A stretch of DNA of 38,126 nt from contig JBEIQI010000003.1 of assembly GCA_040376605.1 (NCBI GenBank), positions 1 to 38,126 of the forward strand. Reading direction: 5' to 3'. Shown piece by piece: positions 1 through 38,126 of this stretch (the stretch's first letter is position 1; every line of letters begins with the position of its first letter). This stretch comes from Flavobacteriales bacterium. Lineage in GTDB: Bacteria; Bacteroidota; Bacteroidia; CAIKAF01. The notes beneath the pieces were generated by a model. That model made no database searches. It was not told the DNA's origin and saw nothing but the letters and a program-made list of their open reading frames with translations. A program made the position numbers and the translations under genes.

Positions 1-88
1 AAAACCAACATCCAATAAATAATAAGTAATAGGTAGCCAAAAAGGCAAGTGTTCTATAATCTGCTTTATATTTTAGAAGTCCTGACAT
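1..88 (-). CDS. N-terminus of a second membrane fatty acid desaturase paralog (partial, runs off the left edge)
   Basis: Manual translation from ATG at 88 gives MSGLLKYKADYRTLAFLATYYLLFIGCWF, which aligns with the start of the desaturase at 1957 (MLKYKEDIRTIIFVAGYFGIAIFTWF). Not in the ORF track. Confidence 0.75.
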   Translation of the reverse strand, partial: MSGLLKYKADYRTLAFLATYYLLFIGCWF

Positions 89-94
89 TGAAGT

Positions 95-102
95 CAAAAA
101 TA
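95..102 (-). promoter_or_regulatory. Bacteroidota sigma70 -7 element (TATTTTTG)
   Basis: Matches TAnnTTTG on the minus strand, 6 nt upstream of the ATG at 88. Confidence 0.5.
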
Positions 103-154
103 CGTAAAACTAACGAAGTGAAAAATGATAATTGACAGATTATGTTTTTTGAGA

Positions 155-1780
155 CTAGTCAATAACTGTAATAATACCCTTTTCTTTTAGTTCCTTTTGA
201 TATTTCTTTGCAGCCCGTTCCACTTTGAGATAACTTAAAAAACCGAGACTTCCACCCATTAGCTCAAGGCTTGTAAATACACCACCAGTAAAGGCTCCAG
301 CAACACCCAAAACTGCGGCATCAGCTCCCGTTAAATAAAGATTCTTAACAGGAGTTTTTACGTGATTCCATTTTTTAAGCATTCTATCTGGGGAGGTATG
401 CATGCCGTAGATGCATCCTTTATTATGCATGGTAAAGTGTTCAGTGCTGAGTGGAGTGGAAAGCTCATAAAAATCAATCATGTCCTTAAATCCCGGATAA
501 TGACGTTCAATAAAATTGATCATTCTTTGAGCCAAGATTTCTTTAAACTCCTCGTATTCATCTCCACGCTTTTTCCACTTATCATCCTTCCACTTCTCAA
601 ACATCTCATAACTAACAAAGGTGATAATTTCACCAGTATTTACAACCGCTTCAGGGTCCTTCAATGATGGAAAAGAAAGGAAGGCCATTTTCATTCTATC
701 ATCAATGATAGCATCAATGTCTTTGAACATTTCATCATGATCATATTCATCAAAAATCCAGTGATTTTCGCCTTTAAATCCAAGTTTTGTAGGAGACTCT
801 TTAAATCCAATATACAAGCATAAATGGGATAGTCCATCCGGATGATCCCGAACCTCATCAGGAAATTCGGCTCCAAAATCTCGATGCAATAAATTTGTAT
901 ATGTATTATAAGCCCCTGCACAAGAAACTATTACGGGTGCATAGAAGGTTTCTTCAGTTCTTTTCTTTCCTTGTTTCACATCAACCTTAACCCCAACCGC
1001 CTTACCATCTTCTACAATGATATCCTTTACCTCATGGTTTACCAATATTTTACCCCCAGCCTTTTCAATGATAGGTTCCATTGCCTGCGCAATGGTTTTA
1101 GCTGAACCAATTGGATAATAACCTCCATTGTAAAAGTGTTTAACAACCATAGCATGATTACAGAACGAGCCATTACCTGGCACCGCTCCATAATTCCCCC
1201 ATTGAGAAACTAATAACCCTTTTAACTTCGGATCCGTGAAAGTTTGATCTAAATATTCTTTAGTGCTCATAGTAGCCAACTTTGTGCTAGCTGCCGACGG
1301 CTTCTTAATTATTTTTAAAAGAGCTGGTAAATGTTTATATATGATATTATCTCTATACCAAGTATCCGCCTTAACCACATCAATTAAATATTTTTTTATC
1401 GAAGCTTCTTGGTGGGGAAACTGGGCTATCAGCTTCTTTTCAAACTCTTCGCTACTGCTTGGACATTCAAATGTGAAATCTGGAAATACAAACTTATCAA
1501 ATATATAAGGCATTTTTTTCCATCGAACTTTGCCCTGAGTTGCATAATCAAATAATATTCTGAAATCATGACCTTCTTCTAGGTCTCCAACGTAGTGAAC
1601 GCCTACATCCCAGTGGTAGCCTTTTTCTCTTTTGAAAGTGTGTGTAAAGCCCCCTACTATGTAATGTTGTTCCAAAATAAGAACTTTTTTACCTTGCAAC
1701 TGGGACATAAAGGATCCTACCGTAAGACCACCTAGGCCAGAACCTATTATAATAATATCGTAATCGCTATTTTTGCTCAT
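155..1780 (-). CDS. FAD/NAD(P)-dependent oxidoreductase, phytoene desaturase / retinol saturase (RetSat)-like
   Basis: N-terminal dinucleotide-binding motif IIIGSGLGG, GGFTHTF, WDVGVHYVG, STPLS and C-terminal NLYLTGAD; 541 aa. Confidence 0.85.
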   Translation of the reverse strand: MSKNSDYDIIIIGSGLGGLTVGSFMSQLQGKKVLILEQHYIVGGFTHTFKREKGYHWDVGVHYVGDLEEGHDFRILFDYATQGKVRWKKMPYIFDKFVFPDFTFECPSSSEEFEKKLIAQFPHQEASIKKYLIDVVKADTWYRDNIIYKHLPALLKIIKKPSAASTKLATMSTKEYLDQTFTDPKLKGLLVSQWGNYGAVPGNGSFCNHAMVVKHFYNGGYYPIGSAKTIAQAMEPIIEKAGGKILVNHEVKDIIVEDGKAVGVKVDVKQGKKRTEETFYAPVIVSCAGAYNTYTNLLHRDFGAEFPDEVRDHPDGLSHLCLYIGFKESPTKLGFKGENHWIFDEYDHDEMFKDIDAIIDDRMKMAFLSFPSLKDPEAVVNTGEIITFVSYEMFEKWKDDKWKKRGDEYEEFKEILAQRMINFIERHYPGFKDMIDFYELSTPLSTEHFTMHNKGCIYGMHTSPDRMLKKWNHVKTPVKNLYLTGADAAVLGVAGAFTGGVFTSLELMGGSLGFLSYLKVERAAKKYQKELKEKGIITVID

Positions 1781-1921
1781 GGAGGATTAAACTCAAAAAA
1801 GTGATGCAAGTATAAAACTAAATTTATATATTAACTAATTAAAGACCTATTTAGGGGTTATACCTACCATACAAACTAGTATTTGTCTTATAAATCAGTT
1901 TCAAAGTCCCTATATAATGCA

Positions 1922-1929
1922 TACCTTTG
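1922..1929 (+). promoter_or_regulatory. Bacteroidota sigma70 -7 element (TACCTTTG)
   Basis: Exact TAnnTTTG match upstream of the desaturase. Confidence 0.55.
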
Positions 1930-1956
1930 CGCCAATCATAATTGAAGAACTGCTTT

Positions 1957-2895
1957 ATGCTTAAATATAAAGAAGATATTCGAACCATCATTTTTGTAGC
2001 CGGTTATTTTGGTATTGCCATTTTTACCTGGTTCTCCTTACCGATGAAATGGTACCTAGCGATTCCATTAATTGCTCTAAATTGTTTTATTTCATTTTTT
2101 TGTGCAACCATAGTTCACAACACCATTCATTGCCCCATCTTCAAGAATAGGCAATTAAATCGTATTTTCCAGGTAATTCTTTCCTTTACTTATGGTCATC
2201 CTGTAAGCGCTTATGTTCCTGGCCATAATTTTAGTCATCATAAATATATGCAAAGCGACAAGGATAATATTCGAACTTCAAAGGCTCGTTTTAAATGGAA
2301 CTTATTAAACCAATTATTTTTCTTTTACATCATGAGTTTTGACATTCTTCGCTCGGAGATGAGGTTTACAAAAAAAATGAAGAAAGAAAAGCCAAGATGG
2401 TATCGTCAGTATATGCTTGAAAATATTTTATTGAATGTGGTAAAAATTGCTCTATTAATAATTGATTGGCAAAAGTTTCTGCTAATTGTTTTTATTCCCC
2501 ATCAATATGCTGCCTGGGGAATAGTTGGCACCAACTTCTGGCAACATGAAGGCTGCGATGAACATCACCCATATAACCATAGCAGAAATTTCGTAGGAAA
2601 ATTTTTAAACTTTTTCGCCTTTAACAATGGCTATCATGGCATGCATCATTTAAGACCAGGATTGCATTGGAGTTTATTGCCGGCTTATCACGAAAAATAC
2701 ATCACCCCAAATATCCATCCTAATTTAAATCAAAAAAGTCTATTTGTATATTGCTGGAAAGCATATATATGGCCCGGAAAGAGGCTTGACTATTTGGGAA
2801 ACCCAGTTGTGCTTCAACCAAAAGTTAAGGATAGAGATTGGGTGGCAGATGTTCCTGTTAGTGAACATAGTTCATCACTAGGGGCCATTCAATAA
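1957..2895 (+). CDS. Membrane fatty acid desaturase family protein
   Basis: Three His boxes (HNTIH, HNFSHH, HGMHH) and hydrophobic segments. ATG at 1957 preferred over TTG at 1942. Confidence 0.88.
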   Translation: MLKYKEDIRTIIFVAGYFGIAIFTWFSLPMKWYLAIPLIALNCFISFFCATIVHNTIHCPIFKNRQLNRIFQVILSFTYGHPVSAYVPGHNFSHHKYMQSDKDNIRTSKARFKWNLLNQLFFFYIMSFDILRSEMRFTKKMKKEKPRWYRQYMLENILLNVVKIALLIIDWQKFLLIVFIPHQYAAWGIVGTNFWQHEGCDEHHPYNHSRNFVGKFLNFFAFNNGYHGMHHLRPGLHWSLLPAYHEKYITPNIHPNLNQKSLFVYCWKAYIWPGKRLDYLGNPVVLQPKVKDRDWVADVPVSEHSSSLGAIQ

Positions 2896-4008
2896 TTATT
2901 TTAAGTCCTTGTAAAACTGGATAATGGATTTTATCACCCATTGTTGCTCACGATCAGTCATTTCGTAAAACAATGGAAGCCGAACGAGGCAATCTCCAAA
3001 AGTCTTTGTATTCCTTAATTTGAGTCGATTGGCATGCACTATTTTATTATCGGATAGGTGCAGTGGTTTATAATGAAAGGTCGCTTCTATTCCATTAGTT
3101 TTTAAATAATTGATTAATTGATCTCGTGTTTTTTGGGTTTTGGTAATGATGTAAAAAATATGCCCATTACCCCCCTCAACATTGGGTGGAAGCTGAATGT
3201 CATTATTTTGAGCCAATGGCTTCAACAATCTAAAGTATTCATTCCAAAGTGAAACTCTTCTTGTATTAATTGTCTCTCTTTCCTTTAAGCTAGCTAATAA
3301 AATTGCGCAAAGAGGCTCCGCCAATAAATAATTAGAACCAATGATCTTCCATGAATAAAATTTGACCTTCCCTTTGATAAACTCAATCTTATCTGTTCCG
3401 CATTGGGAAATCATATTTGCTTTGATCCAGTATTTCTGGTTATTCACAATTACTGCCCCCCCTTGACCACAACTTATATTTTTGGTTTCATGAAATGAAA
3501 AAGCAGAAAAATCACCCATTTTGCCAATTGGGTATCCATCGGCAGTTGAACCTAAACAGTGTGCAGCATCCTCAATTACTGGGATCCCGTATTTCTTCCT
3601 AAGGTTTTTGATGTTAGAATAATTAATGGCAACCCCCCCATAGTGTACAATTACAATGGCCTTTGTTTTTGATGTAATAGCTTTTTCTACCTCCGCCAAA
3701 TCGGCAGAAGGATGATTTTGATACGTATCCACAAATACCAATTTAGCCCCACGTAAAGCAAACGCATTGGCCGTAGAAACATAAGTATAAGAAGGCAGTA
3801 TTACTTCATCACCCACTTGGATATTTAAAGTTATTGCAATTAACTCTAAAGCCGCAGTGCATGATGGAGTAAAAATTACCCGGTTAAATCCAAGTTCGGT
3901 CTCGAAAATTCTTTGACAGCTTTGATAATTCTTTCCTAAAGTTCGAAGAACATCACTTCCTTTAATTGTAACTAAAGGCATATATGGCTTATTAAAAGGA
4001 ACTTTCAT
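2896..4008 (-). CDS. wecE: dTDP-4-amino-4,6-dideoxy-sugar aminotransferase (DegT/DnrJ family, WecE/RffA-like)
   Basis: VPFNKP, TPSCTAALE, PSYTYVSTANAF, IEDAAH and the PLP-lysine motif FSFHETKN. Confidence 0.88.
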   Translation of the reverse strand: MKVPFNKPYMPLVTIKGSDVLRTLGKNYQSCQRIFETELGFNRVIFTPSCTAALELIAITLNIQVGDEVILPSYTYVSTANAFALRGAKLVFVDTYQNHPSADLAEVEKAITSKTKAIVIVHYGGVAINYSNIKNLRKKYGIPVIEDAAHCLGSTADGYPIGKMGDFSAFSFHETKNISCGQGGAVIVNNQKYWIKANMISQCGTDKIEFIKGKVKFYSWKIIGSNYLLAEPLCAILLASLKERETINTRRVSLWNEYFRLLKPLAQNNDIQLPPNVEGGNGHIFYIITKTQKTRDQLINYLKTNGIEATFHYKPLHLSDNKIVHANRLKLRNTKTFGDCLVRLPLFYEMTDREQQWVIKSIIQFYKDLK

Positions 4009-4012
4009 CCAA

Positions 4013-4020
4013 CAAAGTTA
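4013..4020 (-). promoter_or_regulatory. Bacteroidota -7 element (TAACTTTG) immediately before the wecE ATG
   Basis: TAnnTTTG match 4 nt upstream of the ATG at 4008, just downstream of a terminator. Confidence 0.5.
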
Positions 4021-4036
4021 TTAGTTTCATTAAATA

Positions 4037-4063
4037 AATAAGCCCCCAAAATGGGGGCTTATT
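4037..4063 (-). terminator. Rho-independent terminator after the T9SS repeat protein
   Basis: Perfect 11-bp stem AATAAGCCCCC / GGGGGCTTATT with a 5-nt loop and A/T-rich flanks, 4 nt after the stop at 4068. Confidence 0.8.
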
Positions 4064-4067
4064 AAAA

Positions 4068-6620
4068 TTAATGTTTTATGATTCTTTTCGCGAAAATTCG
4101 GCCATTAACCAATTTCACATTGAGGAAATAAATTCCGGGAGCTGATTCGGAAATATCTATTTCTGTTATGAATGTAAATTCTGATTTAGAAGTAGTCGTT
4201 TGAAATACTTGCTTGCCTTGAATATCCAAAATATAAATTGCTAATTCACCCATCATATCGTCCGATAAGGATAAATAAAATTTACCGGAAGTTGGATTCG
4301 GATATAAATTCAAATCGTCATTATTCCAATCCTCAATTGATAAACAAGCCGAAACTAAAATGGTTTCAGTAACTGTATCCGTACAATTGTTTATATCGGT
4401 AAAACTGTACGTGATAATATAATTCCCTAAACTTAATCCTTGAGGGTCAAAAGTCGTCCCCGTCACATTGGTTCCTGAATAAGTTCCTCCAGCCGGCGAA
4501 GATCCAGTTAAGTTAACTAATCCATAGGTTGTACAAACCGAATCTGTTGTAAAATTGAACGATACGGTTGGTAATAAATTGACGGTCATTGTTTGAGTAT
4601 TCGTATTTGAACAGTTATTTAAATCTGTGCCAGTAACTGTATAAGTTGCTGTTGTTGATATTGGAAAAGGACTTGAATCGACAACTCCTCCTGACCATGA
4701 ATAGGAATTAGCACCGGAGCCACTTAACGTTACATTAGATCCTTCACATACCGTTGTCGATGGGGCAACTGTTACTCCAATGGTAGGTAGGGCGTTGATG
4801 GTTAATGTTTCAGTAGCTGTACCTGTACAACCATTTAAATCAGTCCCTGTAACCGTATATGTAGTGGTAGATAATGATACTGGGAAACCGACTCCATCGG
4901 TTATTCCACCAGACCACGCATAACTATTTGCTCCTGACCCACTCAAAATAATTGAATCTCCATCACAAACTATATTAGAAGGAGAGGCGTTAGAACTTAT
5001 TGTTGGATTTGCATTTAGATTTATGGTAACTGTTGAGGTGTTTGAGCAGCCAAATGCTGTTGTTCCTGTAACGGTATAAACACCCGGAGTAATCGCCGCA
5101 AAAGGGTTACCGTTGGTTACTCCACCCGACCAACTATAGGAGCTGGCACCGGTACCATTTAAGGTTAATGTTTCTCCTTGGCATAAAGTGGTACCCGGAG
5201 TTGCTGTTGATCCTACTATCGGCAAAGCCAATCTCACAATTGATATGGTACCCGTTGATGAACATAAGTTTGCATCCGTTCCTGTAACTGTATAGGTTGA
5301 GGTTCCCGGTGTTACAGCATTATTAGGAGCACCATTTACAATACCACCAGACCACGAATATGTATTGGCACCTAACCCGTTCAAAGTAAATGTTCCTCCA
5401 ACACAAACCGAATCATTTGGAGTAGCAGATGCTGTAACCGTTGGTAACGCATTTACGGTTAGGCTCACAGTAGCGGTTGAAGTACAACCACTTAAATCAG
5501 TCCCTGTTACGGTATAAGTGGTTAAACCAGGAGTAGTCGTGGTAAAAGGAGCACCGTTTATTACGCCTCCGGTCCAAGAATATATAAATGCACCGCCACC
5601 TGTAAAAATTACATCTGATCCCAAACAAACAGGTGATGCTGGAGATACCGATCCAGTAGTTACCGAACCAGCAGGAACATTAATGGTAACTTCACTGAAA
5701 TTAGATGCACATGGTCCATTGGTGATTGTCCACCTAAAGGTCGAACTTGTGCCTGGAACCAAGCCTGTTACACCAGAGTTAGGCAGGTTGGGGTTTGTAA
5801 CAGAACCAGATCCAGCCACAACGGTCCAAGTGCCGGTGCCAAATGTTGGGGAATTTCCTGCTAATGTTGCGGTAGTAGCTCCGCAGGATGCATCGAAATT
5901 GGTTCCTGCGTTAGAAACCGATGGTTGATGCCATACCGTAATATTTTGAGTTGTAGAGCAATAACCAAAGGTATAAGTAACTGAATAAACTGCGCTGTTA
6001 CCAGCGGGAGCAGGTGCAGTAAAAATAGCACCACTAACACCAACACCTGTAAAGGTTCCTAAATCACCAGAACCAGGTTGAGCACTTCCAACAGCTGCCG
6101 GAGTTGCTGTTAAATTTCTTGTTTGGCCTTGGCACATATCGGCCCCAGAGGAGGTAAAACTGAGGTTATTATTCTGGCGAACATTGACAGTTATGGAGGA
6201 TGCTCCGCCAGGTAGACAATTATACTGGCGAACATCAATCAAAGCATAGTCCGTAAAACCAGGCACCATTACCGCCGAGGCGGCTGCAGTTCCGCATTCA
6301 GGTCCAAGGTCATCATTATATGCAAAAGGCCCGGTGGAGGCAGGAGTTTGGAAACAACCAATTTGTGTATCAAATGGCGCCCCACAAGTGCTAACTGTGT
6401 AACAGGCTCCTGCAAGTACCGGCATTCTAAAATAAGTGCCGGGGCTATAACCGTTAGTAGTAGTATTAACCCCACAACCAGCATTTGGAAGGATTTCTCC
6501 AAAATAAGTCACACTCCTGGTGCAATTCACCCCTGCTAATGTATTTGTGCAAGATTGACTATACCCATTAAGAGAAAAAATTAAAACACAAACAGATAGA
6601 ATTGGTAGAATTTTTTTCAT
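4068..6620 (-). CDS. T9SS type A sorting-domain protein with Cys-containing Ig/PKD-like repeats (adhesin-like)
   Basis: Signal peptide MKKILPILSVCVLIFSLNGYSQ; Thr/Gly/Ser-rich repeats; C-terminal domain LYPNPTSG...IYILDIQGKQV...APGIYFL...KRIIKH. Confidence 0.88.
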   Translation of the reverse strand: MKKILPILSVCVLIFSLNGYSQSCTNTLAGVNCTRSVTYFGEILPNAGCGVNTTTNGYSPGTYFRMPVLAGACYTVSTCGAPFDTQIGCFQTPASTGPFAYNDDLGPECGTAAASAVMVPGFTDYALIDVRQYNCLPGGASSITVNVRQNNNLSFTSSGADMCQGQTRNLTATPAAVGSAQPGSGDLGTFTGVGVSGAIFTAPAPAGNSAVYSVTYTFGYCSTTQNITVWHQPSVSNAGTNFDASCGATTATLAGNSPTFGTGTWTVVAGSGSVTNPNLPNSGVTGLVPGTSSTFRWTITNGPCASNFSEVTINVPAGSVTTGSVSPASPVCLGSDVIFTGGGAFIYSWTGGVINGAPFTTTTPGLTTYTVTGTDLSGCTSTATVSLTVNALPTVTASATPNDSVCVGGTFTLNGLGANTYSWSGGIVNGAPNNAVTPGTSTYTVTGTDANLCSSTGTISIVRLALPIVGSTATPGTTLCQGETLTLNGTGASSYSWSGGVTNGNPFAAITPGVYTVTGTTAFGCSNTSTVTINLNANPTISSNASPSNIVCDGDSIILSGSGANSYAWSGGITDGVGFPVSLSTTTYTVTGTDLNGCTGTATETLTINALPTIGVTVAPSTTVCEGSNVTLSGSGANSYSWSGGVVDSSPFPISTTATYTVTGTDLNNCSNTNTQTMTVNLLPTVSFNFTTDSVCTTYGLVNLTGSSPAGGTYSGTNVTGTTFDPQGLSLGNYIITYSFTDINNCTDTVTETILVSACLSIEDWNNDDLNLYPNPTSGKFYLSLSDDMMGELAIYILDIQGKQVFQTTTSKSEFTFITEIDISESAPGIYFLNVKLVNGRIFAKRIIKH
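4575..5650 (-). repeat. Five tandem ~73-75 aa protein repeats
   Basis: Unit (V/L)CxG...L.G.GA..YSW(S/T)GG...YTVTGT...C....T..VN.LP recurs five times (VCLG, VCVG, LCQG, VCDG, VCEG); boundaries approximate. Confidence 0.8.
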
Positions 6621-6736
6621 AAAACTTGGGTATAAAACTTGTTGGTTTATTATACATGTTATACAAATATGTAAAAAAAGCTCTTATCCACAAAAGAATA
6701 CTATAAATTTACAACGAGATAAAATAAATATTACAC

Positions 6737-8752
6737 ATGAATTGGCTAAAAAATAAAAGGACTCAAACTCATCTATTTATTTTCATTTCAGCCTTTATTT
6801 TGTTTGCCAATACCTTTTCACATGAATACGCCTGGGATGATAAAATTGTCATTGAAAAAAACCCAAGAGTGCAAAAAGGAATCAGTGGTATTCCTCAGTT
6901 GTTTGTAAAATACAGTTCGCAATATCAATATGATAAATATGGCTATCGGCCTATAACACTTAGTAGCTTTGCCTTTGACTATTCGATTTCAAATGGAAAT
7001 CCGAAATTTAGTCATATAATGAATGCGTTTTATTATGCCATTTTATGTGTATTAATTTTTATTTTTCTATCGGCCCTATTTTCTCAGTATCATTTTATTT
7101 TTGCCCTTATCGCATCCCTCCTTTTTCTGGTACATCCCCTACATGTAGAAGTTGTTGCCAACATTAAGAGCAGGGATGAGATTTTCGGACTTTTGTTTTC
7201 TATTGCCTCCTTCATCACGTTTTTAAAATACCTGAAAACAAAACAATTACCTTATATATTATACACACTTCTCCTTTACCTATTGGCTTATTTATCCAAA
7301 GAAAATTCAATTACCATGTTAGCCATATTCCCTTTAATTCTGGCTATTAAAAAAATAAAAATTTCACTCAAGTTAGCTAGTGCTGTAGGTGGCATGTTGT
7401 TATTATTGGGCGTGATTTCTACCATTATTTATATCCTCGCTGCCAGCAGCACCGCAGATGCTGAGACGTCCATGGGCAAAGGAATTTTTGAGGAAAATGG
7501 GATCCTCGGCAATAGTTTCTTTCATTTAAGTGGGTTTGGCCAAAAGCTTCCTAATGCAATGAATATTGTGGGGATTTACCTGAAAAATTTTATCCTTCCA
7601 TACCCTCTTATTTATTATTACGGGTATAACATTGTTCCGGCAACTGGTTGGGGCAATATTGGAGTAATTGTCTCTTTATTGATTCATTTTAGCTTGGCAA
7701 TCCTTGGAATAAAATATTTAAAATCCCGTCCGGAAATTTTATTCGGTTTTCTATTTTATGCCATCTCTATTTCAATTTATACCCATCTGTTTAGAACCTT
7801 AAGCGATACTATGGCGGATCGATTTTTATTTTTTGGATCGCTGGGACTTTGTATTCTTTTGACTGGTATTTTGGGACTCATTTTTAAAATTAATTGGTCG
7901 GATTTAAAGGATAAAAAACTGAAGTCGGATTTTTCGATTCGACAATTTATTCAATACAATAAGATATTAGGTTATTCAATAATCATCATTTCTGTAGTTC
8001 TTTCGGGGGTAACTTTCGCCCGAAATAAAAACTGGAAAGATGATATGACTTTAGTAAAGCATGATCTACCGTATATGCAAAATTGTGCCAGGGCTCATTA
8101 CTATTATGCTTCATTATTAAACAAACAATTATTTGAGGATAAAAGTCTATTTAACAATGCCCAAAAAAGGACTCAAGTAGAGTCGGAAATGATTAAGGAG
8201 TATAAAAGAAGCATGGAATTGTCGGATTATTCATACCTATCCTATCTTGAACTTGGAACTTATTATTGCAGAATCTACAATTATAATGAAGGCATTTCCA
8301 TTCTAAAAAAAGGCGTTGAATTGTTTCCAGAAGCTCCTGATATGGCTTTTTATTTAGGGCAAACCTATGTTCTCATCAATGAAAATGCGTTGGCGGTTCC
8401 ATGGCTGGAAAAAAGTATCAAACTTTCATATAATCAACCCACCAATTATTACTTTCTTTCTTTAGCTTATTCCAGAACAAATCGGTTGGAAGATGCCCTC
8501 AGGGTGGTAGATGATGGAATAAAAAAATTTGAGAAAGACAAGGGTTTATTTTATGATGCATTGGGCTTTATCTATTTTGATCATGATCAATTAGACAAAT
8601 CCATTGAATACACCCTTAAATTAAAGGAGACAGGCAAGCCGGAAAAAGATGTTTACAGCTATATTATTGGTAGGTGTTATGCTAAAGGAGATACCGCTAA
8701 AGGAAATTATTATAAAGAGGAAGCCCTGTTAAAAGGAATCGTATTTCAATAA
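6737..8752 (+). CDS. TMTC-like GT-C membrane glycosyltransferase with C-terminal TPRs
   Basis: YAWDD after TM1, YRPI, HPLHVEVVANIKSRDE, SKE, ADRFLF, multiple TM helices and a TPR-like C-terminus. Confidence 0.8.
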   Translation: MNWLKNKRTQTHLFIFISAFILFANTFSHEYAWDDKIVIEKNPRVQKGISGIPQLFVKYSSQYQYDKYGYRPITLSSFAFDYSISNGNPKFSHIMNAFYYAILCVLIFIFLSALFSQYHFIFALIASLLFLVHPLHVEVVANIKSRDEIFGLLFSIASFITFLKYLKTKQLPYILYTLLLYLLAYLSKENSITMLAIFPLILAIKKIKISLKLASAVGGMLLLLGVISTIIYILAASSTADAETSMGKGIFEENGILGNSFFHLSGFGQKLPNAMNIVGIYLKNFILPYPLIYYYGYNIVPATGWGNIGVIVSLLIHFSLAILGIKYLKSRPEILFGFLFYAISISIYTHLFRTLSDTMADRFLFFGSLGLCILLTGILGLIFKINWSDLKDKKLKSDFSIRQFIQYNKILGYSIIIISVVLSGVTFARNKNWKDDMTLVKHDLPYMQNCARAHYYYASLLNKQLFEDKSLFNNAQKRTQVESEMIKEYKRSMELSDYSYLSYLELGTYYCRIYNYNEGISILKKGVELFPEAPDMAFYLGQTYVLINENALAVPWLEKSIKLSYNQPTNYYFLSLAYSRTNRLEDALRVVDDGIKKFEKDKGLFYDALGFIYFDHDQLDKSIEYTLKLKETGKPEKDVYSYIIGRCYAKGDTAKGNYYKEEALLKGIVFQ

Positions 8753-8753
8753 A

Positions 8754-10631
8754 TTACTTTTTGAATAAATAATAACTATCAGCCTCTGGATTCTTGCGGA
8801 TAATAAAAGGGAGATCATAGTATAAGTAATAGAAATTATGTAATATTGGAATGCTTGTTTTAGATAACCAGTTCAATATTCCAAATACAAAAGAATTCTT
8901 GGCCTTGCTTAAATTTGAATTGGGAAAGGCTTTGTGAAGCAGCTCAAACAATACAGGCTTGGGAACACTTTTAAACTCAAAACTGGTTTTAGAAGTAATT
9001 GAATTAACAAGCATGGGATGCAGATCCATGGCGCAGACCATCCCAAAAATCATTCTCGAAAAAAATTGATCTGCTGATGCATTTTTTAAGTCAGCAATTA
9101 ATGAAATTTTATTCCATAAGGATGCCTTAAAAATAATCATGGAAGGATCTACCTTTACTTTTGTTTGATTCAAAATATGTATGATGTTATCCCTGTTGAT
9201 TCGATACTCATCTAATCGTTCATTGCTTCCCACTAAAATGACTCCATTTATTGAGTTCCAGTTAGTAAAAACCATGTTTACCTCATTATACAATGAGCTT
9301 GAAAAAGCAGCCCCAGGCTGAATCCAAGTAACCAATCCTCCTTTTAACCGATCGAATGCTGTTTTAAGTGTTGATCCCAATTCCAATGTATCCGACTCTA
9401 ATAACTGAATCATATACCTTAAATGGGAGAATTCTTGATTAATAAAATCCAATAACTGATTATAACAATCTTTGTAAACTGACAATATAATGGCCTTGTT
9501 ATGATAACCATCATTCACCATCGATTGTAATGTTATTCTTAATAGGTCAATATCCAGTTTTAAAACTGGAACAACTACAAAAATTTGTTGTTGATCCAAA
9601 TGATAAGTTGGAGAAATAGTGGATGCTGAAGTGAGTCCAAAACTTATTTCAGAACCTGCTAAATCCGTAATAACATTTTGAATGGCAGGCTGCAATGAGG
9701 CAGAAAACCGCTCCTTGGCTTGATTCAAAGGCTTGATAGTTAATAGAAACTCTTTAGTATAAAATTGTTTATATCCATACAAATCCACCTCATAATCATA
9801 TTGCTGAAACCTATCCGTCCACCTATTTAAAGCAGTGGCTGTAATTTCAAACCAAGCATCATAAATGGATTTTGAAGTATTTAATTCAGAAAAATGAAAA
9901 TTCTTTGGGTAATTAAGAATTGGCGTTTGGTACTTCCCACTTGTTTGAGCATGCACTCCTAATTCTTCAAAGTTGGTGGTTAAAGATATTCTTGGAAATA
10001 CAAAAAAGAGATTCTGATCAATTAGGTAATGAATAAAATGTTTCTTCCATGAATGAGGCCCCCAGGCTTTTACCTGCTCAGGAACCAGAGATTTTTCAAA
10101 CTTGTCATTATTTAATTCATACCAACTCAGGAACCTACCCCATTGATTTTTATTAAACATTTGCCCCCATGATGAAGGCAATTGTACAAAGTAGTTATCA
10201 AACCCATCTTGTATTGGAATAAAAGGTTGATTTGAAAATTCAGAGACCTGGTAATTATACAAAGAAACACCGGCCACCAAATCATCATTCCGATAAAATG
10301 ATGAAGCTTCTAAAGCATAACTATAATAATAAGGAGAAACGAGTAAATCATCCTCAAGAATGATTATTTCGCCAAATTCATTTACCCAATTGGTACAATA
10401 AAAAATATGATTTTTTAATCCCATATGATGAGATTGAATAATGACCTTCTTTTCTCCAAAATCCCAACGAAAATTATTTGCCATGTCAATCAAATAATTA
10501 TTTCCCGGACCATCAATTGAAATGATAAGGGTAACATTTGTGGTTGGATATTTTGCTTGGGCAATTGAATCCAATAGCCTTTCCAGCGAAAATTGTCGGT
10601 TAAAGCATGGTATGATAATCGCTGGATTCAA
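8754..10631 (-). CDS. Glycosyltransferase family 2-like protein with a second degenerate GT-A-like domain
   Basis: IIIPCFNR, ISIDG and IILEDDL in the N-terminal half; second half begins IFVVVPVL but has no DxD; TTG start. Confidence 0.75.
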   Translation of the reverse strand: MNPAIIIPCFNRQFSLERLLDSIAQAKYPTTNVTLIISIDGPGNNYLIDMANNFRWDFGEKKVIIQSHHMGLKNHIFYCTNWVNEFGEIIILEDDLLVSPYYYSYALEASSFYRNDDLVAGVSLYNYQVSEFSNQPFIPIQDGFDNYFVQLPSSWGQMFNKNQWGRFLSWYELNNDKFEKSLVPEQVKAWGPHSWKKHFIHYLIDQNLFFVFPRISLTTNFEELGVHAQTSGKYQTPILNYPKNFHFSELNTSKSIYDAWFEITATALNRWTDRFQQYDYEVDLYGYKQFYTKEFLLTIKPLNQAKERFSASLQPAIQNVITDLAGSEISFGLTSASTISPTYHLDQQQIFVVVPVLKLDIDLLRITLQSMVNDGYHNKAIILSVYKDCYNQLLDFINQEFSHLRYMIQLLESDTLELGSTLKTAFDRLKGGLVTWIQPGAAFSSSLYNEVNMVFTNWNSINGVILVGSNERLDEYRINRDNIIHILNQTKVKVDPSMIIFKASLWNKISLIADLKNASADQFFSRMIFGMVCAMDLHPMLVNSITSKTSFEFKSVPKPVLFELLHKAFPNSNLSKAKNSFVFGILNWLSKTSIPILHNFYYLYYDLPFIIRKNPEADSYYLFKK

Positions 10632-10709
10632 TTTTTATAAGAAATTAAGTTATCCCAAATTAAAGTATTATTTTTAAGCTAAATTAATTTTAATGCATAT
10701 TAAACCGAG

Positions 10710-12023
10710 TTGGATAATAAAAAACAGAAAATAGCGGTTGTTGGACTTGGTAAATTAGGGGCTTGCTTGGCAGCTATTTTGGCTAGCCATCAATATATAG
10801 TTAATGGAGTTGATATCAATACCAAGATTGTTAATTCTATTAACCAGAGGATTGCTCCGGTTAAAGAAAATGGCCTACAGCAGCTGCTGCAGAAATGTGG
10901 AAAAAATCTAGTGGCTCATACCGACCTAAAGATGGCCGCCATTGAGGCTGAAATCATTTTTTTAGTTTTACCAACACCTAGTAAACCTGATGGTAAATTT
11001 TCATTAAGCTATATTAAAAAGGCCATCAAAAAAATTGGGGAAGGATTAAAATTCAACAAACATAAATTTCCGATCATAGTGCTCACCAGCACGGTTCTTC
11101 CGGGTAATAGCAGACAAATCATTATTCCACAATTAGAAAAATATGCCAACAAAAAATGTGGGGTCGGGTTTGGTTTTTGTTATAATCCAGAGTTTATCGC
11201 TTTAGGCAGTGTTATTAAGGACATGAAAAATCCTGATCTGGTTTTAATTGGTGAATATGATAAGGCATCAGGTGACAAGTTAAGTAAGATTTATGCAAAC
11301 ATTTTAGAAAATAAAGCCCCGATAGAAAGAATCAATCTCGAAAATGCTGAAATCATCAAACTTTCCATCAATACGTTTGTGACCACCAAAATATCCTATG
11401 CCAATATGTTAACAAGCATTTGTCATGAAACACCTGGTGCTAATATTGATGTGGTAAGCCAAACGTTGGGATTGGATTCTAGAATTGGAGAAAAATATTT
11501 AAAGGGAGGATCGCCTTATGGAGGGCCTTGTTTCCCAAGAGATAACAGGGCATTCGTAAAAATGGCGAAGGATAAAAATATTATTGCACATTTGGCCCAA
11601 GGAACCGATAAATTAAATCAAGATCATTTAGCATTTATAATAAAATTGATTCAGGACATCCCTTCCACTATTAAAAAAGTAGGATTGCTAGGGCTCTCCT
11701 ATAAGCCAGAAACATCGGTAACAGAAGAATCCAGTGGAATTAATCTGGCAAAAAAACTGATTCAATTAAAATATGAGGTATCGTATTATGATCCCTTAGT
11801 AAAAGAGGTTGAACTCAAAAAACTGAGTTCTAAAAATCTTAAAAGTATTCTACAAACCAATGATGTGGTGATTGTTTTAAATAATGATAAAGCCTATCAA
11901 AAAATTCGACCTTCAGAAATTAAGGATAAGATTTATATCTTAGACTGCTGGAGGATTCTCAATAATAAGGAATGGAAAAAATATCCTCATCTCATTTCAT
12001 TAGGAGTAGGAAAAATAATTTAG
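10710..12023 (+). CDS. UDP-glucose/GDP-mannose dehydrogenase family protein
   Basis: VVGLGKLG, LPTPS, STVLPG, YNPEF, catalytic GGPCFPRD, GLSYKP. Confidence 0.9.
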   Translation: MDNKKQKIAVVGLGKLGACLAAILASHQYIVNGVDINTKIVNSINQRIAPVKENGLQQLLQKCGKNLVAHTDLKMAAIEAEIIFLVLPTPSKPDGKFSLSYIKKAIKKIGEGLKFNKHKFPIIVLTSTVLPGNSRQIIIPQLEKYANKKCGVGFGFCYNPEFIALGSVIKDMKNPDLVLIGEYDKASGDKLSKIYANILENKAPIERINLENAEIIKLSINTFVTTKISYANMLTSICHETPGANIDVVSQTLGLDSRIGEKYLKGGSPYGGPCFPRDNRAFVKMAKDKNIIAHLAQGTDKLNQDHLAFIIKLIQDIPSTIKKVGLLGLSYKPETSVTEESSGINLAKKLIQLKYEVSYYDPLVKEVELKKLSSKNLKSILQTNDVVIVLNNDKAYQKIRPSEIKDKIYILDCWRILNNKEWKKYPHLISLGVGKII

Positions 12024-12024
12024 T

Positions 12025-12984
12025 ATGAAAAAAGCAATTGTTTGCGGTGCCGGCGGATTTATTGGGAGTCAATTGGTTAAAAAACTGAAGACAAATGGTT
12101 ATTGGGTGAAAGGAATTGACCTTGTTCTGCCTTCCTATGGGGTTAGTGCTGCAGATGAATTTATAATAGGTGATCTTCGCAGCGATCAATTTACTTCATC
12201 CGCTTTACGTGGCACATATGATGAATTATACCAATTAGCTGCCGATATGGGAGGAGCCGGTTATATTTTTACCGGAGAAAATGATGCAGATATTATGATC
12301 AACTCTTCTTTGGTAAACATTCATGTTTTAAATGCTATCAAGAAAAACCATATTGGAAAAATATTTTTTTCATCCTCTGCATGTATTTATCCTCAAGGAT
12401 TACAACAAGAAGAAAAAGATCCAGGACTAAAAGAATCCACTGCCTACCCGGCTGATCCTGATAGTGAATATGGATGGGAAAAAATTTATGGAGAACGTTT
12501 ATACCTTGCACATAAACATTGTTATCAATTGGATGTAAAAATTGCGAGATATCATAACGTATTCGGACCAGAAGGCATTTATGATGGGGGCAAGGAGAAA
12601 GCCATTTCTGCCATTTGTAGAAAAGTTGCGAAGGCGAAGAATGAAGATGTGATAGAAGTATGGGGCACCGGAAAACAAAAACGGTCCTTTTTATTTATTG
12701 ATGAATGTATAGAAGGGACCATCAAGTTGATGGAATCTGAAGAAACGGGACCTTTTAATATTGGATCTGAAGAAATGGTAAGTATTGAAGATCTTACAAA
12801 ATTGATTATCCAGATTTCGGGTAAAAACCTAACCATTAAATATATTGATGGTCCAACAGGGGTTAATGGCCGCAATTCTCAAAACGACCTGATATTTGAA
12901 AAGCTAGGTTGGAAGCCAAACCAGCCTTTGATAAATGGACTTACCATCACCTATGATTGGATCAATCAACAGGTTCATAAGTAA
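12025..12984 (+). CDS. NAD-dependent epimerase, GDP-mannose 3,5-epimerase-like extended SDR
   Basis: GAGGFIG, LAADMGGAGYI, SSACIYP, YGWEK, GGKEKA, GVNGRNS. Confidence 0.85.
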   Translation: MKKAIVCGAGGFIGSQLVKKLKTNGYWVKGIDLVLPSYGVSAADEFIIGDLRSDQFTSSALRGTYDELYQLAADMGGAGYIFTGENDADIMINSSLVNIHVLNAIKKNHIGKIFFSSSACIYPQGLQQEEKDPGLKESTAYPADPDSEYGWEKIYGERLYLAHKHCYQLDVKIARYHNVFGPEGIYDGGKEKAISAICRKVAKAKNEDVIEVWGTGKQKRSFLFIDECIEGTIKLMESEETGPFNIGSEEMVSIEDLTKLIIQISGKNLTIKYIDGPTGVNGRNSQNDLIFEKLGWKPNQPLINGLTITYDWINQQVHK

Positions 12985-12996
12985 TAAATTCCATAT

Positions 12997-14025
12997 TTAA
13001 ATTATATACTCCTGGAAATGTTGGTCTGCATAACCCCAATTCTCCTTATTTACAGTAATTAATTTTTTACTACGAATCATTTCTTCACCCAATTCTGTTA
13101 CAGCATACCAATCGAGTGATGGCTTGTTTTCATAAAATCGAATTTTTTTCAAGGGATCCATGGTGTCCCAACCGTCTCCATGTTGAAGGTGATAGGTGCA
13201 TGCTTCCTTTGGTAAAATTGTTTGGATAAGACCCATGGCCGTTGCCGACATTAAGGCAATGGTATCAATATGCAAAGAATACATTTCTAATTCCTGATAC
13301 CCTTTGATTAGCATCCAGTCATCCCGATGCATCAGGGTAAAATCACCACAAGCATCTGCATCCAATGCCTTAATGATGTGATAAGGCTCTTTCAACAACT
13401 TCTTTGAACGCAAATAGGCATATTGTTGAATCGGCCACCAAATGGCATATTTAAACATTCTTTTATTATGCTCCTTAACCGGATCATATGGCAATTGAGG
13501 ATCCATGCCCAATCTTTTTTTGATGTTATTTTCACAAAACTTCAACTGTTCGGCAACAGAATCCGATTCATTGATAGTTGAAGGAACATCACATCTGTTG
13601 GCTCTATAAAAAATATTTTTTTGAAGGGGATTCGATTTAATCCATTCAAAAATTTGAGAACTAAAAAGTAAATCAATATTGGTGCATAAAATAAAATCTG
13701 CTGAGGATCTTCTAATTCCAACATTCTTCGCAATCATTTGAAACAAAGGAATTGAATGGCTATTTCTTAATTGTTGATGTATTTCGGGAGGAACAATAAC
13801 GTATTTAATTTTTAAATAATCGGAATGGCTTGGTTTGGGTAAGACTTCAAACAATAATGGTTTATCAGCGGGAGGGTTCCAATCCACGAATATTAATTCA
13901 CATGTGAATTGATGTAACTTAGTTTGTGCTATTAAGCCCTTTAAAAAAACATTCATTCGTTTCATGGCATCCCCGCCATGATTGTCATTTCTTGACGTAA
14001 CTACTATAGATAATAAGGGCTTCAA
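12997..14025 (-). CDS. Putative GT-A fold glycosyltransferase-like protein
   Basis: LSIVVTSRNDNHGG, ELIFVDWN, AKNVGIRRSSADFILCTNIDL, GDFTL; GT2-like strand pattern with NxD in place of DxD. Confidence 0.6.
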   Translation of the reverse strand: MKPLLSIVVTSRNDNHGGDAMKRMNVFLKGLIAQTKLHQFTCELIFVDWNPPADKPLLFEVLPKPSHSDYLKIKYVIVPPEIHQQLRNSHSIPLFQMIAKNVGIRRSSADFILCTNIDLLFSSQIFEWIKSNPLQKNIFYRANRCDVPSTINESDSVAEQLKFCENNIKKRLGMDPQLPYDPVKEHNKRMFKYAIWWPIQQYAYLRSKKLLKEPYHIIKALDADACGDFTLMHRDDWMLIKGYQELEMYSLHIDTIALMSATAMGLIQTILPKEACTYHLQHGDGWDTMDPLKKIRFYENKPSLDWYAVTELGEEMIRSKKLITVNKENWGYADQHFQEYII

Positions 14026-15131
14026 GCTATATTTTTAAATTGATTGATGAGGTTTTTAAGCTGTTCAATATAATTTGTTACAGAATAATTGCCTAATATT
14101 TTTTGTTGAAGTTGATGACCCATTTCTTTAGCCAAAGCTCGATCATGTAACAAAACTAACATTTTATCAGCCATTAAATCTATGTCCTTTTCGGCAACTA
14201 AGAAGCCATTTATACCGCTGTCAATAATGTCAGGAATACCTGCATGGATAGTGGAAATTACAGGCAATCCCGCAGCACCGGCTTCCATAATGGCTAATGG
14301 GGTACCTTCAGAATCGTTGTTTTCATCCACCAAAGAATGTTGAACGAAAGCAAAAGATTCAGCATATATATCGGCAATTTGGGCTGCAGATAATGCTCCT
14401 GTAAATTTAATTTTATCCTTTAATCCCAGATCTTCTGCTAATTTTTTACACTCTACCAACAAATCTCCATCGCCAATCATGGTTAATGTAGCCTTATTAT
14501 CTTGTCGGGAAACTTTTGCAAAAGCCTGTATGGTAAATTGAGGTCCCTTTTTTGGAACAAATCGACCACATGCAACCAATTGTTTTTTGCTATCACCGTT
14601 ATGACGTCTTTTAAAAATATCAATATCAATTCCATAAGGTATATAATGTAACTTTTCAAGTGGACAACCCAGTTGAGACAATTGATTCACCATATGTTTG
14701 GAAACCCCAATAATCGCTGCTGCACTTTTGAACATCTCTTTATACTGCTTCCCATAAGTAGATAAAACATCCTTCCTATAGGCATCATAACCATGAAAAT
14801 GAACAATGAGAGGAATATTAAGGGCTTTGCAAATTTCCGCCATTTCAACTCCTGATGGACCATATTCGGCTAAGACTAAATCAACCTTTTGGTCAACCAA
14901 TAGTTTTTTAATGGTTGCCTCGAGCTCCAAAGACCGCTTACCGAATAATGAAGCCAAACTTGATATCGGAGGAACTATGGGAACATCATCAACCATCCCG
15001 TGTAAACTATACCTGGTTGGTAAATAACCATCAAATAAATTTAAGGGATTTTCACTTAAATACTTTCTATGCGAATCAATAAAAGTTTCGGAGTACTTGG
15101 ATTTATTCGTAGAAACTATGGCTATCCTCAT
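14022..15131 (-). CDS. Glycosyltransferase family 4 (WcaL-like)
   Basis: YSETFI, HFHGYD, GRFVPKKG, EGTPLAIMEA, HAGIPD. Confidence 0.9.
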   Translation of the reverse strand: MRIAIVSTNKSKYSETFIDSHRKYLSENPLNLFDGYLPTRYSLHGMVDDVPIVPPISSLASLFGKRSLELEATIKKLLVDQKVDLVLAEYGPSGVEMAEICKALNIPLIVHFHGYDAYRKDVLSTYGKQYKEMFKSAAAIIGVSKHMVNQLSQLGCPLEKLHYIPYGIDIDIFKRRHNGDSKKQLVACGRFVPKKGPQFTIQAFAKVSRQDNKATLTMIGDGDLLVECKKLAEDLGLKDKIKFTGALSAAQIADIYAESFAFVQHSLVDENNDSEGTPLAIMEAGAAGLPVISTIHAGIPDIIDSGINGFLVAEKDIDLMADKMLVLLHDRALAKEMGHQLQQKILGNYSVTNYIEQLKNLINQFKNIA

Positions 15132-16117
15132 TTGTCGATAAACTTACGGAAAATATTTTTTATTGCACTTCTAAAAAAAATAAGGTGCAAAATAAGTAAT
15201 GGCACATAGTAATAATTTGAAATACATAGCTGAAGCAAAATGAGAAAAGGCAAATAATCCAAATAAAAATCATCTAAAAACCGACAGCTAAATCGGCGAT
15301 AATTAACCAAAGTTACCTTATGATTATTTTTTTCTTCCTGAAAATATCTTCTTATAATAAATACTATATAGGCGGGAAATAGTAAATAAAAATCTTCAAT
15401 CACAAATACAAAAAATCCGGTAAACAAAATGATTTCAATGGGTAAAAGGGATCGAACCAGGCGTTCAGCCAATGAAAGTCCATTTTGGGTTGCAAAGGTT
15501 TTTACACCCGCGTTTTTGTCATTAGAATGATCTTGAATTTGGTGTAACACGATTCCTCTTAATCCCACCAGAAGCAGCCAAACATTAATTACAATCAAAA
15601 AATATTTGATTTCGAGATAATTAGCATTTCCAACTAAATAAAAGGTTAAACTCGCCAAAGTGGATGGAATAACATAGGCATATAAAGCATCCGTTAATAC
15701 ACCCAAAATTCCTCTTTCTTTTAATCGAAAAGGAGGCAACGAATACATTAAAAAAAGGAGTACCTCCAACAATATTAATCCATAACTATAAATATTGGTA
15801 GGGAGCCAAACCCATGGTGCAAATGCGACCACTAGTAATATTATTAAAATTATAATTCGAAGAGCAGGTTTCAATTCTCCAATTTTATTGGACTTACCGG
15901 CTCTAAAATCAGATTTAATGTCCGCCCAATCGTTTATCAAATAACCTAGACCAGCTATTCCAAATAGGGTACAATAAGAAATTGACATAAAAAATAAGGC
16001 ATCTATAGGCTTTGTTTGGGTAAATCCTACGAGCATATAGGGCCAACAAATAAGCAATGGAGCTTTGTATTTCCATGGATTACTGAACCGAAGCTTATTG
16101 ATCATTTCAACTAGCAT
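15128..16117 (-). CDS. UbiA-family prenyltransferase-like membrane protein
   Basis: INDWADIKSD...GKSN, YSLPPFRLK, HQIQDHSND...GVKT and many TM helices. Start placed at ATG 16117 (16105 also possible). Confidence 0.8.
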   Translation of the reverse strand: MLVEMINKLRFSNPWKYKAPLLICWPYMLVGFTQTKPIDALFFMSISYCTLFGIAGLGYLINDWADIKSDFRAGKSNKIGELKPALRIIILIILLVVAFAPWVWLPTNIYSYGLILLEVLLFLMYSLPPFRLKERGILGVLTDALYAYVIPSTLASLTFYLVGNANYLEIKYFLIVINVWLLLVGLRGIVLHQIQDHSNDKNAGVKTFATQNGLSLAERLVRSLLPIEIILFTGFFVFVIEDFYLLFPAYIVFIIRRYFQEEKNNHKVTLVNYRRFSCRFLDDFYLDYLPFLILLQLCISNYYYVPLLILHLIFFRSAIKNIFRKFIDK

Positions 16118-16384
16118 AATCGCTAAATTTGATGTGTCCCGCAAAAGTTTGAAAAAAAGTATCTGACGTTAGGTTGTTCAACCGATCTTGATTAAGAACC
16201 AATCGTATCAGAAGGCTAGTGTATTTGTCATACGAAACAGAAACCCGATATCTTTTCTCAATAATATAAAGATGTCTTAAAGGTATATTAGAAAATAAAT
16301 TACACGTTTGGTAAAACTCATCAACTTTCGTAAATTTATCTTTTATCTTTCGTTTAAAAAAATTCATGATTTGTTACGTTAGCA

Positions 16385-17416
16385 ATGCAAGTTGAAATAA
16401 GAAATAAATACTATAATTGGCAACCTGTTCCATCTTCAGTTATTAAAGATAAGCAAATGTCCGAAAATATTCATATTCGCGGATATGAGGTAATCAAAGG
16501 CCTTACGAATGAACAGGTTGATCAACTCAAAGAACTTTTTGACAAAGAGCATCAGTTGGAAATTAAAGATGGAGGTATGTTTTATAGCCTCTATTCCAAA
16601 GACTATGAATATAGAAAAAGGGTTCATGATGAAATTCACGAAATACTGTCACCTTTGTTAGAACAACTATTTACCAATTATAAAAACGTAATTAATTCAT
16701 TTGTTGTAAAGGCACCAGGGCCCAAAAGTGAATTTTATGTCCATCAGGATACTACGGCAATGGATGAGTTTAAGGCTTCTCCATTAAGCTTATGGATACC
16801 CTTACATGATATAACTACTGATAATGGAGCCATGTGCTTGATTGAAAAAACCCATTGGTTCTTTTCGCCTTATCGGGGCGTATCATTTAATTTCCCATTT
16901 ATCAAAATCAACAATACCATTAAAGATTATCTTCAACCCATTCCTTTAAAAAAGGGTGAGATTCTTGTTTTTGATCCACGGCTTATTCATAATTCTCTTG
17001 CCAATCAAACCCAGCAACATCGCATTGCCATTGTATGTGGAATATTTCCTAAAGAGGCAAGGTTTAACACTTGTTTTAAAGATCCCAACATCGAAAATGC
17101 TCCCATTGAAATTTACGAGCATGAGGATGATTATTTATTGAAGTACCCCAATTTCTTTTATAATTGTCATGAACGACCTGTAAGTGGGCATAAAACCAGA
17201 GAGGTGGCAGTTAACGAAAAAGAAATGGATTCAGAAACTTTTATTGAACTCTGTAAGGTAAATCATATCGAAAAGCAAGCATTTATTCAAAAATATTCCG
17301 AAGAAAAATGTCAGATGATTGCCGAACCGGACGGTATCAATAAATTCCCTGAGACCCACTCCGATAATGCACCTGCCGCCAAAAAGAGTTTCCTTGCGAA
17401 GCTATTCAGCAGGTAG
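16385..17416 (+). CDS. PhyH-family Fe(II)/2-oxoglutarate dioxygenase
   Basis: HQD...WIPLHD...NGAM...IHNS..N...RIA; C-terminal tail KKSFLAKLFSR. Confidence 0.88.
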   Translation: MQVEIRNKYYNWQPVPSSVIKDKQMSENIHIRGYEVIKGLTNEQVDQLKELFDKEHQLEIKDGGMFYSLYSKDYEYRKRVHDEIHEILSPLLEQLFTNYKNVINSFVVKAPGPKSEFYVHQDTTAMDEFKASPLSLWIPLHDITTDNGAMCLIEKTHWFFSPYRGVSFNFPFIKINNTIKDYLQPIPLKKGEILVFDPRLIHNSLANQTQQHRIAIVCGIFPKEARFNTCFKDPNIENAPIEIYEHEDDYLLKYPNFFYNCHERPVSGHKTREVAVNEKEMDSETFIELCKVNHIEKQAFIQKYSEEKCQMIAEPDGINKFPETHSDNAPAAKKSFLAKLFSR

Positions 17417-18514
17417 CTTTAAGGTTTCCAGGATCAGTTGATTGAGGTAGCCGGCAAACTTTTTATGACCCTTATTGTTAAAATGATTGGCAATAGTTTT
17501 GCCATCATAATCCTTTTTATCCATCATAGTTGGATAAGTCCATGGAATCTCATTAAAACAATAATCATATGTAGATACAAGGTCCGTTTTTTTTCGGATG
17601 TCAACCGGAGATGGAATACCAACGATGAGCAATTGAATGGCGTTTTGTGTACAATAGTTTTCAATAAACTTTAAATGTTTATAGGTAAATGGTGGTTTTG
17701 GGGGAGGCTCATATAAGTTTTTTCTATTTCTAAAAGTCTTCATTTTATATTCAATGCCCAGGTATAATTTTGAAAACAAAATGGAGTTTCCCATAAATTT
17801 TAAGAAGCCATTTCGTTCTTTCCCGCGTAATGTGTACCAGCTCTGATAAAAGGCAATGGCCGAATTAAAATCCTTGAGCACATAGTTGGGTGGGGCGATC
17901 CTATAGGGTGGTTCTGAATTTAGCCAAGGGCCATGAATGGGTATATAACAAAGGGGTATAAAAGGCTTTGGGGTTCTATCGTAGGTTAATATGTCATTGC
18001 CAAAATAGAAGTGAATTACGATGAGATCAGGCTTTATTTCGGGTGCAAAATGTTCAACAATTAATTTGTATTGCACAGGATCTGCACCGGCTATGCCGTA
18101 GTTTAAAAATGCATATTGTTTTTTATTGCTTAAATAGCCTGCAAATGAATTTGCCATGCTATCACTGCAACAACCATCGAGATATGAATCACCTATGGCC
18201 ATTACGATTTTTTTTCCAGTGGTTCTTCGAATATCATTAATTGTTGCTGAGTCATAGTCAAAAGTTCCAATAAATCCTTGTGAATTAATCTTTGAATCAG
18301 GTTTATAATGACCATCATCTACATAGTGTGATATACCAAATTGGTCACCAAATAAAATAGAATCGTTTACAATTTTTTTAGGCATATATGCCCAGTTAAT
18401 AAGAATTTTGGGCTTATAACCAGCTATTCTAAGGCCTAATTCTGCCAATAAAAACAAGCCGATAAAAACAGCCAACCGAATGAGCCAAATTTTTATCCTG
18501 CTTTCCTTTTTCAT
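17402..18514 (-). CDS. Membrane-anchored SGNH/GDSL hydrolase-like protein
   Basis: N-terminal TM ending ELGLR, INSQGF, GDSY, NYGIAG, GND, HFNNKGH. Confidence 0.75.
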   Translation of the reverse strand: MKKESRIKIWLIRLAVFIGLFLLAELGLRIAGYKPKILINWAYMPKKIVNDSILFGDQFGISHYVDDGHYKPDSKINSQGFIGTFDYDSATINDIRRTTGKKIVMAIGDSYLDGCCSDSMANSFAGYLSNKKQYAFLNYGIAGADPVQYKLIVEHFAPEIKPDLIVIHFYFGNDILTYDRTPKPFIPLCYIPIHGPWLNSEPPYRIAPPNYVLKDFNSAIAFYQSWYTLRGKERNGFLKFMGNSILFSKLYLGIEYKMKTFRNRKNLYEPPPKPPFTYKHLKFIENYCTQNAIQLLIVGIPSPVDIRKKTDLVSTYDYCFNEIPWTYPTMMDKKDYDGKTIANHFNNKGHKKFAGYLNQLILETLKLPAE

Positions 18515-18670
18515 TACTTTGATTCCTAATTAATTACTAAGATAAGGATTTATTGCTTTTATTCGCGGAGTTATTCTACATCACTTTAAGAGTAATTGAC
18601 TTATCAAATTACTAGGTTCGGCTCAATTAAAGATTATGCCCTTCTAACAATTCATTTAAGAAGTTACAAA

Positions 18671-20293
18671 CTACAACTTCATATATTCTGTATACCAAAC
18701 CTCAAAATCCAACCATCTTTTACTAATAGGATCATTCTCGTTAGATAATATTTTACTCAAATTTCTTTTCTTATAAAACTTACGATCCCAAACCATTTTA
18801 TTATTCAAACAACGTTGATATGCTTTGGCGTGTACATTTGGTATTTGTAATTTAGGTTCAACCCCTGTATTTAAAACAGGCAAAATAGAGTCAGCTCTTT
18901 TTGTAAGCGGCGAATTAGAGCCGATTTCCAAAAATTCCTGAGGTGCATTTTTCATTATTTCGTTGTAAAACCTGTAATCCCATAAAAACTCAATAGGAAT
19001 CGACAACACTTGTTGAATTATGCGACTATCCCAAAATGGCGAATTCCCATGACTGACCAACTGGAAGGGTTGAAGCCAATGACCTCTTGTACCTCCGTAT
19101 ATGGTTGTAAAAAAGGGCTGTGTAAATTGACGCATACAAAACAAAAGTTCAGGTTCCAGGTTTTGCAAATAACTTTGCCAAGGGTCAATATTTACGGATT
19201 TTCTAAATCTACTTGAGAACAAAGACTTGTATCTGTCTTTAATTTCCTTTTCAACAAGATTGGGATGAATAGGGGCCGCTTTTAAGCCAAAGCCTCCAAA
19301 AAATTCTCCTCCATGCCACCCGCCATACACTTGATGAAACCTTAATATTCTCCAATTCGAAAAATAAGCAGTCCCAAATTCATTTTCATAGTATGAAATT
19401 TTTTCACTAACATGAGTAAGATTGAACTTCTTTGCAAGCAATTTAGCTCCCACCACATCTTGATCATCCTCTTCGGATAAATGAGATAAGTTACTTGTAT
19501 AAAAGCGAACTCCGGCTCTTTGTTCTTGAGTTAAGCTGGCAAGTATCAAACGGGAATCAGCTCCAGCTGATAAAAGAGTCATTTGAATTTTTTGGGAATT
19601 GAATATTTGTTGATTTACATTTTTAAATAAAATCCACGTTTCGCGTGCTAATTCCTCAATACTCAGATTACTTTTTTCTAGTACCGGTTTCCAATAAGAA
19701 ATATATAAGGTCTTTTGTGAATCTATTTGCACAGTGCAAGCAGGAGCAAGGTTTTGAATATTTTTTAAGAACGTTTTACCAGCTAAAGTGGTTCCCAGGG
19801 TAAAGTATTCGGCAACCCCAACCGCATCTATTAACTTCCCTTTTGGCATATGACTAAGTGGCTCATATTCATTGGAAAAAATGAAGTAGTCTTCATTCTC
19901 ATAAATAAATAAAGGAGACATGCCAAATTTATCATGTGCTAAACGTAAAACATGCTGATGTGAATCATAGTGTATCAAAGAAAATGCTCCATCACTTTGA
20001 GACAAAAAGGATTCAAAATTGGAAAGGTGTTTTTCAGAAATTTGAATAAGTTGATCTATTACCAATGATTCCTGAACGTCAGCATGCTGAATCCAGCCAG
20101 CAAGAAATGATGCGCTGTTCGGCCCTTCCATTAAGGAGGTCCTGAATTTTTCTACTACATATAATTGAAATCCCGGGTACTGAATTAGATGAATCTGTCG
20201 CGTACCATTCTGATGGAAATCATTTATAACCTCTTGCACAGCATGGTCTTCAACATTTCCTTTCTTACTGAATATGCCCAAATAAAATGCCAT
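18671..20293 (-). CDS. Asparagine synthetase B-like ATP-dependent amide ligase (no N-terminal Cys)
   Basis: DGAFS, HDKFGMSPLF, SAGADSR (PP-loop), GWHGGE, SPFWD, FEVWY. Start placed at ATG 20293 (MAFYLGIF). Confidence 0.8.
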   Translation of the reverse strand: MAFYLGIFSKKGNVEDHAVQEVINDFHQNGTRQIHLIQYPGFQLYVVEKFRTSLMEGPNSASFLAGWIQHADVQESLVIDQLIQISEKHLSNFESFLSQSDGAFSLIHYDSHQHVLRLAHDKFGMSPLFIYENEDYFIFSNEYEPLSHMPKGKLIDAVGVAEYFTLGTTLAGKTFLKNIQNLAPACTVQIDSQKTLYISYWKPVLEKSNLSIEELARETWILFKNVNQQIFNSQKIQMTLLSAGADSRLILASLTQEQRAGVRFYTSNLSHLSEEDDQDVVGAKLLAKKFNLTHVSEKISYYENEFGTAYFSNWRILRFHQVYGGWHGGEFFGGFGLKAAPIHPNLVEKEIKDRYKSLFSSRFRKSVNIDPWQSYLQNLEPELLFCMRQFTQPFFTTIYGGTRGHWLQPFQLVSHGNSPFWDSRIIQQVLSIPIEFLWDYRFYNEIMKNAPQEFLEIGSNSPLTKRADSILPVLNTGVEPKLQIPNVHAKAYQRCLNNKMVWDRKFYKKRNLSKILSNENDPISKRWLDFEVWYTEYMKL

Positions 20294-20345
20294 AATACAA
20301 TAGTAGCCAAATGAAGTATAAATTCCCAAATAACAGAACATTAAG

Positions 20346-20377
20346 TTTGATTCGTATCCAATAATTAAATAAATTTG
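20346..20377 (+). promoter_or_regulatory. Complete Bacteroidota sigma70 promoter (-33 TTTG, -7 TAAATTTG)
   Basis: TTTG at 20346-20349, 20-nt spacer, TAAATTTG at 20370-20377; the ATG at 20382 follows after 4 nt. Confidence 0.65.
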
Positions 20378-20381
20378 AAGT

Positions 20382-21248
20382 ATGCTATTTAAAGACCCGC
20401 AAAAACAGCAAGAATTAGAAAAGAATGGATATGTTGTTGTTCCTCTATTAAGCCGATCAGCCATTGAATCGCTTAATAAGTTTTACAACGAAATACATCC
20501 TGAAGGCTCTCCTCCTGATATTATAGATGGAATCCATATGAGCACTTGGTGCAAGAATTCAGCCTATAAAAATCAAGTTTCTGAATTTTTGAGTAACCTT
20601 TTTGCCGAACCAACTGAACAATACTTTACTAATTATAGAAGACTCAACAACGTTTTTATTGTTAAAAAAAGTGGTAAGGATACCACATTCAAGGTCCACC
20701 AGGATTGGAATGTAGTAGATGAGACCAAATTTGAAAGTGTAAATGTTTGGGTACCCCTGCATGATGTGGATGAAAACTCCGGAGCATTATGGGTATTAAA
20801 AGGAAGTCATAAAATCAATCGTAAAATTAGAGGTGCCGGTTATTTATTTCCCGATTATAGTCCGTTTTTTAATGAGTTAGAAAAAAAATCCATTTCGGTA
20901 AAGTTGAAGGCCGGAGAAGCCATCGTTTTTTACCACTCCATTATTCATGGATCACCCCCTAATTTGGCTGATACGGATAGAAAAGCGGCATGTTTTAGTG
21001 TAATACCACAAAATGCTCCTCTTTGCATTTATTTTCAACCTTCGGCTAATGATGATTTAGAACAATATGAGCCAACAGATGATTTTATTTATCAATATGA
21101 TTATTTGAGAACCGAATCCACCCAAAGGCCACCAGCCGAGACACCAGTAAAAACCCTACCGTCCTATATTAATGAGAAAGTGAGTTTAAAGGAGCTGACA
21201 GAATTTTTGAATAAGTCGAAAGGGATTTTTTCTTTTTTACATAAATAG
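20382..21248 (+). CDS. PhyH-family Fe(II)/2-oxoglutarate dioxygenase
   Basis: HQDWNVVDE, WVPLHD, IHGSPPN...RKA; tail KGIFSFLHK. Confidence 0.88.
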   Translation: MLFKDPQKQQELEKNGYVVVPLLSRSAIESLNKFYNEIHPEGSPPDIIDGIHMSTWCKNSAYKNQVSEFLSNLFAEPTEQYFTNYRRLNNVFIVKKSGKDTTFKVHQDWNVVDETKFESVNVWVPLHDVDENSGALWVLKGSHKINRKIRGAGYLFPDYSPFFNELEKKSISVKLKAGEAIVFYHSIIHGSPPNLADTDRKAACFSVIPQNAPLCIYFQPSANDDLEQYEPTDDFIYQYDYLRTESTQRPPAETPVKTLPSYINEKVSLKELTEFLNKSKGIFSFLHK

Positions 21249-21300
21249 ATATCATACATTTTTGATATCATTTATAAGCCGGCACAATAATTACAGATTA

Positions 21301-21955
21301 CTAGGACCAATAATAAAACCTCTTTTTATCTAAAGAGATTCCCATAAATCCACCAAATGAAATTCTTGGATTTTTTCGCATAACCGTTTCAATTTTATGC
21401 CAAATATTACCTCCTTGAAAAATTATAATGTCACCCTTTCTCGGCCTAATTTTATCCTTAATAATATTGGGGTTGTCATTAACATACATTTTAGATCCGT
21501 CCGGCAGTATGATTTCATTACCTTCTGAAGGATTTACCATTTAAGTCCACTCCAAATTCCTGTTCAAATGTATCATGAAAGATTAAGTTGCTTTCAAAAT
21601 AAGCTTTAATCAGGGGGCAGCCCTCTGTTCACCAGAGTTTTCTTTAATTCCCCTCGAAAATTCTGCTAAAACAGCCGAATAAGTGAGACCTACAGATGTA
21701 TGGGCTGGATTGTAATTAATTACCTTGCTAATATTGGACATGATTGCATCGACCTCTGCTTCTGTTAAAACTGTTTCACCAAATAACCATCAGATACATT
21801 GGTTTACCAATTATATAATTCGTCCTTTTTTCCCACCAATTCCTTTAGCAATAGCTTTAAAATTATATGGTTCAGTTGTAAATTCTTGTCGATATTCATT
21901 ATCCTTAGGTATTTGGTTAAATCCAAATATTCCTTTTAATATTTTACTTAACTTT
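21301..21955 (-). pseudogene. Decayed 2OG-Fe(II) oxygenase gene
   Basis: Minus-strand fragments in shifting frames: KLSKILKGIFGF..., DGYLVKQF / LTEAEVDAIMSNI, AYFESNLIFHDTFEQEFGVDL, then an intact C-terminus GDIIIFQGGNIWHKIETV...PRISFGGF; internal stops and frameshifts; upstream boundary approximate. Confidence 0.65.
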
Positions 21956-21979
21956 TATAATATTAAATAAATCTACCGA

Positions 21980-23191
21980 TTAATTTTTTAATCTTTTGAT
22001 TTCCCATTCCAATCTCGGTGAGACAACAGTACTCATTTGATTAAAATAACCTTCATTACCAGTTTCTTGGGAAGAAGGGAGAATTTTAAAAGAAGTCATA
22101 TTATCCATTTGATCAACCAGTTCAAAAGACTTACTTATAATAAGTGAAAGATGATAAATACCTCTGGGAAGAAAATTGGCAGGGATCACACAACCCACCA
22201 AATACCTACCGGGCTGCGTGATTTTATCAAAGTCATAATTACTTCGTAGTGCAAATGAATCAAGAAAAATCCTAATACCATCCAAATTTGAAAGATAGAT
22301 TGCCAGCTCTAACGTACCGACTTCGGAAATTTTTTCAAAATCGAAAACTATTTCTATGGCTTCATCAACAAATAAAGGCCAAGAAGACTTTTCTCCAAGT
22401 GAAGAAATAGTTACTCCTTTCAAAAAAATAAAATCCAGAATGTTGCGATCAATTATTACCCTATCCTGCATTAAGTGTTCCCCTGCCAAATTTGATCCCC
22501 TTTGAGAAAATCCTTCGATATATTGTTCTATAACTACTATTGGTGGTCCTTCCATTCGTAGCAATCCATTATCAATCCAAATTGCCTTTGTGCAAAGCTC
22601 CAAAACCTGCGACATATTATGACTTACTAATACAATAGTTAATCCACTATTGGCCATAAATCGAAGCCTTGACATACATTTTTCCTTAAATTCATTATCC
22701 CCAACAGCAACTACCTCGTCTAATAAAAGGATTTGTGTATTGATGTGAACAGCAATCGAAAATGCCAATCTCAAATACATTCCGTTTGAGTAATTTCTTA
22801 CCGGCTCATGAATAAAACTTTCTATACCGCTAAAATGAATAATATCATTTATTTTTTCGTTCACCTCAATTTTAGACATTCCAAAAAGCGAGGCATTTAA
22901 AAAAATATTATCATACCCCGAAAGATCGGGATGAAATCCAGTTCCAATATCTAAAATCGAAACAACCACCCCATCAAACTTAACAGAACCTGAGCTTGGA
23001 GCGATTACATCACTTAAAATTTTTAACAAGGTACTTTTGCCGGCTCCATTTTTACCAACAATACCCAATATCTCACCACGCCTTAACTCAAAAGAAACAT
23101 CCTTTAAAGCCCAAAATGGTTCTTTTGAACCATTTAAAGAATATTTCTTTGAAATATTCTTTACTACTAATACCGGGTTTTGGTTGTCCAT
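21980..23191 (-). CDS. wzt: Polysaccharide ABC exporter ATP-binding subunit with a C-terminal carbohydrate-binding-type domain
   Basis: FWALKDVSF, Walker A GKNGAGKST, YSNGM, LLLDEVVAVGD, VSH; ~170 aa C-terminal extension. Confidence 0.92.
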   Translation of the reverse strand: MDNQNPVLVVKNISKKYSLNGSKEPFWALKDVSFELRRGEILGIVGKNGAGKSTLLKILSDVIAPSSGSVKFDGVVVSILDIGTGFHPDLSGYDNIFLNASLFGMSKIEVNEKINDIIHFSGIESFIHEPVRNYSNGMYLRLAFSIAVHINTQILLLDEVVAVGDNEFKEKCMSRLRFMANSGLTIVLVSHNMSQVLELCTKAIWIDNGLLRMEGPPIVVIEQYIEGFSQRGSNLAGEHLMQDRVIIDRNILDFIFLKGVTISSLGEKSSWPLFVDEAIEIVFDFEKISEVGTLELAIYLSNLDGIRIFLDSFALRSNYDFDKITQPGRYLVGCVIPANFLPRGIYHLSLIISKSFELVDQMDNMTSFKILPSSQETGNEGYFNQMSTVVSPRLEWEIKRLKN

Positions 23192-23198
23192 TCTCTAC

Positions 23199-24158
23199 TT
23201 ATAAATCACTTTCTTTCCATTTCTCCACCTGCATTAAATATAAATTCTGTAAGAAATATCTACTGTTCCCCGAAAAGATATCCATTGCTGGTTTAATAAG
23301 TTTCAATTCAAAAAAGTCAACCGGAAAAACATAATCTCTTAGATTCTCAATTTTATTAATGCCGGTTAACTCCTGAAATTCGTTCGATATTGTTAGGTTT
23401 TCAAATTCCTCCAAAGGAATATCAATCGTTTTTAAGGATGATAAAATATACCCTTTTTTCCGAACATGGTCGAGAATTGTATTCAAATCAGCAACATTGT
23501 ACCTGTACGCATTATTGATATTGTTGATCTCCACTTCAATGCCCTTTTCCATTCCCTTGTGCAATGCCTTCTTCCTAAACAAGTCCTTAATATAAATTAC
23601 GCCTCCTGGTTTTAAAACGTTCCAGGTGGAATCCAATACCTGAATATGGTTGGTTGCGTGCCCAAAAGATTCTAAAAAATAGATGGCATCAAAATGATTT
23701 TCAGGAAAATACTTTTCCAGGGTATGAAAATCTCCCTCTTGTACATTAATTAACATTGAGGCATTACTATCTTTGATATTATCCTTCGCCTTCTGCACCT
23801 GCACAGATGAAATGGTAAGTGCTTCTACTTGAACACCCACCTTTTCGGCAAAGTGAATTGCAGGCCCACAAACACCACAACCCGCATCCAACACAACCAT
23901 ACCCTTATCCAAACCAATAGCCTGTATTTGGTAATCGAGCAGAACAGAAACATCCGTTGTTCGAAATGCCTGAATTACCTTACCATAAACCTTTAAGAAA
24001 TTATCGGTTTGTTCATTATAAAATCTACCCACATCGCTTTGGTAGGATTTTACTGTATTGGATTTCGAAGATTCTTTTTTTAGCTTATAATAATACGCGA
24101 TTATGCTAAACAATAGCAATAGATTAACCGTAATTGACAATATTAAAAAAGCCCTCAT
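23199..24158 (-). CDS. Membrane-anchored class I SAM-dependent methyltransferase
   Basis: N-terminal TM helix; VLDAGCG, EGDFH, FDAIYFLESFGH, LKPGG (sterol/tocopherol/CFA methyltransferase-like pattern). Confidence 0.85.
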   Translation of the reverse strand: MRAFLILSITVNLLLLFSIIAYYYKLKKESSKSNTVKSYQSDVGRFYNEQTDNFLKVYGKVIQAFRTTDVSVLLDYQIQAIGLDKGMVVLDAGCGVCGPAIHFAEKVGVQVEALTISSVQVQKAKDNIKDSNASMLINVQEGDFHTLEKYFPENHFDAIYFLESFGHATNHIQVLDSTWNVLKPGGVIYIKDLFRKKALHKGMEKGIEVEINNINNAYRYNVADLNTILDHVRKKGYILSSLKTIDIPLEEFENLTISNEFQELTGINKIENLRDYVFPVDFFELKLIKPAMDIFSGNSRYFLQNLYLMQVEKWKESDL

Positions 24159-24218
24159 TTTTTATTTTCTATCAAATTCAATGGAGATATTTTTAAAAAA
24201 CATACTAAATAATCATTT

Positions 24219-24776
24219 TTATTTCTCTGTTAAGTTATAATTAATTTTGCAACCTATAGGTTCCGTTTCTTTAATATCTGGCCTCCTATTATTCAAAACT
24301 GCTATTATCGCATTTTCCAAATACTTTTCTGTTACAACATTCCTGTGCTTGCCTAAAGAATAATAATAATTATCAAACGCACCACTATAGACAACATTTT
24401 TAGCAGAATCTGTCAAAATGAATTGCGGTGTAGCTTTGACACTAAAATTCCTTGCCATCATCAAATCGGTATCATATATTACAGGAAGGTCAAAGTCATA
24501 ATCTTCCAGAGTTTTTTTTAAATACAATGTATCCGGAAAAGGATCAGAATAAACTGCTGTAACCGTTAATCCTTTAACTGCATATTCTTTACTCAATTCG
24601 CTGACCTTTTGAAAACTTGCTTTACAAGCGGGGCAATCAGGGATGAAAAAAAAATAACAACTCATCGCCTGAGCTTTCAAAGTATCTATGCTCCCACCTT
24701 TTGATACTTCCTTTGTCCTGTTACAAGAACTGAAAGAAATATTCAAAATTATTAATACCAAAATCCAGATTCTCAT
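24219..24776 (-). CDS. Redoxin (AhpC/TSA, thioredoxin-fold) lipoprotein
   Basis: Lipobox-like ISFSSC, CPAC, ATPQ, YSGAFDN, PIGC. Confidence 0.82.
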   Translation of the reverse strand: MRIWILVLIILNISFSSCNRTKEVSKGGSIDTLKAQAMSCYFFFIPDCPACKASFQKVSELSKEYAVKGLTVTAVYSDPFPDTLYLKKTLEDYDFDLPVIYDTDLMMARNFSVKATPQFILTDSAKNVVYSGAFDNYYYSLGKHRNVVTEKYLENAIIAVLNNRRPDIKETEPIGCKINYNLTEK

Positions 24777-24782
24777 GATGTA

Positions 24783-26201
24783 TTATTTCCGCAAAATTTC
24801 TGTAGGCTCAACCTGTTCATCACCCTTCCTATAAGCCGTAAACATTAAACTTAGCACCATCATTTCCTGATTGGAATAAGTGTCGTATTTTACATCTTGA
24901 ACCGGATTATTGGGTTGTACTGGATTATTTGCCGTATTATCGTAAACAGCGTTCATATAAATTGTAGACCCCCCAGGAATTACCGTTAATTTCCTTAACA
25001 GATAACTCCCCTGCCATAAATAATCCCAATCATTTATCTTTAGAATATTAATTTTTTTCAATTCCTTAGTGATCGCAAAAATTTCTATTTTTTTGGCCAA
25101 AAAATGCAAATGAGGAACACATCCAATCAATGAAATTGTAGAATCCGTATAAAAAGAAATTGTTTCCACCTTGATGGTATTTGCTGGAAAAAAAATCTCC
25201 AGATTGTTTAAAATTTCCCATTTAATTTCACGTTCTGGCCTTTTACTAAAAAAAACCTGCAAGCTTGTACGTTCTCTTTGCCCTTTGTTGCCTTCATCTC
25301 CGTAATGTGTTTGCAACAGCAGCTTAGATCCCTTTGGATAACGAAAGGCAAAGCCTTTGGTTAGTTGAGTTGGTACCATTCCTCTTGACCATGGTTCAAT
25401 AGGTATTAACTTATTAACTATTTCATCTTTCATACAATTCCAACACCCAGGTAATGAATTCAAAATCCCAAGTGTATCCATATATACCATTATATGATGA
25501 ATTGTACTTGGGTTCGATGAGTGAAATCTTATGGAATTAACAAATGTGTCAATCGGCAAATCAAGATCAACTACAAAACATTGGTAAGAGTCATCGTTTG
25601 AGTTTATAGTGTGCTCTTCAGTATAATAAGTTCGGCTGCCTCTTAAATTTTTTGTGGGCAAGAATTGTTGAATCCTGCTATCCTTCGAAAATTTGGGTGG
25701 CAAGGCACCCTGATCAATCCATTTCACAATAACCCATCTTAATGAATCATTAATCCTTGGAGCATTCATTAGTTCCGAATATGTGTCATCCGCCATCCAA
25801 GGTGGCATAACTCTCTCCATAAGAACATCTTTAATAACCGCAGATCTCTTAAGTATAGCCTCATAAGAATTTAAAACAAAAGGACCATTCCCATTTTCAC
25901 TATGACATGGTGTGCAATTATCAACGAATAGTGGGAAAACGTCAGAAAAATCCACAGGGCCATTTTCCCAGTTAGTATCAATTAATTTTCCTCGAGGATC
26001 AGCTAATCCATGATAATATTCCAATAATAATGCATTCTTGGCACTATCATTGTTAAATGTTGAAAAATCCCGAGTATTCTGTATATCCACATCTTTCTTA
26101 GATCCCAAATTACATGAGTACATTGCATAAAACACAATAAGCAAAGCGTAAAATCTAAAATAGATCCTAGTTATTTGAATCCTAGTACTTTCTTGAACCA
26201 T
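24783..26201 (-). CDS. Heme-c + copper type II monooxygenase (PHM/DBH-like) protein, probable lipoprotein
   Basis: CTPCH heme-binding motif, MPPW, HH (TIHHIM), QTHY, PHLH, WDYLWQ, YDNT..NP, EMM; start uncertain. Confidence 0.78.
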   Translation of the reverse strand: MVQESTRIQITRIYFRFYALLIVFYAMYSCNLGSKKDVDIQNTRDFSTFNNDSAKNALLLEYYHGLADPRGKLIDTNWENGPVDFSDVFPLFVDNCTPCHSENGNGPFVLNSYEAILKRSAVIKDVLMERVMPPWMADDTYSELMNAPRINDSLRWVIVKWIDQGALPPKFSKDSRIQQFLPTKNLRGSRTYYTEEHTINSNDDSYQCFVVDLDLPIDTFVNSIRFHSSNPSTIHHIMVYMDTLGILNSLPGCWNCMKDEIVNKLIPIEPWSRGMVPTQLTKGFAFRYPKGSKLLLQTHYGDEGNKGQRERTSLQVFFSKRPEREIKWEILNNLEIFFPANTIKVETISFYTDSTISLIGCVPHLHFLAKKIEIFAITKELKKINILKINDWDYLWQGSYLLRKLTVIPGGSTIYMNAVYDNTANNPVQPNNPVQDVKYDTYSNQEMMVLSLMFTAYRKGDEQVEPTEILRK

Positions 26202-27046
26202 TGTATTTTATTAGGTTGGCCATTTGTCAAAAATATAGAATTATACTGTTGGATGGTCAGATACTCTAATCTATCTTCCACCTTCGCAATCATTTCAAGT
26301 CCCTCCGGACCATTATTTGGATCCTTATCTAAAAAGAAATCTTCAGTTACCTTATAGGAGTTGATCTCCCCATCTTGACCATAATAAAGTTGCATGTTTT
26401 GGTTTTGGGGTATTATTCCACAAACAATTCCCAATCTCATTTTGTTGGTGTTGTTATTGGGAGATGCATGCACAAGGGCATGATCATACAAAAGGGCTTC
26501 GCCGGCCTTCATTGGCAAAGCTTCCAGGCTAGTCCAAACATGGGGTTCAATGTTTTTAAATAATGATGGAATTCCAGGACCACGATGGGTAAATATTTTA
26601 TTGTGACTTCCTGGTAAAACATAAACGGCACCATTCTCTACGGTTACATCAATCAATGGTATCCATAGATTGTAAGAACGGGTTATTCTTTCATCTACAA
26701 TATTCCAATCTTGATGTGGAGGCAGAAGTCCTTTGCCATTAGAGGGTTTTACAACAAAGGCACCACCTAGTAAATCATATCCACAAAAAAATTGTTCCAT
26801 TCTTTCGGCAACAGTTTTTTTAATGAAATTACTGGTCTCCCTCCTAAATGAATGATCAGGGGAATGAGTAGAAGAATAAAAATGATTGGGTTCCTCTTTT
26901 TGAACGTTCGTATAATAGGAGATGAGTTTTTCAAGATCATCCTTATTCAAAAATGGAAAAATAGTATAACCTCTCACGGCCAATTCTTCCGCAGCATTAA
27001 CATCTTTCGATATTTTACTTGCTTCAAATACTATCCTCTGATCCAT
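26171..27046 (-). CDS. PhyH-family Fe(II)/2-oxoglutarate dioxygenase
   Basis: HQDWNIVDE, WIPLID, VHASPNN...RLG; tail WFKKVLGFK. Confidence 0.88.
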   Translation of the reverse strand: MDQRIVFEASKISKDVNAAEELAVRGYTIFPFLNKDDLEKLISYYTNVQKEEPNHFYSSTHSPDHSFRRETSNFIKKTVAERMEQFFCGYDLLGGAFVVKPSNGKGLLPPHQDWNIVDERITRSYNLWIPLIDVTVENGAVYVLPGSHNKIFTHRGPGIPSLFKNIEPHVWTSLEALPMKAGEALLYDHALVHASPNNNTNKMRLGIVCGIIPQNQNMQLYYGQDGEINSYKVTEDFFLDKDPNNGPEGLEMIAKVEDRLEYLTIQQYNSIFLTNGQPNKIQWFKKVLGFK

Positions 27047-27936
27047 CCCATTATTTTTTTAGTGAGGCCTTGTTTAGGTATCAATTCCACGGATTTTGAT
27101 TCAACGCCGCTTTTAATTAACTCTTCGTTAGAAATACGAGGTAATTGAAATGGAACCACTCCCAAACTTCTTCCGATGGTAGGTCGTTGAAAAATAGATT
27201 GATGAAAATTCTCAAATTTGATTAAAAAATCGTCTTCTTGAGCAAACAACTCTATTTTATCGGGAGCTTCCTTGTCCCAATAATGGAATACCATAGGTGC
27301 CTCTTTTGATTTAATACCGGTGGTAATGGCGATTCGCATTTCATCGGTTCTATTTGGTTTAGAATAATGAATAATGGCCTGATTCAAAACAATGGCTTCA
27401 CCTGCTTTTGCAACAATCGGCATCAGCAATTTTTTTAATGACTCCTGATGTCCTTCATAATAAAAGGGTAAGGTGGGAGCTCTTAGAGATTGATGCCATG
27501 CATGACTTCCTTTTATCACTTCAATGGTTCCATTCATCTCATCAGTGTCTTGTAAAGGAGTCCAGATATTTACAGCCACATACTTTTTTTCATCTACGAT
27601 GGTCCAATCCTGATGCATGGGCATCTCGCTTCTAGGCCCGTTTCCTTTAGAAAGAAATGCAGATCCAAACCAAGTATAATGATTAAATATTTTTTCCAAA
27701 TTAGGTACAATGACTTGTCCAATTGCATCACTCATCCTCTTTTTAGCTGGAAAGTCATTTTCATAACTGGAAGAATAGAAATCCTGTGAAGGATTCGGAT
27801 AAAATTGTGCAAATAATGACCTAAGAGAATTAATATCCTCCTCCGAAATCAATGAAATCTTCACAAAACCATCTTCATCAAAACGTTTTTGTAAGAGTGG
27901 ATCATTAAAAATTGGAAGTATTTTTTCTACTATCAT
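27031..27936 (-). CDS. PhyH-family Fe(II)/2-oxoglutarate dioxygenase
   Basis: HQDWTIVDE, WTPLQD, IHYSKPN...RIA; tail GLTKKIMGWIRG. Confidence 0.88.
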   Translation of the reverse strand: MIVEKILPIFNDPLLQKRFDEDGFVKISLISEEDINSLRSLFAQFYPNPSQDFYSSSYENDFPAKKRMSDAIGQVIVPNLEKIFNHYTWFGSAFLSKGNGPRSEMPMHQDWTIVDEKKYVAVNIWTPLQDTDEMNGTIEVIKGSHAWHQSLRAPTLPFYYEGHQESLKKLLMPIVAKAGEAIVLNQAIIHYSKPNRTDEMRIAITTGIKSKEAPMVFHYWDKEAPDKIELFAQEDDFLIKFENFHQSIFQRPTIGRSLGVVPFQLPRISNEELIKSGVESKSVELIPKQGLTKKIMGWIRG

Positions 27937-28853
27937 GATCCTTTCTTATTTAAAAACAACCTTTCCCAAAAACCTTTTTTTACGCCTTTTTCTTCAACAG
28001 GCTGTTTTGGAACATAATTATATTCTTTGATCAAAAGTTCTGTATCAATCTTCGGGAAATCATAAGGTACATAACCTAAGGATTTTCCAATTGAAGGCCG
28101 ACTAAAAATATCATTCCCGAAATTCTGAAAATTCACCATAAAATCCTCGTCCTGATCGAACATTTCTATTTCTCCCCGTCGTTGTTTATCCCAATAGCAA
28201 ATTTTTATGGTTGCTTCCTTATGAGTTACAAAGGTATTTACAACTGGCCTCACTTCTTGGGATAGATTTGGAGGTGAATAATGAATTATGCTTTGATCGA
28301 AGACAATCGCCTGCCCAGCCTTTAAATAGCATGGCTGCATCAATGATTTTACCTCATTTACCATACCATCATAAATATCAGGTAAAGAAGAGCCACGATA
28401 TGTTCTAAAAAGTCGATGACTCCTTGGTAAAACTTCTATCGCTCCATTTTTTGAATCCAAATCAACTAAAGGAATCCAAATATTCGTGCCAGTATATTTC
28501 GTTTCATCCACCAATGTCATATCCTGATGAAGAATCAATTCGCTTTTTTCACCTGGTGCCTTGGCAATATAACTCCCACAATAGACCTTATAATCGGTAA
28601 AGAAATGTTCCAATCCGCGTCTCATCGTTAATTGGATCTCATCATCTACCTTTTTCCTGTAATCCGTATCTATTGCAAAAGTACTGGTATAAAATCCTGT
28701 AACCCCTTGTGGATGTAAATCATCAAAAAGTTGTTTAAGGTATTTTACTTCATCCATGTTTAAAAAGTCCAGTATAACATACCCTTCTGTATTGAACATA
28801 TTTTGAAGTTCAGGGTTGCTAAATATTCGTGCTTTGTTGTCGAAATTAATCAT
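27933..28853 (-). CDS. PhyH-family Fe(II)/2-oxoglutarate dioxygenase
   Basis: HQDMTLVDE, WIPLVD, IHYSPPN...RPV; tail KKGFWERLFLNKKGS. Confidence 0.88.
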   Translation of the reverse strand: MINFDNKARIFSNPELQNMFNTEGYVILDFLNMDEVKYLKQLFDDLHPQGVTGFYTSTFAIDTDYRKKVDDEIQLTMRRGLEHFFTDYKVYCGSYIAKAPGEKSELILHQDMTLVDETKYTGTNIWIPLVDLDSKNGAIEVLPRSHRLFRTYRGSSLPDIYDGMVNEVKSLMQPCYLKAGQAIVFDQSIIHYSPPNLSQEVRPVVNTFVTHKEATIKICYWDKQRRGEIEMFDQDEDFMVNFQNFGNDIFSRPSIGKSLGYVPYDFPKIDTELLIKEYNYVPKQPVEEKGVKKGFWERLFLNKKGS

Positions 28854-28857
28854 GTTC

Positions 28858-30747
28858 TTACTTCTTCGTTAATCGATGTTTAATTTCAGCAATGATATTT
28901 GTTGGGGTATAGATTTGAAAAAACCCTCTTTTAGAAGTCTCGTTGGTAATTAAAGGCTCTTCATTCAAACTGACATTTTGCTTGGGTTTCCCGTCCATAT
29001 TATAATGATACATTCCCGCCAATTCTTCCATCAATTCATTATTAAACTTTACGCCCGGGGTAGTACATATTAGTTGAGTAATCTCTTCTTTTGAAAACTC
29101 CTGTGCAATTTTTTTAAACGATTCGATTGCCTTCAGTTCATTCGGTTTAGTATTTGCATTATAATATTCCGACATTCTAGAATTATTATACAAGGGGAAA
29201 AATGCCGGTTCTACTTCGTACACTTCAATCCTTTCTTCATTACCAGGTAATTGATAATAATGTCTTAAACGAGCTTCCTTTTGCGTAATTCCAATTCCTG
29301 CAGCTATTCTTGATTTTCCAGAAATATTTGGAGGAGATGCATGAATGGTTTTATTATTAAAAATCAAAGCCTCACCAGCCTTCATGTCTATAACTTCTAC
29401 ATAAGGAAACAAATTAAATACATGATCTGATAATAATGACTTAGCTTGTGGAGAAGGAGAGGCCCTTGGGAAATTAAACAATTTATGACTCCCCCTAATA
29501 ATACCCAAAGCCCCATTGTTTTTATTTACGTCCATTAATGGAATCCAAACGGTGCCTGAGCAAAACTCCGTTTCGTCAACAAAACTCCAATCCTGATGTG
29601 GAGGTACGATATTTTCAAGCCCAGCCTCCTTTATTACGTAACTAGCAGTAAATGCCTGATAGTTCAACAAAAATGGACTTAACTTGGGTATAATGGTATC
29701 AAATAAAATTTTAAAAACACCATTTCTATAATCTGCACTTTTATTTTCCAGACTAATATGAAAACCATAATCTTTCACATGGTCATGGTTTAAAGATAAA
29801 TAATACTTCTTTAAAGTATTCACTTCATCATCATTCAATAAGGATAGCATAACAAATCCATCCCGATCAAATTTCTCCTGAATCGTTGAATCGCTGAACA
29901 AAGGTTGAGGTGTGAATTCGAGTGATCTTTGATGATTAATTTCATCCATTCGTTGAATAAATTCATCGGATTTTATTCGGTCACTTTTTTGCTGAATCAC
30001 CTCTAGAAGTTCTGCTTCCAAAGGTGCTTCTCCCTCATTAGAAAACGTAATAAAGAAGTCATCTTTAACCCTAAATTTTTGAAAAGTGTCCTTTTCCTTT
30101 TGATGATAAAAAATGAGATCAGCATCCTTGTGAACTAATCCAAAAGCCACCGCAATACGGGGCTTATCCGATTCATTTTTATTGGATCCATGAATGATCG
30201 ATTGATCAAATATAAAGGCCTCTCCCGCCTTCATATACAAGGTATGGGCAAGTTTATCTAGGGTGTCCTGAATATCCTTTAGATGATCAAAATTGCCTGG
30301 TCCTCTTTTGTATCTGGAAAATTCATGGCTTGAAGGAACCACCTTAATTGCTCCATTCGTTTCATTCGTTTCATTCAAACTAACCCAAACCGTTATACTT
30401 CGAAATTGATCCTCATCCACTACCGTCCAATCCTGATGAAAAGGCATGTGGCCTCCCTGGCCTTGATTCTTAACTAAAAACTGAGCCCCAAGCGTCTTAT
30501 AGTCAGAAAAATGTTGTTGTATAATGGGATCCAGAATTGAAATCAGACTATCATTAAGCCGTTTTTTTTTCTCTATATCCTTAACAAAAGTGCTTGAATA
30601 AAAATTTTCAGACCCCTCTGGAAAACTTTGATGATAAAGGTTATTCAACTTTACCACCGTTAATTCATCTAAAAGCTTTTTACGTAAAAAGCCATATTGC
30701 GTAAACCTTTCTGCATCCGAATGATATTTAAAAACATTATTCATCAT
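28858..30747 (-). CDS. Tandem two-domain PhyH-family dioxygenase
   Basis: Two complete motif sets: HQDWTVVDE...IHGSNKN...RIA and HQDWSFVDE...IHASPPN...RIA; 629 aa. Confidence 0.88.
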   Translation of the reverse strand: MMNNVFKYHSDAERFTQYGFLRKKLLDELTVVKLNNLYHQSFPEGSENFYSSTFVKDIEKKKRLNDSLISILDPIIQQHFSDYKTLGAQFLVKNQGQGGHMPFHQDWTVVDEDQFRSITVWVSLNETNETNGAIKVVPSSHEFSRYKRGPGNFDHLKDIQDTLDKLAHTLYMKAGEAFIFDQSIIHGSNKNESDKPRIAVAFGLVHKDADLIFYHQKEKDTFQKFRVKDDFFITFSNEGEAPLEAELLEVIQQKSDRIKSDEFIQRMDEINHQRSLEFTPQPLFSDSTIQEKFDRDGFVMLSLLNDDEVNTLKKYYLSLNHDHVKDYGFHISLENKSADYRNGVFKILFDTIIPKLSPFLLNYQAFTASYVIKEAGLENIVPPHQDWSFVDETEFCSGTVWIPLMDVNKNNGALGIIRGSHKLFNFPRASPSPQAKSLLSDHVFNLFPYVEVIDMKAGEALIFNNKTIHASPPNISGKSRIAAGIGITQKEARLRHYYQLPGNEERIEVYEVEPAFFPLYNNSRMSEYYNANTKPNELKAIESFKKIAQEFSKEEITQLICTTPGVKFNNELMEELAGMYHYNMDGKPKQNVSLNEEPLITNETSKRGFFQIYTPTNIIAEIKHRLTKK

Positions 30748-31664
30748 AATCCTTTCAATAAACCCATGGCCTTGTTTAATAATCCTGGAGTTTGATCAAA
30801 TCTTTTTCCCTTTAACCCTTTTAAAAATTCTTCATAGGTAAATGGATGATCTTTAAATTTGAGCACCTTCAATTCTCGTTTCCCATGAGGTTGTAACCAC
30901 GGATGAAACTCCATATAAAAACTCTGATCCGTTTCGAAAACATGCACTTTGTTTTTGTCTACTGTTCTGTCCAAATGATAATGAACCGGATGAGTGCATT
31001 TCGGGATTAGAATTAATTGAATGGTTAACCGTAATCCTGAGGTTTGGTTAATATTGCTATAATGAACAATGCTGTCATCTAAGATAACTCCCGTCCCGGC
31101 CTTCACATTCATCGGTGTCAGGTGCTTATTAATAATCTCTTGTTTAATCCCTTCTAATTCCCATGGGATAAGTGGCCCCCGCAGTCTGCCAAATTTCTTA
31201 TGACTTCCATCCACCATTTGTAAGGTGCCATTCTCTTCATTACTATCTACCAATGGGACCCAAATTGAAACTGATGTAAATTTATCCTCTTCTACGAATG
31301 CCCAATTTTGATGCAATGGAACTTCCCCTCCTCCCTCTTTCTTGCGGATATAATTGGCAATGATGGGTGTATAGTCGTTTAAATATTCATCAACTCGTTT
31401 TTGAAAGGCCTTGGTGATTATGTTAAATACCTTTTTCTTATACTCTGGATTTCGATCAATAAATGTAAAATCGTAGGTGATTTCACTTTCTGTTTTAAAA
31501 TCGGTATCGTTACTCGTTTTGGATCCACCGCTTTCCGGTAAAGTTTCAAAAAACATCTGTTTCAAATATTCGACCTCCGATGCATCCAAGAAGGGAACCT
31601 GAACGTAACCTTTCCTGTCAAACTCTTCCTGTAAGGATTTATAACGCAAAACAACGTTGGGCAT
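30744..31664 (-). CDS. PhyH-family dioxygenase with variant HQN iron motif
   Basis: HQNWAFVEE, WVPLVD, VHYSNIN...RLT; tail GLLNKAMGLLKGL. Confidence 0.85.
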   Translation of the reverse strand: MPNVVLRYKSLQEEFDRKGYVQVPFLDASEVEYLKQMFFETLPESGGSKTSNDTDFKTESEITYDFTFIDRNPEYKKKVFNIITKAFQKRVDEYLNDYTPIIANYIRKKEGGGEVPLHQNWAFVEEDKFTSVSIWVPLVDSNEENGTLQMVDGSHKKFGRLRGPLIPWELEGIKQEIINKHLTPMNVKAGTGVILDDSIVHYSNINQTSGLRLTIQLILIPKCTHPVHYHLDRTVDKNKVHVFETDQSFYMEFHPWLQPHGKRELKVLKFKDHPFTYEEFLKGLKGKRFDQTPGLLNKAMGLLKGL

Positions 31665-31677
31665 AAAATTTAAGGTG

Positions 31678-32496
31678 TTAAAGTCTTTCCACTATTTGTT
31701 TTTCAAATTTAACGAAAAAAACCAAGGAAATGAATAGCAACAATAAGGTGGCCGCAAAAACTAAAATTGCCCCTATTGAAATCCCGGCTCCTTCAAATAA
31801 CGCTCCTCGAAGTCCTTCTACAGCCGTGGCAAGAGGATTTATGTATTTAATATATATCTGAAACCGAGTCGGAATAATTGAAACGGGATAGAATACTGGA
31901 GTTAGCCAAATTCCAAAGTTCATGATAAACGGTAAAATGTGCAGGACGTCGCGAAAACGAACAATCATTATACTCAATAAAATGGCCACACTTAAAGAAA
32001 AAAGCACCGCCTCTAAAATAAAAAATAAGGCTATTAAAATATTTAATCCCAATGGGGTTTGATTAATTAAAATCATCACTATTAAAACCAAAAAGAGCAT
32101 CACGCTTTCAATTAATACTGGAAATGACTTTGCAACAATAATAATCAATCGAGGAAAAGATACTTTGGAGATTAATTCCGTAGATTCTAACAACGCAACG
32201 CTACCCTTAGAAACAATGCCGGTGAAAATATACCATATAACCAATCCGCTAAAAACAAACTGAATGTATGGAATATTTTTCGTGTCAATTTTAATCAAAT
32301 AATTAAAGAATATAGAATAAATAACCACGGCAACTAGCGGCTGAATGATCATCCAGCCAACACCTAAAACAGCCCTAGAATATTTTACCTTCAGCTCTCT
32401 GTTAGCGAGTGACCTTAATAAAAAGCCGTATGCCTTCAACCTTTTTATATAGGCGACCAAAGTATAAGGCCTATTGTTAATTTCCTTTTGGCTCAT
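31678..32496 (-). CDS. wzm: Polysaccharide ABC exporter permease (ABC-2 type)
   Basis: RELKVKYSRAVLGVGWMIIQPL, KVSFPR, RFRD, TPVFYP, NPL. Confidence 0.92.
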   Translation of the reverse strand: MSQKEINNRPYTLVAYIKRLKAYGFLLRSLANRELKVKYSRAVLGVGWMIIQPLVAVVIYSIFFNYLIKIDTKNIPYIQFVFSGLVIWYIFTGIVSKGSVALLESTELISKVSFPRLIIIVAKSFPVLIESVMLFLVLIVMILINQTPLGLNILIALFFILEAVLFSLSVAILLSIMIVRFRDVLHILPFIMNFGIWLTPVFYPVSIIPTRFQIYIKYINPLATAVEGLRGALFEGAGISIGAILVFAATLLLLFISLVFFVKFEKQIVERL

Positions 32497-33448
32497 ACGC
32501 TTTAATACGCTTGGGTTTACGTTGTATTATCCAATTACCAATTAATACCGGTGGGTATTTTATATAATAATTAACTAATCGATAGTTAGATTTATTCAGA
32601 TCAAAAGCAATAGGGGTCGGAATTTTAAAAAATTGAGAATATACCTTACTAAAAATCGGTATGTCCATAAAGAAAAATATTGACCAAGGAAATCTTAATA
32701 ACTGAAGCCAAAAAACATATGCTCTTTCAGAAGTATTCAATAGTTTCCGTTCTCGTTTTACCAAGGATCTGCATTCTCCCAGATATTCGTTCCCAAATGT
32801 TTTAGATACCTGATTCTCATTTCTATGACGAAACCCGGCCAGGTTACTCAAAACCGTATAAAGCTTTTCCCGACGGAAAAATCTTGTCCATAATTCCATG
32901 TCCCCGGCATACTTGATGTTATGGTCCATTTTGCTTCCAGCCATCTCCCAAACATGCCTTCTCCAAAAGCTAGATTCCTGCTGTATATATTGAAAATCAT
33001 TTGTTAAATACCTATACTTTGACCAGCGGGCCCAAGGTAAAGCAATTCGATTGATGGAAGAACCCTTTTCATTAAACTCGCCAGGAATTCCCATCAACCA
33101 ATTTACCTGCGGTAATTGGGTAAAAACATCCGCTACCGTTTGAAATGAATTGGGCAAATATTTATCATCCGAATTAATCCAAGCCATAATATCGCCGGTA
33201 CACATATTGAGCCCCTTTTCAACGGCATAGTATTGCCCTTTATCCTTTGCACTTTCCCAATAACTTAGTTGACCCTCATATTTCTTGATAATCTCAACAC
33301 TGTTATCCGTACTTCCACCATCAATGATGATATATTCTAAATTTGGGTAATTTTGACTTAAAACCGATTGAATGGTTTCTTCCAAATATTTTCCCTGATT
33401 ATAACTAATGGTAACAATGGATATTTTAGGTAAACTTTCCAATAGCAT
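32477..33448 (-). CDS. Glycosyltransferase family 2 (WcaE-like)
   Basis: ISIVTISYNQ, IDGGSTD, DKGQ, WINSDD. Confidence 0.9.
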   Translation of the reverse strand: MLLESLPKISIVTISYNQGKYLEETIQSVLSQNYPNLEYIIIDGGSTDNSVEIIKKYEGQLSYWESAKDKGQYYAVEKGLNMCTGDIMAWINSDDKYLPNSFQTVADVFTQLPQVNWLMGIPGEFNEKGSSINRIALPWARWSKYRYLTNDFQYIQQESSFWRRHVWEMAGSKMDHNIKYAGDMELWTRFFRREKLYTVLSNLAGFRHRNENQVSKTFGNEYLGECRSLVKRERKLLNTSERAYVFWLQLLRFPWSIFFFMDIPIFSKVYSQFFKIPTPIAFDLNKSNYRLVNYYIKYPPVLIGNWIIQRKPKRIKAYEPKGN

Positions 33449-33504
33449 ATTTTAATGGCAATAAATATACTAATCCTGAACCAATTAACCGGATTTAATA
33501 CCCG

Positions 33505-34374
33505 TTGAAAAGAAAAATAGCACATATCATCAATCCCTTTATTGCTTCGGAAGGTTCAGACCTAGCGTATGCCCAACCAATTACCTTCCAAACCATGCTC
33601 CTTGCCAAAAACAAGGCCGAAACCATCATGGATATTGAGCTATTGGCAGCAGCATTTCCGGAAGATGAAAAAATCATTCCATCATATTTTAAAAAAACCA
33701 GTTTCTTGGAAAAGAGTGTTTTGGGTTTTAATGATTTTCAGAAAAAAATAAAATTACCGTGCATTGCCGAAATTTTACAAAAAGCATTTGAGGAGAGTGA
33801 AGCCGACTATATTATTTATTCGAATGCTGATATTGGTTTGTATCCTGACTTTTATTTAACCGTAAATACTTTAATTGATGAAGATTTTGATGCCGTTATT
33901 ATCAATAGAAAACGGCTTAAACCTAAATATACCAAGGTGGAGGAGATTGATCGTATTTTATTGCAGGAAGGTAAATCACATCCCGGTTTTGATTGTTTTG
34001 TATTCCATAGGAGTATTTATCCCAAATTAGTTCTTGAGAATATTTGCATTGGAGTTCCATTTATAGAAATTACTTTATCCCAAAATCTATTTCACCTGTC
34101 TAATAAATTTAAATTAATCGAATCTGCACGAAATACGTTTCATATAGGTATGGAGATCTTTAAAAATAGAGCTCCCAAAGAATATGTAAAATTTAACCGA
34201 ATTGAATTTAGAAGGGCAATATGCAAACTCGATCCTTTCCTAAAAAGCAAAAACCTGCCATATAGCCATTTAATATTACCATTAAGAATAATCAAGTGGG
34301 GCCTACATCCCTGTATCCCAATAAAACTAGCCTTAGGTTTGGAAATCAAACGTTGGTTCGGTAGGAAAAATTAA
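33505..34374 (+). CDS. Hypothetical protein, possible GT-A-like nucleotide-diphospho-sugar transferase
   Basis: AHIINP, DYIIYSNADI, HPGFDCFVF; TTG start. Confidence 0.5.
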   Translation: MKRKIAHIINPFIASEGSDLAYAQPITFQTMLLAKNKAETIMDIELLAAAFPEDEKIIPSYFKKTSFLEKSVLGFNDFQKKIKLPCIAEILQKAFEESEADYIIYSNADIGLYPDFYLTVNTLIDEDFDAVIINRKRLKPKYTKVEEIDRILLQEGKSHPGFDCFVFHRSIYPKLVLENICIGVPFIEITLSQNLFHLSNKFKLIESARNTFHIGMEIFKNRAPKEYVKFNRIEFRRAICKLDPFLKSKNLPYSHLILPLRIIKWGLHPCIPIKLALGLEIKRWFGRKN

Positions 34375-34404
34375 AATAAATGTCCGTTGGTATTTCTCAT
34401 TATA

Positions 34405-35049
34405 TTATACAAGTGAGGCCGGCACTTCAATCAACTGAAACTTGATATCATCAAAATGAAGATATTTTAGTATCCACTTATCATGACTATCCACATAAAC
34501 ATTCACCGAAGCATTTTTAGCAAATAATTGATTGATTCTGGAAATAGAAGATTGAGGGGAAAAAAAACTAGACTTTTTACAATTATATAAATCAAATTCA
34601 TCATTTACGGTCGAATAATATTGATATCCTAATTGTCTGTTAAAATTGATGGCATTGATGTTTTTTTTGGATATTTTGGCGAATAACTCATTCAATATAA
34701 AACATTTAAAAGCTGTTTTCATTAAAACTAAAATAGAAAACATAGGAGAAATACCTCCAATAAAATTTTTATTCCCAACAAAAATTCCCGCTTCAGCTGT
34801 ACCTTTTTCCCAATTAATTTCCTTCAAATTAATTAACCCAATCGGTTCCTTGTCAACCAGAATTTTAAAATATAGATTACATTCTTTGTTTAGATTATTA
34901 AACCAATATTGCTGATCCTCTTCCGAAATAATTTTCCTGAATTCCATGAACTCCGCAACATGTTGCTCATTTCTCCAACCTCGTACCATCTCCAAATCAG
35001 ATTTAGAGATCAATTGAAGTTGTAGGTTTTCGCATTCAATTATAATCAT
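34405..35049 (-). CDS. GNAT N-acyltransferase, PseH-like (amino-sugar N-acylation)
   Basis: DLEMVRGWRN, AEAGIF, NINAINFNRQLGY. Confidence 0.8.
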   Translation of the reverse strand: MIIIECENLQLQLISKSDLEMVRGWRNEQHVAEFMEFRKIISEEDQQYWFNNLNKECNLYFKILVDKEPIGLINLKEINWEKGTAEAGIFVGNKNFIGGISPMFSILVLMKTAFKCFILNELFAKISKKNINAINFNRQLGYQYYSTVNDEFDLYNCKKSSFFSPQSSISRINQLFAKNASVNVYVDSHDKWILKYLHFDDIKFQLIEVPASLV

Positions 35050-35978
35050 CTCATCTTCTTAATGGAGTAATTGGGTCTTTTAATCCTTGAGTTATAAATT
35101 CTATTTACAAAAACAGCAAGTACTCCTATTCCCAGCATAATTATGCTGGTGCCCACAAAAAGAGATACAATCATAGAAGAATATCCAACCATGGTTCCAA
35201 CAGTAACTTTTTGAATAAAATAGTATGCCGCAAAAACAAAGCTTGTAATGGCTGTTAAAAAAGAAAAATAGATAATTACTTTTAATGGAAAGCTAGTATA
35301 ATAAAACACCAACTTTAATCCAATGTTAATGAGTTTTCCAAAAGTATATCCTGATTCAACATCTTTGCGTTTTTGATATTCTACATTCACATAATCAATA
35401 TCACTAGTATACCAGGAAATAATTTGATTTATAAATAGATGATCTTGGTTATGATGGTTTATTTTATCTACAACACTCCTTCTCATTAAACGGAAAGAAG
35501 ACCCAATGCTAGCTCCATTTTCAACTCGATTTAAAAAGAAAAATAAAAATCTTCTCCCTATACTTCGAATTGATTTCTGAGGTGCCTTTTCGAAAATTCC
35601 GTAAACCACATCCGATTGATTTTCGTCAGCCTTCTGAATGAGCAAAGTAATATCCTTTGGATGAAACTCCATATCATCATCAATTGTTATTACAATTTCT
35701 CCATTGGCATGATCAATTCCACACAAGGTTGAACTATTTTGTCCGAAGTTTTTAGAAAGACGAATAATTTTAACTTTATCAGGATGATGTTTCTTTAGGT
35801 CCTCCAGCTTTTCCCAAGATTCAATATTACCATGATCATCCACAAAAATAACTTCTAAGTGATATTTCGTTGGATCAATAGAAAGGCAAATTTCGGCAAA
35901 GAGCTCTTCCAGTGTTGCCGAACTATTATAAACGGGCACCACAACTGAAACCAATATTTTTTGTTCACTAGAGTTCAT
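35046..35978 (-). CDS. GtrB/ArnC-like polyprenol-phosphate glycosyltransferase (GT2)
   Basis: VVVPVYN, FVDD, LSKNFGQ, TIDDD, FRLM and two C-terminal TM helices. Confidence 0.85.
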   Translation of the reverse strand: MNSSEQKILVSVVVPVYNSSATLEELFAEICLSIDPTKYHLEVIFVDDHGNIESWEKLEDLKKHHPDKVKIIRLSKNFGQNSSTLCGIDHANGEIVITIDDDMEFHPKDITLLIQKADENQSDVVYGIFEKAPQKSIRSIGRRFLFFFLNRVENGASIGSSFRLMRRSVVDKINHHNQDHLFINQIISWYTSDIDYVNVEYQKRKDVESGYTFGKLINIGLKLVFYYTSFPLKVIIYFSFLTAITSFVFAAYYFIQKVTVGTMVGYSSMIVSLFVGTSIIMLGIGVLAVFVNRIYNSRIKRPNYSIKKMR

Positions 35979-36978
35979 CTATTTCCAAGCATTTCACATG
36001 GTCAAAATTAATTAAGGCAGATCCCCAAGAAAGCCCAACACCAAATCCCGCTAATAATACTTGGGCATTTACATTTTGTAACTTTTGGGCATTTGCTGCT
36101 ATACTCACCGGTATGGTAGCGCAACTGGTATTACCATAATCTTTTAATGAATACAATGTTTGATTTAAATCCATTCCGACCTTTTTTCTAATGGTCTCAT
36201 TTAACAATAAATTCGCCTGATGCATTACAAAATAATCAATATTGCCAATATTACAATTTTGGGATTCAAGCAATGAGGAAATATTAGTTGCCACTTCCTT
36301 TAATCCAAAATTGAAAATGTCCTGACCATTCATAAACAAAAAAGGTGAATCGGCTTGATTGGTGGATCTAGCACCACCTTTCCTTATAATGATTTTATCA
36401 TAACCTCTTCCATCAGATTGAAGATTAAAATGCATCGGTTCGGCCGTTTGGTCCCATTCTAAGGTAGTGCAGGAACCGGCATCCGAAAAAACCGGAATCA
36501 AGCTTTTATCGTCTTTGGCAATCGTTTTTGTTAAAGTATCACCTACCAATAAAATCCCCTTCTTGATCTTACCGCTGCTCATCAAAGCGGCTATGATCGA
36601 GAGTCCATAAACATAACCCGAGCAACCCTGATTAACATCAATTGCCATGCAGCTTTTTGATAAACCTAACTCATGCTGAATAAACATACTTGACCCTGGA
36701 ATAGAATAGTCGGATGTTTGACTAACAAAAACCAATATTTCAATTTCCTCTGGACTCCAACCCAAACTTCCCATCATTCTTCTGGTGGCATGAATGCATA
36801 AATCAGCTGCTGTTTCATGTTCACCAGCAATTCTTCTTTTTTCAATACCGGTAGTGTTTACAAGGGTTTTCTTTTCCTGGTCAGTTAGGTAATTTAAATC
36901 AAAATTGCTAACTATTTTAGAGGGAACCGTAACAGAAATACCCCTTAATTTAATATGTTGAGTGCTGAACAAAGCCAT
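35968..36978 (-). CDS. fabH: 3-oxoacyl-ACP synthase III family protein
   Basis: TGIEKRR, catalytic triad NQGCSG / HQAN / YGNTS, GFGVGLSWG. Confidence 0.88.
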   Translation of the reverse strand: MALFSTQHIKLRGISVTVPSKIVSNFDLNYLTDQEKKTLVNTTGIEKRRIAGEHETAADLCIHATRRMMGSLGWSPEEIEILVFVSQTSDYSIPGSSMFIQHELGLSKSCMAIDVNQGCSGYVYGLSIIAALMSSGKIKKGILLVGDTLTKTIAKDDKSLIPVFSDAGSCTTLEWDQTAEPMHFNLQSDGRGYDKIIIRKGGARSTNQADSPFLFMNGQDIFNFGLKEVATNISSLLESQNCNIGNIDYFVMHQANLLLNETIRKKVGMDLNQTLYSLKDYGNTSCATIPVSIAANAQKLQNVNAQVLLAGFGVGLSWGSALINFDHVKCLEIDEL

Positions 36979-37217
36979 TATTGACTGACTTTATTTTGGG
37001 TTATTTGATATAATTCGAGTAGCGTTTGTGAATTTCTAAAATCTTCATCGGTAAAACTAACCCCCCATTCATCATGTATTGCCACTGTTACAATTAGTGC
37101 TTGTAAAGACGACCAACCAGGTATTTGTTTAAATGCTGAGTTCATTGAAATAGATTTTCTGACGGCTTCTTCAAATTGCAGCTGCACTATTTCCAGAAAT
37201 CTTTGTTTATCAACCAT
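36978..37217 (-). CDS. Acyl carrier protein
   Basis: 79 aa from ATG 37217; WSSL phosphopantetheine-site motif; stop overlaps the fabH start. Confidence 0.75.
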   Translation of the reverse strand: MVDKQRFLEIVQLQFEEAVRKSISMNSAFKQIPGWSSLQALIVTVAIHDEWGVSFTDEDFRNSQTLLELYQITQNKVSQ

Positions 37218-37293
37218 TATGGTAAAATATAAATTAAAGATAATTAATTTAAGGTCAATCTCATATGTTGTCAATACTGATGCCTGATCTGCA

Positions 37294-38126
37294 TTAATTC
37301 TTAATCAACTTCAATAACCCGTCAGCCAATCGAATGGTATAAACACCTTTTGACAAAGAGGTAAAATCAACGGAAAAATAATTACCCTTCTCTACAGAAA
37401 CAACTGTTGATAAAACCACCCTTCCATACATGTCAATTACCTCCAAAGGGCTGTTCTCAAGTGATTTATCGAGCCGAATCATTGCATAATTCTCCACCGG
37501 ATTAGGAAATAATTCTATGCGCAAATCGCTTAGCATATTTTCGTTGCCAACATCGTGATTAACATTCCAACCTATATCTTCCAAAATAGCAATGGTTAAT
37601 GGGCCTGGAGTATGATGTTCCTCTGAGGTCCCAACATATGGCGTCATCAAAGTATTCGGATTACTGGCAGAAAAGGTTGATTCATTTAAATGTTGCATAC
37701 TTGAGCCCGATTCGTATGTGGTTGGAGCAAACAATCTAACAGGATTTCCACTATTTAAAACGACAGAAAGCGGTCCAGCAAAATATACCGCATTACTTTT
37801 AAACAGATCTCCTAAAATATTTGATGAATTAGGAAAAAGAATGGTATCCACAATAGATTGACCAGAGCCATTCTCCATAAAATGGGCAAAGATGGAATAT
37901 TTCGAATTTAATTCCGGAAATGGAAATGATGTAATCAAAGGTGCGATATCTGCGGGTGTAACTTCCCCAAAAGAACCCAACGTATCGCCTTCCAATTTTG
38001 CCAAAGACAAAAACCCCAGCCCATGGCCAATTTCATGCAACATGACCGTAACAAAATCATATTTGCCCAACGGACAATTACCATCCAATCCAAAATACCA
38101 ATTAGTTGAATTATCCATAAATATGT
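37294..38126 (-). CDS. T9SS-secreted zinc metallopeptidase (partial, runs off the right edge)
   Basis: HEIGHGLG, SSMQH, LMTP Met-turn-like motif; C-terminal domain LFPNP...DMYGR...SKGVY; frame open to the window end. Confidence 0.8.
   Translation of the reverse strand, partial: IFMDNSTNWYFGLDGNCPLGKYDFVTVMLHEIGHGLGFLSLAKLEGDTLGSFGEVTPADIAPLITSFPFPELNSKYSIFAHFMENGSGQSIVDTILFPNSSNILGDLFKSNAVYFAGPLSVVLNSGNPVRLFAPTTYESGSSMQHLNESTFSASNPNTLMTPYVGTSEEHHTPGPLTIAILEDIGWNVNHDVGNENMLSDLRIELFPNPVENYAMIRLDKSLENSPLEVIDMYGRVVLSTVVSVEKGNYFSVDFTSLSKGVYTIRLADGLLKLIKN

Follow-up and report, generated by a model that had tools for sequence, protein, structure and literature searches.

Iron(II)/2-oxoglutarate (Fe/2OG) hydroxylases and halogenases typically target unactivated aliphatic C-H bonds. 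The orthosomycin, hygromycin and nogalamycin systems of actinomycetes produce antibiotics, use between one and three soluble oxygenases of this type and are not known to include Wzm/Wzt; their chemistry comprises the formation of orthoester and methylenedioxy bridges, carbocyclisation and epimerisation. Enzymes of these pathways (EvdO2, AviO1, HygX, EvdMO1 and SnoK/SnoN) share a PhyH-type fold with the domains encoded in the 38,126-nucleotide stretch of DNA analysed here (the window), and are among their best solved matches (EvdO2: E 3.5e-11 in a profile search; E about 1e-10, TM to target 0.53-0.62 in Foldseek). A likeness lies in the use, in these pathways, of several paralogous oxygenases on one oligosaccharide-type substrate. 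Furthermore, the solved chain of EvdMO1 (471 residues) is named 'Methyltransferase domain-containing protein' and its oxygenase match is C-terminal, which parallels the methyltransferase-PhyC fusions described below. The window module is unlike these pathways in comprising six to eight or more clades, in its position in a Bacteroidota envelope-glycan export locus and in the amphipathic C-terminal tails of its proteins.

The best sequence match among solved structures is PHYHD1 (2opw; E 1.6e-14), although this covers the core only (profile positions 87-208). Members of the PHYHD1/FJS family catalyze the 2OG-dependent demethylation of 2'-O-methyl ribose on free nucleosides, as described in PMC12709175. 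The methyl group that these enzymes oxidise is carried by a sugar hydroxyl, and a methyltransferase constantly adjoins the window array; in contrast to the window module, however, PHYHD1 and FJS are single-copy, catabolic enzymes of free nucleosides with neither an array nor a link to export. The nearest solved relatives, with PHYHD1 first, followed by EvdO2, AviO1, HygX, EvdMO1 and SnoK/SnoN, are mostly sugar-acting. Side-by-side paralogous Fe/2OG oxygenases that form obligate heterodimers are reported from fungal meroterpenoid pathways (TlxI-J and TlxA-C), with a fused relative, TalA; according to the same source, TlxI lacks the 2OG-binding Arg and the lid loop (PMC11880133). A Tlx structure (7vbq) is among the fold matches. 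While this Tlx partner subunit is without the Arg, all eight window domains retain it together with both His residues, and a heteromer is here putative.

Among envelope glycan systems, the ABC-transporter-dependent O-antigen pathways in which Wzt bears a carbohydrate-binding domain (CBD) are represented by Escherichia coli O9a, with its WbdD cap, and Aquifex WzmWzt. Escherichia coli O9a WbdD and Aquifex WzmWzt resemble the window locus in combining Wzm with a Wzt carrying a C-terminal extension, with a methyltransferase beside wzt. The capping role of the methyltransferase adjoining wzt is known from O8/O9a. In the known Wzm/Wzt systems, to our knowledge, the caps are methyl, methyl-phosphate or Kdo and no oxygenases are encoded between wzm and wzt. 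LpxO and KdoO are single Fe/2OG enzymes that act on a lipid-linked envelope glycoconjugate at the inner membrane; they differ from the window set in belonging to other Pfam families, with one enzyme per pathway and no batteries of paralogues. No published description of the module was found in the literature. The nearest report is a preprint on the Xanthomonas LPS locus, which mentions one phytanoyl-CoA dioxygenase alongside wzm.

PhyH domains encoded in the window

The host is a freshwater Bacteroidota bacterium with a 3.17 Mb genome, which carries eight PhyH (PF05721) domains on seven genes. All seven open reading frames of the initial annotation are present and pass the PF05721 gathering score of 22 bits (58.8-139.2 bits; 58.8-77.4 bits per domain). 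Two of them, PhyA (16385..17416; 68.7 bits), a PhyH-family Fe(II)/2OG oxygenase of orthogroup A, and PhyB (20382..21248; orthogroup B; 73.6 bits), lie outside the array on the forward strand, opposite to a run of five on the reverse strand, as had been described. The latter consists of the oxygenases PhyC (26171..27046; orthogroup C; 75 bits), PhyD (27031..27936; orthogroup D, sister to E; 67.3 bits), PhyE (27933..28853; orthogroup E; 58.8 bits), PhyF (28858..30747; 139.2 bits) and PhyG (30744..31664; orthogroup G; 70 bits). PhyF, a 629 amino acid protein, contains two PF05721 stretches and is a two-domain oxygenase in which F1 (about 29908-30747) is fused to F2 (28858-29907), both on the reverse strand. 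A six-frame scan of the whole genome with PF05721 gave eight matches, all inside the window, while none of 14 control genomes gave a match.

The motifs that had been read from the window were borne out. H-Q-(D/N)-x4-(D/E)-E occurs in all eight domains, with HQN replacing the His-x-Asp in G, the W-x-P-L-x-D motif is present, with WVSLNE as the F1 variant, and the distal H-x-S-x-x-N and Arg are invariant across the eight. The residue following HQD is W except in A, which has T, and E, which has M. Three curated models of Fe/2OG enzymes were not reached by the window proteins: the sporadic carbohydrate cluster 2OG-Fe(II) oxygenase TIGR04324 (cut-off 150 bits; best score 48.7, others 21-37), the ectoine hydroxylase EctD TIGR02408 (cut-off 336.5 bits; 37.6 bits for F, no match for the other domains) and TIGR01762, which represents SyrB2/CytC3-type Fe/2OG halogenases (cut-off 226.3 bits; best window score 46.8). 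Halogenases of the last type require Ala or Gly at the position of the carboxylate ligand, where the PhyH domains have Asp, or Asn in G, and this assignment was rejected.

Orthologous clades and selection

The domains were compared with those of 80 related Bacteroidota loci, 37 of which are at least 20 kb in length, in trees of 483 domains (FastTree) and 86 domains (IQ-TREE, mixture model). Each of the eight window domains falls in its own orthologous clade, with support of 80-100, mostly as a single copy per locus, and the clades are each found in 16-79 of the 80 loci. Clade A has 36 members in 33 loci (support 95 in FastTree, 93 in IQ-TREE), B 20 members in 17 loci (90 in FastTree), C 63 in 55 loci (97 in FastTree), D 74 in 66 loci (FastTree), E 69 in 68 loci (a starred 100 in IQ-TREE) and G 69 in 68 loci (100 in both trees). 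In the IQ-TREE topology the clade labels require 10 changes, against a minimum of 8 and a shuffled mean of 60.5. Amino acid identity is 38-58% within clades, highest in G (58%), and averages 27% between clades (clade-pair means 23-33%). The sole resolved deep join is that of D and E (SH-aLRT 97 in IQ-TREE), while the remaining joins among clades are supported at 5-85.

Stable orthologous subgroups, for which a phylogeny with homologs had been proposed as a check, are therefore recovered as separate clades that span several families and orders in both trees. The window paralogues share 21.5-39.6% pairwise identity, which shows that they are not recent identical copies, as first noted. The initial description of the locus as an expansion requires correction, however, as all eight lineages are old and common to other genomes. 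In comparison with a same-genus locus, four PhyH genes show pS values of 0.75-0.80 and pN values of 0.16-0.31, a pattern resembling that of the neighbouring genes; pN and pS are given rather than a dN/dS ratio, whose proper estimation is precluded by the saturation of synonymous sites. A recent clade confined to one strain and under relaxed selection (dN/dS near 1), named at the outset as the finding that would speak against sub-functionalisation, is not what these shared clades and low pN values describe. A recent, redundant and strain-specific amplification, for which the clustering of the genes alone speaks, has virtually no chance of being correct and was ruled out by the 21-40% identity among copies, their separate clades, orthologues of each copy at 36-54% identity in the genomes of other families, and pN far below pS. 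The PhyH set is ancient and under purifying selection rather than a lineage-specific expansion.

The window locus is one copy of a widespread gene module. PhyF has at least 552 homologues, and among the 120 listed, identity ranges from 35 to 100% and all but two cover 92-100% of the query. A profile, A1, gave 2,171 cluster representatives at E <= 1e-30, and a scan of one genome per species yielded 450 loci with a relative of protein F. Near-identical DNA of the locus was further identified in 18 studies, in metagenomes of lake water, freshwater and drinking water.

Conservation of the active site

Across all 476 assigned domains, the two His, the Arg, K97, N195 and W125 show little or no variation; one clade B member has a Tyr at the distal His. 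R201 is invariant in 476/476 and S192 nearly so; both presumably hold the C5 carboxylate of 2OG, in line with their role in PhyH/EctD structures. The metal triad is H-Q-D...H in seven of the eight window domains and H-Q-N in G, and the Asn of His-x-Asn is found in all 69 clade G members. A Met follows HQD in 67 of the 69 clade E members, while the residue at this position varies in clade A (T/S/P). A strict search for columns conserved within all eight clades and different between them gave only two. In the looser per-clade test, diagnostic columns were most numerous in G (23) and E (7), followed by C (3), F2 (2) and B (1), with none in A, D and F1. Clear active-site signatures can therefore be ascribed to some clades only. 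The initial proposal of sub-functionalised enzymes is partly supported, being in keeping with the stable subgroups and with the particular metal-site residues of E and G.

As the usual carboxylate ligand is absent, clade G may not be a normal hydroxylase. This bears on the improbable reading that catalysis is confined to some domains, with the others, above all G, shaping or stabilising the pocket of a catalytic paralogue in the manner of TlxI and TlxJ. The TlxI-J precedent, the many alternative fusions and the lack of a carboxylate ligand in 69/69 members of the most conserved clade (58% identity) are in keeping with such a division. However, all eight clades keep the Arg and H-x-S-x-x-N, and nearly all members keep both His, a retention indicative of cofactor binding by each of the domains. 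AspH has only two His metal ligands. Its activity as a 2OG hydroxylase, by an unusual catalytic strategy, is nevertheless reported in PMC10915816, which likewise speaks against a purely structural role for G.

Gene order, fusions and C-terminal tails

The gene order conserved in related loci is Wzm-G-F1~F2-E-D-C-methyltransferase-Wzt, where a tilde marks a fusion, with A and B nearby. The G, F1~F2, E, D, C order recurs in MAGs of Flavobacteriales, Chitinophagales, Saprospiraceae and Sediminibacterium. All five core clades occur together in 47 of the 80 loci and in 25 of the 37 loci of at least 20 kb, while loci that hold all eight are uncommon (3/80 related loci, plus the locus G027). In some loci (L025-L027) the genes around the array are housekeeping genes unrelated to it, and Wzm is absent within 10 kb.

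Neighbouring domains are frequently fused: F1~F2 in 50 of the 80 loci, G~F2 in 15, E~D in five, A~B or B~A in two and A~C in one, while the methyltransferase is fused to PhyC in five (L010, L016, L017, L018 and L020). The AF2 model of PhyF (pLDDT 88.3; pTM 0.83) presents its two domains as one confident unit. These fusions and this model hint at physical association between the paralogues, possibly as a hetero-oligomer. A complex prediction for PhyE and PhyD, from alignments of 41 rows each, returned a score of 0.00 against a mark of 0.32 and was counted neither for nor against binding.

The C-termini of all clades are basic amphipathic tails, with a median charge over the last 20 residues of +1 in G, +2 in A and B, and +3 in C, D, E and F2. 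Their hydrophobic moment (0.48-0.61) exceeds that of 681 control C-termini (0.46; charge +1) only modestly. The PhyH translations show no N-terminal signal sequence, and attachment to the membrane would be through the C-terminal tails. The presence of such tails in every clade argues against soluble enzymes that act in the cytosol on nucleotide sugars or on other small precursors, ahead of polymerisation. The locus does encode sugar-nucleotide enzymes, and PHYHD1 and FJS are described as using free nucleosides (PMC12709175), but the array is located between wzm and wzt and not beside the precursor genes, and six to eight serial oxidations on small precursors would be unusual, which renders soluble precursors as targets decidedly improbable.

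The exporter and flanking genes

Directly upstream of the array, on the reverse strand, is the gene for Wzm, the ABC-2 permease of a glycan exporter (31678..32496; PF01061, 63.1 bits), which is present in 59 of the 80 related loci and 30 of the 37 long ones. Wzt, an ABC ATPase with a C-terminal extension, is encoded on the same strand (21980..23191; PF00005, 76.2 bits). Residues 24-369 of its 403 align with a full-length solved 404-residue ABC-transporter chain (8dku_A/7k2t_A; phmmer E 1.9e-60), which we take to be the CBD-bearing Aquifex WzmWzt, and its matches to solved Wzt/TagH-type chains range from E 1.9e-60 to 5.9e-42. The locus thereby holds both the ABC-2 permease and the Wzt/TagH-type ATPase that Wzm/Wzt glycan export requires. 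Wzm scores under the cut-off of NF050109, and neither protein reaches an NCBIfam equivalog cut-off. Among the 31 open reading frames of the window, Pfam identified no polyprenyl-phosphate initiating transferase (WecA/WbaP-type) and no ligase.

Adjoining wzt on the reverse strand is a gene for a SAM-dependent methyltransferase with a hydrophobic N-terminus (23199..24158; Methyltransf_11/25/31 and CMAS matches), which also matches cyclopropane-fatty-acid synthase models and is present in 32 of the 80 loci. Next to it lies an insert (24219..26201) outside the conserved core, which encodes, on the reverse strand, a redoxin (24219-24776; Redoxin 1.1e-10) and a 472 amino acid protein with a CxxCH motif (24783-26201; faint Cu2_monooxygen and cytochrome matches, E 0.04); homologues of both were found in L011 only, among the 80 loci. 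A decayed remnant of a WelO5-family Fe/2OG halogenase-like gene (21304..21924, reverse strand) was identified by tblastn with the intact L013 homologue, which scores 258 bits on PF22814. The remnant retains 73% identity over the last 78 residues, but has N-terminal stops and a frame change and has lost about 100 central residues, the H-x-G stretch included. WelO5-family genes are present in 17 of the 80 loci, and 15 of the 18 copies contain H-x-G. Partner genes at other loci, namely those for WelO5-type halogenases, B12 and SPASM radical-SAM enzymes, LpxO-type hydroxylases, an ACP/FabH pair and a CMAS-like methyltransferase, hint at chemistry on the aliphatic C-H bonds of a lipid or peptide, not on sugars.

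The conserved upstream block (32477..37274) encodes a GT2 (32477-33448), a GNAT (34405-35049), a second GT2 (35046-35978), a FabH-like KAS III (35968-36978) and an ACP-like protein of 98 amino acids (36978-37274), all on the reverse strand, and, on the forward strand, a GT-A-fold protein of 289 amino acids (33505-34374), whose model (pLDDT 92.4) has TarP, RmlT, TarS and SpsA as its nearest solved folds. The genes for the second GT2, FabH, GNAT and the 289-residue protein are each present in 21-22 of the 80 loci, with their order kept. A second conserved block (10710..16144) harbors genes for a Ugd-type dehydrogenase (10710-12023) and an epimerase (12025-12984) on the forward strand, and for a 342 amino acid protein of unknown function (12997-14025), a GT4 (14022-15131) and a UbiA-family prenyltransferase (15128-16144) on the reverse strand. 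This block adjoins PhyA in L012, L013, L014 and L018. UbiA is encoded in 15 of the 80 loci, as a GT4~UbiA fusion in L001 and L007, and its Protein Atlas matches are to generic 'UbiA prenyltransferase' clusters only. Two further reverse-strand genes recur in related loci, with scores under the curated Pfam/NCBIfam cut-offs: one for an SGNH/GDSL-like protein whose N-terminus has a hydrophobic segment (17402-18514), the other for an asparagine-synthase-like (AsnB-like) amidotransferase (18671-20464). The glycan genes at the locus further include a third GT2 (8754-10631) and a DegT gene, in addition to those for GT4, the TarP/RmlT-like GT-A protein, Ugd, the epimerase and the AsnB-like protein.

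The variant loci with SPASM/B12 radical-SAM, Asp/Asn beta-hydroxylase-family, GNAT and AsnB-like genes could be taken to suggest a ribosomal peptide (RiPP) that is hydroxylated by the array and exported by the ABC-2 transporter. However, the 495 intergenic small open reading frames of the 80 loci and the window yielded no candidate precursor peptide and one conserved family, an ACP found in eight loci, and a RiPP is a highly improbable product.

Predicted role of the oxygenase set

We lean towards a function for the set as a battery of sub-functionalised oxygenases at the membrane surface, which would tailor a lipid-linked glycan before export by Wzm-Wzt. The eight PhyH domains would represent ancient Fe(II)/2-oxoglutarate oxygenases with divided tasks, which, together with the methyltransferase encoded with them between wzm and wzt, would serve an ABC-transporter-dependent glycan pathway. 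They would most likely bind the cytoplasmic face of the inner membrane via their short basic amphipathic C-terminal tails and act as neighbouring pairs or as a larger assembly, with each oxygenase probably oxidising a different position, either a sugar C-H or an O-methyl group. The presumed substrate, which like the oxidation chemistry is inferred, would be the lipid-linked glycan made by the six or so glycosyltransferases of the locus, and oxidation could take place along the polymer or at a chain-terminating cap only, after which Wzm-Wzt would export the finished chain. Points against this role are the separation of the array from Wzm in L025-L027, the lack of an initiating transferase or ligase among the Pfam matches of the window, the partner genes of other loci that hint at a lipid or peptide target, the modest difference in amphipathicity between the tails and control C-termini, and the loss of the usual carboxylate ligand in clade G.

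Alternatively, the target of the oxygenases may be aliphatic rather than the sugars: within a membrane lipid or glycolipid, they would hydroxylate an acyl chain made by ACP, FabH and GNAT or a prenyl chain attached by UbiA, at one carbon per paralogue, with methoxy, chloro and C-methyl groups contributed by the methyltransferase, the WelO5-like enzyme and radical-SAM enzymes. Aliphatic C-H bonds are the typical target of Fe/2OG chemistry, and several gene products would suit such a substrate: WelO5-family proteins in 17 of the 80 loci, B12 radical-SAM enzymes in nine and SPASM radical-SAM enzymes in 13, three LpxO-type hydroxylases in L065, UbiA in 15 of the 80 loci, the methyltransferase through its CMAS and cyclopropane-fatty-acid synthase matches, and the oxygenases themselves through their amphipathic tails. 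However, sugar moieties are the main substrates of the nearest solved relatives, glycosyltransferases and sugar-nucleotide enzymes dominate the locus, and ACP, FabH and GNAT are encoded within 10 kb in only 21-22 of the 80 loci and UbiA in 15, as compared to 59 for Wzm. A lipid target is therefore possible but unlikely.

The glycan-tailoring function outlined above may be extended to a bolder proposal, which we regard as rather doubtful. The module would then be a membrane-bound oxygenase assembly line with six to eight or more regiospecific sites in fused or associated pairs and coupled to an ABC exporter, where successive oxidations at C-H and O-methyl positions rebuild a lipid-linked sugar chain or its cap. 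The resulting envelope chemistry would be new, for example orthoester or methylenedioxy bridges, with chlorination where the WelO5-like gene is intact, and the His-x-Asn of clade G would constitute a new natural metal-centre variant with its own reactivity.

If the tailoring function holds true, these enzymes would provide natural, related but regiospecific catalysts for C-H oxidation on carbohydrates, useful for biocatalysis, and a second, much larger case after TlxI-J of cooperating paralogous 2OG oxygenases. Many uncultured freshwater, soil and marine Bacteroidota would then make an envelope glycoconjugate that needs up to eight or more oxygen-dependent tailoring steps, and we know of no description of a polymer of this kind. 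Given the occurrence of the locus in lake, freshwater and drinking-water metagenomes, its product may matter for the interactions of common lake bacteria with phages, grazers and surfaces.

Eight PhyH domains in a single locus

The seven open reading frames (ORFs) which the initial annotation assigned to the PhyH family of Fe(II)/2OG oxygenases all exceed the Pfam gathering score for PF05721, and its count of eight domains holds, as the 629 amino acid PhyF protein matches PF05721 in two stretches. Domains A (start: 16385), B (20382), C (26171), D (27031), E (27933) and G (30744) are encoded by separate genes, while F1 and F2 are both part of PhyF (28858-30747). In a six-frame scan of the metagenome-assembled genome (MAG) containing the window (Bacteroidota; 3.17 Mb; 379 contigs; 91% complete; window contig: 38 kb), eight PF05721 matches were identified, 8/8 of them inside the window, and none in fourteen control genomes. 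The assignment to Bacteroidota follows from proteins carrying T9SS sorting tails. The eight domains share 21.5 to 39.6% pairwise identity. The motifs previously noted, H-Q-D/N-x4-D/E-E, W-x-P-L-x-D, the distal H-x-S-x-x-N and an Arg, are recovered as nineteen invariant columns in the eight-row alignment, and the residue following HQD likewise varies, being T in A, M in E and W elsewhere.

Distribution of the PhyH array

The array had been regarded as an expansion, which is not borne out, as it represents an old module common to other genomes rather than a local expansion. The A1 profile, built from the eight domains, detected arrays in three of forty relatives, namely G002, of the same genus (5 matches), G027 (9 matches) and G037 (13 matches), while a fourth genome contained a single weak match. 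In an even sample of the phylum, where only five candidates were scored per genome, a match at E <= 1e-30 was found in 6/400 other genomes. Array-bearing genomes that are complete or nearly so (G205, G161 and G118) came from this sample as well. Comparison against 1.84 billion cluster representatives yielded 10,837 proteins at E <= 0.001, of which 2,171 reach E <= 1e-30; many of these proteins contain two or three domains. The fused protein PhyF has at least 552 homologs; the 120 matches listed are 35 to 100% identical, with query coverage of 92 to 100% in all but two, and carry generic names only, such as 'phytanoyl-CoA dioxygenase family'. Furthermore, 450 loci encoding a PhyF relative were identified in a scan of one genome per species, the best 80 of which (L008-L087; many on short contigs) form the locus set analysed here. 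Nearly all derive from Bacteroidota MAGs, including Flavobacteriales, Crocinitomicaceae, Chitinophagales, Saprospiraceae, Sediminibacterium and Pelobium, while two are labelled Gammaproteobacteria.

DNA near-identical to positions 26171-31664 (0.71-0.74 of sampled words) occurs in twenty sequencing runs from eighteen studies, labelled as lake water, freshwater or drinking water metagenomes and in one case just 'metagenome'; the runs listed include no RNA run.

Orthologous clades and selection

ORFs were called with our own script (first ATG, GTG or TTG; nested ORFs removed) and PhyH domains were cut using the A1 HMM. After removal of L003 and L004, duplicates of L041 and L008, 483 of the 494 domains remained. 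In the FastTree phylogeny of these, each window domain falls in a separate clade lacking any other window domain: A (36 domains in 33 loci; support: 95), B (20 in 17; 90), C (63 in 55; 97), D (74 in 66; 91), E (69 in 68; 89), F1 (52 in 51; 98), F2 (93 in 80; 80) and G (69 in 68; 100). The presence of F2 in all loci is by construction, because the loci were found using PhyF. Seven of the 483 domains fall outside all eight clades, and few loci contain more than one copy of a clade. An IQ-TREE phylogeny (LG+C20 PMSF), computed for the window plus ten loci (86 domains), recovered G (100*), E (100*), A (93) and F1 (91) as single clades, while F2, D, C and B each required one extra change, from long-branch extra copies. 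The clade labels required ten changes on this tree (minimum: 8; shuffle mean: 60.5), and D and E are sisters (support: 97). Identity is 38 to 58% inside clades versus a mean of 27% between them.

Synonymous sites are saturated in the nine genes compared between the window and L008, a locus of the same genus (pS: 0.73-0.86), while pN is 0.16 to 0.31 for PhyG, PhyF, PhyD and PhyC, similar to the values for the ABC exporter permease Wzm, GT2 and FabH. The orthologous clades, saturated pS and far lower pN therefore argue against the paralogs being a recent strain-specific clade under relaxed selection.

Gene order and neighbouring genes

Gene maps show a recurring order of genes coding for an ACP-like protein, a FabH-like protein, GT2, GNAT, a 289 amino acid protein on the opposite strand, at times a further GT2, and Wzm, followed by G, F1~F2, E, D, C, a methyltransferase and the exporter ATPase Wzt, with B and A nearby. 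A second block comprises Ugd, a 342 amino acid protein, an epimerase, GT4, UbiA and an SGNH-like protein. Among the best 80 of 450 loci, Wzm is encoded in 59/80, Wzt in 35/80, the methyltransferase in 32/80, FabH, GT2, GNAT and the 289 amino acid protein in 21-22/80 each, a WelO5-like protein in 17/80, UbiA in 15/80 and DegT in 14/80. Clades G, F2, E, D and C are all present in 47/80 of these loci, and in 25/37 of those of at least 20 kb, while all eight clades occur in 3/80. The window and G027 represent the rich end of the range in clade content.

Residues 24-369 of the 403-residue Wzt align with the full-length 404-residue solved chain 8dku/7k2t (E: 1.9e-60), named just 'ABC transporter' in the database, which we take to be the WzmWzt O-antigen exporter of Aquifex, including its carbohydrate-binding domain. 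The 289 amino acid protein (33505-34374, plus strand), whose gene is always on the strand opposite to its neighbours, lacks a Pfam match and is a predicted GT-A glycosyltransferase on the basis of its modelled structure (pLDDT: 92.4); the nearest solved folds are TarP, RmlT, TarS and SpsA, the first three being teichoic acid glycosyltransferases. Upstream of the FabH-like gene, a 98 amino acid ORF (36978-37274, minus strand) looks like an acyl carrier protein, with a weak PP-binding match (E: 0.026) and a Ser conserved within W-S-S-x-Q-A-L. A 76 amino acid version, found in eight loci, is the sole conserved small-ORF family in the related loci, and because no other was found there, a peptide substrate for the array is unlikely.

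Between PhyB and Wzt lies a decayed remnant of a WelO5-family (PF22814) Fe/2OG halogenase-like gene (21304-21924, minus strand), which retains its last 78 residues intact (ORF 21301-21540), while stop codons and a frame change interrupt the N-terminal part and some 100 central residues have been lost, the H-x-G site among them. The gene is intact at the same place in 17 of the best 80 of 450 loci. An asparagine synthase-like ORF (18671-20464, minus strand) shares 83 bases with the start of PhyB, and its true start is therefore probably further in. The likely start reads Met-Ala where class II amidotransferases usually have Met-Cys, and the glutaminase nucleophile is therefore apparently absent. 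PhyC and the methyltransferase are separated by two inserted genes (in 24219-26201, minus strand), coding for a TlpA/redoxin-like lipoprotein and a 472 amino acid protein with a hydrophobic N-terminus, CxxCH and His-rich stretches, which shows only faint Cu2_monooxygen and cytochrome c matches (E: 0.04). Their homologs were found only in L011 among the best 80 of 450 loci.

The GT4 (14022-15131) and UbiA-family (15128-16144) genes, distinct though overlapping in the window, are fused (~760 amino acids) in two other genomes (L001: 17493-19781; L007: 2601-4865). The left end of the window (155-2895) harbors an FAD oxidoreductase gene of the phytoene desaturase/amine oxidase type and a fatty acid desaturase-family gene, which may be carotenoid genes unrelated to the PhyH module; the desaturase recurs in L044 only. 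The locus is bordered by proteins that carry C-terminal T9SS sorting domains (4068-6620 and 37294-38118, both minus strand), and similar ones border L001, L005, L025, L041 and L061, which may be due to chance, the phylum being rich in such genes. The variant locus L065, as well as L039, L054 and L064, carries up to six B12-binding radical-SAM genes beside the PhyH array, with three Asp/Asn β-hydroxylase-family (LpxO-type) genes and a multihaem cytochrome c.

Active sites and nearest solved relatives

Active-site columns were compared across the 476 assigned domains, aligned to an HMM. No clade shows any variation at the first His, the Arg, K97, N195 or W125, and a single B member departs from the distal His (Tyr). 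Because the catalytic residues are near-invariant, every PhyH domain looks capable of binding iron and 2OG. Asp occupies the carboxylate position in all clades except G, in which 69/69 members have Asn. Clade G furthermore shows the highest identity among its members of any clade, along with 23 clade-diagnostic columns, and is predicted from these alignments to have a conserved variant metal site. Met follows HQD in 67/69 E members, and T, S or P in clade A. AspH presumably has two His ligands only. It is reported to be an active 2OG hydroxylase that uses an unusual catalytic strategy (PMC10915816).

The nearest solved relatives by sequence profile are PHYHD1 (E: 1.6e-14), MysH, PhyH, EvdO2 and SnoK/SnoN, with SyrB2 and CytC3 further off, and by fold MysH, SnoN/SnoK, EvdMO1, TlxIJ, HygX, AviO1 and EvdO2. 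Orthosomycin enzymes install orthoester and methylenedioxy bridges in oligosaccharides. The solved EvdMO1 chain goes by the name 'Methyltransferase domain-containing protein', its oxygenase match lying in the C-terminal part, and thereby parallels the methyltransferase~C fusions of related loci. PHYHD1 and bacterial FJS reportedly demethylate the 2'-O-methyl ribose of free nucleosides (PMC12709175). Most of the near relatives therefore target sugar moieties or attached groups.

Fusions and possible association at the membrane

Which neighbouring clades are fused to one another varies from genome to genome. The F1~F2 fusion is present in 50/80, G~F2 in 15/80, E~D in 5/80, A~B or B~A in 2/80, A~C in 1/80 and methyltransferase~C in 5/80 of the best 80 of 450 loci, and F2 is also found unfused, in a Crocinitomicaceae/Dokdonia group. 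F1 and F2 would be packed in a defined way, since the AF2 model of PhyF is confident (pLDDT: 88.3; pTM: 0.83). Every clade has a short basic amphipathic C-terminal segment. The median charge of the last twenty residues is +1 (G), +2 (A, B) or +3 (C, D, E, F2), versus +1 in controls, and the hydrophobic moment of the best 11-residue stretch is 0.48-0.61 versus 0.46 in 681 other C-termini from the same loci. By eye, we consider these tails to resemble the MinD membrane-targeting helix. No N-terminal signal sequences are visible in the PhyH translations. The paralogous Fe/2OG oxygenases TlxI-J as well as TlxA-C provide a precedent, reportedly acting as obligate heterodimers with a fused relative; there, one partner lacks the 2OG Arg (PMC11880133), whereas it is retained in all domains of the array.

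Proposed function of the module

On balance, we favor the module being a membrane-surface battery of sub-functionalised oxygenases which oxidises a lipid-linked glycan before Wzm-Wzt export. The battery would act on the polymer or a chain-end cap, with the methyltransferase acting before or after clade C, and the oxidised glycan would then be recognised by a Wzt carbohydrate-binding domain and exported by Wzm-Wzt. The main rival, a lipid-chain substrate, appears improbable. It is raised, against the glycan reading, by enzymes suggesting aliphatic chemistry, namely the WelO5-type enzymes of related loci (H-x-G, the halogenase type, in 15/18 copies; H-x-E in 3/18), the B12 and SPASM radical-SAM enzymes of other loci, the LpxO-type hydroxylases, three in L065, and the ACP/FabH pair, as well as by the absence of an initiating transferase from the window and the occurrence of some PhyH arrays without Wzm nearby.

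No description of the module was found in the full-text literature, as covered without most subscription journals and without supplements. The enzyme family and the kind of export system are already known. What is new is the conserved battery of several clades placed between wzm and wzt, together with its fusions, tails and His-x-Asn clade.

Follow-up and report, generated by a model that had tools for sequence, protein, structure and literature searches.

The seven PhyH-type dioxygenases encoded in the 38,126-nucleotide stretch of DNA analyzed here (the window) carry short C-terminal tails that are probably peripheral membrane anchors on the cytoplasmic face, beside a Wzm/Wzt exporter. As judged from sequence comparison, it is conservation across orthologs, and not the hydrophobic moment, that makes these tails real. 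Anchoring of proteins by amphipathic tails is an established principle, and no description of it was found for the PhyH family. In the literature outside subscription journals, no report was found of PhyH enzymes with amphipathic anchors or of runs of PhyH genes in wzm/wzt clusters. Since the principle is well established, the gain is one of scope and not of concept.

PhyH Dioxygenases and Their Gene Neighborhood

The window has a GC content of approximately 35% and belongs to a genome with a completeness of 91%. Genome-wide, there are eight matches to PhyH (PF05721), every one inside the window, in seven ORFs. The features are as follows.

16385..17416, + strand: PhyH paralog (343 aa), PF05721 68.7 bits; class A tail KKSFLAKLFSR at 17381-17413
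20382..21248, + strand: PhyH paralog (288 aa), PF05721 73.6 bits; class A tail KGIFSFLHK at 21219-21245
21980..23191, - strand: Wzt-type ABC ATPase (403 aa), PF00005; the run ends with Wzt
23199..24158, - strand: SAM methyltransferase with N-terminal hydrophobic helix, Methyltransf_11/25, CMAS-like
26171..27046, - strand: PhyH paralog (291 aa), PF05721 75 bits; class A tail KIQWFKKVLGFK at 26174-26209
27031..27936, - strand: PhyH paralog (301 aa), PF05721 67.3 bits; class A tail GLTKKIMGWIRG at 27034-27069
27933..28853, - strand: PhyH paralog (306 aa), PF05721 58.8 bits; class A tail KKGFWERLFLNKKGS at 27936-27980
28858..30747, - strand: two-PhyH-domain fusion (629 aa), PF05721 139.2 bits in 2 stretches; class B tail KRGFFQIYTPTNIIAEIKHRLTKK at 28861-28932
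30744..31664, - strand: PhyH paralog (306 aa), PF05721 70 bits; class A tail GLLNKAMGLLKGL at 30747-30785
31678..32496, - strand: Wzm-type ABC-2 permease, PF01061 63.1 bits, directly upstream of the PhyH run

The seven C-termini quoted in the first-pass annotation all translate exactly as quoted and end where that annotation placed them, its end coordinates being ORF ends including the stop codon. The Pro- and charge-rich linkers that it described are likewise present in the translations. The linker PETHSDNAPAA precedes the tail KKSFLAKLFSR in ORF 16385..17416, and in ORF 27933..28853 a variable linker occupies residues ~280-291 before KKGFWERLFLNKKGS. The N-termini of the seven ORFs have no signal peptide, and the double-domain ORF 28858..30747 has no tail motif between its two PhyH domains.

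All seven ORFs score above the PF05721 cut-off (58.8-139.2 bits vs 22), and Pfam assigned them only to PhyH and other 2OG-oxygenase families; a match to Asp_Arg_Hydrox stayed sub-threshold (18.6 bits vs a cut-off of 22.6). NCBIfam profiles gave sub-threshold matches only. The "sporadic carbohydrate cluster" 2OG-Fe(II) oxygenase models TIGR04324 and TIGR04436 were rejected, as the three of seven paralogs scanned scored 20.6-48.7 bits, far below the respective cut-offs (150 and 200). In all eight aligned PhyH domains, the 2OG-binding Arg is conserved, as are the H-Q motif and the distal His. The metal-triad Asp is found in seven of the eight; ORF 30744..31664 has H-Q-N instead of H-x-D, and HQN or HEN occurs in 55 of its 57 orthologs.

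AlphaFold2 predicted a double-stranded beta-helix fold for ORF 27933..28853 (mean pLDDT 90.8) and ORF 28858..30747 (88.0). The top Foldseek matches of the core were all PhyH-type oxygenases, the best being the tailoring enzymes MysH, SnoK/SnoN, EvdO2, HygX and KanJ. These matches had E values of 1e-12 to 1e-10, 213-248 aligned columns, 14-21% identity and query TM-scores of 0.42-0.50, the matched chains being 240-290 residues long so that the alignments do not span the 306 residues of the model. Sequence profile searches matched MysH, EvdO2 and PHYHD1. Several of these enzymes have sugar moieties as substrates, as the entry titles of SnoK, SnoN and KanJ show; EvdO2 and HygX likewise have tailoring roles on natural products.

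Tight synteny links the PhyH genes to wzm, wzt and the methyltransferase gene. The best NCBIfam names for the permease are Wzm/RfbD and KpsM, and those for the ATPase, which has a C-terminal extension of ~170 residues, are TagH and Wzt/RfbE, all sub-cut-off. Among 80 related loci, homologs of the permease, the ATPase and the methyltransferase are present at 55, 46 and 52, respectively. The N-terminal helix was found by eye in 23 of 24 stand-alone methyltransferase orthologs examined, and the methyltransferase is, on this feature, the putative second membrane-anchored tailoring enzyme of the module.

Chemistry and Conservation of the Tails

The first-pass annotation had likened the tails to the amphipathic membrane-targeting helix of MinD and had named hydrophobic-moment analysis as a check. 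By this measure, the seven tails are unexceptional when taken singly. Their best 9-mer moments (0.54-0.74) rank between the 60th and 94th percentiles among 2145 crude ORF C-termini from the same genome, the highest being that of ORF 27031..27936 (0.74, 94th percentile), and shuffles of the last 14 residues gave p = 0.06-0.62. A charge-weighted HeliQuest-style score (0.944 × moment + 0.33 × charge) placed the tails only in the top 8-27% and was replaced by a combined criterion because Lys-rich ends swamp the score. This strict criterion consists of a 9-mer within the last 16 residues with a moment of at least 0.5, a mean hydrophobicity of at least 0.35 and a net charge of at least +2. It was passed by six of the seven PhyH ORFs vs 203 of 2138 other ORFs (9.5%) of the genome, a comparison in which the thresholds had been set after inspection of the tails and the paralogs are not independent. 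A family-wide shuffle test gave a median p of 0.12, with 32% below 0.05 vs 7% for other ORFs, which is shifted and not overwhelming. A relaxed class A definition was not counted as evidence because 164 of 715 non-PhyH ORFs pass it. Physical chemistry alone weakly supports the tails against chance.

Across the 80 related Bacteroidota loci, 359 of 451 PhyH ORFs (5 masked) carry a strict class A (255) or class B (104) tail, while of the 715 non-PhyH ORFs at these loci, 73 pass strict class A and none class B. For the five paralogs encoded between wzm and wzt, only 15 of 378 ORFs have no tail class; for the two outlying paralogs (the 16385 and 20382 orthogroups), the figure is 23 of 71. By orthogroup, the strict class A tail is carried by 58 of 79 members for ORF 26171..27046 (besides 13 with class B, 6 relaxed, 1 without a tail and 1 masked), by 48 of 82 for ORF 27031..27936 (besides 9 with class B, 15 relaxed, 9 without a tail and 1 masked) and by 47 of 57 for ORF 30744..31664 (besides 1 with class B, 6 relaxed, 2 without a tail and 1 masked). 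The class B motif is found in 69 of 80 orthologs of ORF 28858..30747. The outlying orthogroups of ORF 16385..17416 (n=44; 24 strict, 7 relaxed, 13 none) and ORF 20382..21248 (n=27; 13 strict, 4 relaxed, 10 none) are more mixed, and in some orthologs of the former, a CNMIxEP motif forms the very end without a tail.

The orthologs of ORF 27933..28853 give the clearest view of column conservation. The strict tail is found in 108 of 120 among those listed, and the pattern K-K-s-ΦΦ-x-R-ΦΦ follows a hypervariable linker. In an alignment of 64 orthologs, the linker columns have entropies of 3.2-3.4 bits together with indels, and the tail columns show 94-100% hydrophobic residues at the four hydrophobic positions and 78-88% basic residues at two positions, with acids nearly absent. 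That the pattern is kept although the sequences have diverged, as had been proposed, holds within the orthogroups, where the chemistry stays constant and the sequence drifts (GFVSKLKAVFS, SWWKKVRSKLVGA, GFFSFLKR and others) and where classes A and B substitute for one another. At the conserved tail residues, six Arg, six Leu and two Phe codons are used in the 35 of 80 orthologs matching the motif pattern. Conserved residues with freely varying codons indicate selection on the protein and not on the DNA.

The annotation had also proposed to check whether PhyH homologs outside glycan loci lack the tail. In a control sample drawn from 30 other genomes of the phylum, only 2 of 35 canonical PhyH ORFs pass, and none has the tail motif. 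The subfamily itself comprises 2172 clusters at 50% identity (E <= 1e-30). Among 150 broader family representatives, 95 have neither tail class, and some members with Arg-rich tails carry Arg where the tails of the window have Lys.

The Class B Motif and Known Membrane-Tethered Systems

The tail of ORF 28858..30747, taken at first for a looser version of the same type as the class A tails, is a separate and far more sequence-specific motif and not a degenerate MinD-type tail. This class B motif reads FFxKYTPxNIxREIKxRL, with a longer form D-x-R-S-F-Φ-x-K-Y-T-P-x-N-I-x-R-E-I-K-x-R-Φ. The Tyr, Asn and Glu are shared by all of 105 class B tails and the Arg by 102; at positions that the search pattern left free, Pro is found in 83 and Arg-2 in 73. 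The invariant Tyr, Asn and Glu and the near-invariant Arg suggest a role beyond plain lipid binding.

Hydrophobic segments occur in place of, or next to, the tails in some relatives. A hydrophobic C-terminal stretch of at least 19 residues (Kyte-Doolittle 2.4-2.7) is found in 4 of the 150 family representatives, in 3 of which it directly follows the class B motif, and three PhyH-methyltransferase fusions have the class B motif where the free methyltransferase has its N-terminal hydrophobic/transmembrane helix. Since class B is kept beside a true hydrophobic anchor, specific recognition fits better than generic lipid binding. No C-terminal hydrophobic stretch of ~19 or more residues was found in the 451 PhyH ORFs of the related loci or in the window, and a tail-anchored (transmembrane) class was rejected for the PhyH ORFs of the window. 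As a tentative and rather improbable extension, class B could be a dedicated juxtamembrane recognition module instead of a generic lipid anchor, binding the carrier-lipid pyrophosphate or head group or the surface of Wzm/Wzt. With the class A tails, it would then organize a membrane-surface oxidative assembly line of at least eight Fe/2OG oxygenase domains and a methyltransferase, which would modify many sites of a single lipid-linked product prior to its export, an uncharacterized kind of glycolipid tailoring.

As proposed here for the PhyH tails, MinD and FtsA have a short basic amphipathic helix that forms the very C-terminus, is preceded by a flexible stretch and binds the cytoplasmic leaflet reversibly. 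FtsA served as the in-genome comparison because the genome has no MinD (no TIGR01968 match over the cut-off); it carries KGSFWDKLINKGRDFF near its C-terminus, close to KKGFWERLFLNKKGS of ORF 27933..28853. The carriers differ, being Fe(II)/2OG dioxygenases of the PhyH family, for which a nucleotide switch is not known, and not a ParA/MinD ATPase or an actin-like protein; a MinD/ParA ATPase identity was rejected on this ground. The likeness to MinD and FtsA tails, for which FtsA was the sequence compared, is one of function and convergence and not of homology.

Compared to known glycan-tailoring systems, the PhyH run also shows both likenesses and differences. LpxO is an Fe(II)/2OG hydroxylase that tailors lipid-anchored LPS. 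KdoO, as described in the available text of PMC8533242, is an Fe(II)/2OG hydroxylase that oxidizes a membrane-bound glycolipid (LPS) before export. Unlike the PhyH run, KdoO and LpxO belong to other 2OG families, act as single enzymes and are not encoded between wzm and wzt. WbdD, the O9a O-antigen chain terminator of the Wzm/Wzt pathway in E. coli, is held at the inner membrane face by a C-terminal amphipathic helix, according to the available text of PMC3447403 and PMC11231755. Like the present enzymes as they are read here, it works in the cytoplasm and tailors the glycan of an ABC-transporter-dependent pathway. However, WbdD is a kinase/methyltransferase that combines a coiled-coil ruler with a polymerase-recruiting site, while the enzymes here are dioxygenases, with seven tail-bearing proteins in one cluster and two tail classes. 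A WbdD-type chain terminator was rejected as an identity, as Pfam found only PhyH/2OG families and no long coiled coil was seen in the two AlphaFold2 models (ORFs 27933..28853 and 28858..30747).

Alternative Explanations and Biological Meaning

The proposal that the tails tether these enzymes to the membrane gained partial support, from tail conservation next to a variable linker, from the 2 of 35 in the control sample and from substitution by hydrophobic anchors; the unexceptional moments of single tails limit it. We infer membrane binding, the cytoplasmic side, a lipid-linked substrate and a role for proximity. In each PhyH dioxygenase, the catalytic core, a soluble double-stranded beta-helix that carries a C-terminal extension specific to the family, would be followed by a disordered linker of ~8-25 residues, variable in length and sequence, and then by a short C-terminal element that would fold as an amphipathic helix against the inner membrane's cytoplasmic leaflet. 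The low-confidence linker and short terminal helix in the AlphaFold2 models accord with this arrangement, as does the lack of signal peptides. For class A (six ORFs), the inserting face would be made up of four large hydrophobic residues, placed at i, i+1, i+4 and i+5, and Lys/Arg before and between them would contact anionic head groups. In class B (the double-domain ORF), a helix-break-helix (FFxKY-TP-xNIxREIKxRL) may lie at the membrane interface. One anchor of such length would be expected to bind weakly and reversibly, and a single MinD-type tail is described in the available text of PMC6803595 as binding membranes poorly, two copies being needed. Up to eight oxygenase domains and the transmembrane-anchored methyltransferase would probably be concentrated in two dimensions beside the Wzm/Wzt exporter, where a glycan or glycolipid bound to the membrane, probably through a polyprenyl link, would be tailored prior to export.

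Alternatively, the tails might be docking peptides for a protein of the module (the Wzt C-terminal extension, Wzm, the methyltransferase or each other) that build an enzyme complex with lipid contact secondary. Tight synteny with wzm, wzt and the methyltransferase gene speaks for this explanation, as do the class B residues, which are more specific than a lipid anchor requires, and the retention of class B before a hydrophobic anchor; in the available text of PMC11231755, the C-terminal region of WbdD also recruits a partner. However, the class A sequences drift freely with only their chemistry kept, as lipid binding typically allows and a specific interface does not, the two classes exchange within orthogroups and the replacement by hydrophobic anchors points to the membrane, so that docking appears unlikely. 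Less likely again is an intramolecular role for the tail, which would then pack on the enzyme as a lid, an autoinhibitory segment or part of an oligomer interface, as FlhG's membrane-targeting sequence is occluded in a groove of the monomer in the available text of PMC6803595. The class B tail of ORF 28858..30747 gives this idea some support, its helices at residues 609-612 and 615-627 reaching pLDDT ~68-73 after a segment (591-605) below 50. In the model of ORF 27933..28853, however, a coil (279-294) and a helix (295-303) at pLDDT 56-63 stand next to a core above 90, some orthologs are tail-less yet keep the core intact and the hypervariable linker is a poor fit to a fixed packing site. A homodimer prediction with two copies of ORF 27933..28853 scored 0.00 in both runs and is neutral on oligomers and on a tail interface.

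It is very improbable that the tails are functionless by-products, either of a low-GC genome with its Lys-rich ends or of the constraint that an overlapping downstream start puts on coding sequence. This explanation would accord with the GC content, with the ~10% of all ORFs that pass the strict criterion, with window tails that do not differ from their own shuffles and with five of the seven tails abutting or overlapping the start of the next gene. It is contradicted by the 80-locus counts, the canonical-PhyH control, the column conservation and the codon variation; the pattern recurs in 80 species, with an Arg-for-Lys version in some broader representatives, and other PhyH proteins lack it. 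Codon usage ruled out a constraint that overlapping starts would impose at the nucleotide level, and the tails of ORFs 16385 and 20382 have no same-strand gene downstream. Cargo peptides of protein compartments are likewise short terminal helices after flexible linkers, but targeting to an encapsulin or a bacterial microcompartment is scarcely credible, as the 91% complete genome has neither an encapsulin shell (PF04454) nor a BMC shell (PF00936) protein.

Read as peripheral membrane anchors, the tails bear on the view of the family, as PhyH-type oxygenases are usually treated as soluble small-molecule enzymes. Many members of this subfamily seem to have been turned into peripheral membrane enzymes within a glycan export module that is conserved among uncultured Bacteroidota. 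The tails predict chemistry at the cytoplasmic leaflet, before export, and imply a membrane-bound substrate. They would also mark which paralogs belong to the core machine and offer a cheap experimental handle on the pathway. For the catalog of membrane-targeting elements, the family may provide a natural series, from an amphipathic tail, through an amphipathic motif with a transmembrane helix, to a transmembrane helix alone.

PhyH genes of the window and their C-termini

Seven ORFs in the window matched PF05721 with scores of 58.8-139.2 bits (cut-off 22), and together they hold all eight PF05721 matches found in the 3.17-Mb genome (91% complete). Five of them, with six domains, form an uninterrupted minus-strand run between a Wzm-type permease and a Wzt-type ATPase, in which two inserted genes and a methyltransferase stand between the PhyH ORFs and the ATPase. 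No signal peptide was apparent at any of the seven PhyH N-termini.

PhyH ORFs (PF05721 matches) and principal neighbours
16385-17416 (+), PhyH ORF
20382-21248 (+), PhyH ORF
21980-23191 (-), Wzt-type ATPase, closing the run
23199-24158 (-), methyltransferase with N-terminal hydrophobic helix, part of the run
26171-27046 (-), PhyH ORF
27031-27936 (-), PhyH ORF
27933-28853 (-), PhyH ORF
28858-30747 (-), PhyH ORF with two domains
30744-31664 (-), PhyH ORF
31678-32496 (-), Wzm-type permease, preceding the PhyH run

The seven C-termini quoted in the first-pass annotation were identical to our translations. Six are basic amphipathic tails (class A), and the seventh, on the double-domain ORF, belongs to a different class (class B). 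In ORF 30744-31664, His-Gln-Asn replaces the His-x-Asp metal motif of the other seven domains. HQN or HEN is found in 55 of 57 orthologues, which marks the Asn as conserved within the orthogroup rather than as a lesion; this protein may have an unusual metal site or be a non-catalytic partner. Read from its first start codon, the asparagine-synthase-like ORF 18671-20464 (-) shares 83 bases with the beginning of the divergent PhyH gene 20382-21248 (+). The true start of the former probably lies further in, as no family matches its first ~57 residues, which are hydrophobic.

Conservation and predicted structure of the tails

Taken one at a time, the tails hardly exceed chance. Their best 9-residue hydrophobic moments (Fauchère-Pliska scale, 100°) were 0.54-0.74, which places them at the 60th-94th percentile among 2145 crude C-termini of ORFs from this genome (median 0.49), and shuffling the last 14 residues of each tail gave p = 0.06-0.62, so the hydrophobic-moment check proposed in the first-pass annotation did little to set single tails apart. 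A charge-weighted discriminant was uninformative. A combined (strict) criterion, requiring in the last 16 residues a 9-mer with moment >=0.5, mean hydrophobicity >=0.35 and net charge >=+2, was passed by 6/7 PhyH ORFs vs 203/2138 other ORFs, although these thresholds were chosen post hoc with the tails already seen and the paralogues are non-independent. Three other threshold sets gave a similar contrast (6/7 vs 283, 5/7 vs 123 and 7/7 vs 393 of 2138).

Conservation settles, at the level of sequence, that the class A pattern is beyond chance. A search with ORF 27933-28853 yielded 530 relatives out of 772 candidates. Among the 120 listed, 108 passed the strict criterion and 110 fitted either of two simple motif patterns; the ends of the other ten are visibly similar in sequence. 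In an alignment of 64 of these relatives, linker columns with an entropy of 3.2-3.4 bits and many indels are followed by tail columns that read K(78% basic)-K-s-Φ(94%)-Φ(100%)-x-R(88% basic)-Φ(100%)-Φ(95%), with acids nearly absent. The 35 of 80 orthologues that matched the pattern use six Arg codons, six Leu codons and both Phe codons at conserved tail residues; since codons vary so freely, the constraint acts on the protein and not on the DNA overlapping the start of the next gene.

The class B tail had been described as a looser version of the MinD-type tail, and proved instead to be a second, sharper motif with the consensus D-x-R-S-F-[FW]-x-K-Y-T-P-x-N-I-h-R-E-I-K-x-R-[LIVM]-x-G. The search pattern fixed some positions beforehand, and conservation extends to the unfixed ones: Arg-2 in 73/105, Pro in 83/105 and the last Arg in 102/105. 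The protein ends 19-27 residues past the motif start in 103/105. Of 80 orthologues of the double-domain ORF, 69 have the motif, as do some single-domain paralogues.

AlphaFold2 predicted a confident core for ORF 27933-28853 (64 orthologues; mean pLDDT 90.8), with coil at 279-294 and a helix at 295-303 of pLDDT 56-63. For the double-domain ORF (42 sequences; mean pLDDT 88.0), residues 591-605 fell below 50 and helices were predicted at 609-612 and 615-627 with pLDDT ~68-73. From these confidence values alone we infer that the tail is not packed on the core. The core resembles the PhyH-type tailoring oxygenases MysH, SnoK/SnoN, EvdO2, HygX, KanJ and PHYHD1 (14-21% identity over 213-282 aligned columns).

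Tails in related loci and control genomes

A one-genome-per-species scan gave 80 related loci with 1166 ORFs, of which 451 were PhyH ORFs (1-11 per locus). Nearly all are labelled as uncultured Bacteroidota (Crocinitomicaceae, Flavobacteriales, Chitinophagales, Saprospiraceae). Three loci labelled Proteobacteria (L010, L037 and L086; Hydrocarboniphaga, Henriciella, Lysobacterales) carry a module 46-62% identical to the Bacteroidota versions and could be mislabelled bins or cases of horizontal transfer. The recurrent order is KAS III, GT2, GNAT, unknown, GT2, Wzm, PhyHx2, PhyH, PhyH, PhyH, PhyH, methyltransferase, Wzt, with two further PhyH genes nearby. Wzm was present in at least 55 loci, Wzt in at least 46 and the methyltransferase in at least 52, all lower bounds because contig ends cut many loci.

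Tail classes of the 451 PhyH ORFs in the 80 loci
Strict class A, 255/451
Class B, 104/451
Relaxed class A only, 47/451
No tail class, 40/451
Masked, 5/451

Among the 715 non-PhyH ORFs of these loci, 73 passed the strict class A criterion and none had class B; the relaxed criterion is uninformative because 164 of them pass it too. A tail was lacking in 15/378 members of the five orthogroups between wzm and wzt and in 23/71 of the two outlying orthogroups, where some orthologues stop before the linker. The tails are thus modular, being gained, lost and class-swapped within orthogroups. The first-pass annotation had also proposed that PhyH homologs outside glycan loci might lack the tail. As predicted, only 2 of 35 control ORFs, the best PF05721 matches of 30 other genomes of the phylum, passed the strict criterion and none resembled the motif; these controls lie outside the subfamily, as they score only 14-67 bits against a profile of the window's own eight PhyH domains.

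The related loci also inform on other genes of the window. The interval that separates the methyltransferase from the last PhyH gene (24219-26201, -) encodes a redoxin-family protein and a 472-aa protein that has a CxxCH motif and weak, sub-threshold matches to copper monooxygenase and cytochrome c. This pair looks like a local insertion in the module, since homologues occur in only 3/80 loci. Downstream of wzt, 21301-21979 (-) holds the remnant of a WelO5-family (PF22814) 2OG oxygenase, a 79-aa ORF covering profile positions 199-277 of 277 (E 1e-20) with several stop codons breaking the frame upstream; intact homologues of 322-334 aa are present in related loci. A 289-aa protein (33505-34374, +) that matches nothing in Pfam or NCBIfam is conserved in 28/80 loci; its C-terminal region is basic, hydrophobic and likewise conserved (orthologues read WGLQPSIPIRLxLRLEWxRxF, the window LEIKRWFGRKN).

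Transmembrane replacements and the proposed role of the tails

Among the 1.84 billion representatives covered by a profile search, the family has 10,837 members at E <= 1e-3 and 2172 at E <= 1e-30, and many of these are double or triple PhyH fusions. Among 150 listed representatives, 40 had strict class A tails (several Arg-rich) and 15 had class B, two bearing both marks; 95 had neither, so only part of the family carries a tail. In four of the 150 the C-terminus is a hydrophobic segment of >=19 residues, and in three of these the class B motif precedes the segment by a few residues. No internal tail motif was kept in PhyH-PhyH fusions. Three PhyH-methyltransferase fusions (4470-6299 in locus L009, 11793-13628 in locus L013, and protein P0261) carry the class B motif between their parts. 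Their methyltransferase lacks the N-terminal hydrophobic helix seen, by eye, in 23 of 24 listed stand-alone orthologues (52 found in all), and the motif sits at the site of that helix. In terms of topology, an in-plane element fits between two cytoplasmic domains, whereas a helix crossing the membrane would be awkward there.

Known systems offer several points of comparison. The C-terminal amphipathic helix of MinD has weak membrane affinity and two copies are required; the FlhG tail is a stronger one and lies hidden in the monomer (PMC6803595). KdoO, an Fe/2OG hydroxylase, has the lipid-anchored LPS core as its substrate (PMC8533242). No MinD was found in this genome. Its FtsA (contig C308, 2559-3842, +) carries KGSFWDKLINKGRDFF near the C-terminus, followed by the acidic end EDDETKL; the highest moment of any 9-mer there is 0.73. 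KGSFWDKLINKGRDFF is close to KKGFWERLFLNKKGS and resembles the class A tails of the PhyH proteins.

The most economical reading, which we consider probable, is that the tails are putative peripheral-membrane anchors. Such anchors would gather a battery of oxygenases and the methyltransferase next to the exporter, on the cytoplasmic leaflet, where these enzymes would act on a membrane-bound substrate. The main rival, that the tails are docking peptides, appears unlikely and is most plausible for class B. The principle of an amphipathic membrane tail is itself textbook. In the literature searched, no report was found of PhyH oxygenases with such tails, of two tail classes or of a natural series leading from amphipathic tails to transmembrane anchors.

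What the first reader, a model, noticed from the sequence alone, without database searches (positions are those of the whole stretch)
21301..33448. Candidate new system: oxygenase-rich tailoring cassette between wzm and wzt of a glycan ABC exporter
Seen: one minus-strand run with overlapping or very short junctions: GT2, wzm, five PhyH genes (6 domains), heme-c/Cu monooxygenase, redoxin, membrane methyltransferase, wzt, 2OG-oxygenase remnant. About 8.5 kb and 8 genes separate wzm from wzt. Known: wzm and wzt are usually adjacent, and polysaccharide loci normally carry few or no Fe/2OG oxygenases. Inference: the exported glycan or glycolipid, or its acyl/prenyl part, is oxidatively tailored in several steps and methylated before or after export. 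I do not recognise this as a described pathway.
Basis: partly seen in the sequence, partly recalled or inferred. Interest (0 to 1): 0.88.

Follow-up and report, generated by a model that had tools for sequence, protein, structure and literature searches.

The report
Oxygenase array inside a glycan exporter
A freshwater Flavobacteriales bacterium carries a gene cassette, shared with many uncultured Bacteroidota, in which a row of iron/2-oxoglutarate oxygenases and a methyltransferase sits between the two halves of a sugar-polymer export pump, pointing to an undescribed, oxygen-dependent way of decorating a surface glycan or glycolipid.

Summary
On the minus strand, 33448 to 21980, eleven genes run with junctions of -31 to +60 bp: GT2, Wzm, five PhyH genes (six domains), a haem-c/copper monooxygenase, a redoxin, a membrane-anchored methyltransferase and Wzt. 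A decayed WelO5-like oxygenase gene follows. All 8 PhyH matches of the 3.17-Mb genome lie in this window. The order Wzm-P1-P34-P5-P6-P7-(MT)-(Wzt) recurs in Bacteroidota MAGs: Wzm lies within 3 kb upstream in 43 of 64 testable loci, and the full collinear form occurs in 12 of 43. A UbiA prenyltransferase and the methyltransferase co-occur with the double PhyH genome-wide (14 of 14 and 13 of 14 carriers, against 18 and 5 of 286 non-carriers). The C-terminal domain of Wzt folds like the cap-binding domains of O-antigen Wzt proteins. The copper monooxygenase and redoxin are a strain-specific 2.3-kb insertion, not part of the core. Most likely the oxygenases modify a lipid-linked glycoconjugate in the cytoplasm, the methyltransferase caps it, and WzmWzt exports it. 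Whether the target is sugar or prenyl lipid is open. I found no published description. It is a new variant of a known kind.

The parts
32477..33448 (-). GT2 glycosyltransferase, first gene of the tight run (GT2_A)
   Evidence: PF00535 E 1.9e-27. It overlaps wzm by 20 bp. An orthologue sits upstream of wzm in L019 and L028.
31678..32496 (-). Wzm, ABC-2 permease of a glycan exporter
   Evidence: PF01061 E 3.4e-17. Best NCBIfam hits are galactan Wzm/RfbD and KpsM, both below cut-off. Five hydrophobic segments by a Kyte-Doolittle scan. Directly adjacent to the PhyH array in related loci.
30744..31664 (-). PhyH oxygenase P1, a conserved H-x-N variant of the iron site
   Evidence: PF05721 E 4.6e-19. 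HQN in place of HQD. In the orthogroup alignment of 61 rows, window protein included, 59 are ungapped at the motif: HQN 41, HEN 18, none with Asp.
28858..30747 (-). Fused double PhyH oxygenase (P34), 629 aa, the marker of the cassette
   Evidence: Two PF05721 stretches, E 3.1e-40. HQD in both halves. 164 relatives in genome contigs.
27933..28853 (-). PhyH oxygenase P5
   Evidence: PF05721 E 1.2e-15. HQD. P34>P5 adjacency in 64 of 80 loci.
27031..27936 (-). PhyH oxygenase P6
   Evidence: PF05721 E 3e-18. P5>P6 adjacency in 57 of 80 loci.
26171..27046 (-). PhyH oxygenase P7
   Evidence: PF05721 E 1.3e-20. P6>P7 adjacency in 35 and P7>MT in 17 of 80 loci.
24783..26201 (-). Haem-c / type II copper monooxygenase-like lipoprotein (accessory insertion)
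   Evidence: Weak Pfam hit. 62 proteins with E <= 1e-5, the query itself included; many carry PF01082/PF03712/PF14376. Invariant CxxCH, HH, H, HxH and M in 20 aligned sequences. Lipoprotein-like N-terminus. Missing from contigs of close strains.
24219..24776 (-). Redoxin (CPAC) lipoprotein, partner of the copper monooxygenase (accessory insertion)
   Evidence: PF08534 E 1.1e-10. CPAC motif and ..SSC signal. Monooxygenase-redoxin fusions P0052, P0054 and P0057.
23199..24158 (-). SAM methyltransferase with one N-terminal membrane anchor; candidate capping enzyme
   Evidence: PF08241 E 9.5e-15. Hydrophobic segment at 3-21. Nearest solved relatives are MitM, 3bus and a D-glucose O-methyltransferase. 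MT>Wzt adjacency in 16 of 80 loci. Present in 13 of 14 genomes that carry the double PhyH.
21980..23191 (-). Wzt: ABC ATPase plus a C-terminal carbohydrate-binding-domain fold
   Evidence: PF00005 E 5e-21. TagH and galactan Wzt are the best NCBIfam hits. The full model's top matches are full-length A. aeolicus Wzt. The C-terminal domain alone best matches Wzt CBDs 6o14, 8dky, 2r5o and 5hno.
21301..21924 (-). Pseudogene of a WelO5-like (HxG-type) Fe/2OG enzyme
   Evidence: PF22814 E 1.1e-20 for the last 79 aa. tblastn with 12 intact orthologues finds N- and C-terminal parts, a frame change and a missing core.
20382..21248 (+). PhyH oxygenase Pb
   Evidence: PF05721 E 3.5e-20. Orthologues lie beside the WelO5-like gene in L021, L023, L026 and L027.
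18671..20464 (-). Asparagine-synthase-like amidotransferase
   Evidence: PF13537 and PF00733. TIGR01536 below cut-off. Recurs in L023, L026, L027 and L090.
17402..18514 (-). GDSL-like hydrolase/acyltransferase with an N-terminal anchor
   Evidence: PF13472 E 5.4e-05, below cut-off. Conserved beside UbiA in L023-L025 and L029-L031.
16385..17416 (+). PhyH oxygenase Pa
   Evidence: PF05721 E 1.1e-18. Lies next to wzm in L021-L026.
15128..16144 (-). UbiA-family prenyltransferase
   Evidence: PF01040 E 3.3e-11. Found in 14 of 14 other carriers of the double PhyH against 18 of 286 non-carriers. Fused to GT4 in relatives.
14022..15131 (-). GT4 glycosyltransferase, overlapping UbiA by 4 bp
   Evidence: PF00534 E 1.4e-36. 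UbiA-GT4 fusions of 750 and 754 aa in L013 and L018.
8754..14025 (.). GT2-like 625-aa protein (-), UDP-glucose dehydrogenase (+), NAD epimerase (+) and an unnamed 342-aa protein (-)
   Evidence: Pfam. The same module lies beside GT4-UbiA-GDSL in L023-L025.
33505..36978 (.). Unnamed 289-aa protein (+), PseH-like GNAT (-), GT2_B (-) and FabH-like KAS III (-)
   Evidence: Pfam and NCBIfam. The module FabH-GT2_B-GNAT-unk289 recurs upstream of wzm in L019, L028, L040, L048, L082 and L085.

Best explanation
The region is the core of a conserved Bacteroidota system for making and exporting a glycoconjugate. A glycan is built in the cytoplasm on a lipid carrier by the locus's GT2 and GT4 enzymes and its nucleotide-sugar genes. 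The soluble PhyH-type Fe(II)/2-oxoglutarate oxygenases have no signal peptides. They oxidise several distinct C-H positions of that lipid-linked product, on its sugars or their substituents. There are six domains in the run and two more genes nearby, 21-29% identical to P1, each with its own orthogroup. The membrane-anchored SAM methyltransferase encoded next to wzt adds a terminal methyl cap. The C-terminal carbohydrate-binding domain of Wzt recognises the finished end, and WzmWzt moves the product across the inner membrane. In this strain only, a lipoprotein pair of haem-c/copper monooxygenase and redoxin could add an oxidation after export.

Shown here: gene content, conserved order, genome-level co-occurrence, intact iron sites, the CBD fold, and the insertion polymorphism. 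Inferred: the substrate, the cap, the order of steps, and every chemical outcome.
For: Tight run with six intact PhyH domains: HQD..H in five of them and in Pa and Pb, HQN..H in P1. All 8 PhyH matches of the genome are in this locus.

Conserved order across orders of Bacteroidota: P1>P34 in 55, P34>P5 in 64, P5>P6 in 57 and P6>P7 in 35 of 80 loci. Wzm lies directly beside the array (Wzm>P1 32, Wzm>P34 18, P1>Wzm 5). P7>MT in 17 and MT>Wzt in 16. Wzm lies within 3 kb upstream in 43 of 64 loci with enough flank. In 43 loci with at least 8 kb on both sides, Wzm or Wzt is within 10 kb in 33, and the full collinear Wzm..MT..Wzt form occurs in 12.

Genome level, in a class sample of 301 genomes: the methyltransferase is in 13 of 14 other carriers of the double PhyH against 5 of 286 non-carriers. 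Wzm lies within 3 kb of the double PhyH in 12 of 14.

Glycan character: Wzt is nearest to TagH and galactan Wzt. Its C-terminal domain folds like the Wzt CBDs that bind methyl or Kdo caps (passages of PMC9445017). The methyltransferase's nearest solved relatives include sugar O-methyltransferases. UDP-Glc dehydrogenase, an epimerase, DegT, a PseH-like GNAT and four GTs are in the window.

Precedent: PhyH-like oxygenases work on assembled oligosaccharides in orthosomycin pathways (passages of PMC13374393), and EvdO2, SnoK and SnoN are among the nearest solved relatives.
Against: No chemistry, expression or genetics is available. No RNA run was listed, and no locus title among the 80 kept names a cultured strain: 79 are labelled MAG, and L096 carries no such label.

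Linkage is not universal. 10 of 43 well-flanked loci show neither Wzm nor Wzt within 10 kb. Some Chitinophagales loci (L083, L088, L095) hold 10-13 PhyH-family ORFs with UbiA and methyltransferases but no window-type glycosyltransferase, and housekeeping genes flank the two that were Pfam-checked (L083, L088).

Similarity to sugar-acting oxygenases is remote (E 1e-8 to 1e-14) and no better than to PHYHD1, MysH or PhyH itself.

The NCBIfam family of carbohydrate-cluster 2OG oxygenases, TIGR04324, is hit only below its cut-off (48.7 against 150 bits).

Sugar carbons already carry oxygen, so many hydroxylations of a plain glycan are chemically less obvious than of an alkyl, prenyl or acyl part.

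The cap role of the methyltransferase rests on adjacency and analogy only.
Confidence: 0.45

Rival explanations
1. Same system, different target. The oxygenases hydroxylate an isoprenoid (or acyl) lipid part that the UbiA prenyltransferase installs. The product is a prenyl-anchored, poly-oxygenated and methylated glycolipid, loosely like a phosphoglycolipid natural product. The ABC-2 pump exports that lipid-rich molecule.
For: The window's UbiA type is present in 14 of 14 other genomes with the double PhyH against 18 of 286 without it. MT>UbiA adjacency occurs in 14 of 80 loci. UbiA is fused to GT4 in L013 and L018 and overlaps GT4 by 4 bp in the window. L083, L088 and L095 hold UbiA, methyltransferases and 10-13 PhyH-family ORFs with no window-type GT in 22 kb. 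Unactivated C-H bonds of an isoprenoid are classic substrates of this enzyme family (established knowledge of phytanoyl-CoA hydroxylase). The methyltransferase also hits cyclopropane and mycolic-acid lipid methyltransferase models (PF02353 E 1.2e-12).
Against: The UbiA protein matches no characterised prenyltransferase closely. Its best solved relative is chlorophyll synthase at E 1.6e-3, and NCBIfam hits are all below cut-off. In the window UbiA lies about 13 kb from the array, whereas wzm is embedded in it. The Wzt CBD fold matches carbohydrate-cap binders better (TM 0.6-0.72) than the lipid-binding beta-sandwiches NPC2 and GM2 activator (TM 0.43-0.46).
Confidence: 0.27
2. The cluster makes a diffusible, heavily tailored oligosaccharide or glycolipid (a secondary metabolite such as an antibiotic or signal) rather than a cell-surface polymer. 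Wzm/Wzt serves as its efflux and self-protection pump.
For: The distribution is patchy, as for accessory clusters: 15 of 301 genomes and 6 of 168 genera in the class, and 4 of 8 and 5 of 8 within two genera. Related loci carry tailoring enzymes typical of natural-product sugar chemistry: B12-radical SAM in 13 and SPASM radical SAM in 17 of 80 loci, carbamoyltransferase in 4, a P450, and a WelO5-like HxG enzyme. Orthosomycin pathways combine PhyH-like oxygenases with many methyltransferases.
Against: A CBD-bearing Wzt is so far known from capped, polyprenol-linked polymers (passages of PMC9445017). Patchy distribution and allele swapping at the MT-Wzt end are just as typical of O-antigen loci. 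No resistance or regulatory gene was recognised in the window.
Confidence: 0.13
3. The oxygenases and radical SAM enzymes modify a ribosomal peptide (RiPP), with the ABC-2 pump as its exporter. The sugar genes are for glycosylating it, or are merely neighbours.
For: SPASM and B12 radical SAM enzymes, several hydroxylases, a methyltransferase, an Asn-synthase-like protein (a weak hit to lasso cyclases, E 1.1e-14 and below cut-off) and an ABC exporter are a RiPP-like set.
Against: The window has no radical SAM gene and no leader peptidase. Intergenic space inside the run is at most 60 bp, so there is no room for a precursor gene there. I ran no dedicated search for small precursor ORFs outside the run. 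The transporter is of the TagH/Wzt type with a carbohydrate-binding domain, and nucleotide-sugar enzymes and four GTs are part of the conserved modules.
Confidence: 0.05
4. The genes are neighbours without a common job. A catabolic or stress-related set of PhyH oxygenases was inserted by chance into a variable glycan locus.
For: Glycan loci are hot spots of insertion. The copper monooxygenase and redoxin in this very run are such an insertion.
Against: The same order around wzm recurs in loci whose titles name Flavobacteriales, Chitinophagales, Saprospiraceae and Sphingobacteriales, at 35-48% protein identity apart from the same-genus locus (65%). The methyltransferase and UbiA track the double PhyH across genomes. 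Junctions overlap.
Confidence: 0.05

Closest known systems
Cap-dependent WzmWzt O-antigen export (A. aeolicus; E. coli O9a and R. terrigena O12, these two names recalled for entries 2r5o and 5hno)
   Same: An ABC-2 permease plus an ATPase whose C-terminal jelly-roll domain recognises a terminal cap, for example 3-O-methyl-mannose. Here the Wzt model aligns over 408 columns with full-length A. aeolicus Wzt. The isolated domain's best matches are 6o14, 8dky, 2r5o and 5hno. A methyltransferase is encoded next to wzt. Mechanism from passages of PMC9445017.
   Different: wzm and wzt are split by 8 genes, six of the encoded domains being Fe/2OG oxygenases. The methyltransferase is a small, single-anchor class I enzyme, not a WbdD-type kinase-methyltransferase (WbdD architecture is recalled). 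The CBD has no detectable sequence similarity to solved ones. The cap is unknown.
Orthosomycin oxygenases EvdO1/EvdO2/AviO1/HygX and nogalamycin SnoK/SnoN
   Same: PhyH-like Fe/2OG enzymes that act on sugars of an assembled glycoside, several per pathway, together with methyltransferases. EvdO2, SnoK and SnoN are among the nearest solved relatives (E 4.6e-11 to 1.5e-6). HygX carries an HxG iron-site variant, as the WelO5-like gene of this cluster family does (passages of PMC13374393).
   Different: Those are actinomycete antibiotics, with no Wzm/Wzt and no UbiA. Similarity is remote and no closer than to PHYHD1 or MysH. No orthoester or methylenedioxy chemistry is shown here.
Xanthomonas LPS cassettes holding PhyH-family genes
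   Same: One or two 'phytanoyl-CoA dioxygenase family' genes lie inside LPS cassettes, in papers that also discuss wzm and wzt (passage of bioRxiv 10.1101/2022.03.02.482478). XAC3597 is listed as PhyH-like in a biofilm mutant table (passage of PMC3130047).
   Different: One or two copies, not an ordered array of five to thirteen. Their function is untested there as well. I did not compare the sequences.
NCBIfam TIGR04324 'sporadic carbohydrate cluster 2OG-Fe(II) oxygenase'
   Same: It is the best NCBIfam hit for 5 of the 6 PhyH proteins scanned, and second for the other (27031-27936). It names 2OG oxygenases found in carbohydrate clusters.
   Different: All scores are far below the family cut-off (17-49 against 150 bits), so these proteins are not members.
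Moenomycin-type phosphoglycolipid pathways (enzyme roles recalled, not verified)
   Same: By recall: a prenyl-ether lipid plus an oligosaccharide with uronamide, carbamate and C-methyl groups, made with Asn-synthase-like amidotransferases, a carbamoyltransferase, a B12 radical SAM methylase, GTs and ABC pumps. That resembles the accessory set seen here.
   Different: The only paper found calls moenomycin a phosphoglycolipid but gave no enzyme roles in the passages read. Its prenyltransferases are not UbiA-type (recalled), and no PhyH array is known there.
WelO5 carrier-protein-independent halogenase family (PF22814)
   Same: The remnant matches profile positions 199-277 of 277. All 12 intact orthologues from related loci have H-[C/S]-G and a distal His.
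   Different: The window copy is broken. An HxG site can also belong to an oxidative cyclase such as HygX, so halogenation is not implied.

Membership tests
PhyH (PF05721) Fe(II)/2OG oxygenases | Domain score above Pfam's gathering cut-off (22 bits) | tested here: met
   All seven genes (eight domains) score 58.8-139.2 bits. Eight matches over the cut-off in the genome search.
PhyH (PF05721) Fe(II)/2OG oxygenases | HxD/E...H iron-binding triad | tested here: met
   HQD plus a distal His in 7 of 8 domains, conserved in the orthogroups. The exception is P1; see the next row.
PhyH (PF05721) Fe(II)/2OG oxygenases | Carboxylate ligand in P1 (30744-31664) | tested here: not met
   HQN in the window. 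Of the 59 ungapped rows of the 61-row orthogroup alignment (window protein included), 41 have HQN, 18 HEN and none Asp. The distal His and the invariant Arg (R212) are kept. Activity cannot be judged from sequence.
Polysaccharide ABC exporter Wzm/Wzt | ABC-2 permease plus ABC ATPase of the TagH/Wzt/RfbE kind | tested here: met
   PF01061 and PF00005 above cut-off. Best NCBIfam hits are TagH and galactan Wzt (E 6e-54, 1.7e-52) and galactan Wzm (E 7.3e-15). Foldseek top hits are WzmWzt structures.
Polysaccharide ABC exporter Wzm/Wzt | Score above the cut-off of a named NCBIfam equivalog (galactan Wzt, TagH, KpsM) | tested here: not met
   178 against 400, 169.5 against 320 and 36.4 against 300 bits. 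It is not an equivalog of any of these.
Cap-dependent (CBD-bearing) Wzt subclass | C-terminal jelly-roll carbohydrate-binding domain | tested here: met
   AF2 model of residues 239-403, pLDDT 87.6. Best Foldseek matches are Wzt CBDs 6o14, 8dky, 2r5o and 5hno, E 1e-6 to 9e-5, TM 0.57-0.72. No sequence-level match.
Cap-dependent (CBD-bearing) Wzt subclass | A chain-terminating enzyme that makes the cap, and a cap bound by the CBD | not testable with these tools
   A methyltransferase is encoded next to wzt here and in 16 of 80 loci. This is suggestive only.
WelO5-like Fe/2OG halogenases (PF22814) | Full-length domain with an HxG...H site | tested here: not met
   In the window only N- and C-terminal pieces remain, with a frame change, and the HxG core is missing. 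Intact orthologues elsewhere have HxG (12 of 12).
Copper type II monooxygenases (PHM/DBH-like) | Pfam PF01082/PF03712 above cut-off | tested here: not met
   The window protein scores 14.5 against 30 bits. Precomputed Pfam lists PF01082 and/or PF03712 for many of its 61 homologues.
Copper type II monooxygenases (PHM/DBH-like) | Two copper sites, HH..H and HxH..M | tested here: met
   H235, H236, H299, H364, H366 and M447 are invariant in 20 aligned homologues, as are C96, C99 and H100 (CxxCH). Assigning these residues to the two copper sites is by recall of PHM.
Decaprenyl-phosphate phosphoribosyltransferase-type UbiA | Detectable similarity to that subfamily | tested here: inconclusive
   NCBIfam and PDB searches returned only generic prenyltransferase and chlorophyll synthase hits. 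Whether that subfamily is represented in either library was not checked.

The most novel reading that the evidence does not exclude
Bacteroidota have a so far unseen class of envelope glycoconjugate. Its lipid anchor is made by a UbiA-GT4 enzyme pair rather than on the usual undecaprenyl carrier. Its glycan and/or prenyl part is then rewritten by an ordered set of five to thirteen dedicated Fe/2OG oxygenases, including a carboxylate-less HxN enzyme and an HxG halogenase- or cyclase-like one. The result is poly-hydroxylated, keto, acetal/orthoester-bridged or halogenated units. The modified, methyl-capped end serves as the export ticket read by the Wzt CBD. Surface chemistry would then depend directly on O2 supply.
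Probability: 0.2. Interest if true: 0.85.

Novelty: new variant of a known kind. Interest (0 to 1): 0.62.

Why it matters
ABC-transporter-dependent glycan pathways are textbook systems, and in them tailoring is mostly acetyl, methyl, phosphate or Kdo. A conserved, ordered array of Fe/2OG oxygenases wedged into the exporter operon would add oxidative C-H chemistry to the known repertoire of surface-glycan or glycolipid modification. So far that chemistry is known from actinomycete antibiotics.

The double PhyH that marks the cassette has 164 relatives among 185,579 species genomes, and 79 of the 80 loci kept are from uncultured Bacteroidota. The stretch examined here is held by 20 runs of 17 freshwater, lake, river and drinking-water studies. 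Its product may therefore be a common but uncharacterised envelope component that affects phage and grazer recognition.

It also offers a set of divergent, probably regio-specific oxygenases, including natural HxN and HxG iron-site variants, and a new CBD specificity for study.

Tried and rejected
- Halogenase reading of the PhyH genes: rejected. They have HxD (or HxN), not HxA/G. Only the separate WelO5-like gene family has HxG.
- DPPR-synthase reading of UbiA: no support.
- Sigma-70 promoter and terminator scan of 20000-37500: 71 promoter-like sites against 70.5 expected, and 8 terminator-like against 10.8 expected, so it says nothing.
- Search for the Bacteroidota-type TAnnTTTG motif (motif recalled) within 200 nt upstream of six starts: one hit only, 34 nt before the copper monooxygenase start, and none before GT2_A, FabH, GNAT, MT or Wzt. 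The operon start is not defined.
- Expression: no RNA holder listed, so co-transcription could not be examined. In the four runs laid, parts of 21670-26000 had little or no cover.
- Sequence search of the Wzt C-terminal domain against PDB: nothing meaningful (best E 0.35). The fold search was needed.
- Wzm as a phylogenetic marker: useless, since 189 of 301 genomes match.
- ESM Atlas on the unnamed 289-aa protein (33505-34374): only unnamed Bacteroidota clusters, one auto-named 'putative sulfotransferase'. Left unexplained.
- Moenomycin comparison: the one paper found gave no enzyme roles in the passages read, so the analogy rests on recall.
- Literature: four searches found no description of a PhyH array in a wzm/wzt locus. 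A search for HxN iron sites returned only listings, among them abstracts on AspH as an oxygenase with an unusual iron site. Supplementary files were not opened; the supplementary tables of the Xanthomonas preprint might bear on PhyH genes in LPS loci.
- Complex prediction was not used, because no protein-protein binding is claimed.

Full report
**What is there.** The window is low-GC (0.31-0.45 per kb). From 33448 down to 21980 on the minus strand lie eleven ORFs with junctions of -20, 13, -4, 4, -4, -16, -31, 6, 60 and 7 bp. Pfam names them as follows:
- GT2 (32477-33448)
- ABC-2 permease, Wzm (31678-32496)
- PhyH (30744-31664; P1)
- a 629-aa protein with two PhyH stretches (28858-30747; P34)
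- three more PhyH proteins (27933-28853, P5; 27031-27936, P6; 26171-27046, P7)
- a 472-aa protein with only weak hits (24783-26201)
- a redoxin (24219-24776)
- a class I SAM methyltransferase (23199-24158)
- an ABC ATPase of 403 aa, Wzt (21980-23191)

After a 439-bp gap comes a 79-aa ORF (21301-21540) that matches the last 79 positions of the WelO5 profile (E 1.1e-20). Two further PhyH genes lie on the plus strand at 20382-21248 (Pb) and 16385-17416 (Pa). A search of the whole 3.17-Mb, 379-contig assembly finds 8 PhyH matches, all in this window.

**The individual parts.**
- The eight PhyH domains are only 21-29% identical to P1, so they are old paralogues and not recent copies. Seven have H-Q-D and a distal His. 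P1 has H-Q-N. In the P1 orthogroup alignment of 61 rows (window protein included), 59 are ungapped at the motif: 41 have HQN, 18 have HEN and none has Asp, while the distal His is kept in all 61. None has a hydrophobic segment or signal peptide, so they should work in the cytoplasm.
- The methyltransferase has one N-terminal hydrophobic segment (residues 3-21) and a VLDAGCG motif. Its nearest solved relatives are MitM, 3bus (RebM by recall), a D-glucose O-methyltransferase and phosphoethanolamine N-methyltransferases.
- The 472-aa protein and the redoxin both start with lipoprotein-like signals (..YSC..SSC), and the redoxin has CPAC. The search with the 472-aa protein returned 62 proteins, itself included. 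Many of the 61 others carry PF01082, PF03712 or the haem-binding PF14376, three are fused to a redoxin domain (P0052, P0054, P0057) and eleven carry a T9SS sorting domain. In 20 aligned members CxxCH, HH, H, HxH and M are invariant. By recall this is the ligand set of peptidylglycine-monooxygenase-type copper enzymes.
- The remnant is a pseudogene. tblastn with 12 intact orthologues finds residues about 18-120 at 21619-21924 and a short piece in another frame. There is no match to about 100 core residues, and then comes the C-terminus at 21304-21537. All 12 intact orthologues have H-[C/S]-G, the carboxylate-less site of halogenases. The orthoester-forming HygX has the same variant (passages of PMC13374393), so chemistry cannot be read from the motif.

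- *Near relatives.* Among 40 relatives the double PhyH is found strongly in three: one of three same-genus genomes (G002, 66% identity) and two genomes of other families (38%). One further match is weak, and 0 of 21 other genomes of the same family have it.
- *Order in those genomes.* In G002 the order is FabH-GT2-GNAT-unk289-GT2-Wzm-P1-P34-P6-P7-MT-Wzt. In G027 it is Wzm-P1-P34-P5-P6-P7-MT-(B12 radical SAM on the other strand)-Wzt-Pb-Pa-UbiA::GT4. In G037 the array runs off the contig end after MT.
- *Species genomes.* A scan of 185,579 species genomes with an alignment of the double PhyH gave 187 pattern matches and 164 confirmed relatives. The best 80 were kept (L019-L098). Of these, 79 are labelled MAG, and the titles are mostly Chitinophagales, Flavobacteriales, Saprospiraceae or plain 'Bacteroidetes'; two carry other labels.
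- *Annotation method.* I annotated the ORFs with profiles built from the window's proteins and their orthologues.
- *Direct same-strand neighbours over the 80 loci, many of them truncated:* P1>P34 55, P34>P5 64, P5>P6 57, P6>P7 35, Wzm>P1 32, Wzm>P34 18, P1>Wzm 5, P7>MT 17, MT>Wzt 16, MT>UbiA 14, UbiA>GT4 8.
- *Flank-limited counts.* Of 64 loci with at least 3 kb upstream, 43 have Wzm within 3 kb on the same strand. Of 43 loci with at least 8 kb on both sides, the numbers with each gene within 10 kb are: Wzm 30, methyltransferase 22, Wzt 20, UbiA 15, the WelO5-like gene 12. 33 have Wzm or Wzt, and 12 show the full collinear Wzm..MT..Wzt form. 10 have neither Wzm nor Wzt (L036-38, L053, L054, L057, L071, L083, L088, L095). 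PhyH ORFs per locus range from 1 to 13, with a median of 5.

So linkage of the array to wzm is strong and old. Linkage to wzt and MT is frequent but looser.

**Genome-level co-occurrence.** In an even sample of 301 genomes of the class (own genome included), the double PhyH occurs in 15, from 6 of 168 genera; two genera have it in 4 of 8 and 5 of 8 genomes. The window's UbiA type (E <= 1e-15) is in all 14 other carriers and in 18 of 286 non-carriers. The methyltransferase (E <= 1e-30) is in 13 of 14 carriers (not G113) and in 5 of 286 non-carriers, and all five of those also have the UbiA. Related genomes are not independent, so these are descriptions and not tests. Wzm-like genes are in 189 of 301 genomes and do not discriminate, but one lies within 3 kb of the double PhyH in 12 of the 14 carriers. 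Many UbiA matches lie in ORFs of about 760 aa. Pfam confirms UbiA-GT4 fusions in L013 (750 aa) and L018 (754 aa). In the window the two genes overlap by 4 bp.

**The wider locus.** The modules GDSL-UbiA-GT4-epimerase-unk342-UDP-Glc dehydrogenase-GT2long and FabH-GT2-GNAT-unk289-GT2 also recur (L023-L025, L029-L031; L019, L028, L040, L048, L082, L085). So roughly 8.7-37 kb of the window belongs together. Families absent from the window but recurrent in the 80 loci are SPASM radical SAM (17 loci), B12 radical SAM (13), an SDR (7), Asp/Arg-hydroxylase-like (5), carbamoyltransferase (4) and multihaem cytochromes (4). A P450 fusion and a DprE1-like flavoprotein were seen once each.

**The exporter.** Wzt's best NCBIfam hits are teichoic-acid TagH and galactan Wzt, both below their equivalog cut-offs. 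An AlphaFold model built on an 18-sequence alignment (pLDDT 85.1) shows an all-beta domain after residue 244. Its best Foldseek matches are the full-length, CBD-bearing A. aeolicus Wzt chains (8dku_A, E 4e-34, 408 columns), ahead of NBD-only entries. Modelled alone (pLDDT 87.6), the domain's best matches are the A. aeolicus Wzt CBD (6o14; 8dky with 3-O-methyl-mannose), 2r5o and 5hno/5hnp, at TM 0.57-0.72. Lipid-binding sandwiches such as NPC2 follow at TM 0.43-0.46. Passages of PMC9445017 state that CBD-bearing transporters export only polymers whose non-reducing end carries a cap (methyl, phosphomethyl or Kdo), which the CBD recognises. The methyltransferase beside wzt is thus a natural candidate for the capping enzyme. 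This is inference.

**The copper monooxygenase and redoxin are accessory.** Only L021 among the 80 loci has them, in the same position. G002 and G027 lack them. The stretch 23000-32900 is held at about half of its words by 20 runs of 17 freshwater, lake, river and drinking-water studies. I laid contigs of four of these runs on 19000-35000. In two of them (X3, X19) a contig joins 24024 to 26287, which places the methyltransferase directly after P7. None of the four covers 24874-25941 appreciably. The same X3 contig differs at 60 of 5315 positions over 26287-31601 but at 151 of 1071 over 22677-23747. The PhyH array is therefore nearly identical among these strains, while the MT-Wzt end is a diverged allele. 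This mosaic is typical of surface-glycan loci.

**What it most likely does.** The pump is of the glycan-exporting, cap-reading kind. The oxygenases are cytoplasmic, and wzm is embedded in their array. Nucleotide-sugar genes and GTs belong to the conserved modules. Together these favour oxidation of a lipid-linked glycoconjugate before export, then capping by the methyltransferase, then export. Remote relatives that act on sugars exist (EvdO2, SnoK, SnoN), but PHYHD1, MysH and PhyH score as well or better, so similarity does not name the substrate.

The main rival keeps the same system but puts the oxygen into a prenyl or acyl part installed by UbiA. The perfect genome-level tie to UbiA, the UbiA-GT4 fusion, and the Chitinophagales loci with UbiA, methyltransferases and up to 13 PhyH-family ORFs but no window-type GT in 22 kb speak for it (L083, L088 and L095; the flanks of L083 and L088 were Pfam-checked). 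I put 0.45 on the glycan reading and 0.27 on the lipid reading. The remainder is divided among a secreted natural product (0.13), a RiPP (0.05) and unrelated neighbours (0.05).

**Novelty.** PhyH-family genes inside wzm/wzt LPS cassettes are mentioned for Xanthomonas, as one or two genes of untested function. NCBIfam has a family of 2OG oxygenases from 'sporadic carbohydrate clusters', which these proteins hit only below cut-off. Four full-text searches found no description of an ordered multi-oxygenase array within a glycan exporter operon. The library lacks most subscription journals, and I opened no supplements. I class this as a new variant of a known kind: an ABC-transporter-dependent, cap-recognising glycan pathway with an unprecedented oxidative tailoring block and a UbiA-GT4 partner.

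**Limits.** There is no expression data, no chemistry and no carrier labelled as cultured among the 80 loci. Orthogroup labels come from best profile hits, not trees. 

Noticed in passing
window 30744-31664 (-); orthologues in L019-L098: The first oxygenase of the array (P1) has Asn where the iron-binding Asp/Glu should be. Among the 59 ungapped rows of the orthogroup alignment (window protein included), 41 have HQN, 18 HEN and none Asp, and the distal His and Arg are kept. The first half of the double PhyH also has HQN in 12 of 56 full-length orthologues. It is a conserved carboxylate-less variant of unknown consequence.
   Followed up: partly
window 21301-21924 (-); L021:21389-22357, L023:17360-18334 and others: Related loci carry an intact WelO5-like gene with an H-[C/S]-G halogenase-type iron site (12 of 12). 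In the window it is a pseudogene with the core deleted. A contig of a close strain (run X3) holds about 1.68 kb of its own sequence between window positions 21439 and 22677 (1.24 kb apart in the window), so that strain differs in this region; its sequence could not be read.
   Followed up: partly
window 14022-16144 (-); L013:17529-19781; L018:601-2865: UbiA prenyltransferase and GT4 glycosyltransferase overlap by 4 bp in the window and are fused into one protein of about 750 aa in other genomes. This suggests a prenyl-transfer and glycosyl-transfer couple of unknown product.
   Followed up: partly
window 22677-31601, against contigs of runs X3 and X19: There is a sharp break in identity between close strains at the P7/methyltransferase boundary: about 99% over the PhyH array and about 80-86% over MT-Wzt. 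This suggests recombination that swaps the cap and export end.
   Followed up: no
P0052, P0054, P0057; P0032-P0049 (homologues of window 24783-26201): The haem-c/copper monooxygenase family occurs fused to a redoxin domain (3 of the 62 proteins returned) or with a T9SS sorting domain (11 of the 62). It looks like an extracytoplasmic redox module of Bacteroidota and relatives with no assigned substrate.
   Followed up: no
window 4068-6620 (-) and 37294-38124 (-); L013:2-5236, L016:3-4553, L053, L061, L077: Large proteins with a T9SS C-terminal sorting domain flank the locus in the window and sit next to the cassette in several other genomes. This may be chance in a T9SS-rich phylum, or a hint of a link to secreted-protein anchoring.
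   Followed up: no
window 18671-20464 (-) against 20382-21248 (+): The longest ORF of the Asn-synthase-like gene overlaps the start of the opposite-strand PhyH gene by 83 bp and begins with about 60 odd residues. Its true start is probably further in, and no N-terminal Cys typical of glutamine-hydrolysing enzymes is evident.
   Followed up: no
window 155-4008: At the left edge of the window lie an FAD/amine-oxidase-like oxidoreductase (541 aa), a fatty-acid-desaturase-family protein and a DegT aminotransferase. Whether the first two belong to the locus was not examined.
   Followed up: no
L018:2941-6977 (G037): Next to the UbiA-GT4 fusion in G037 lie an LMF1-like membrane protein and a 732-aa protein with a P450 domain, followed by PhyH genes. 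This adds further oxidative enzymes to the family of clusters.
   Followed up: no
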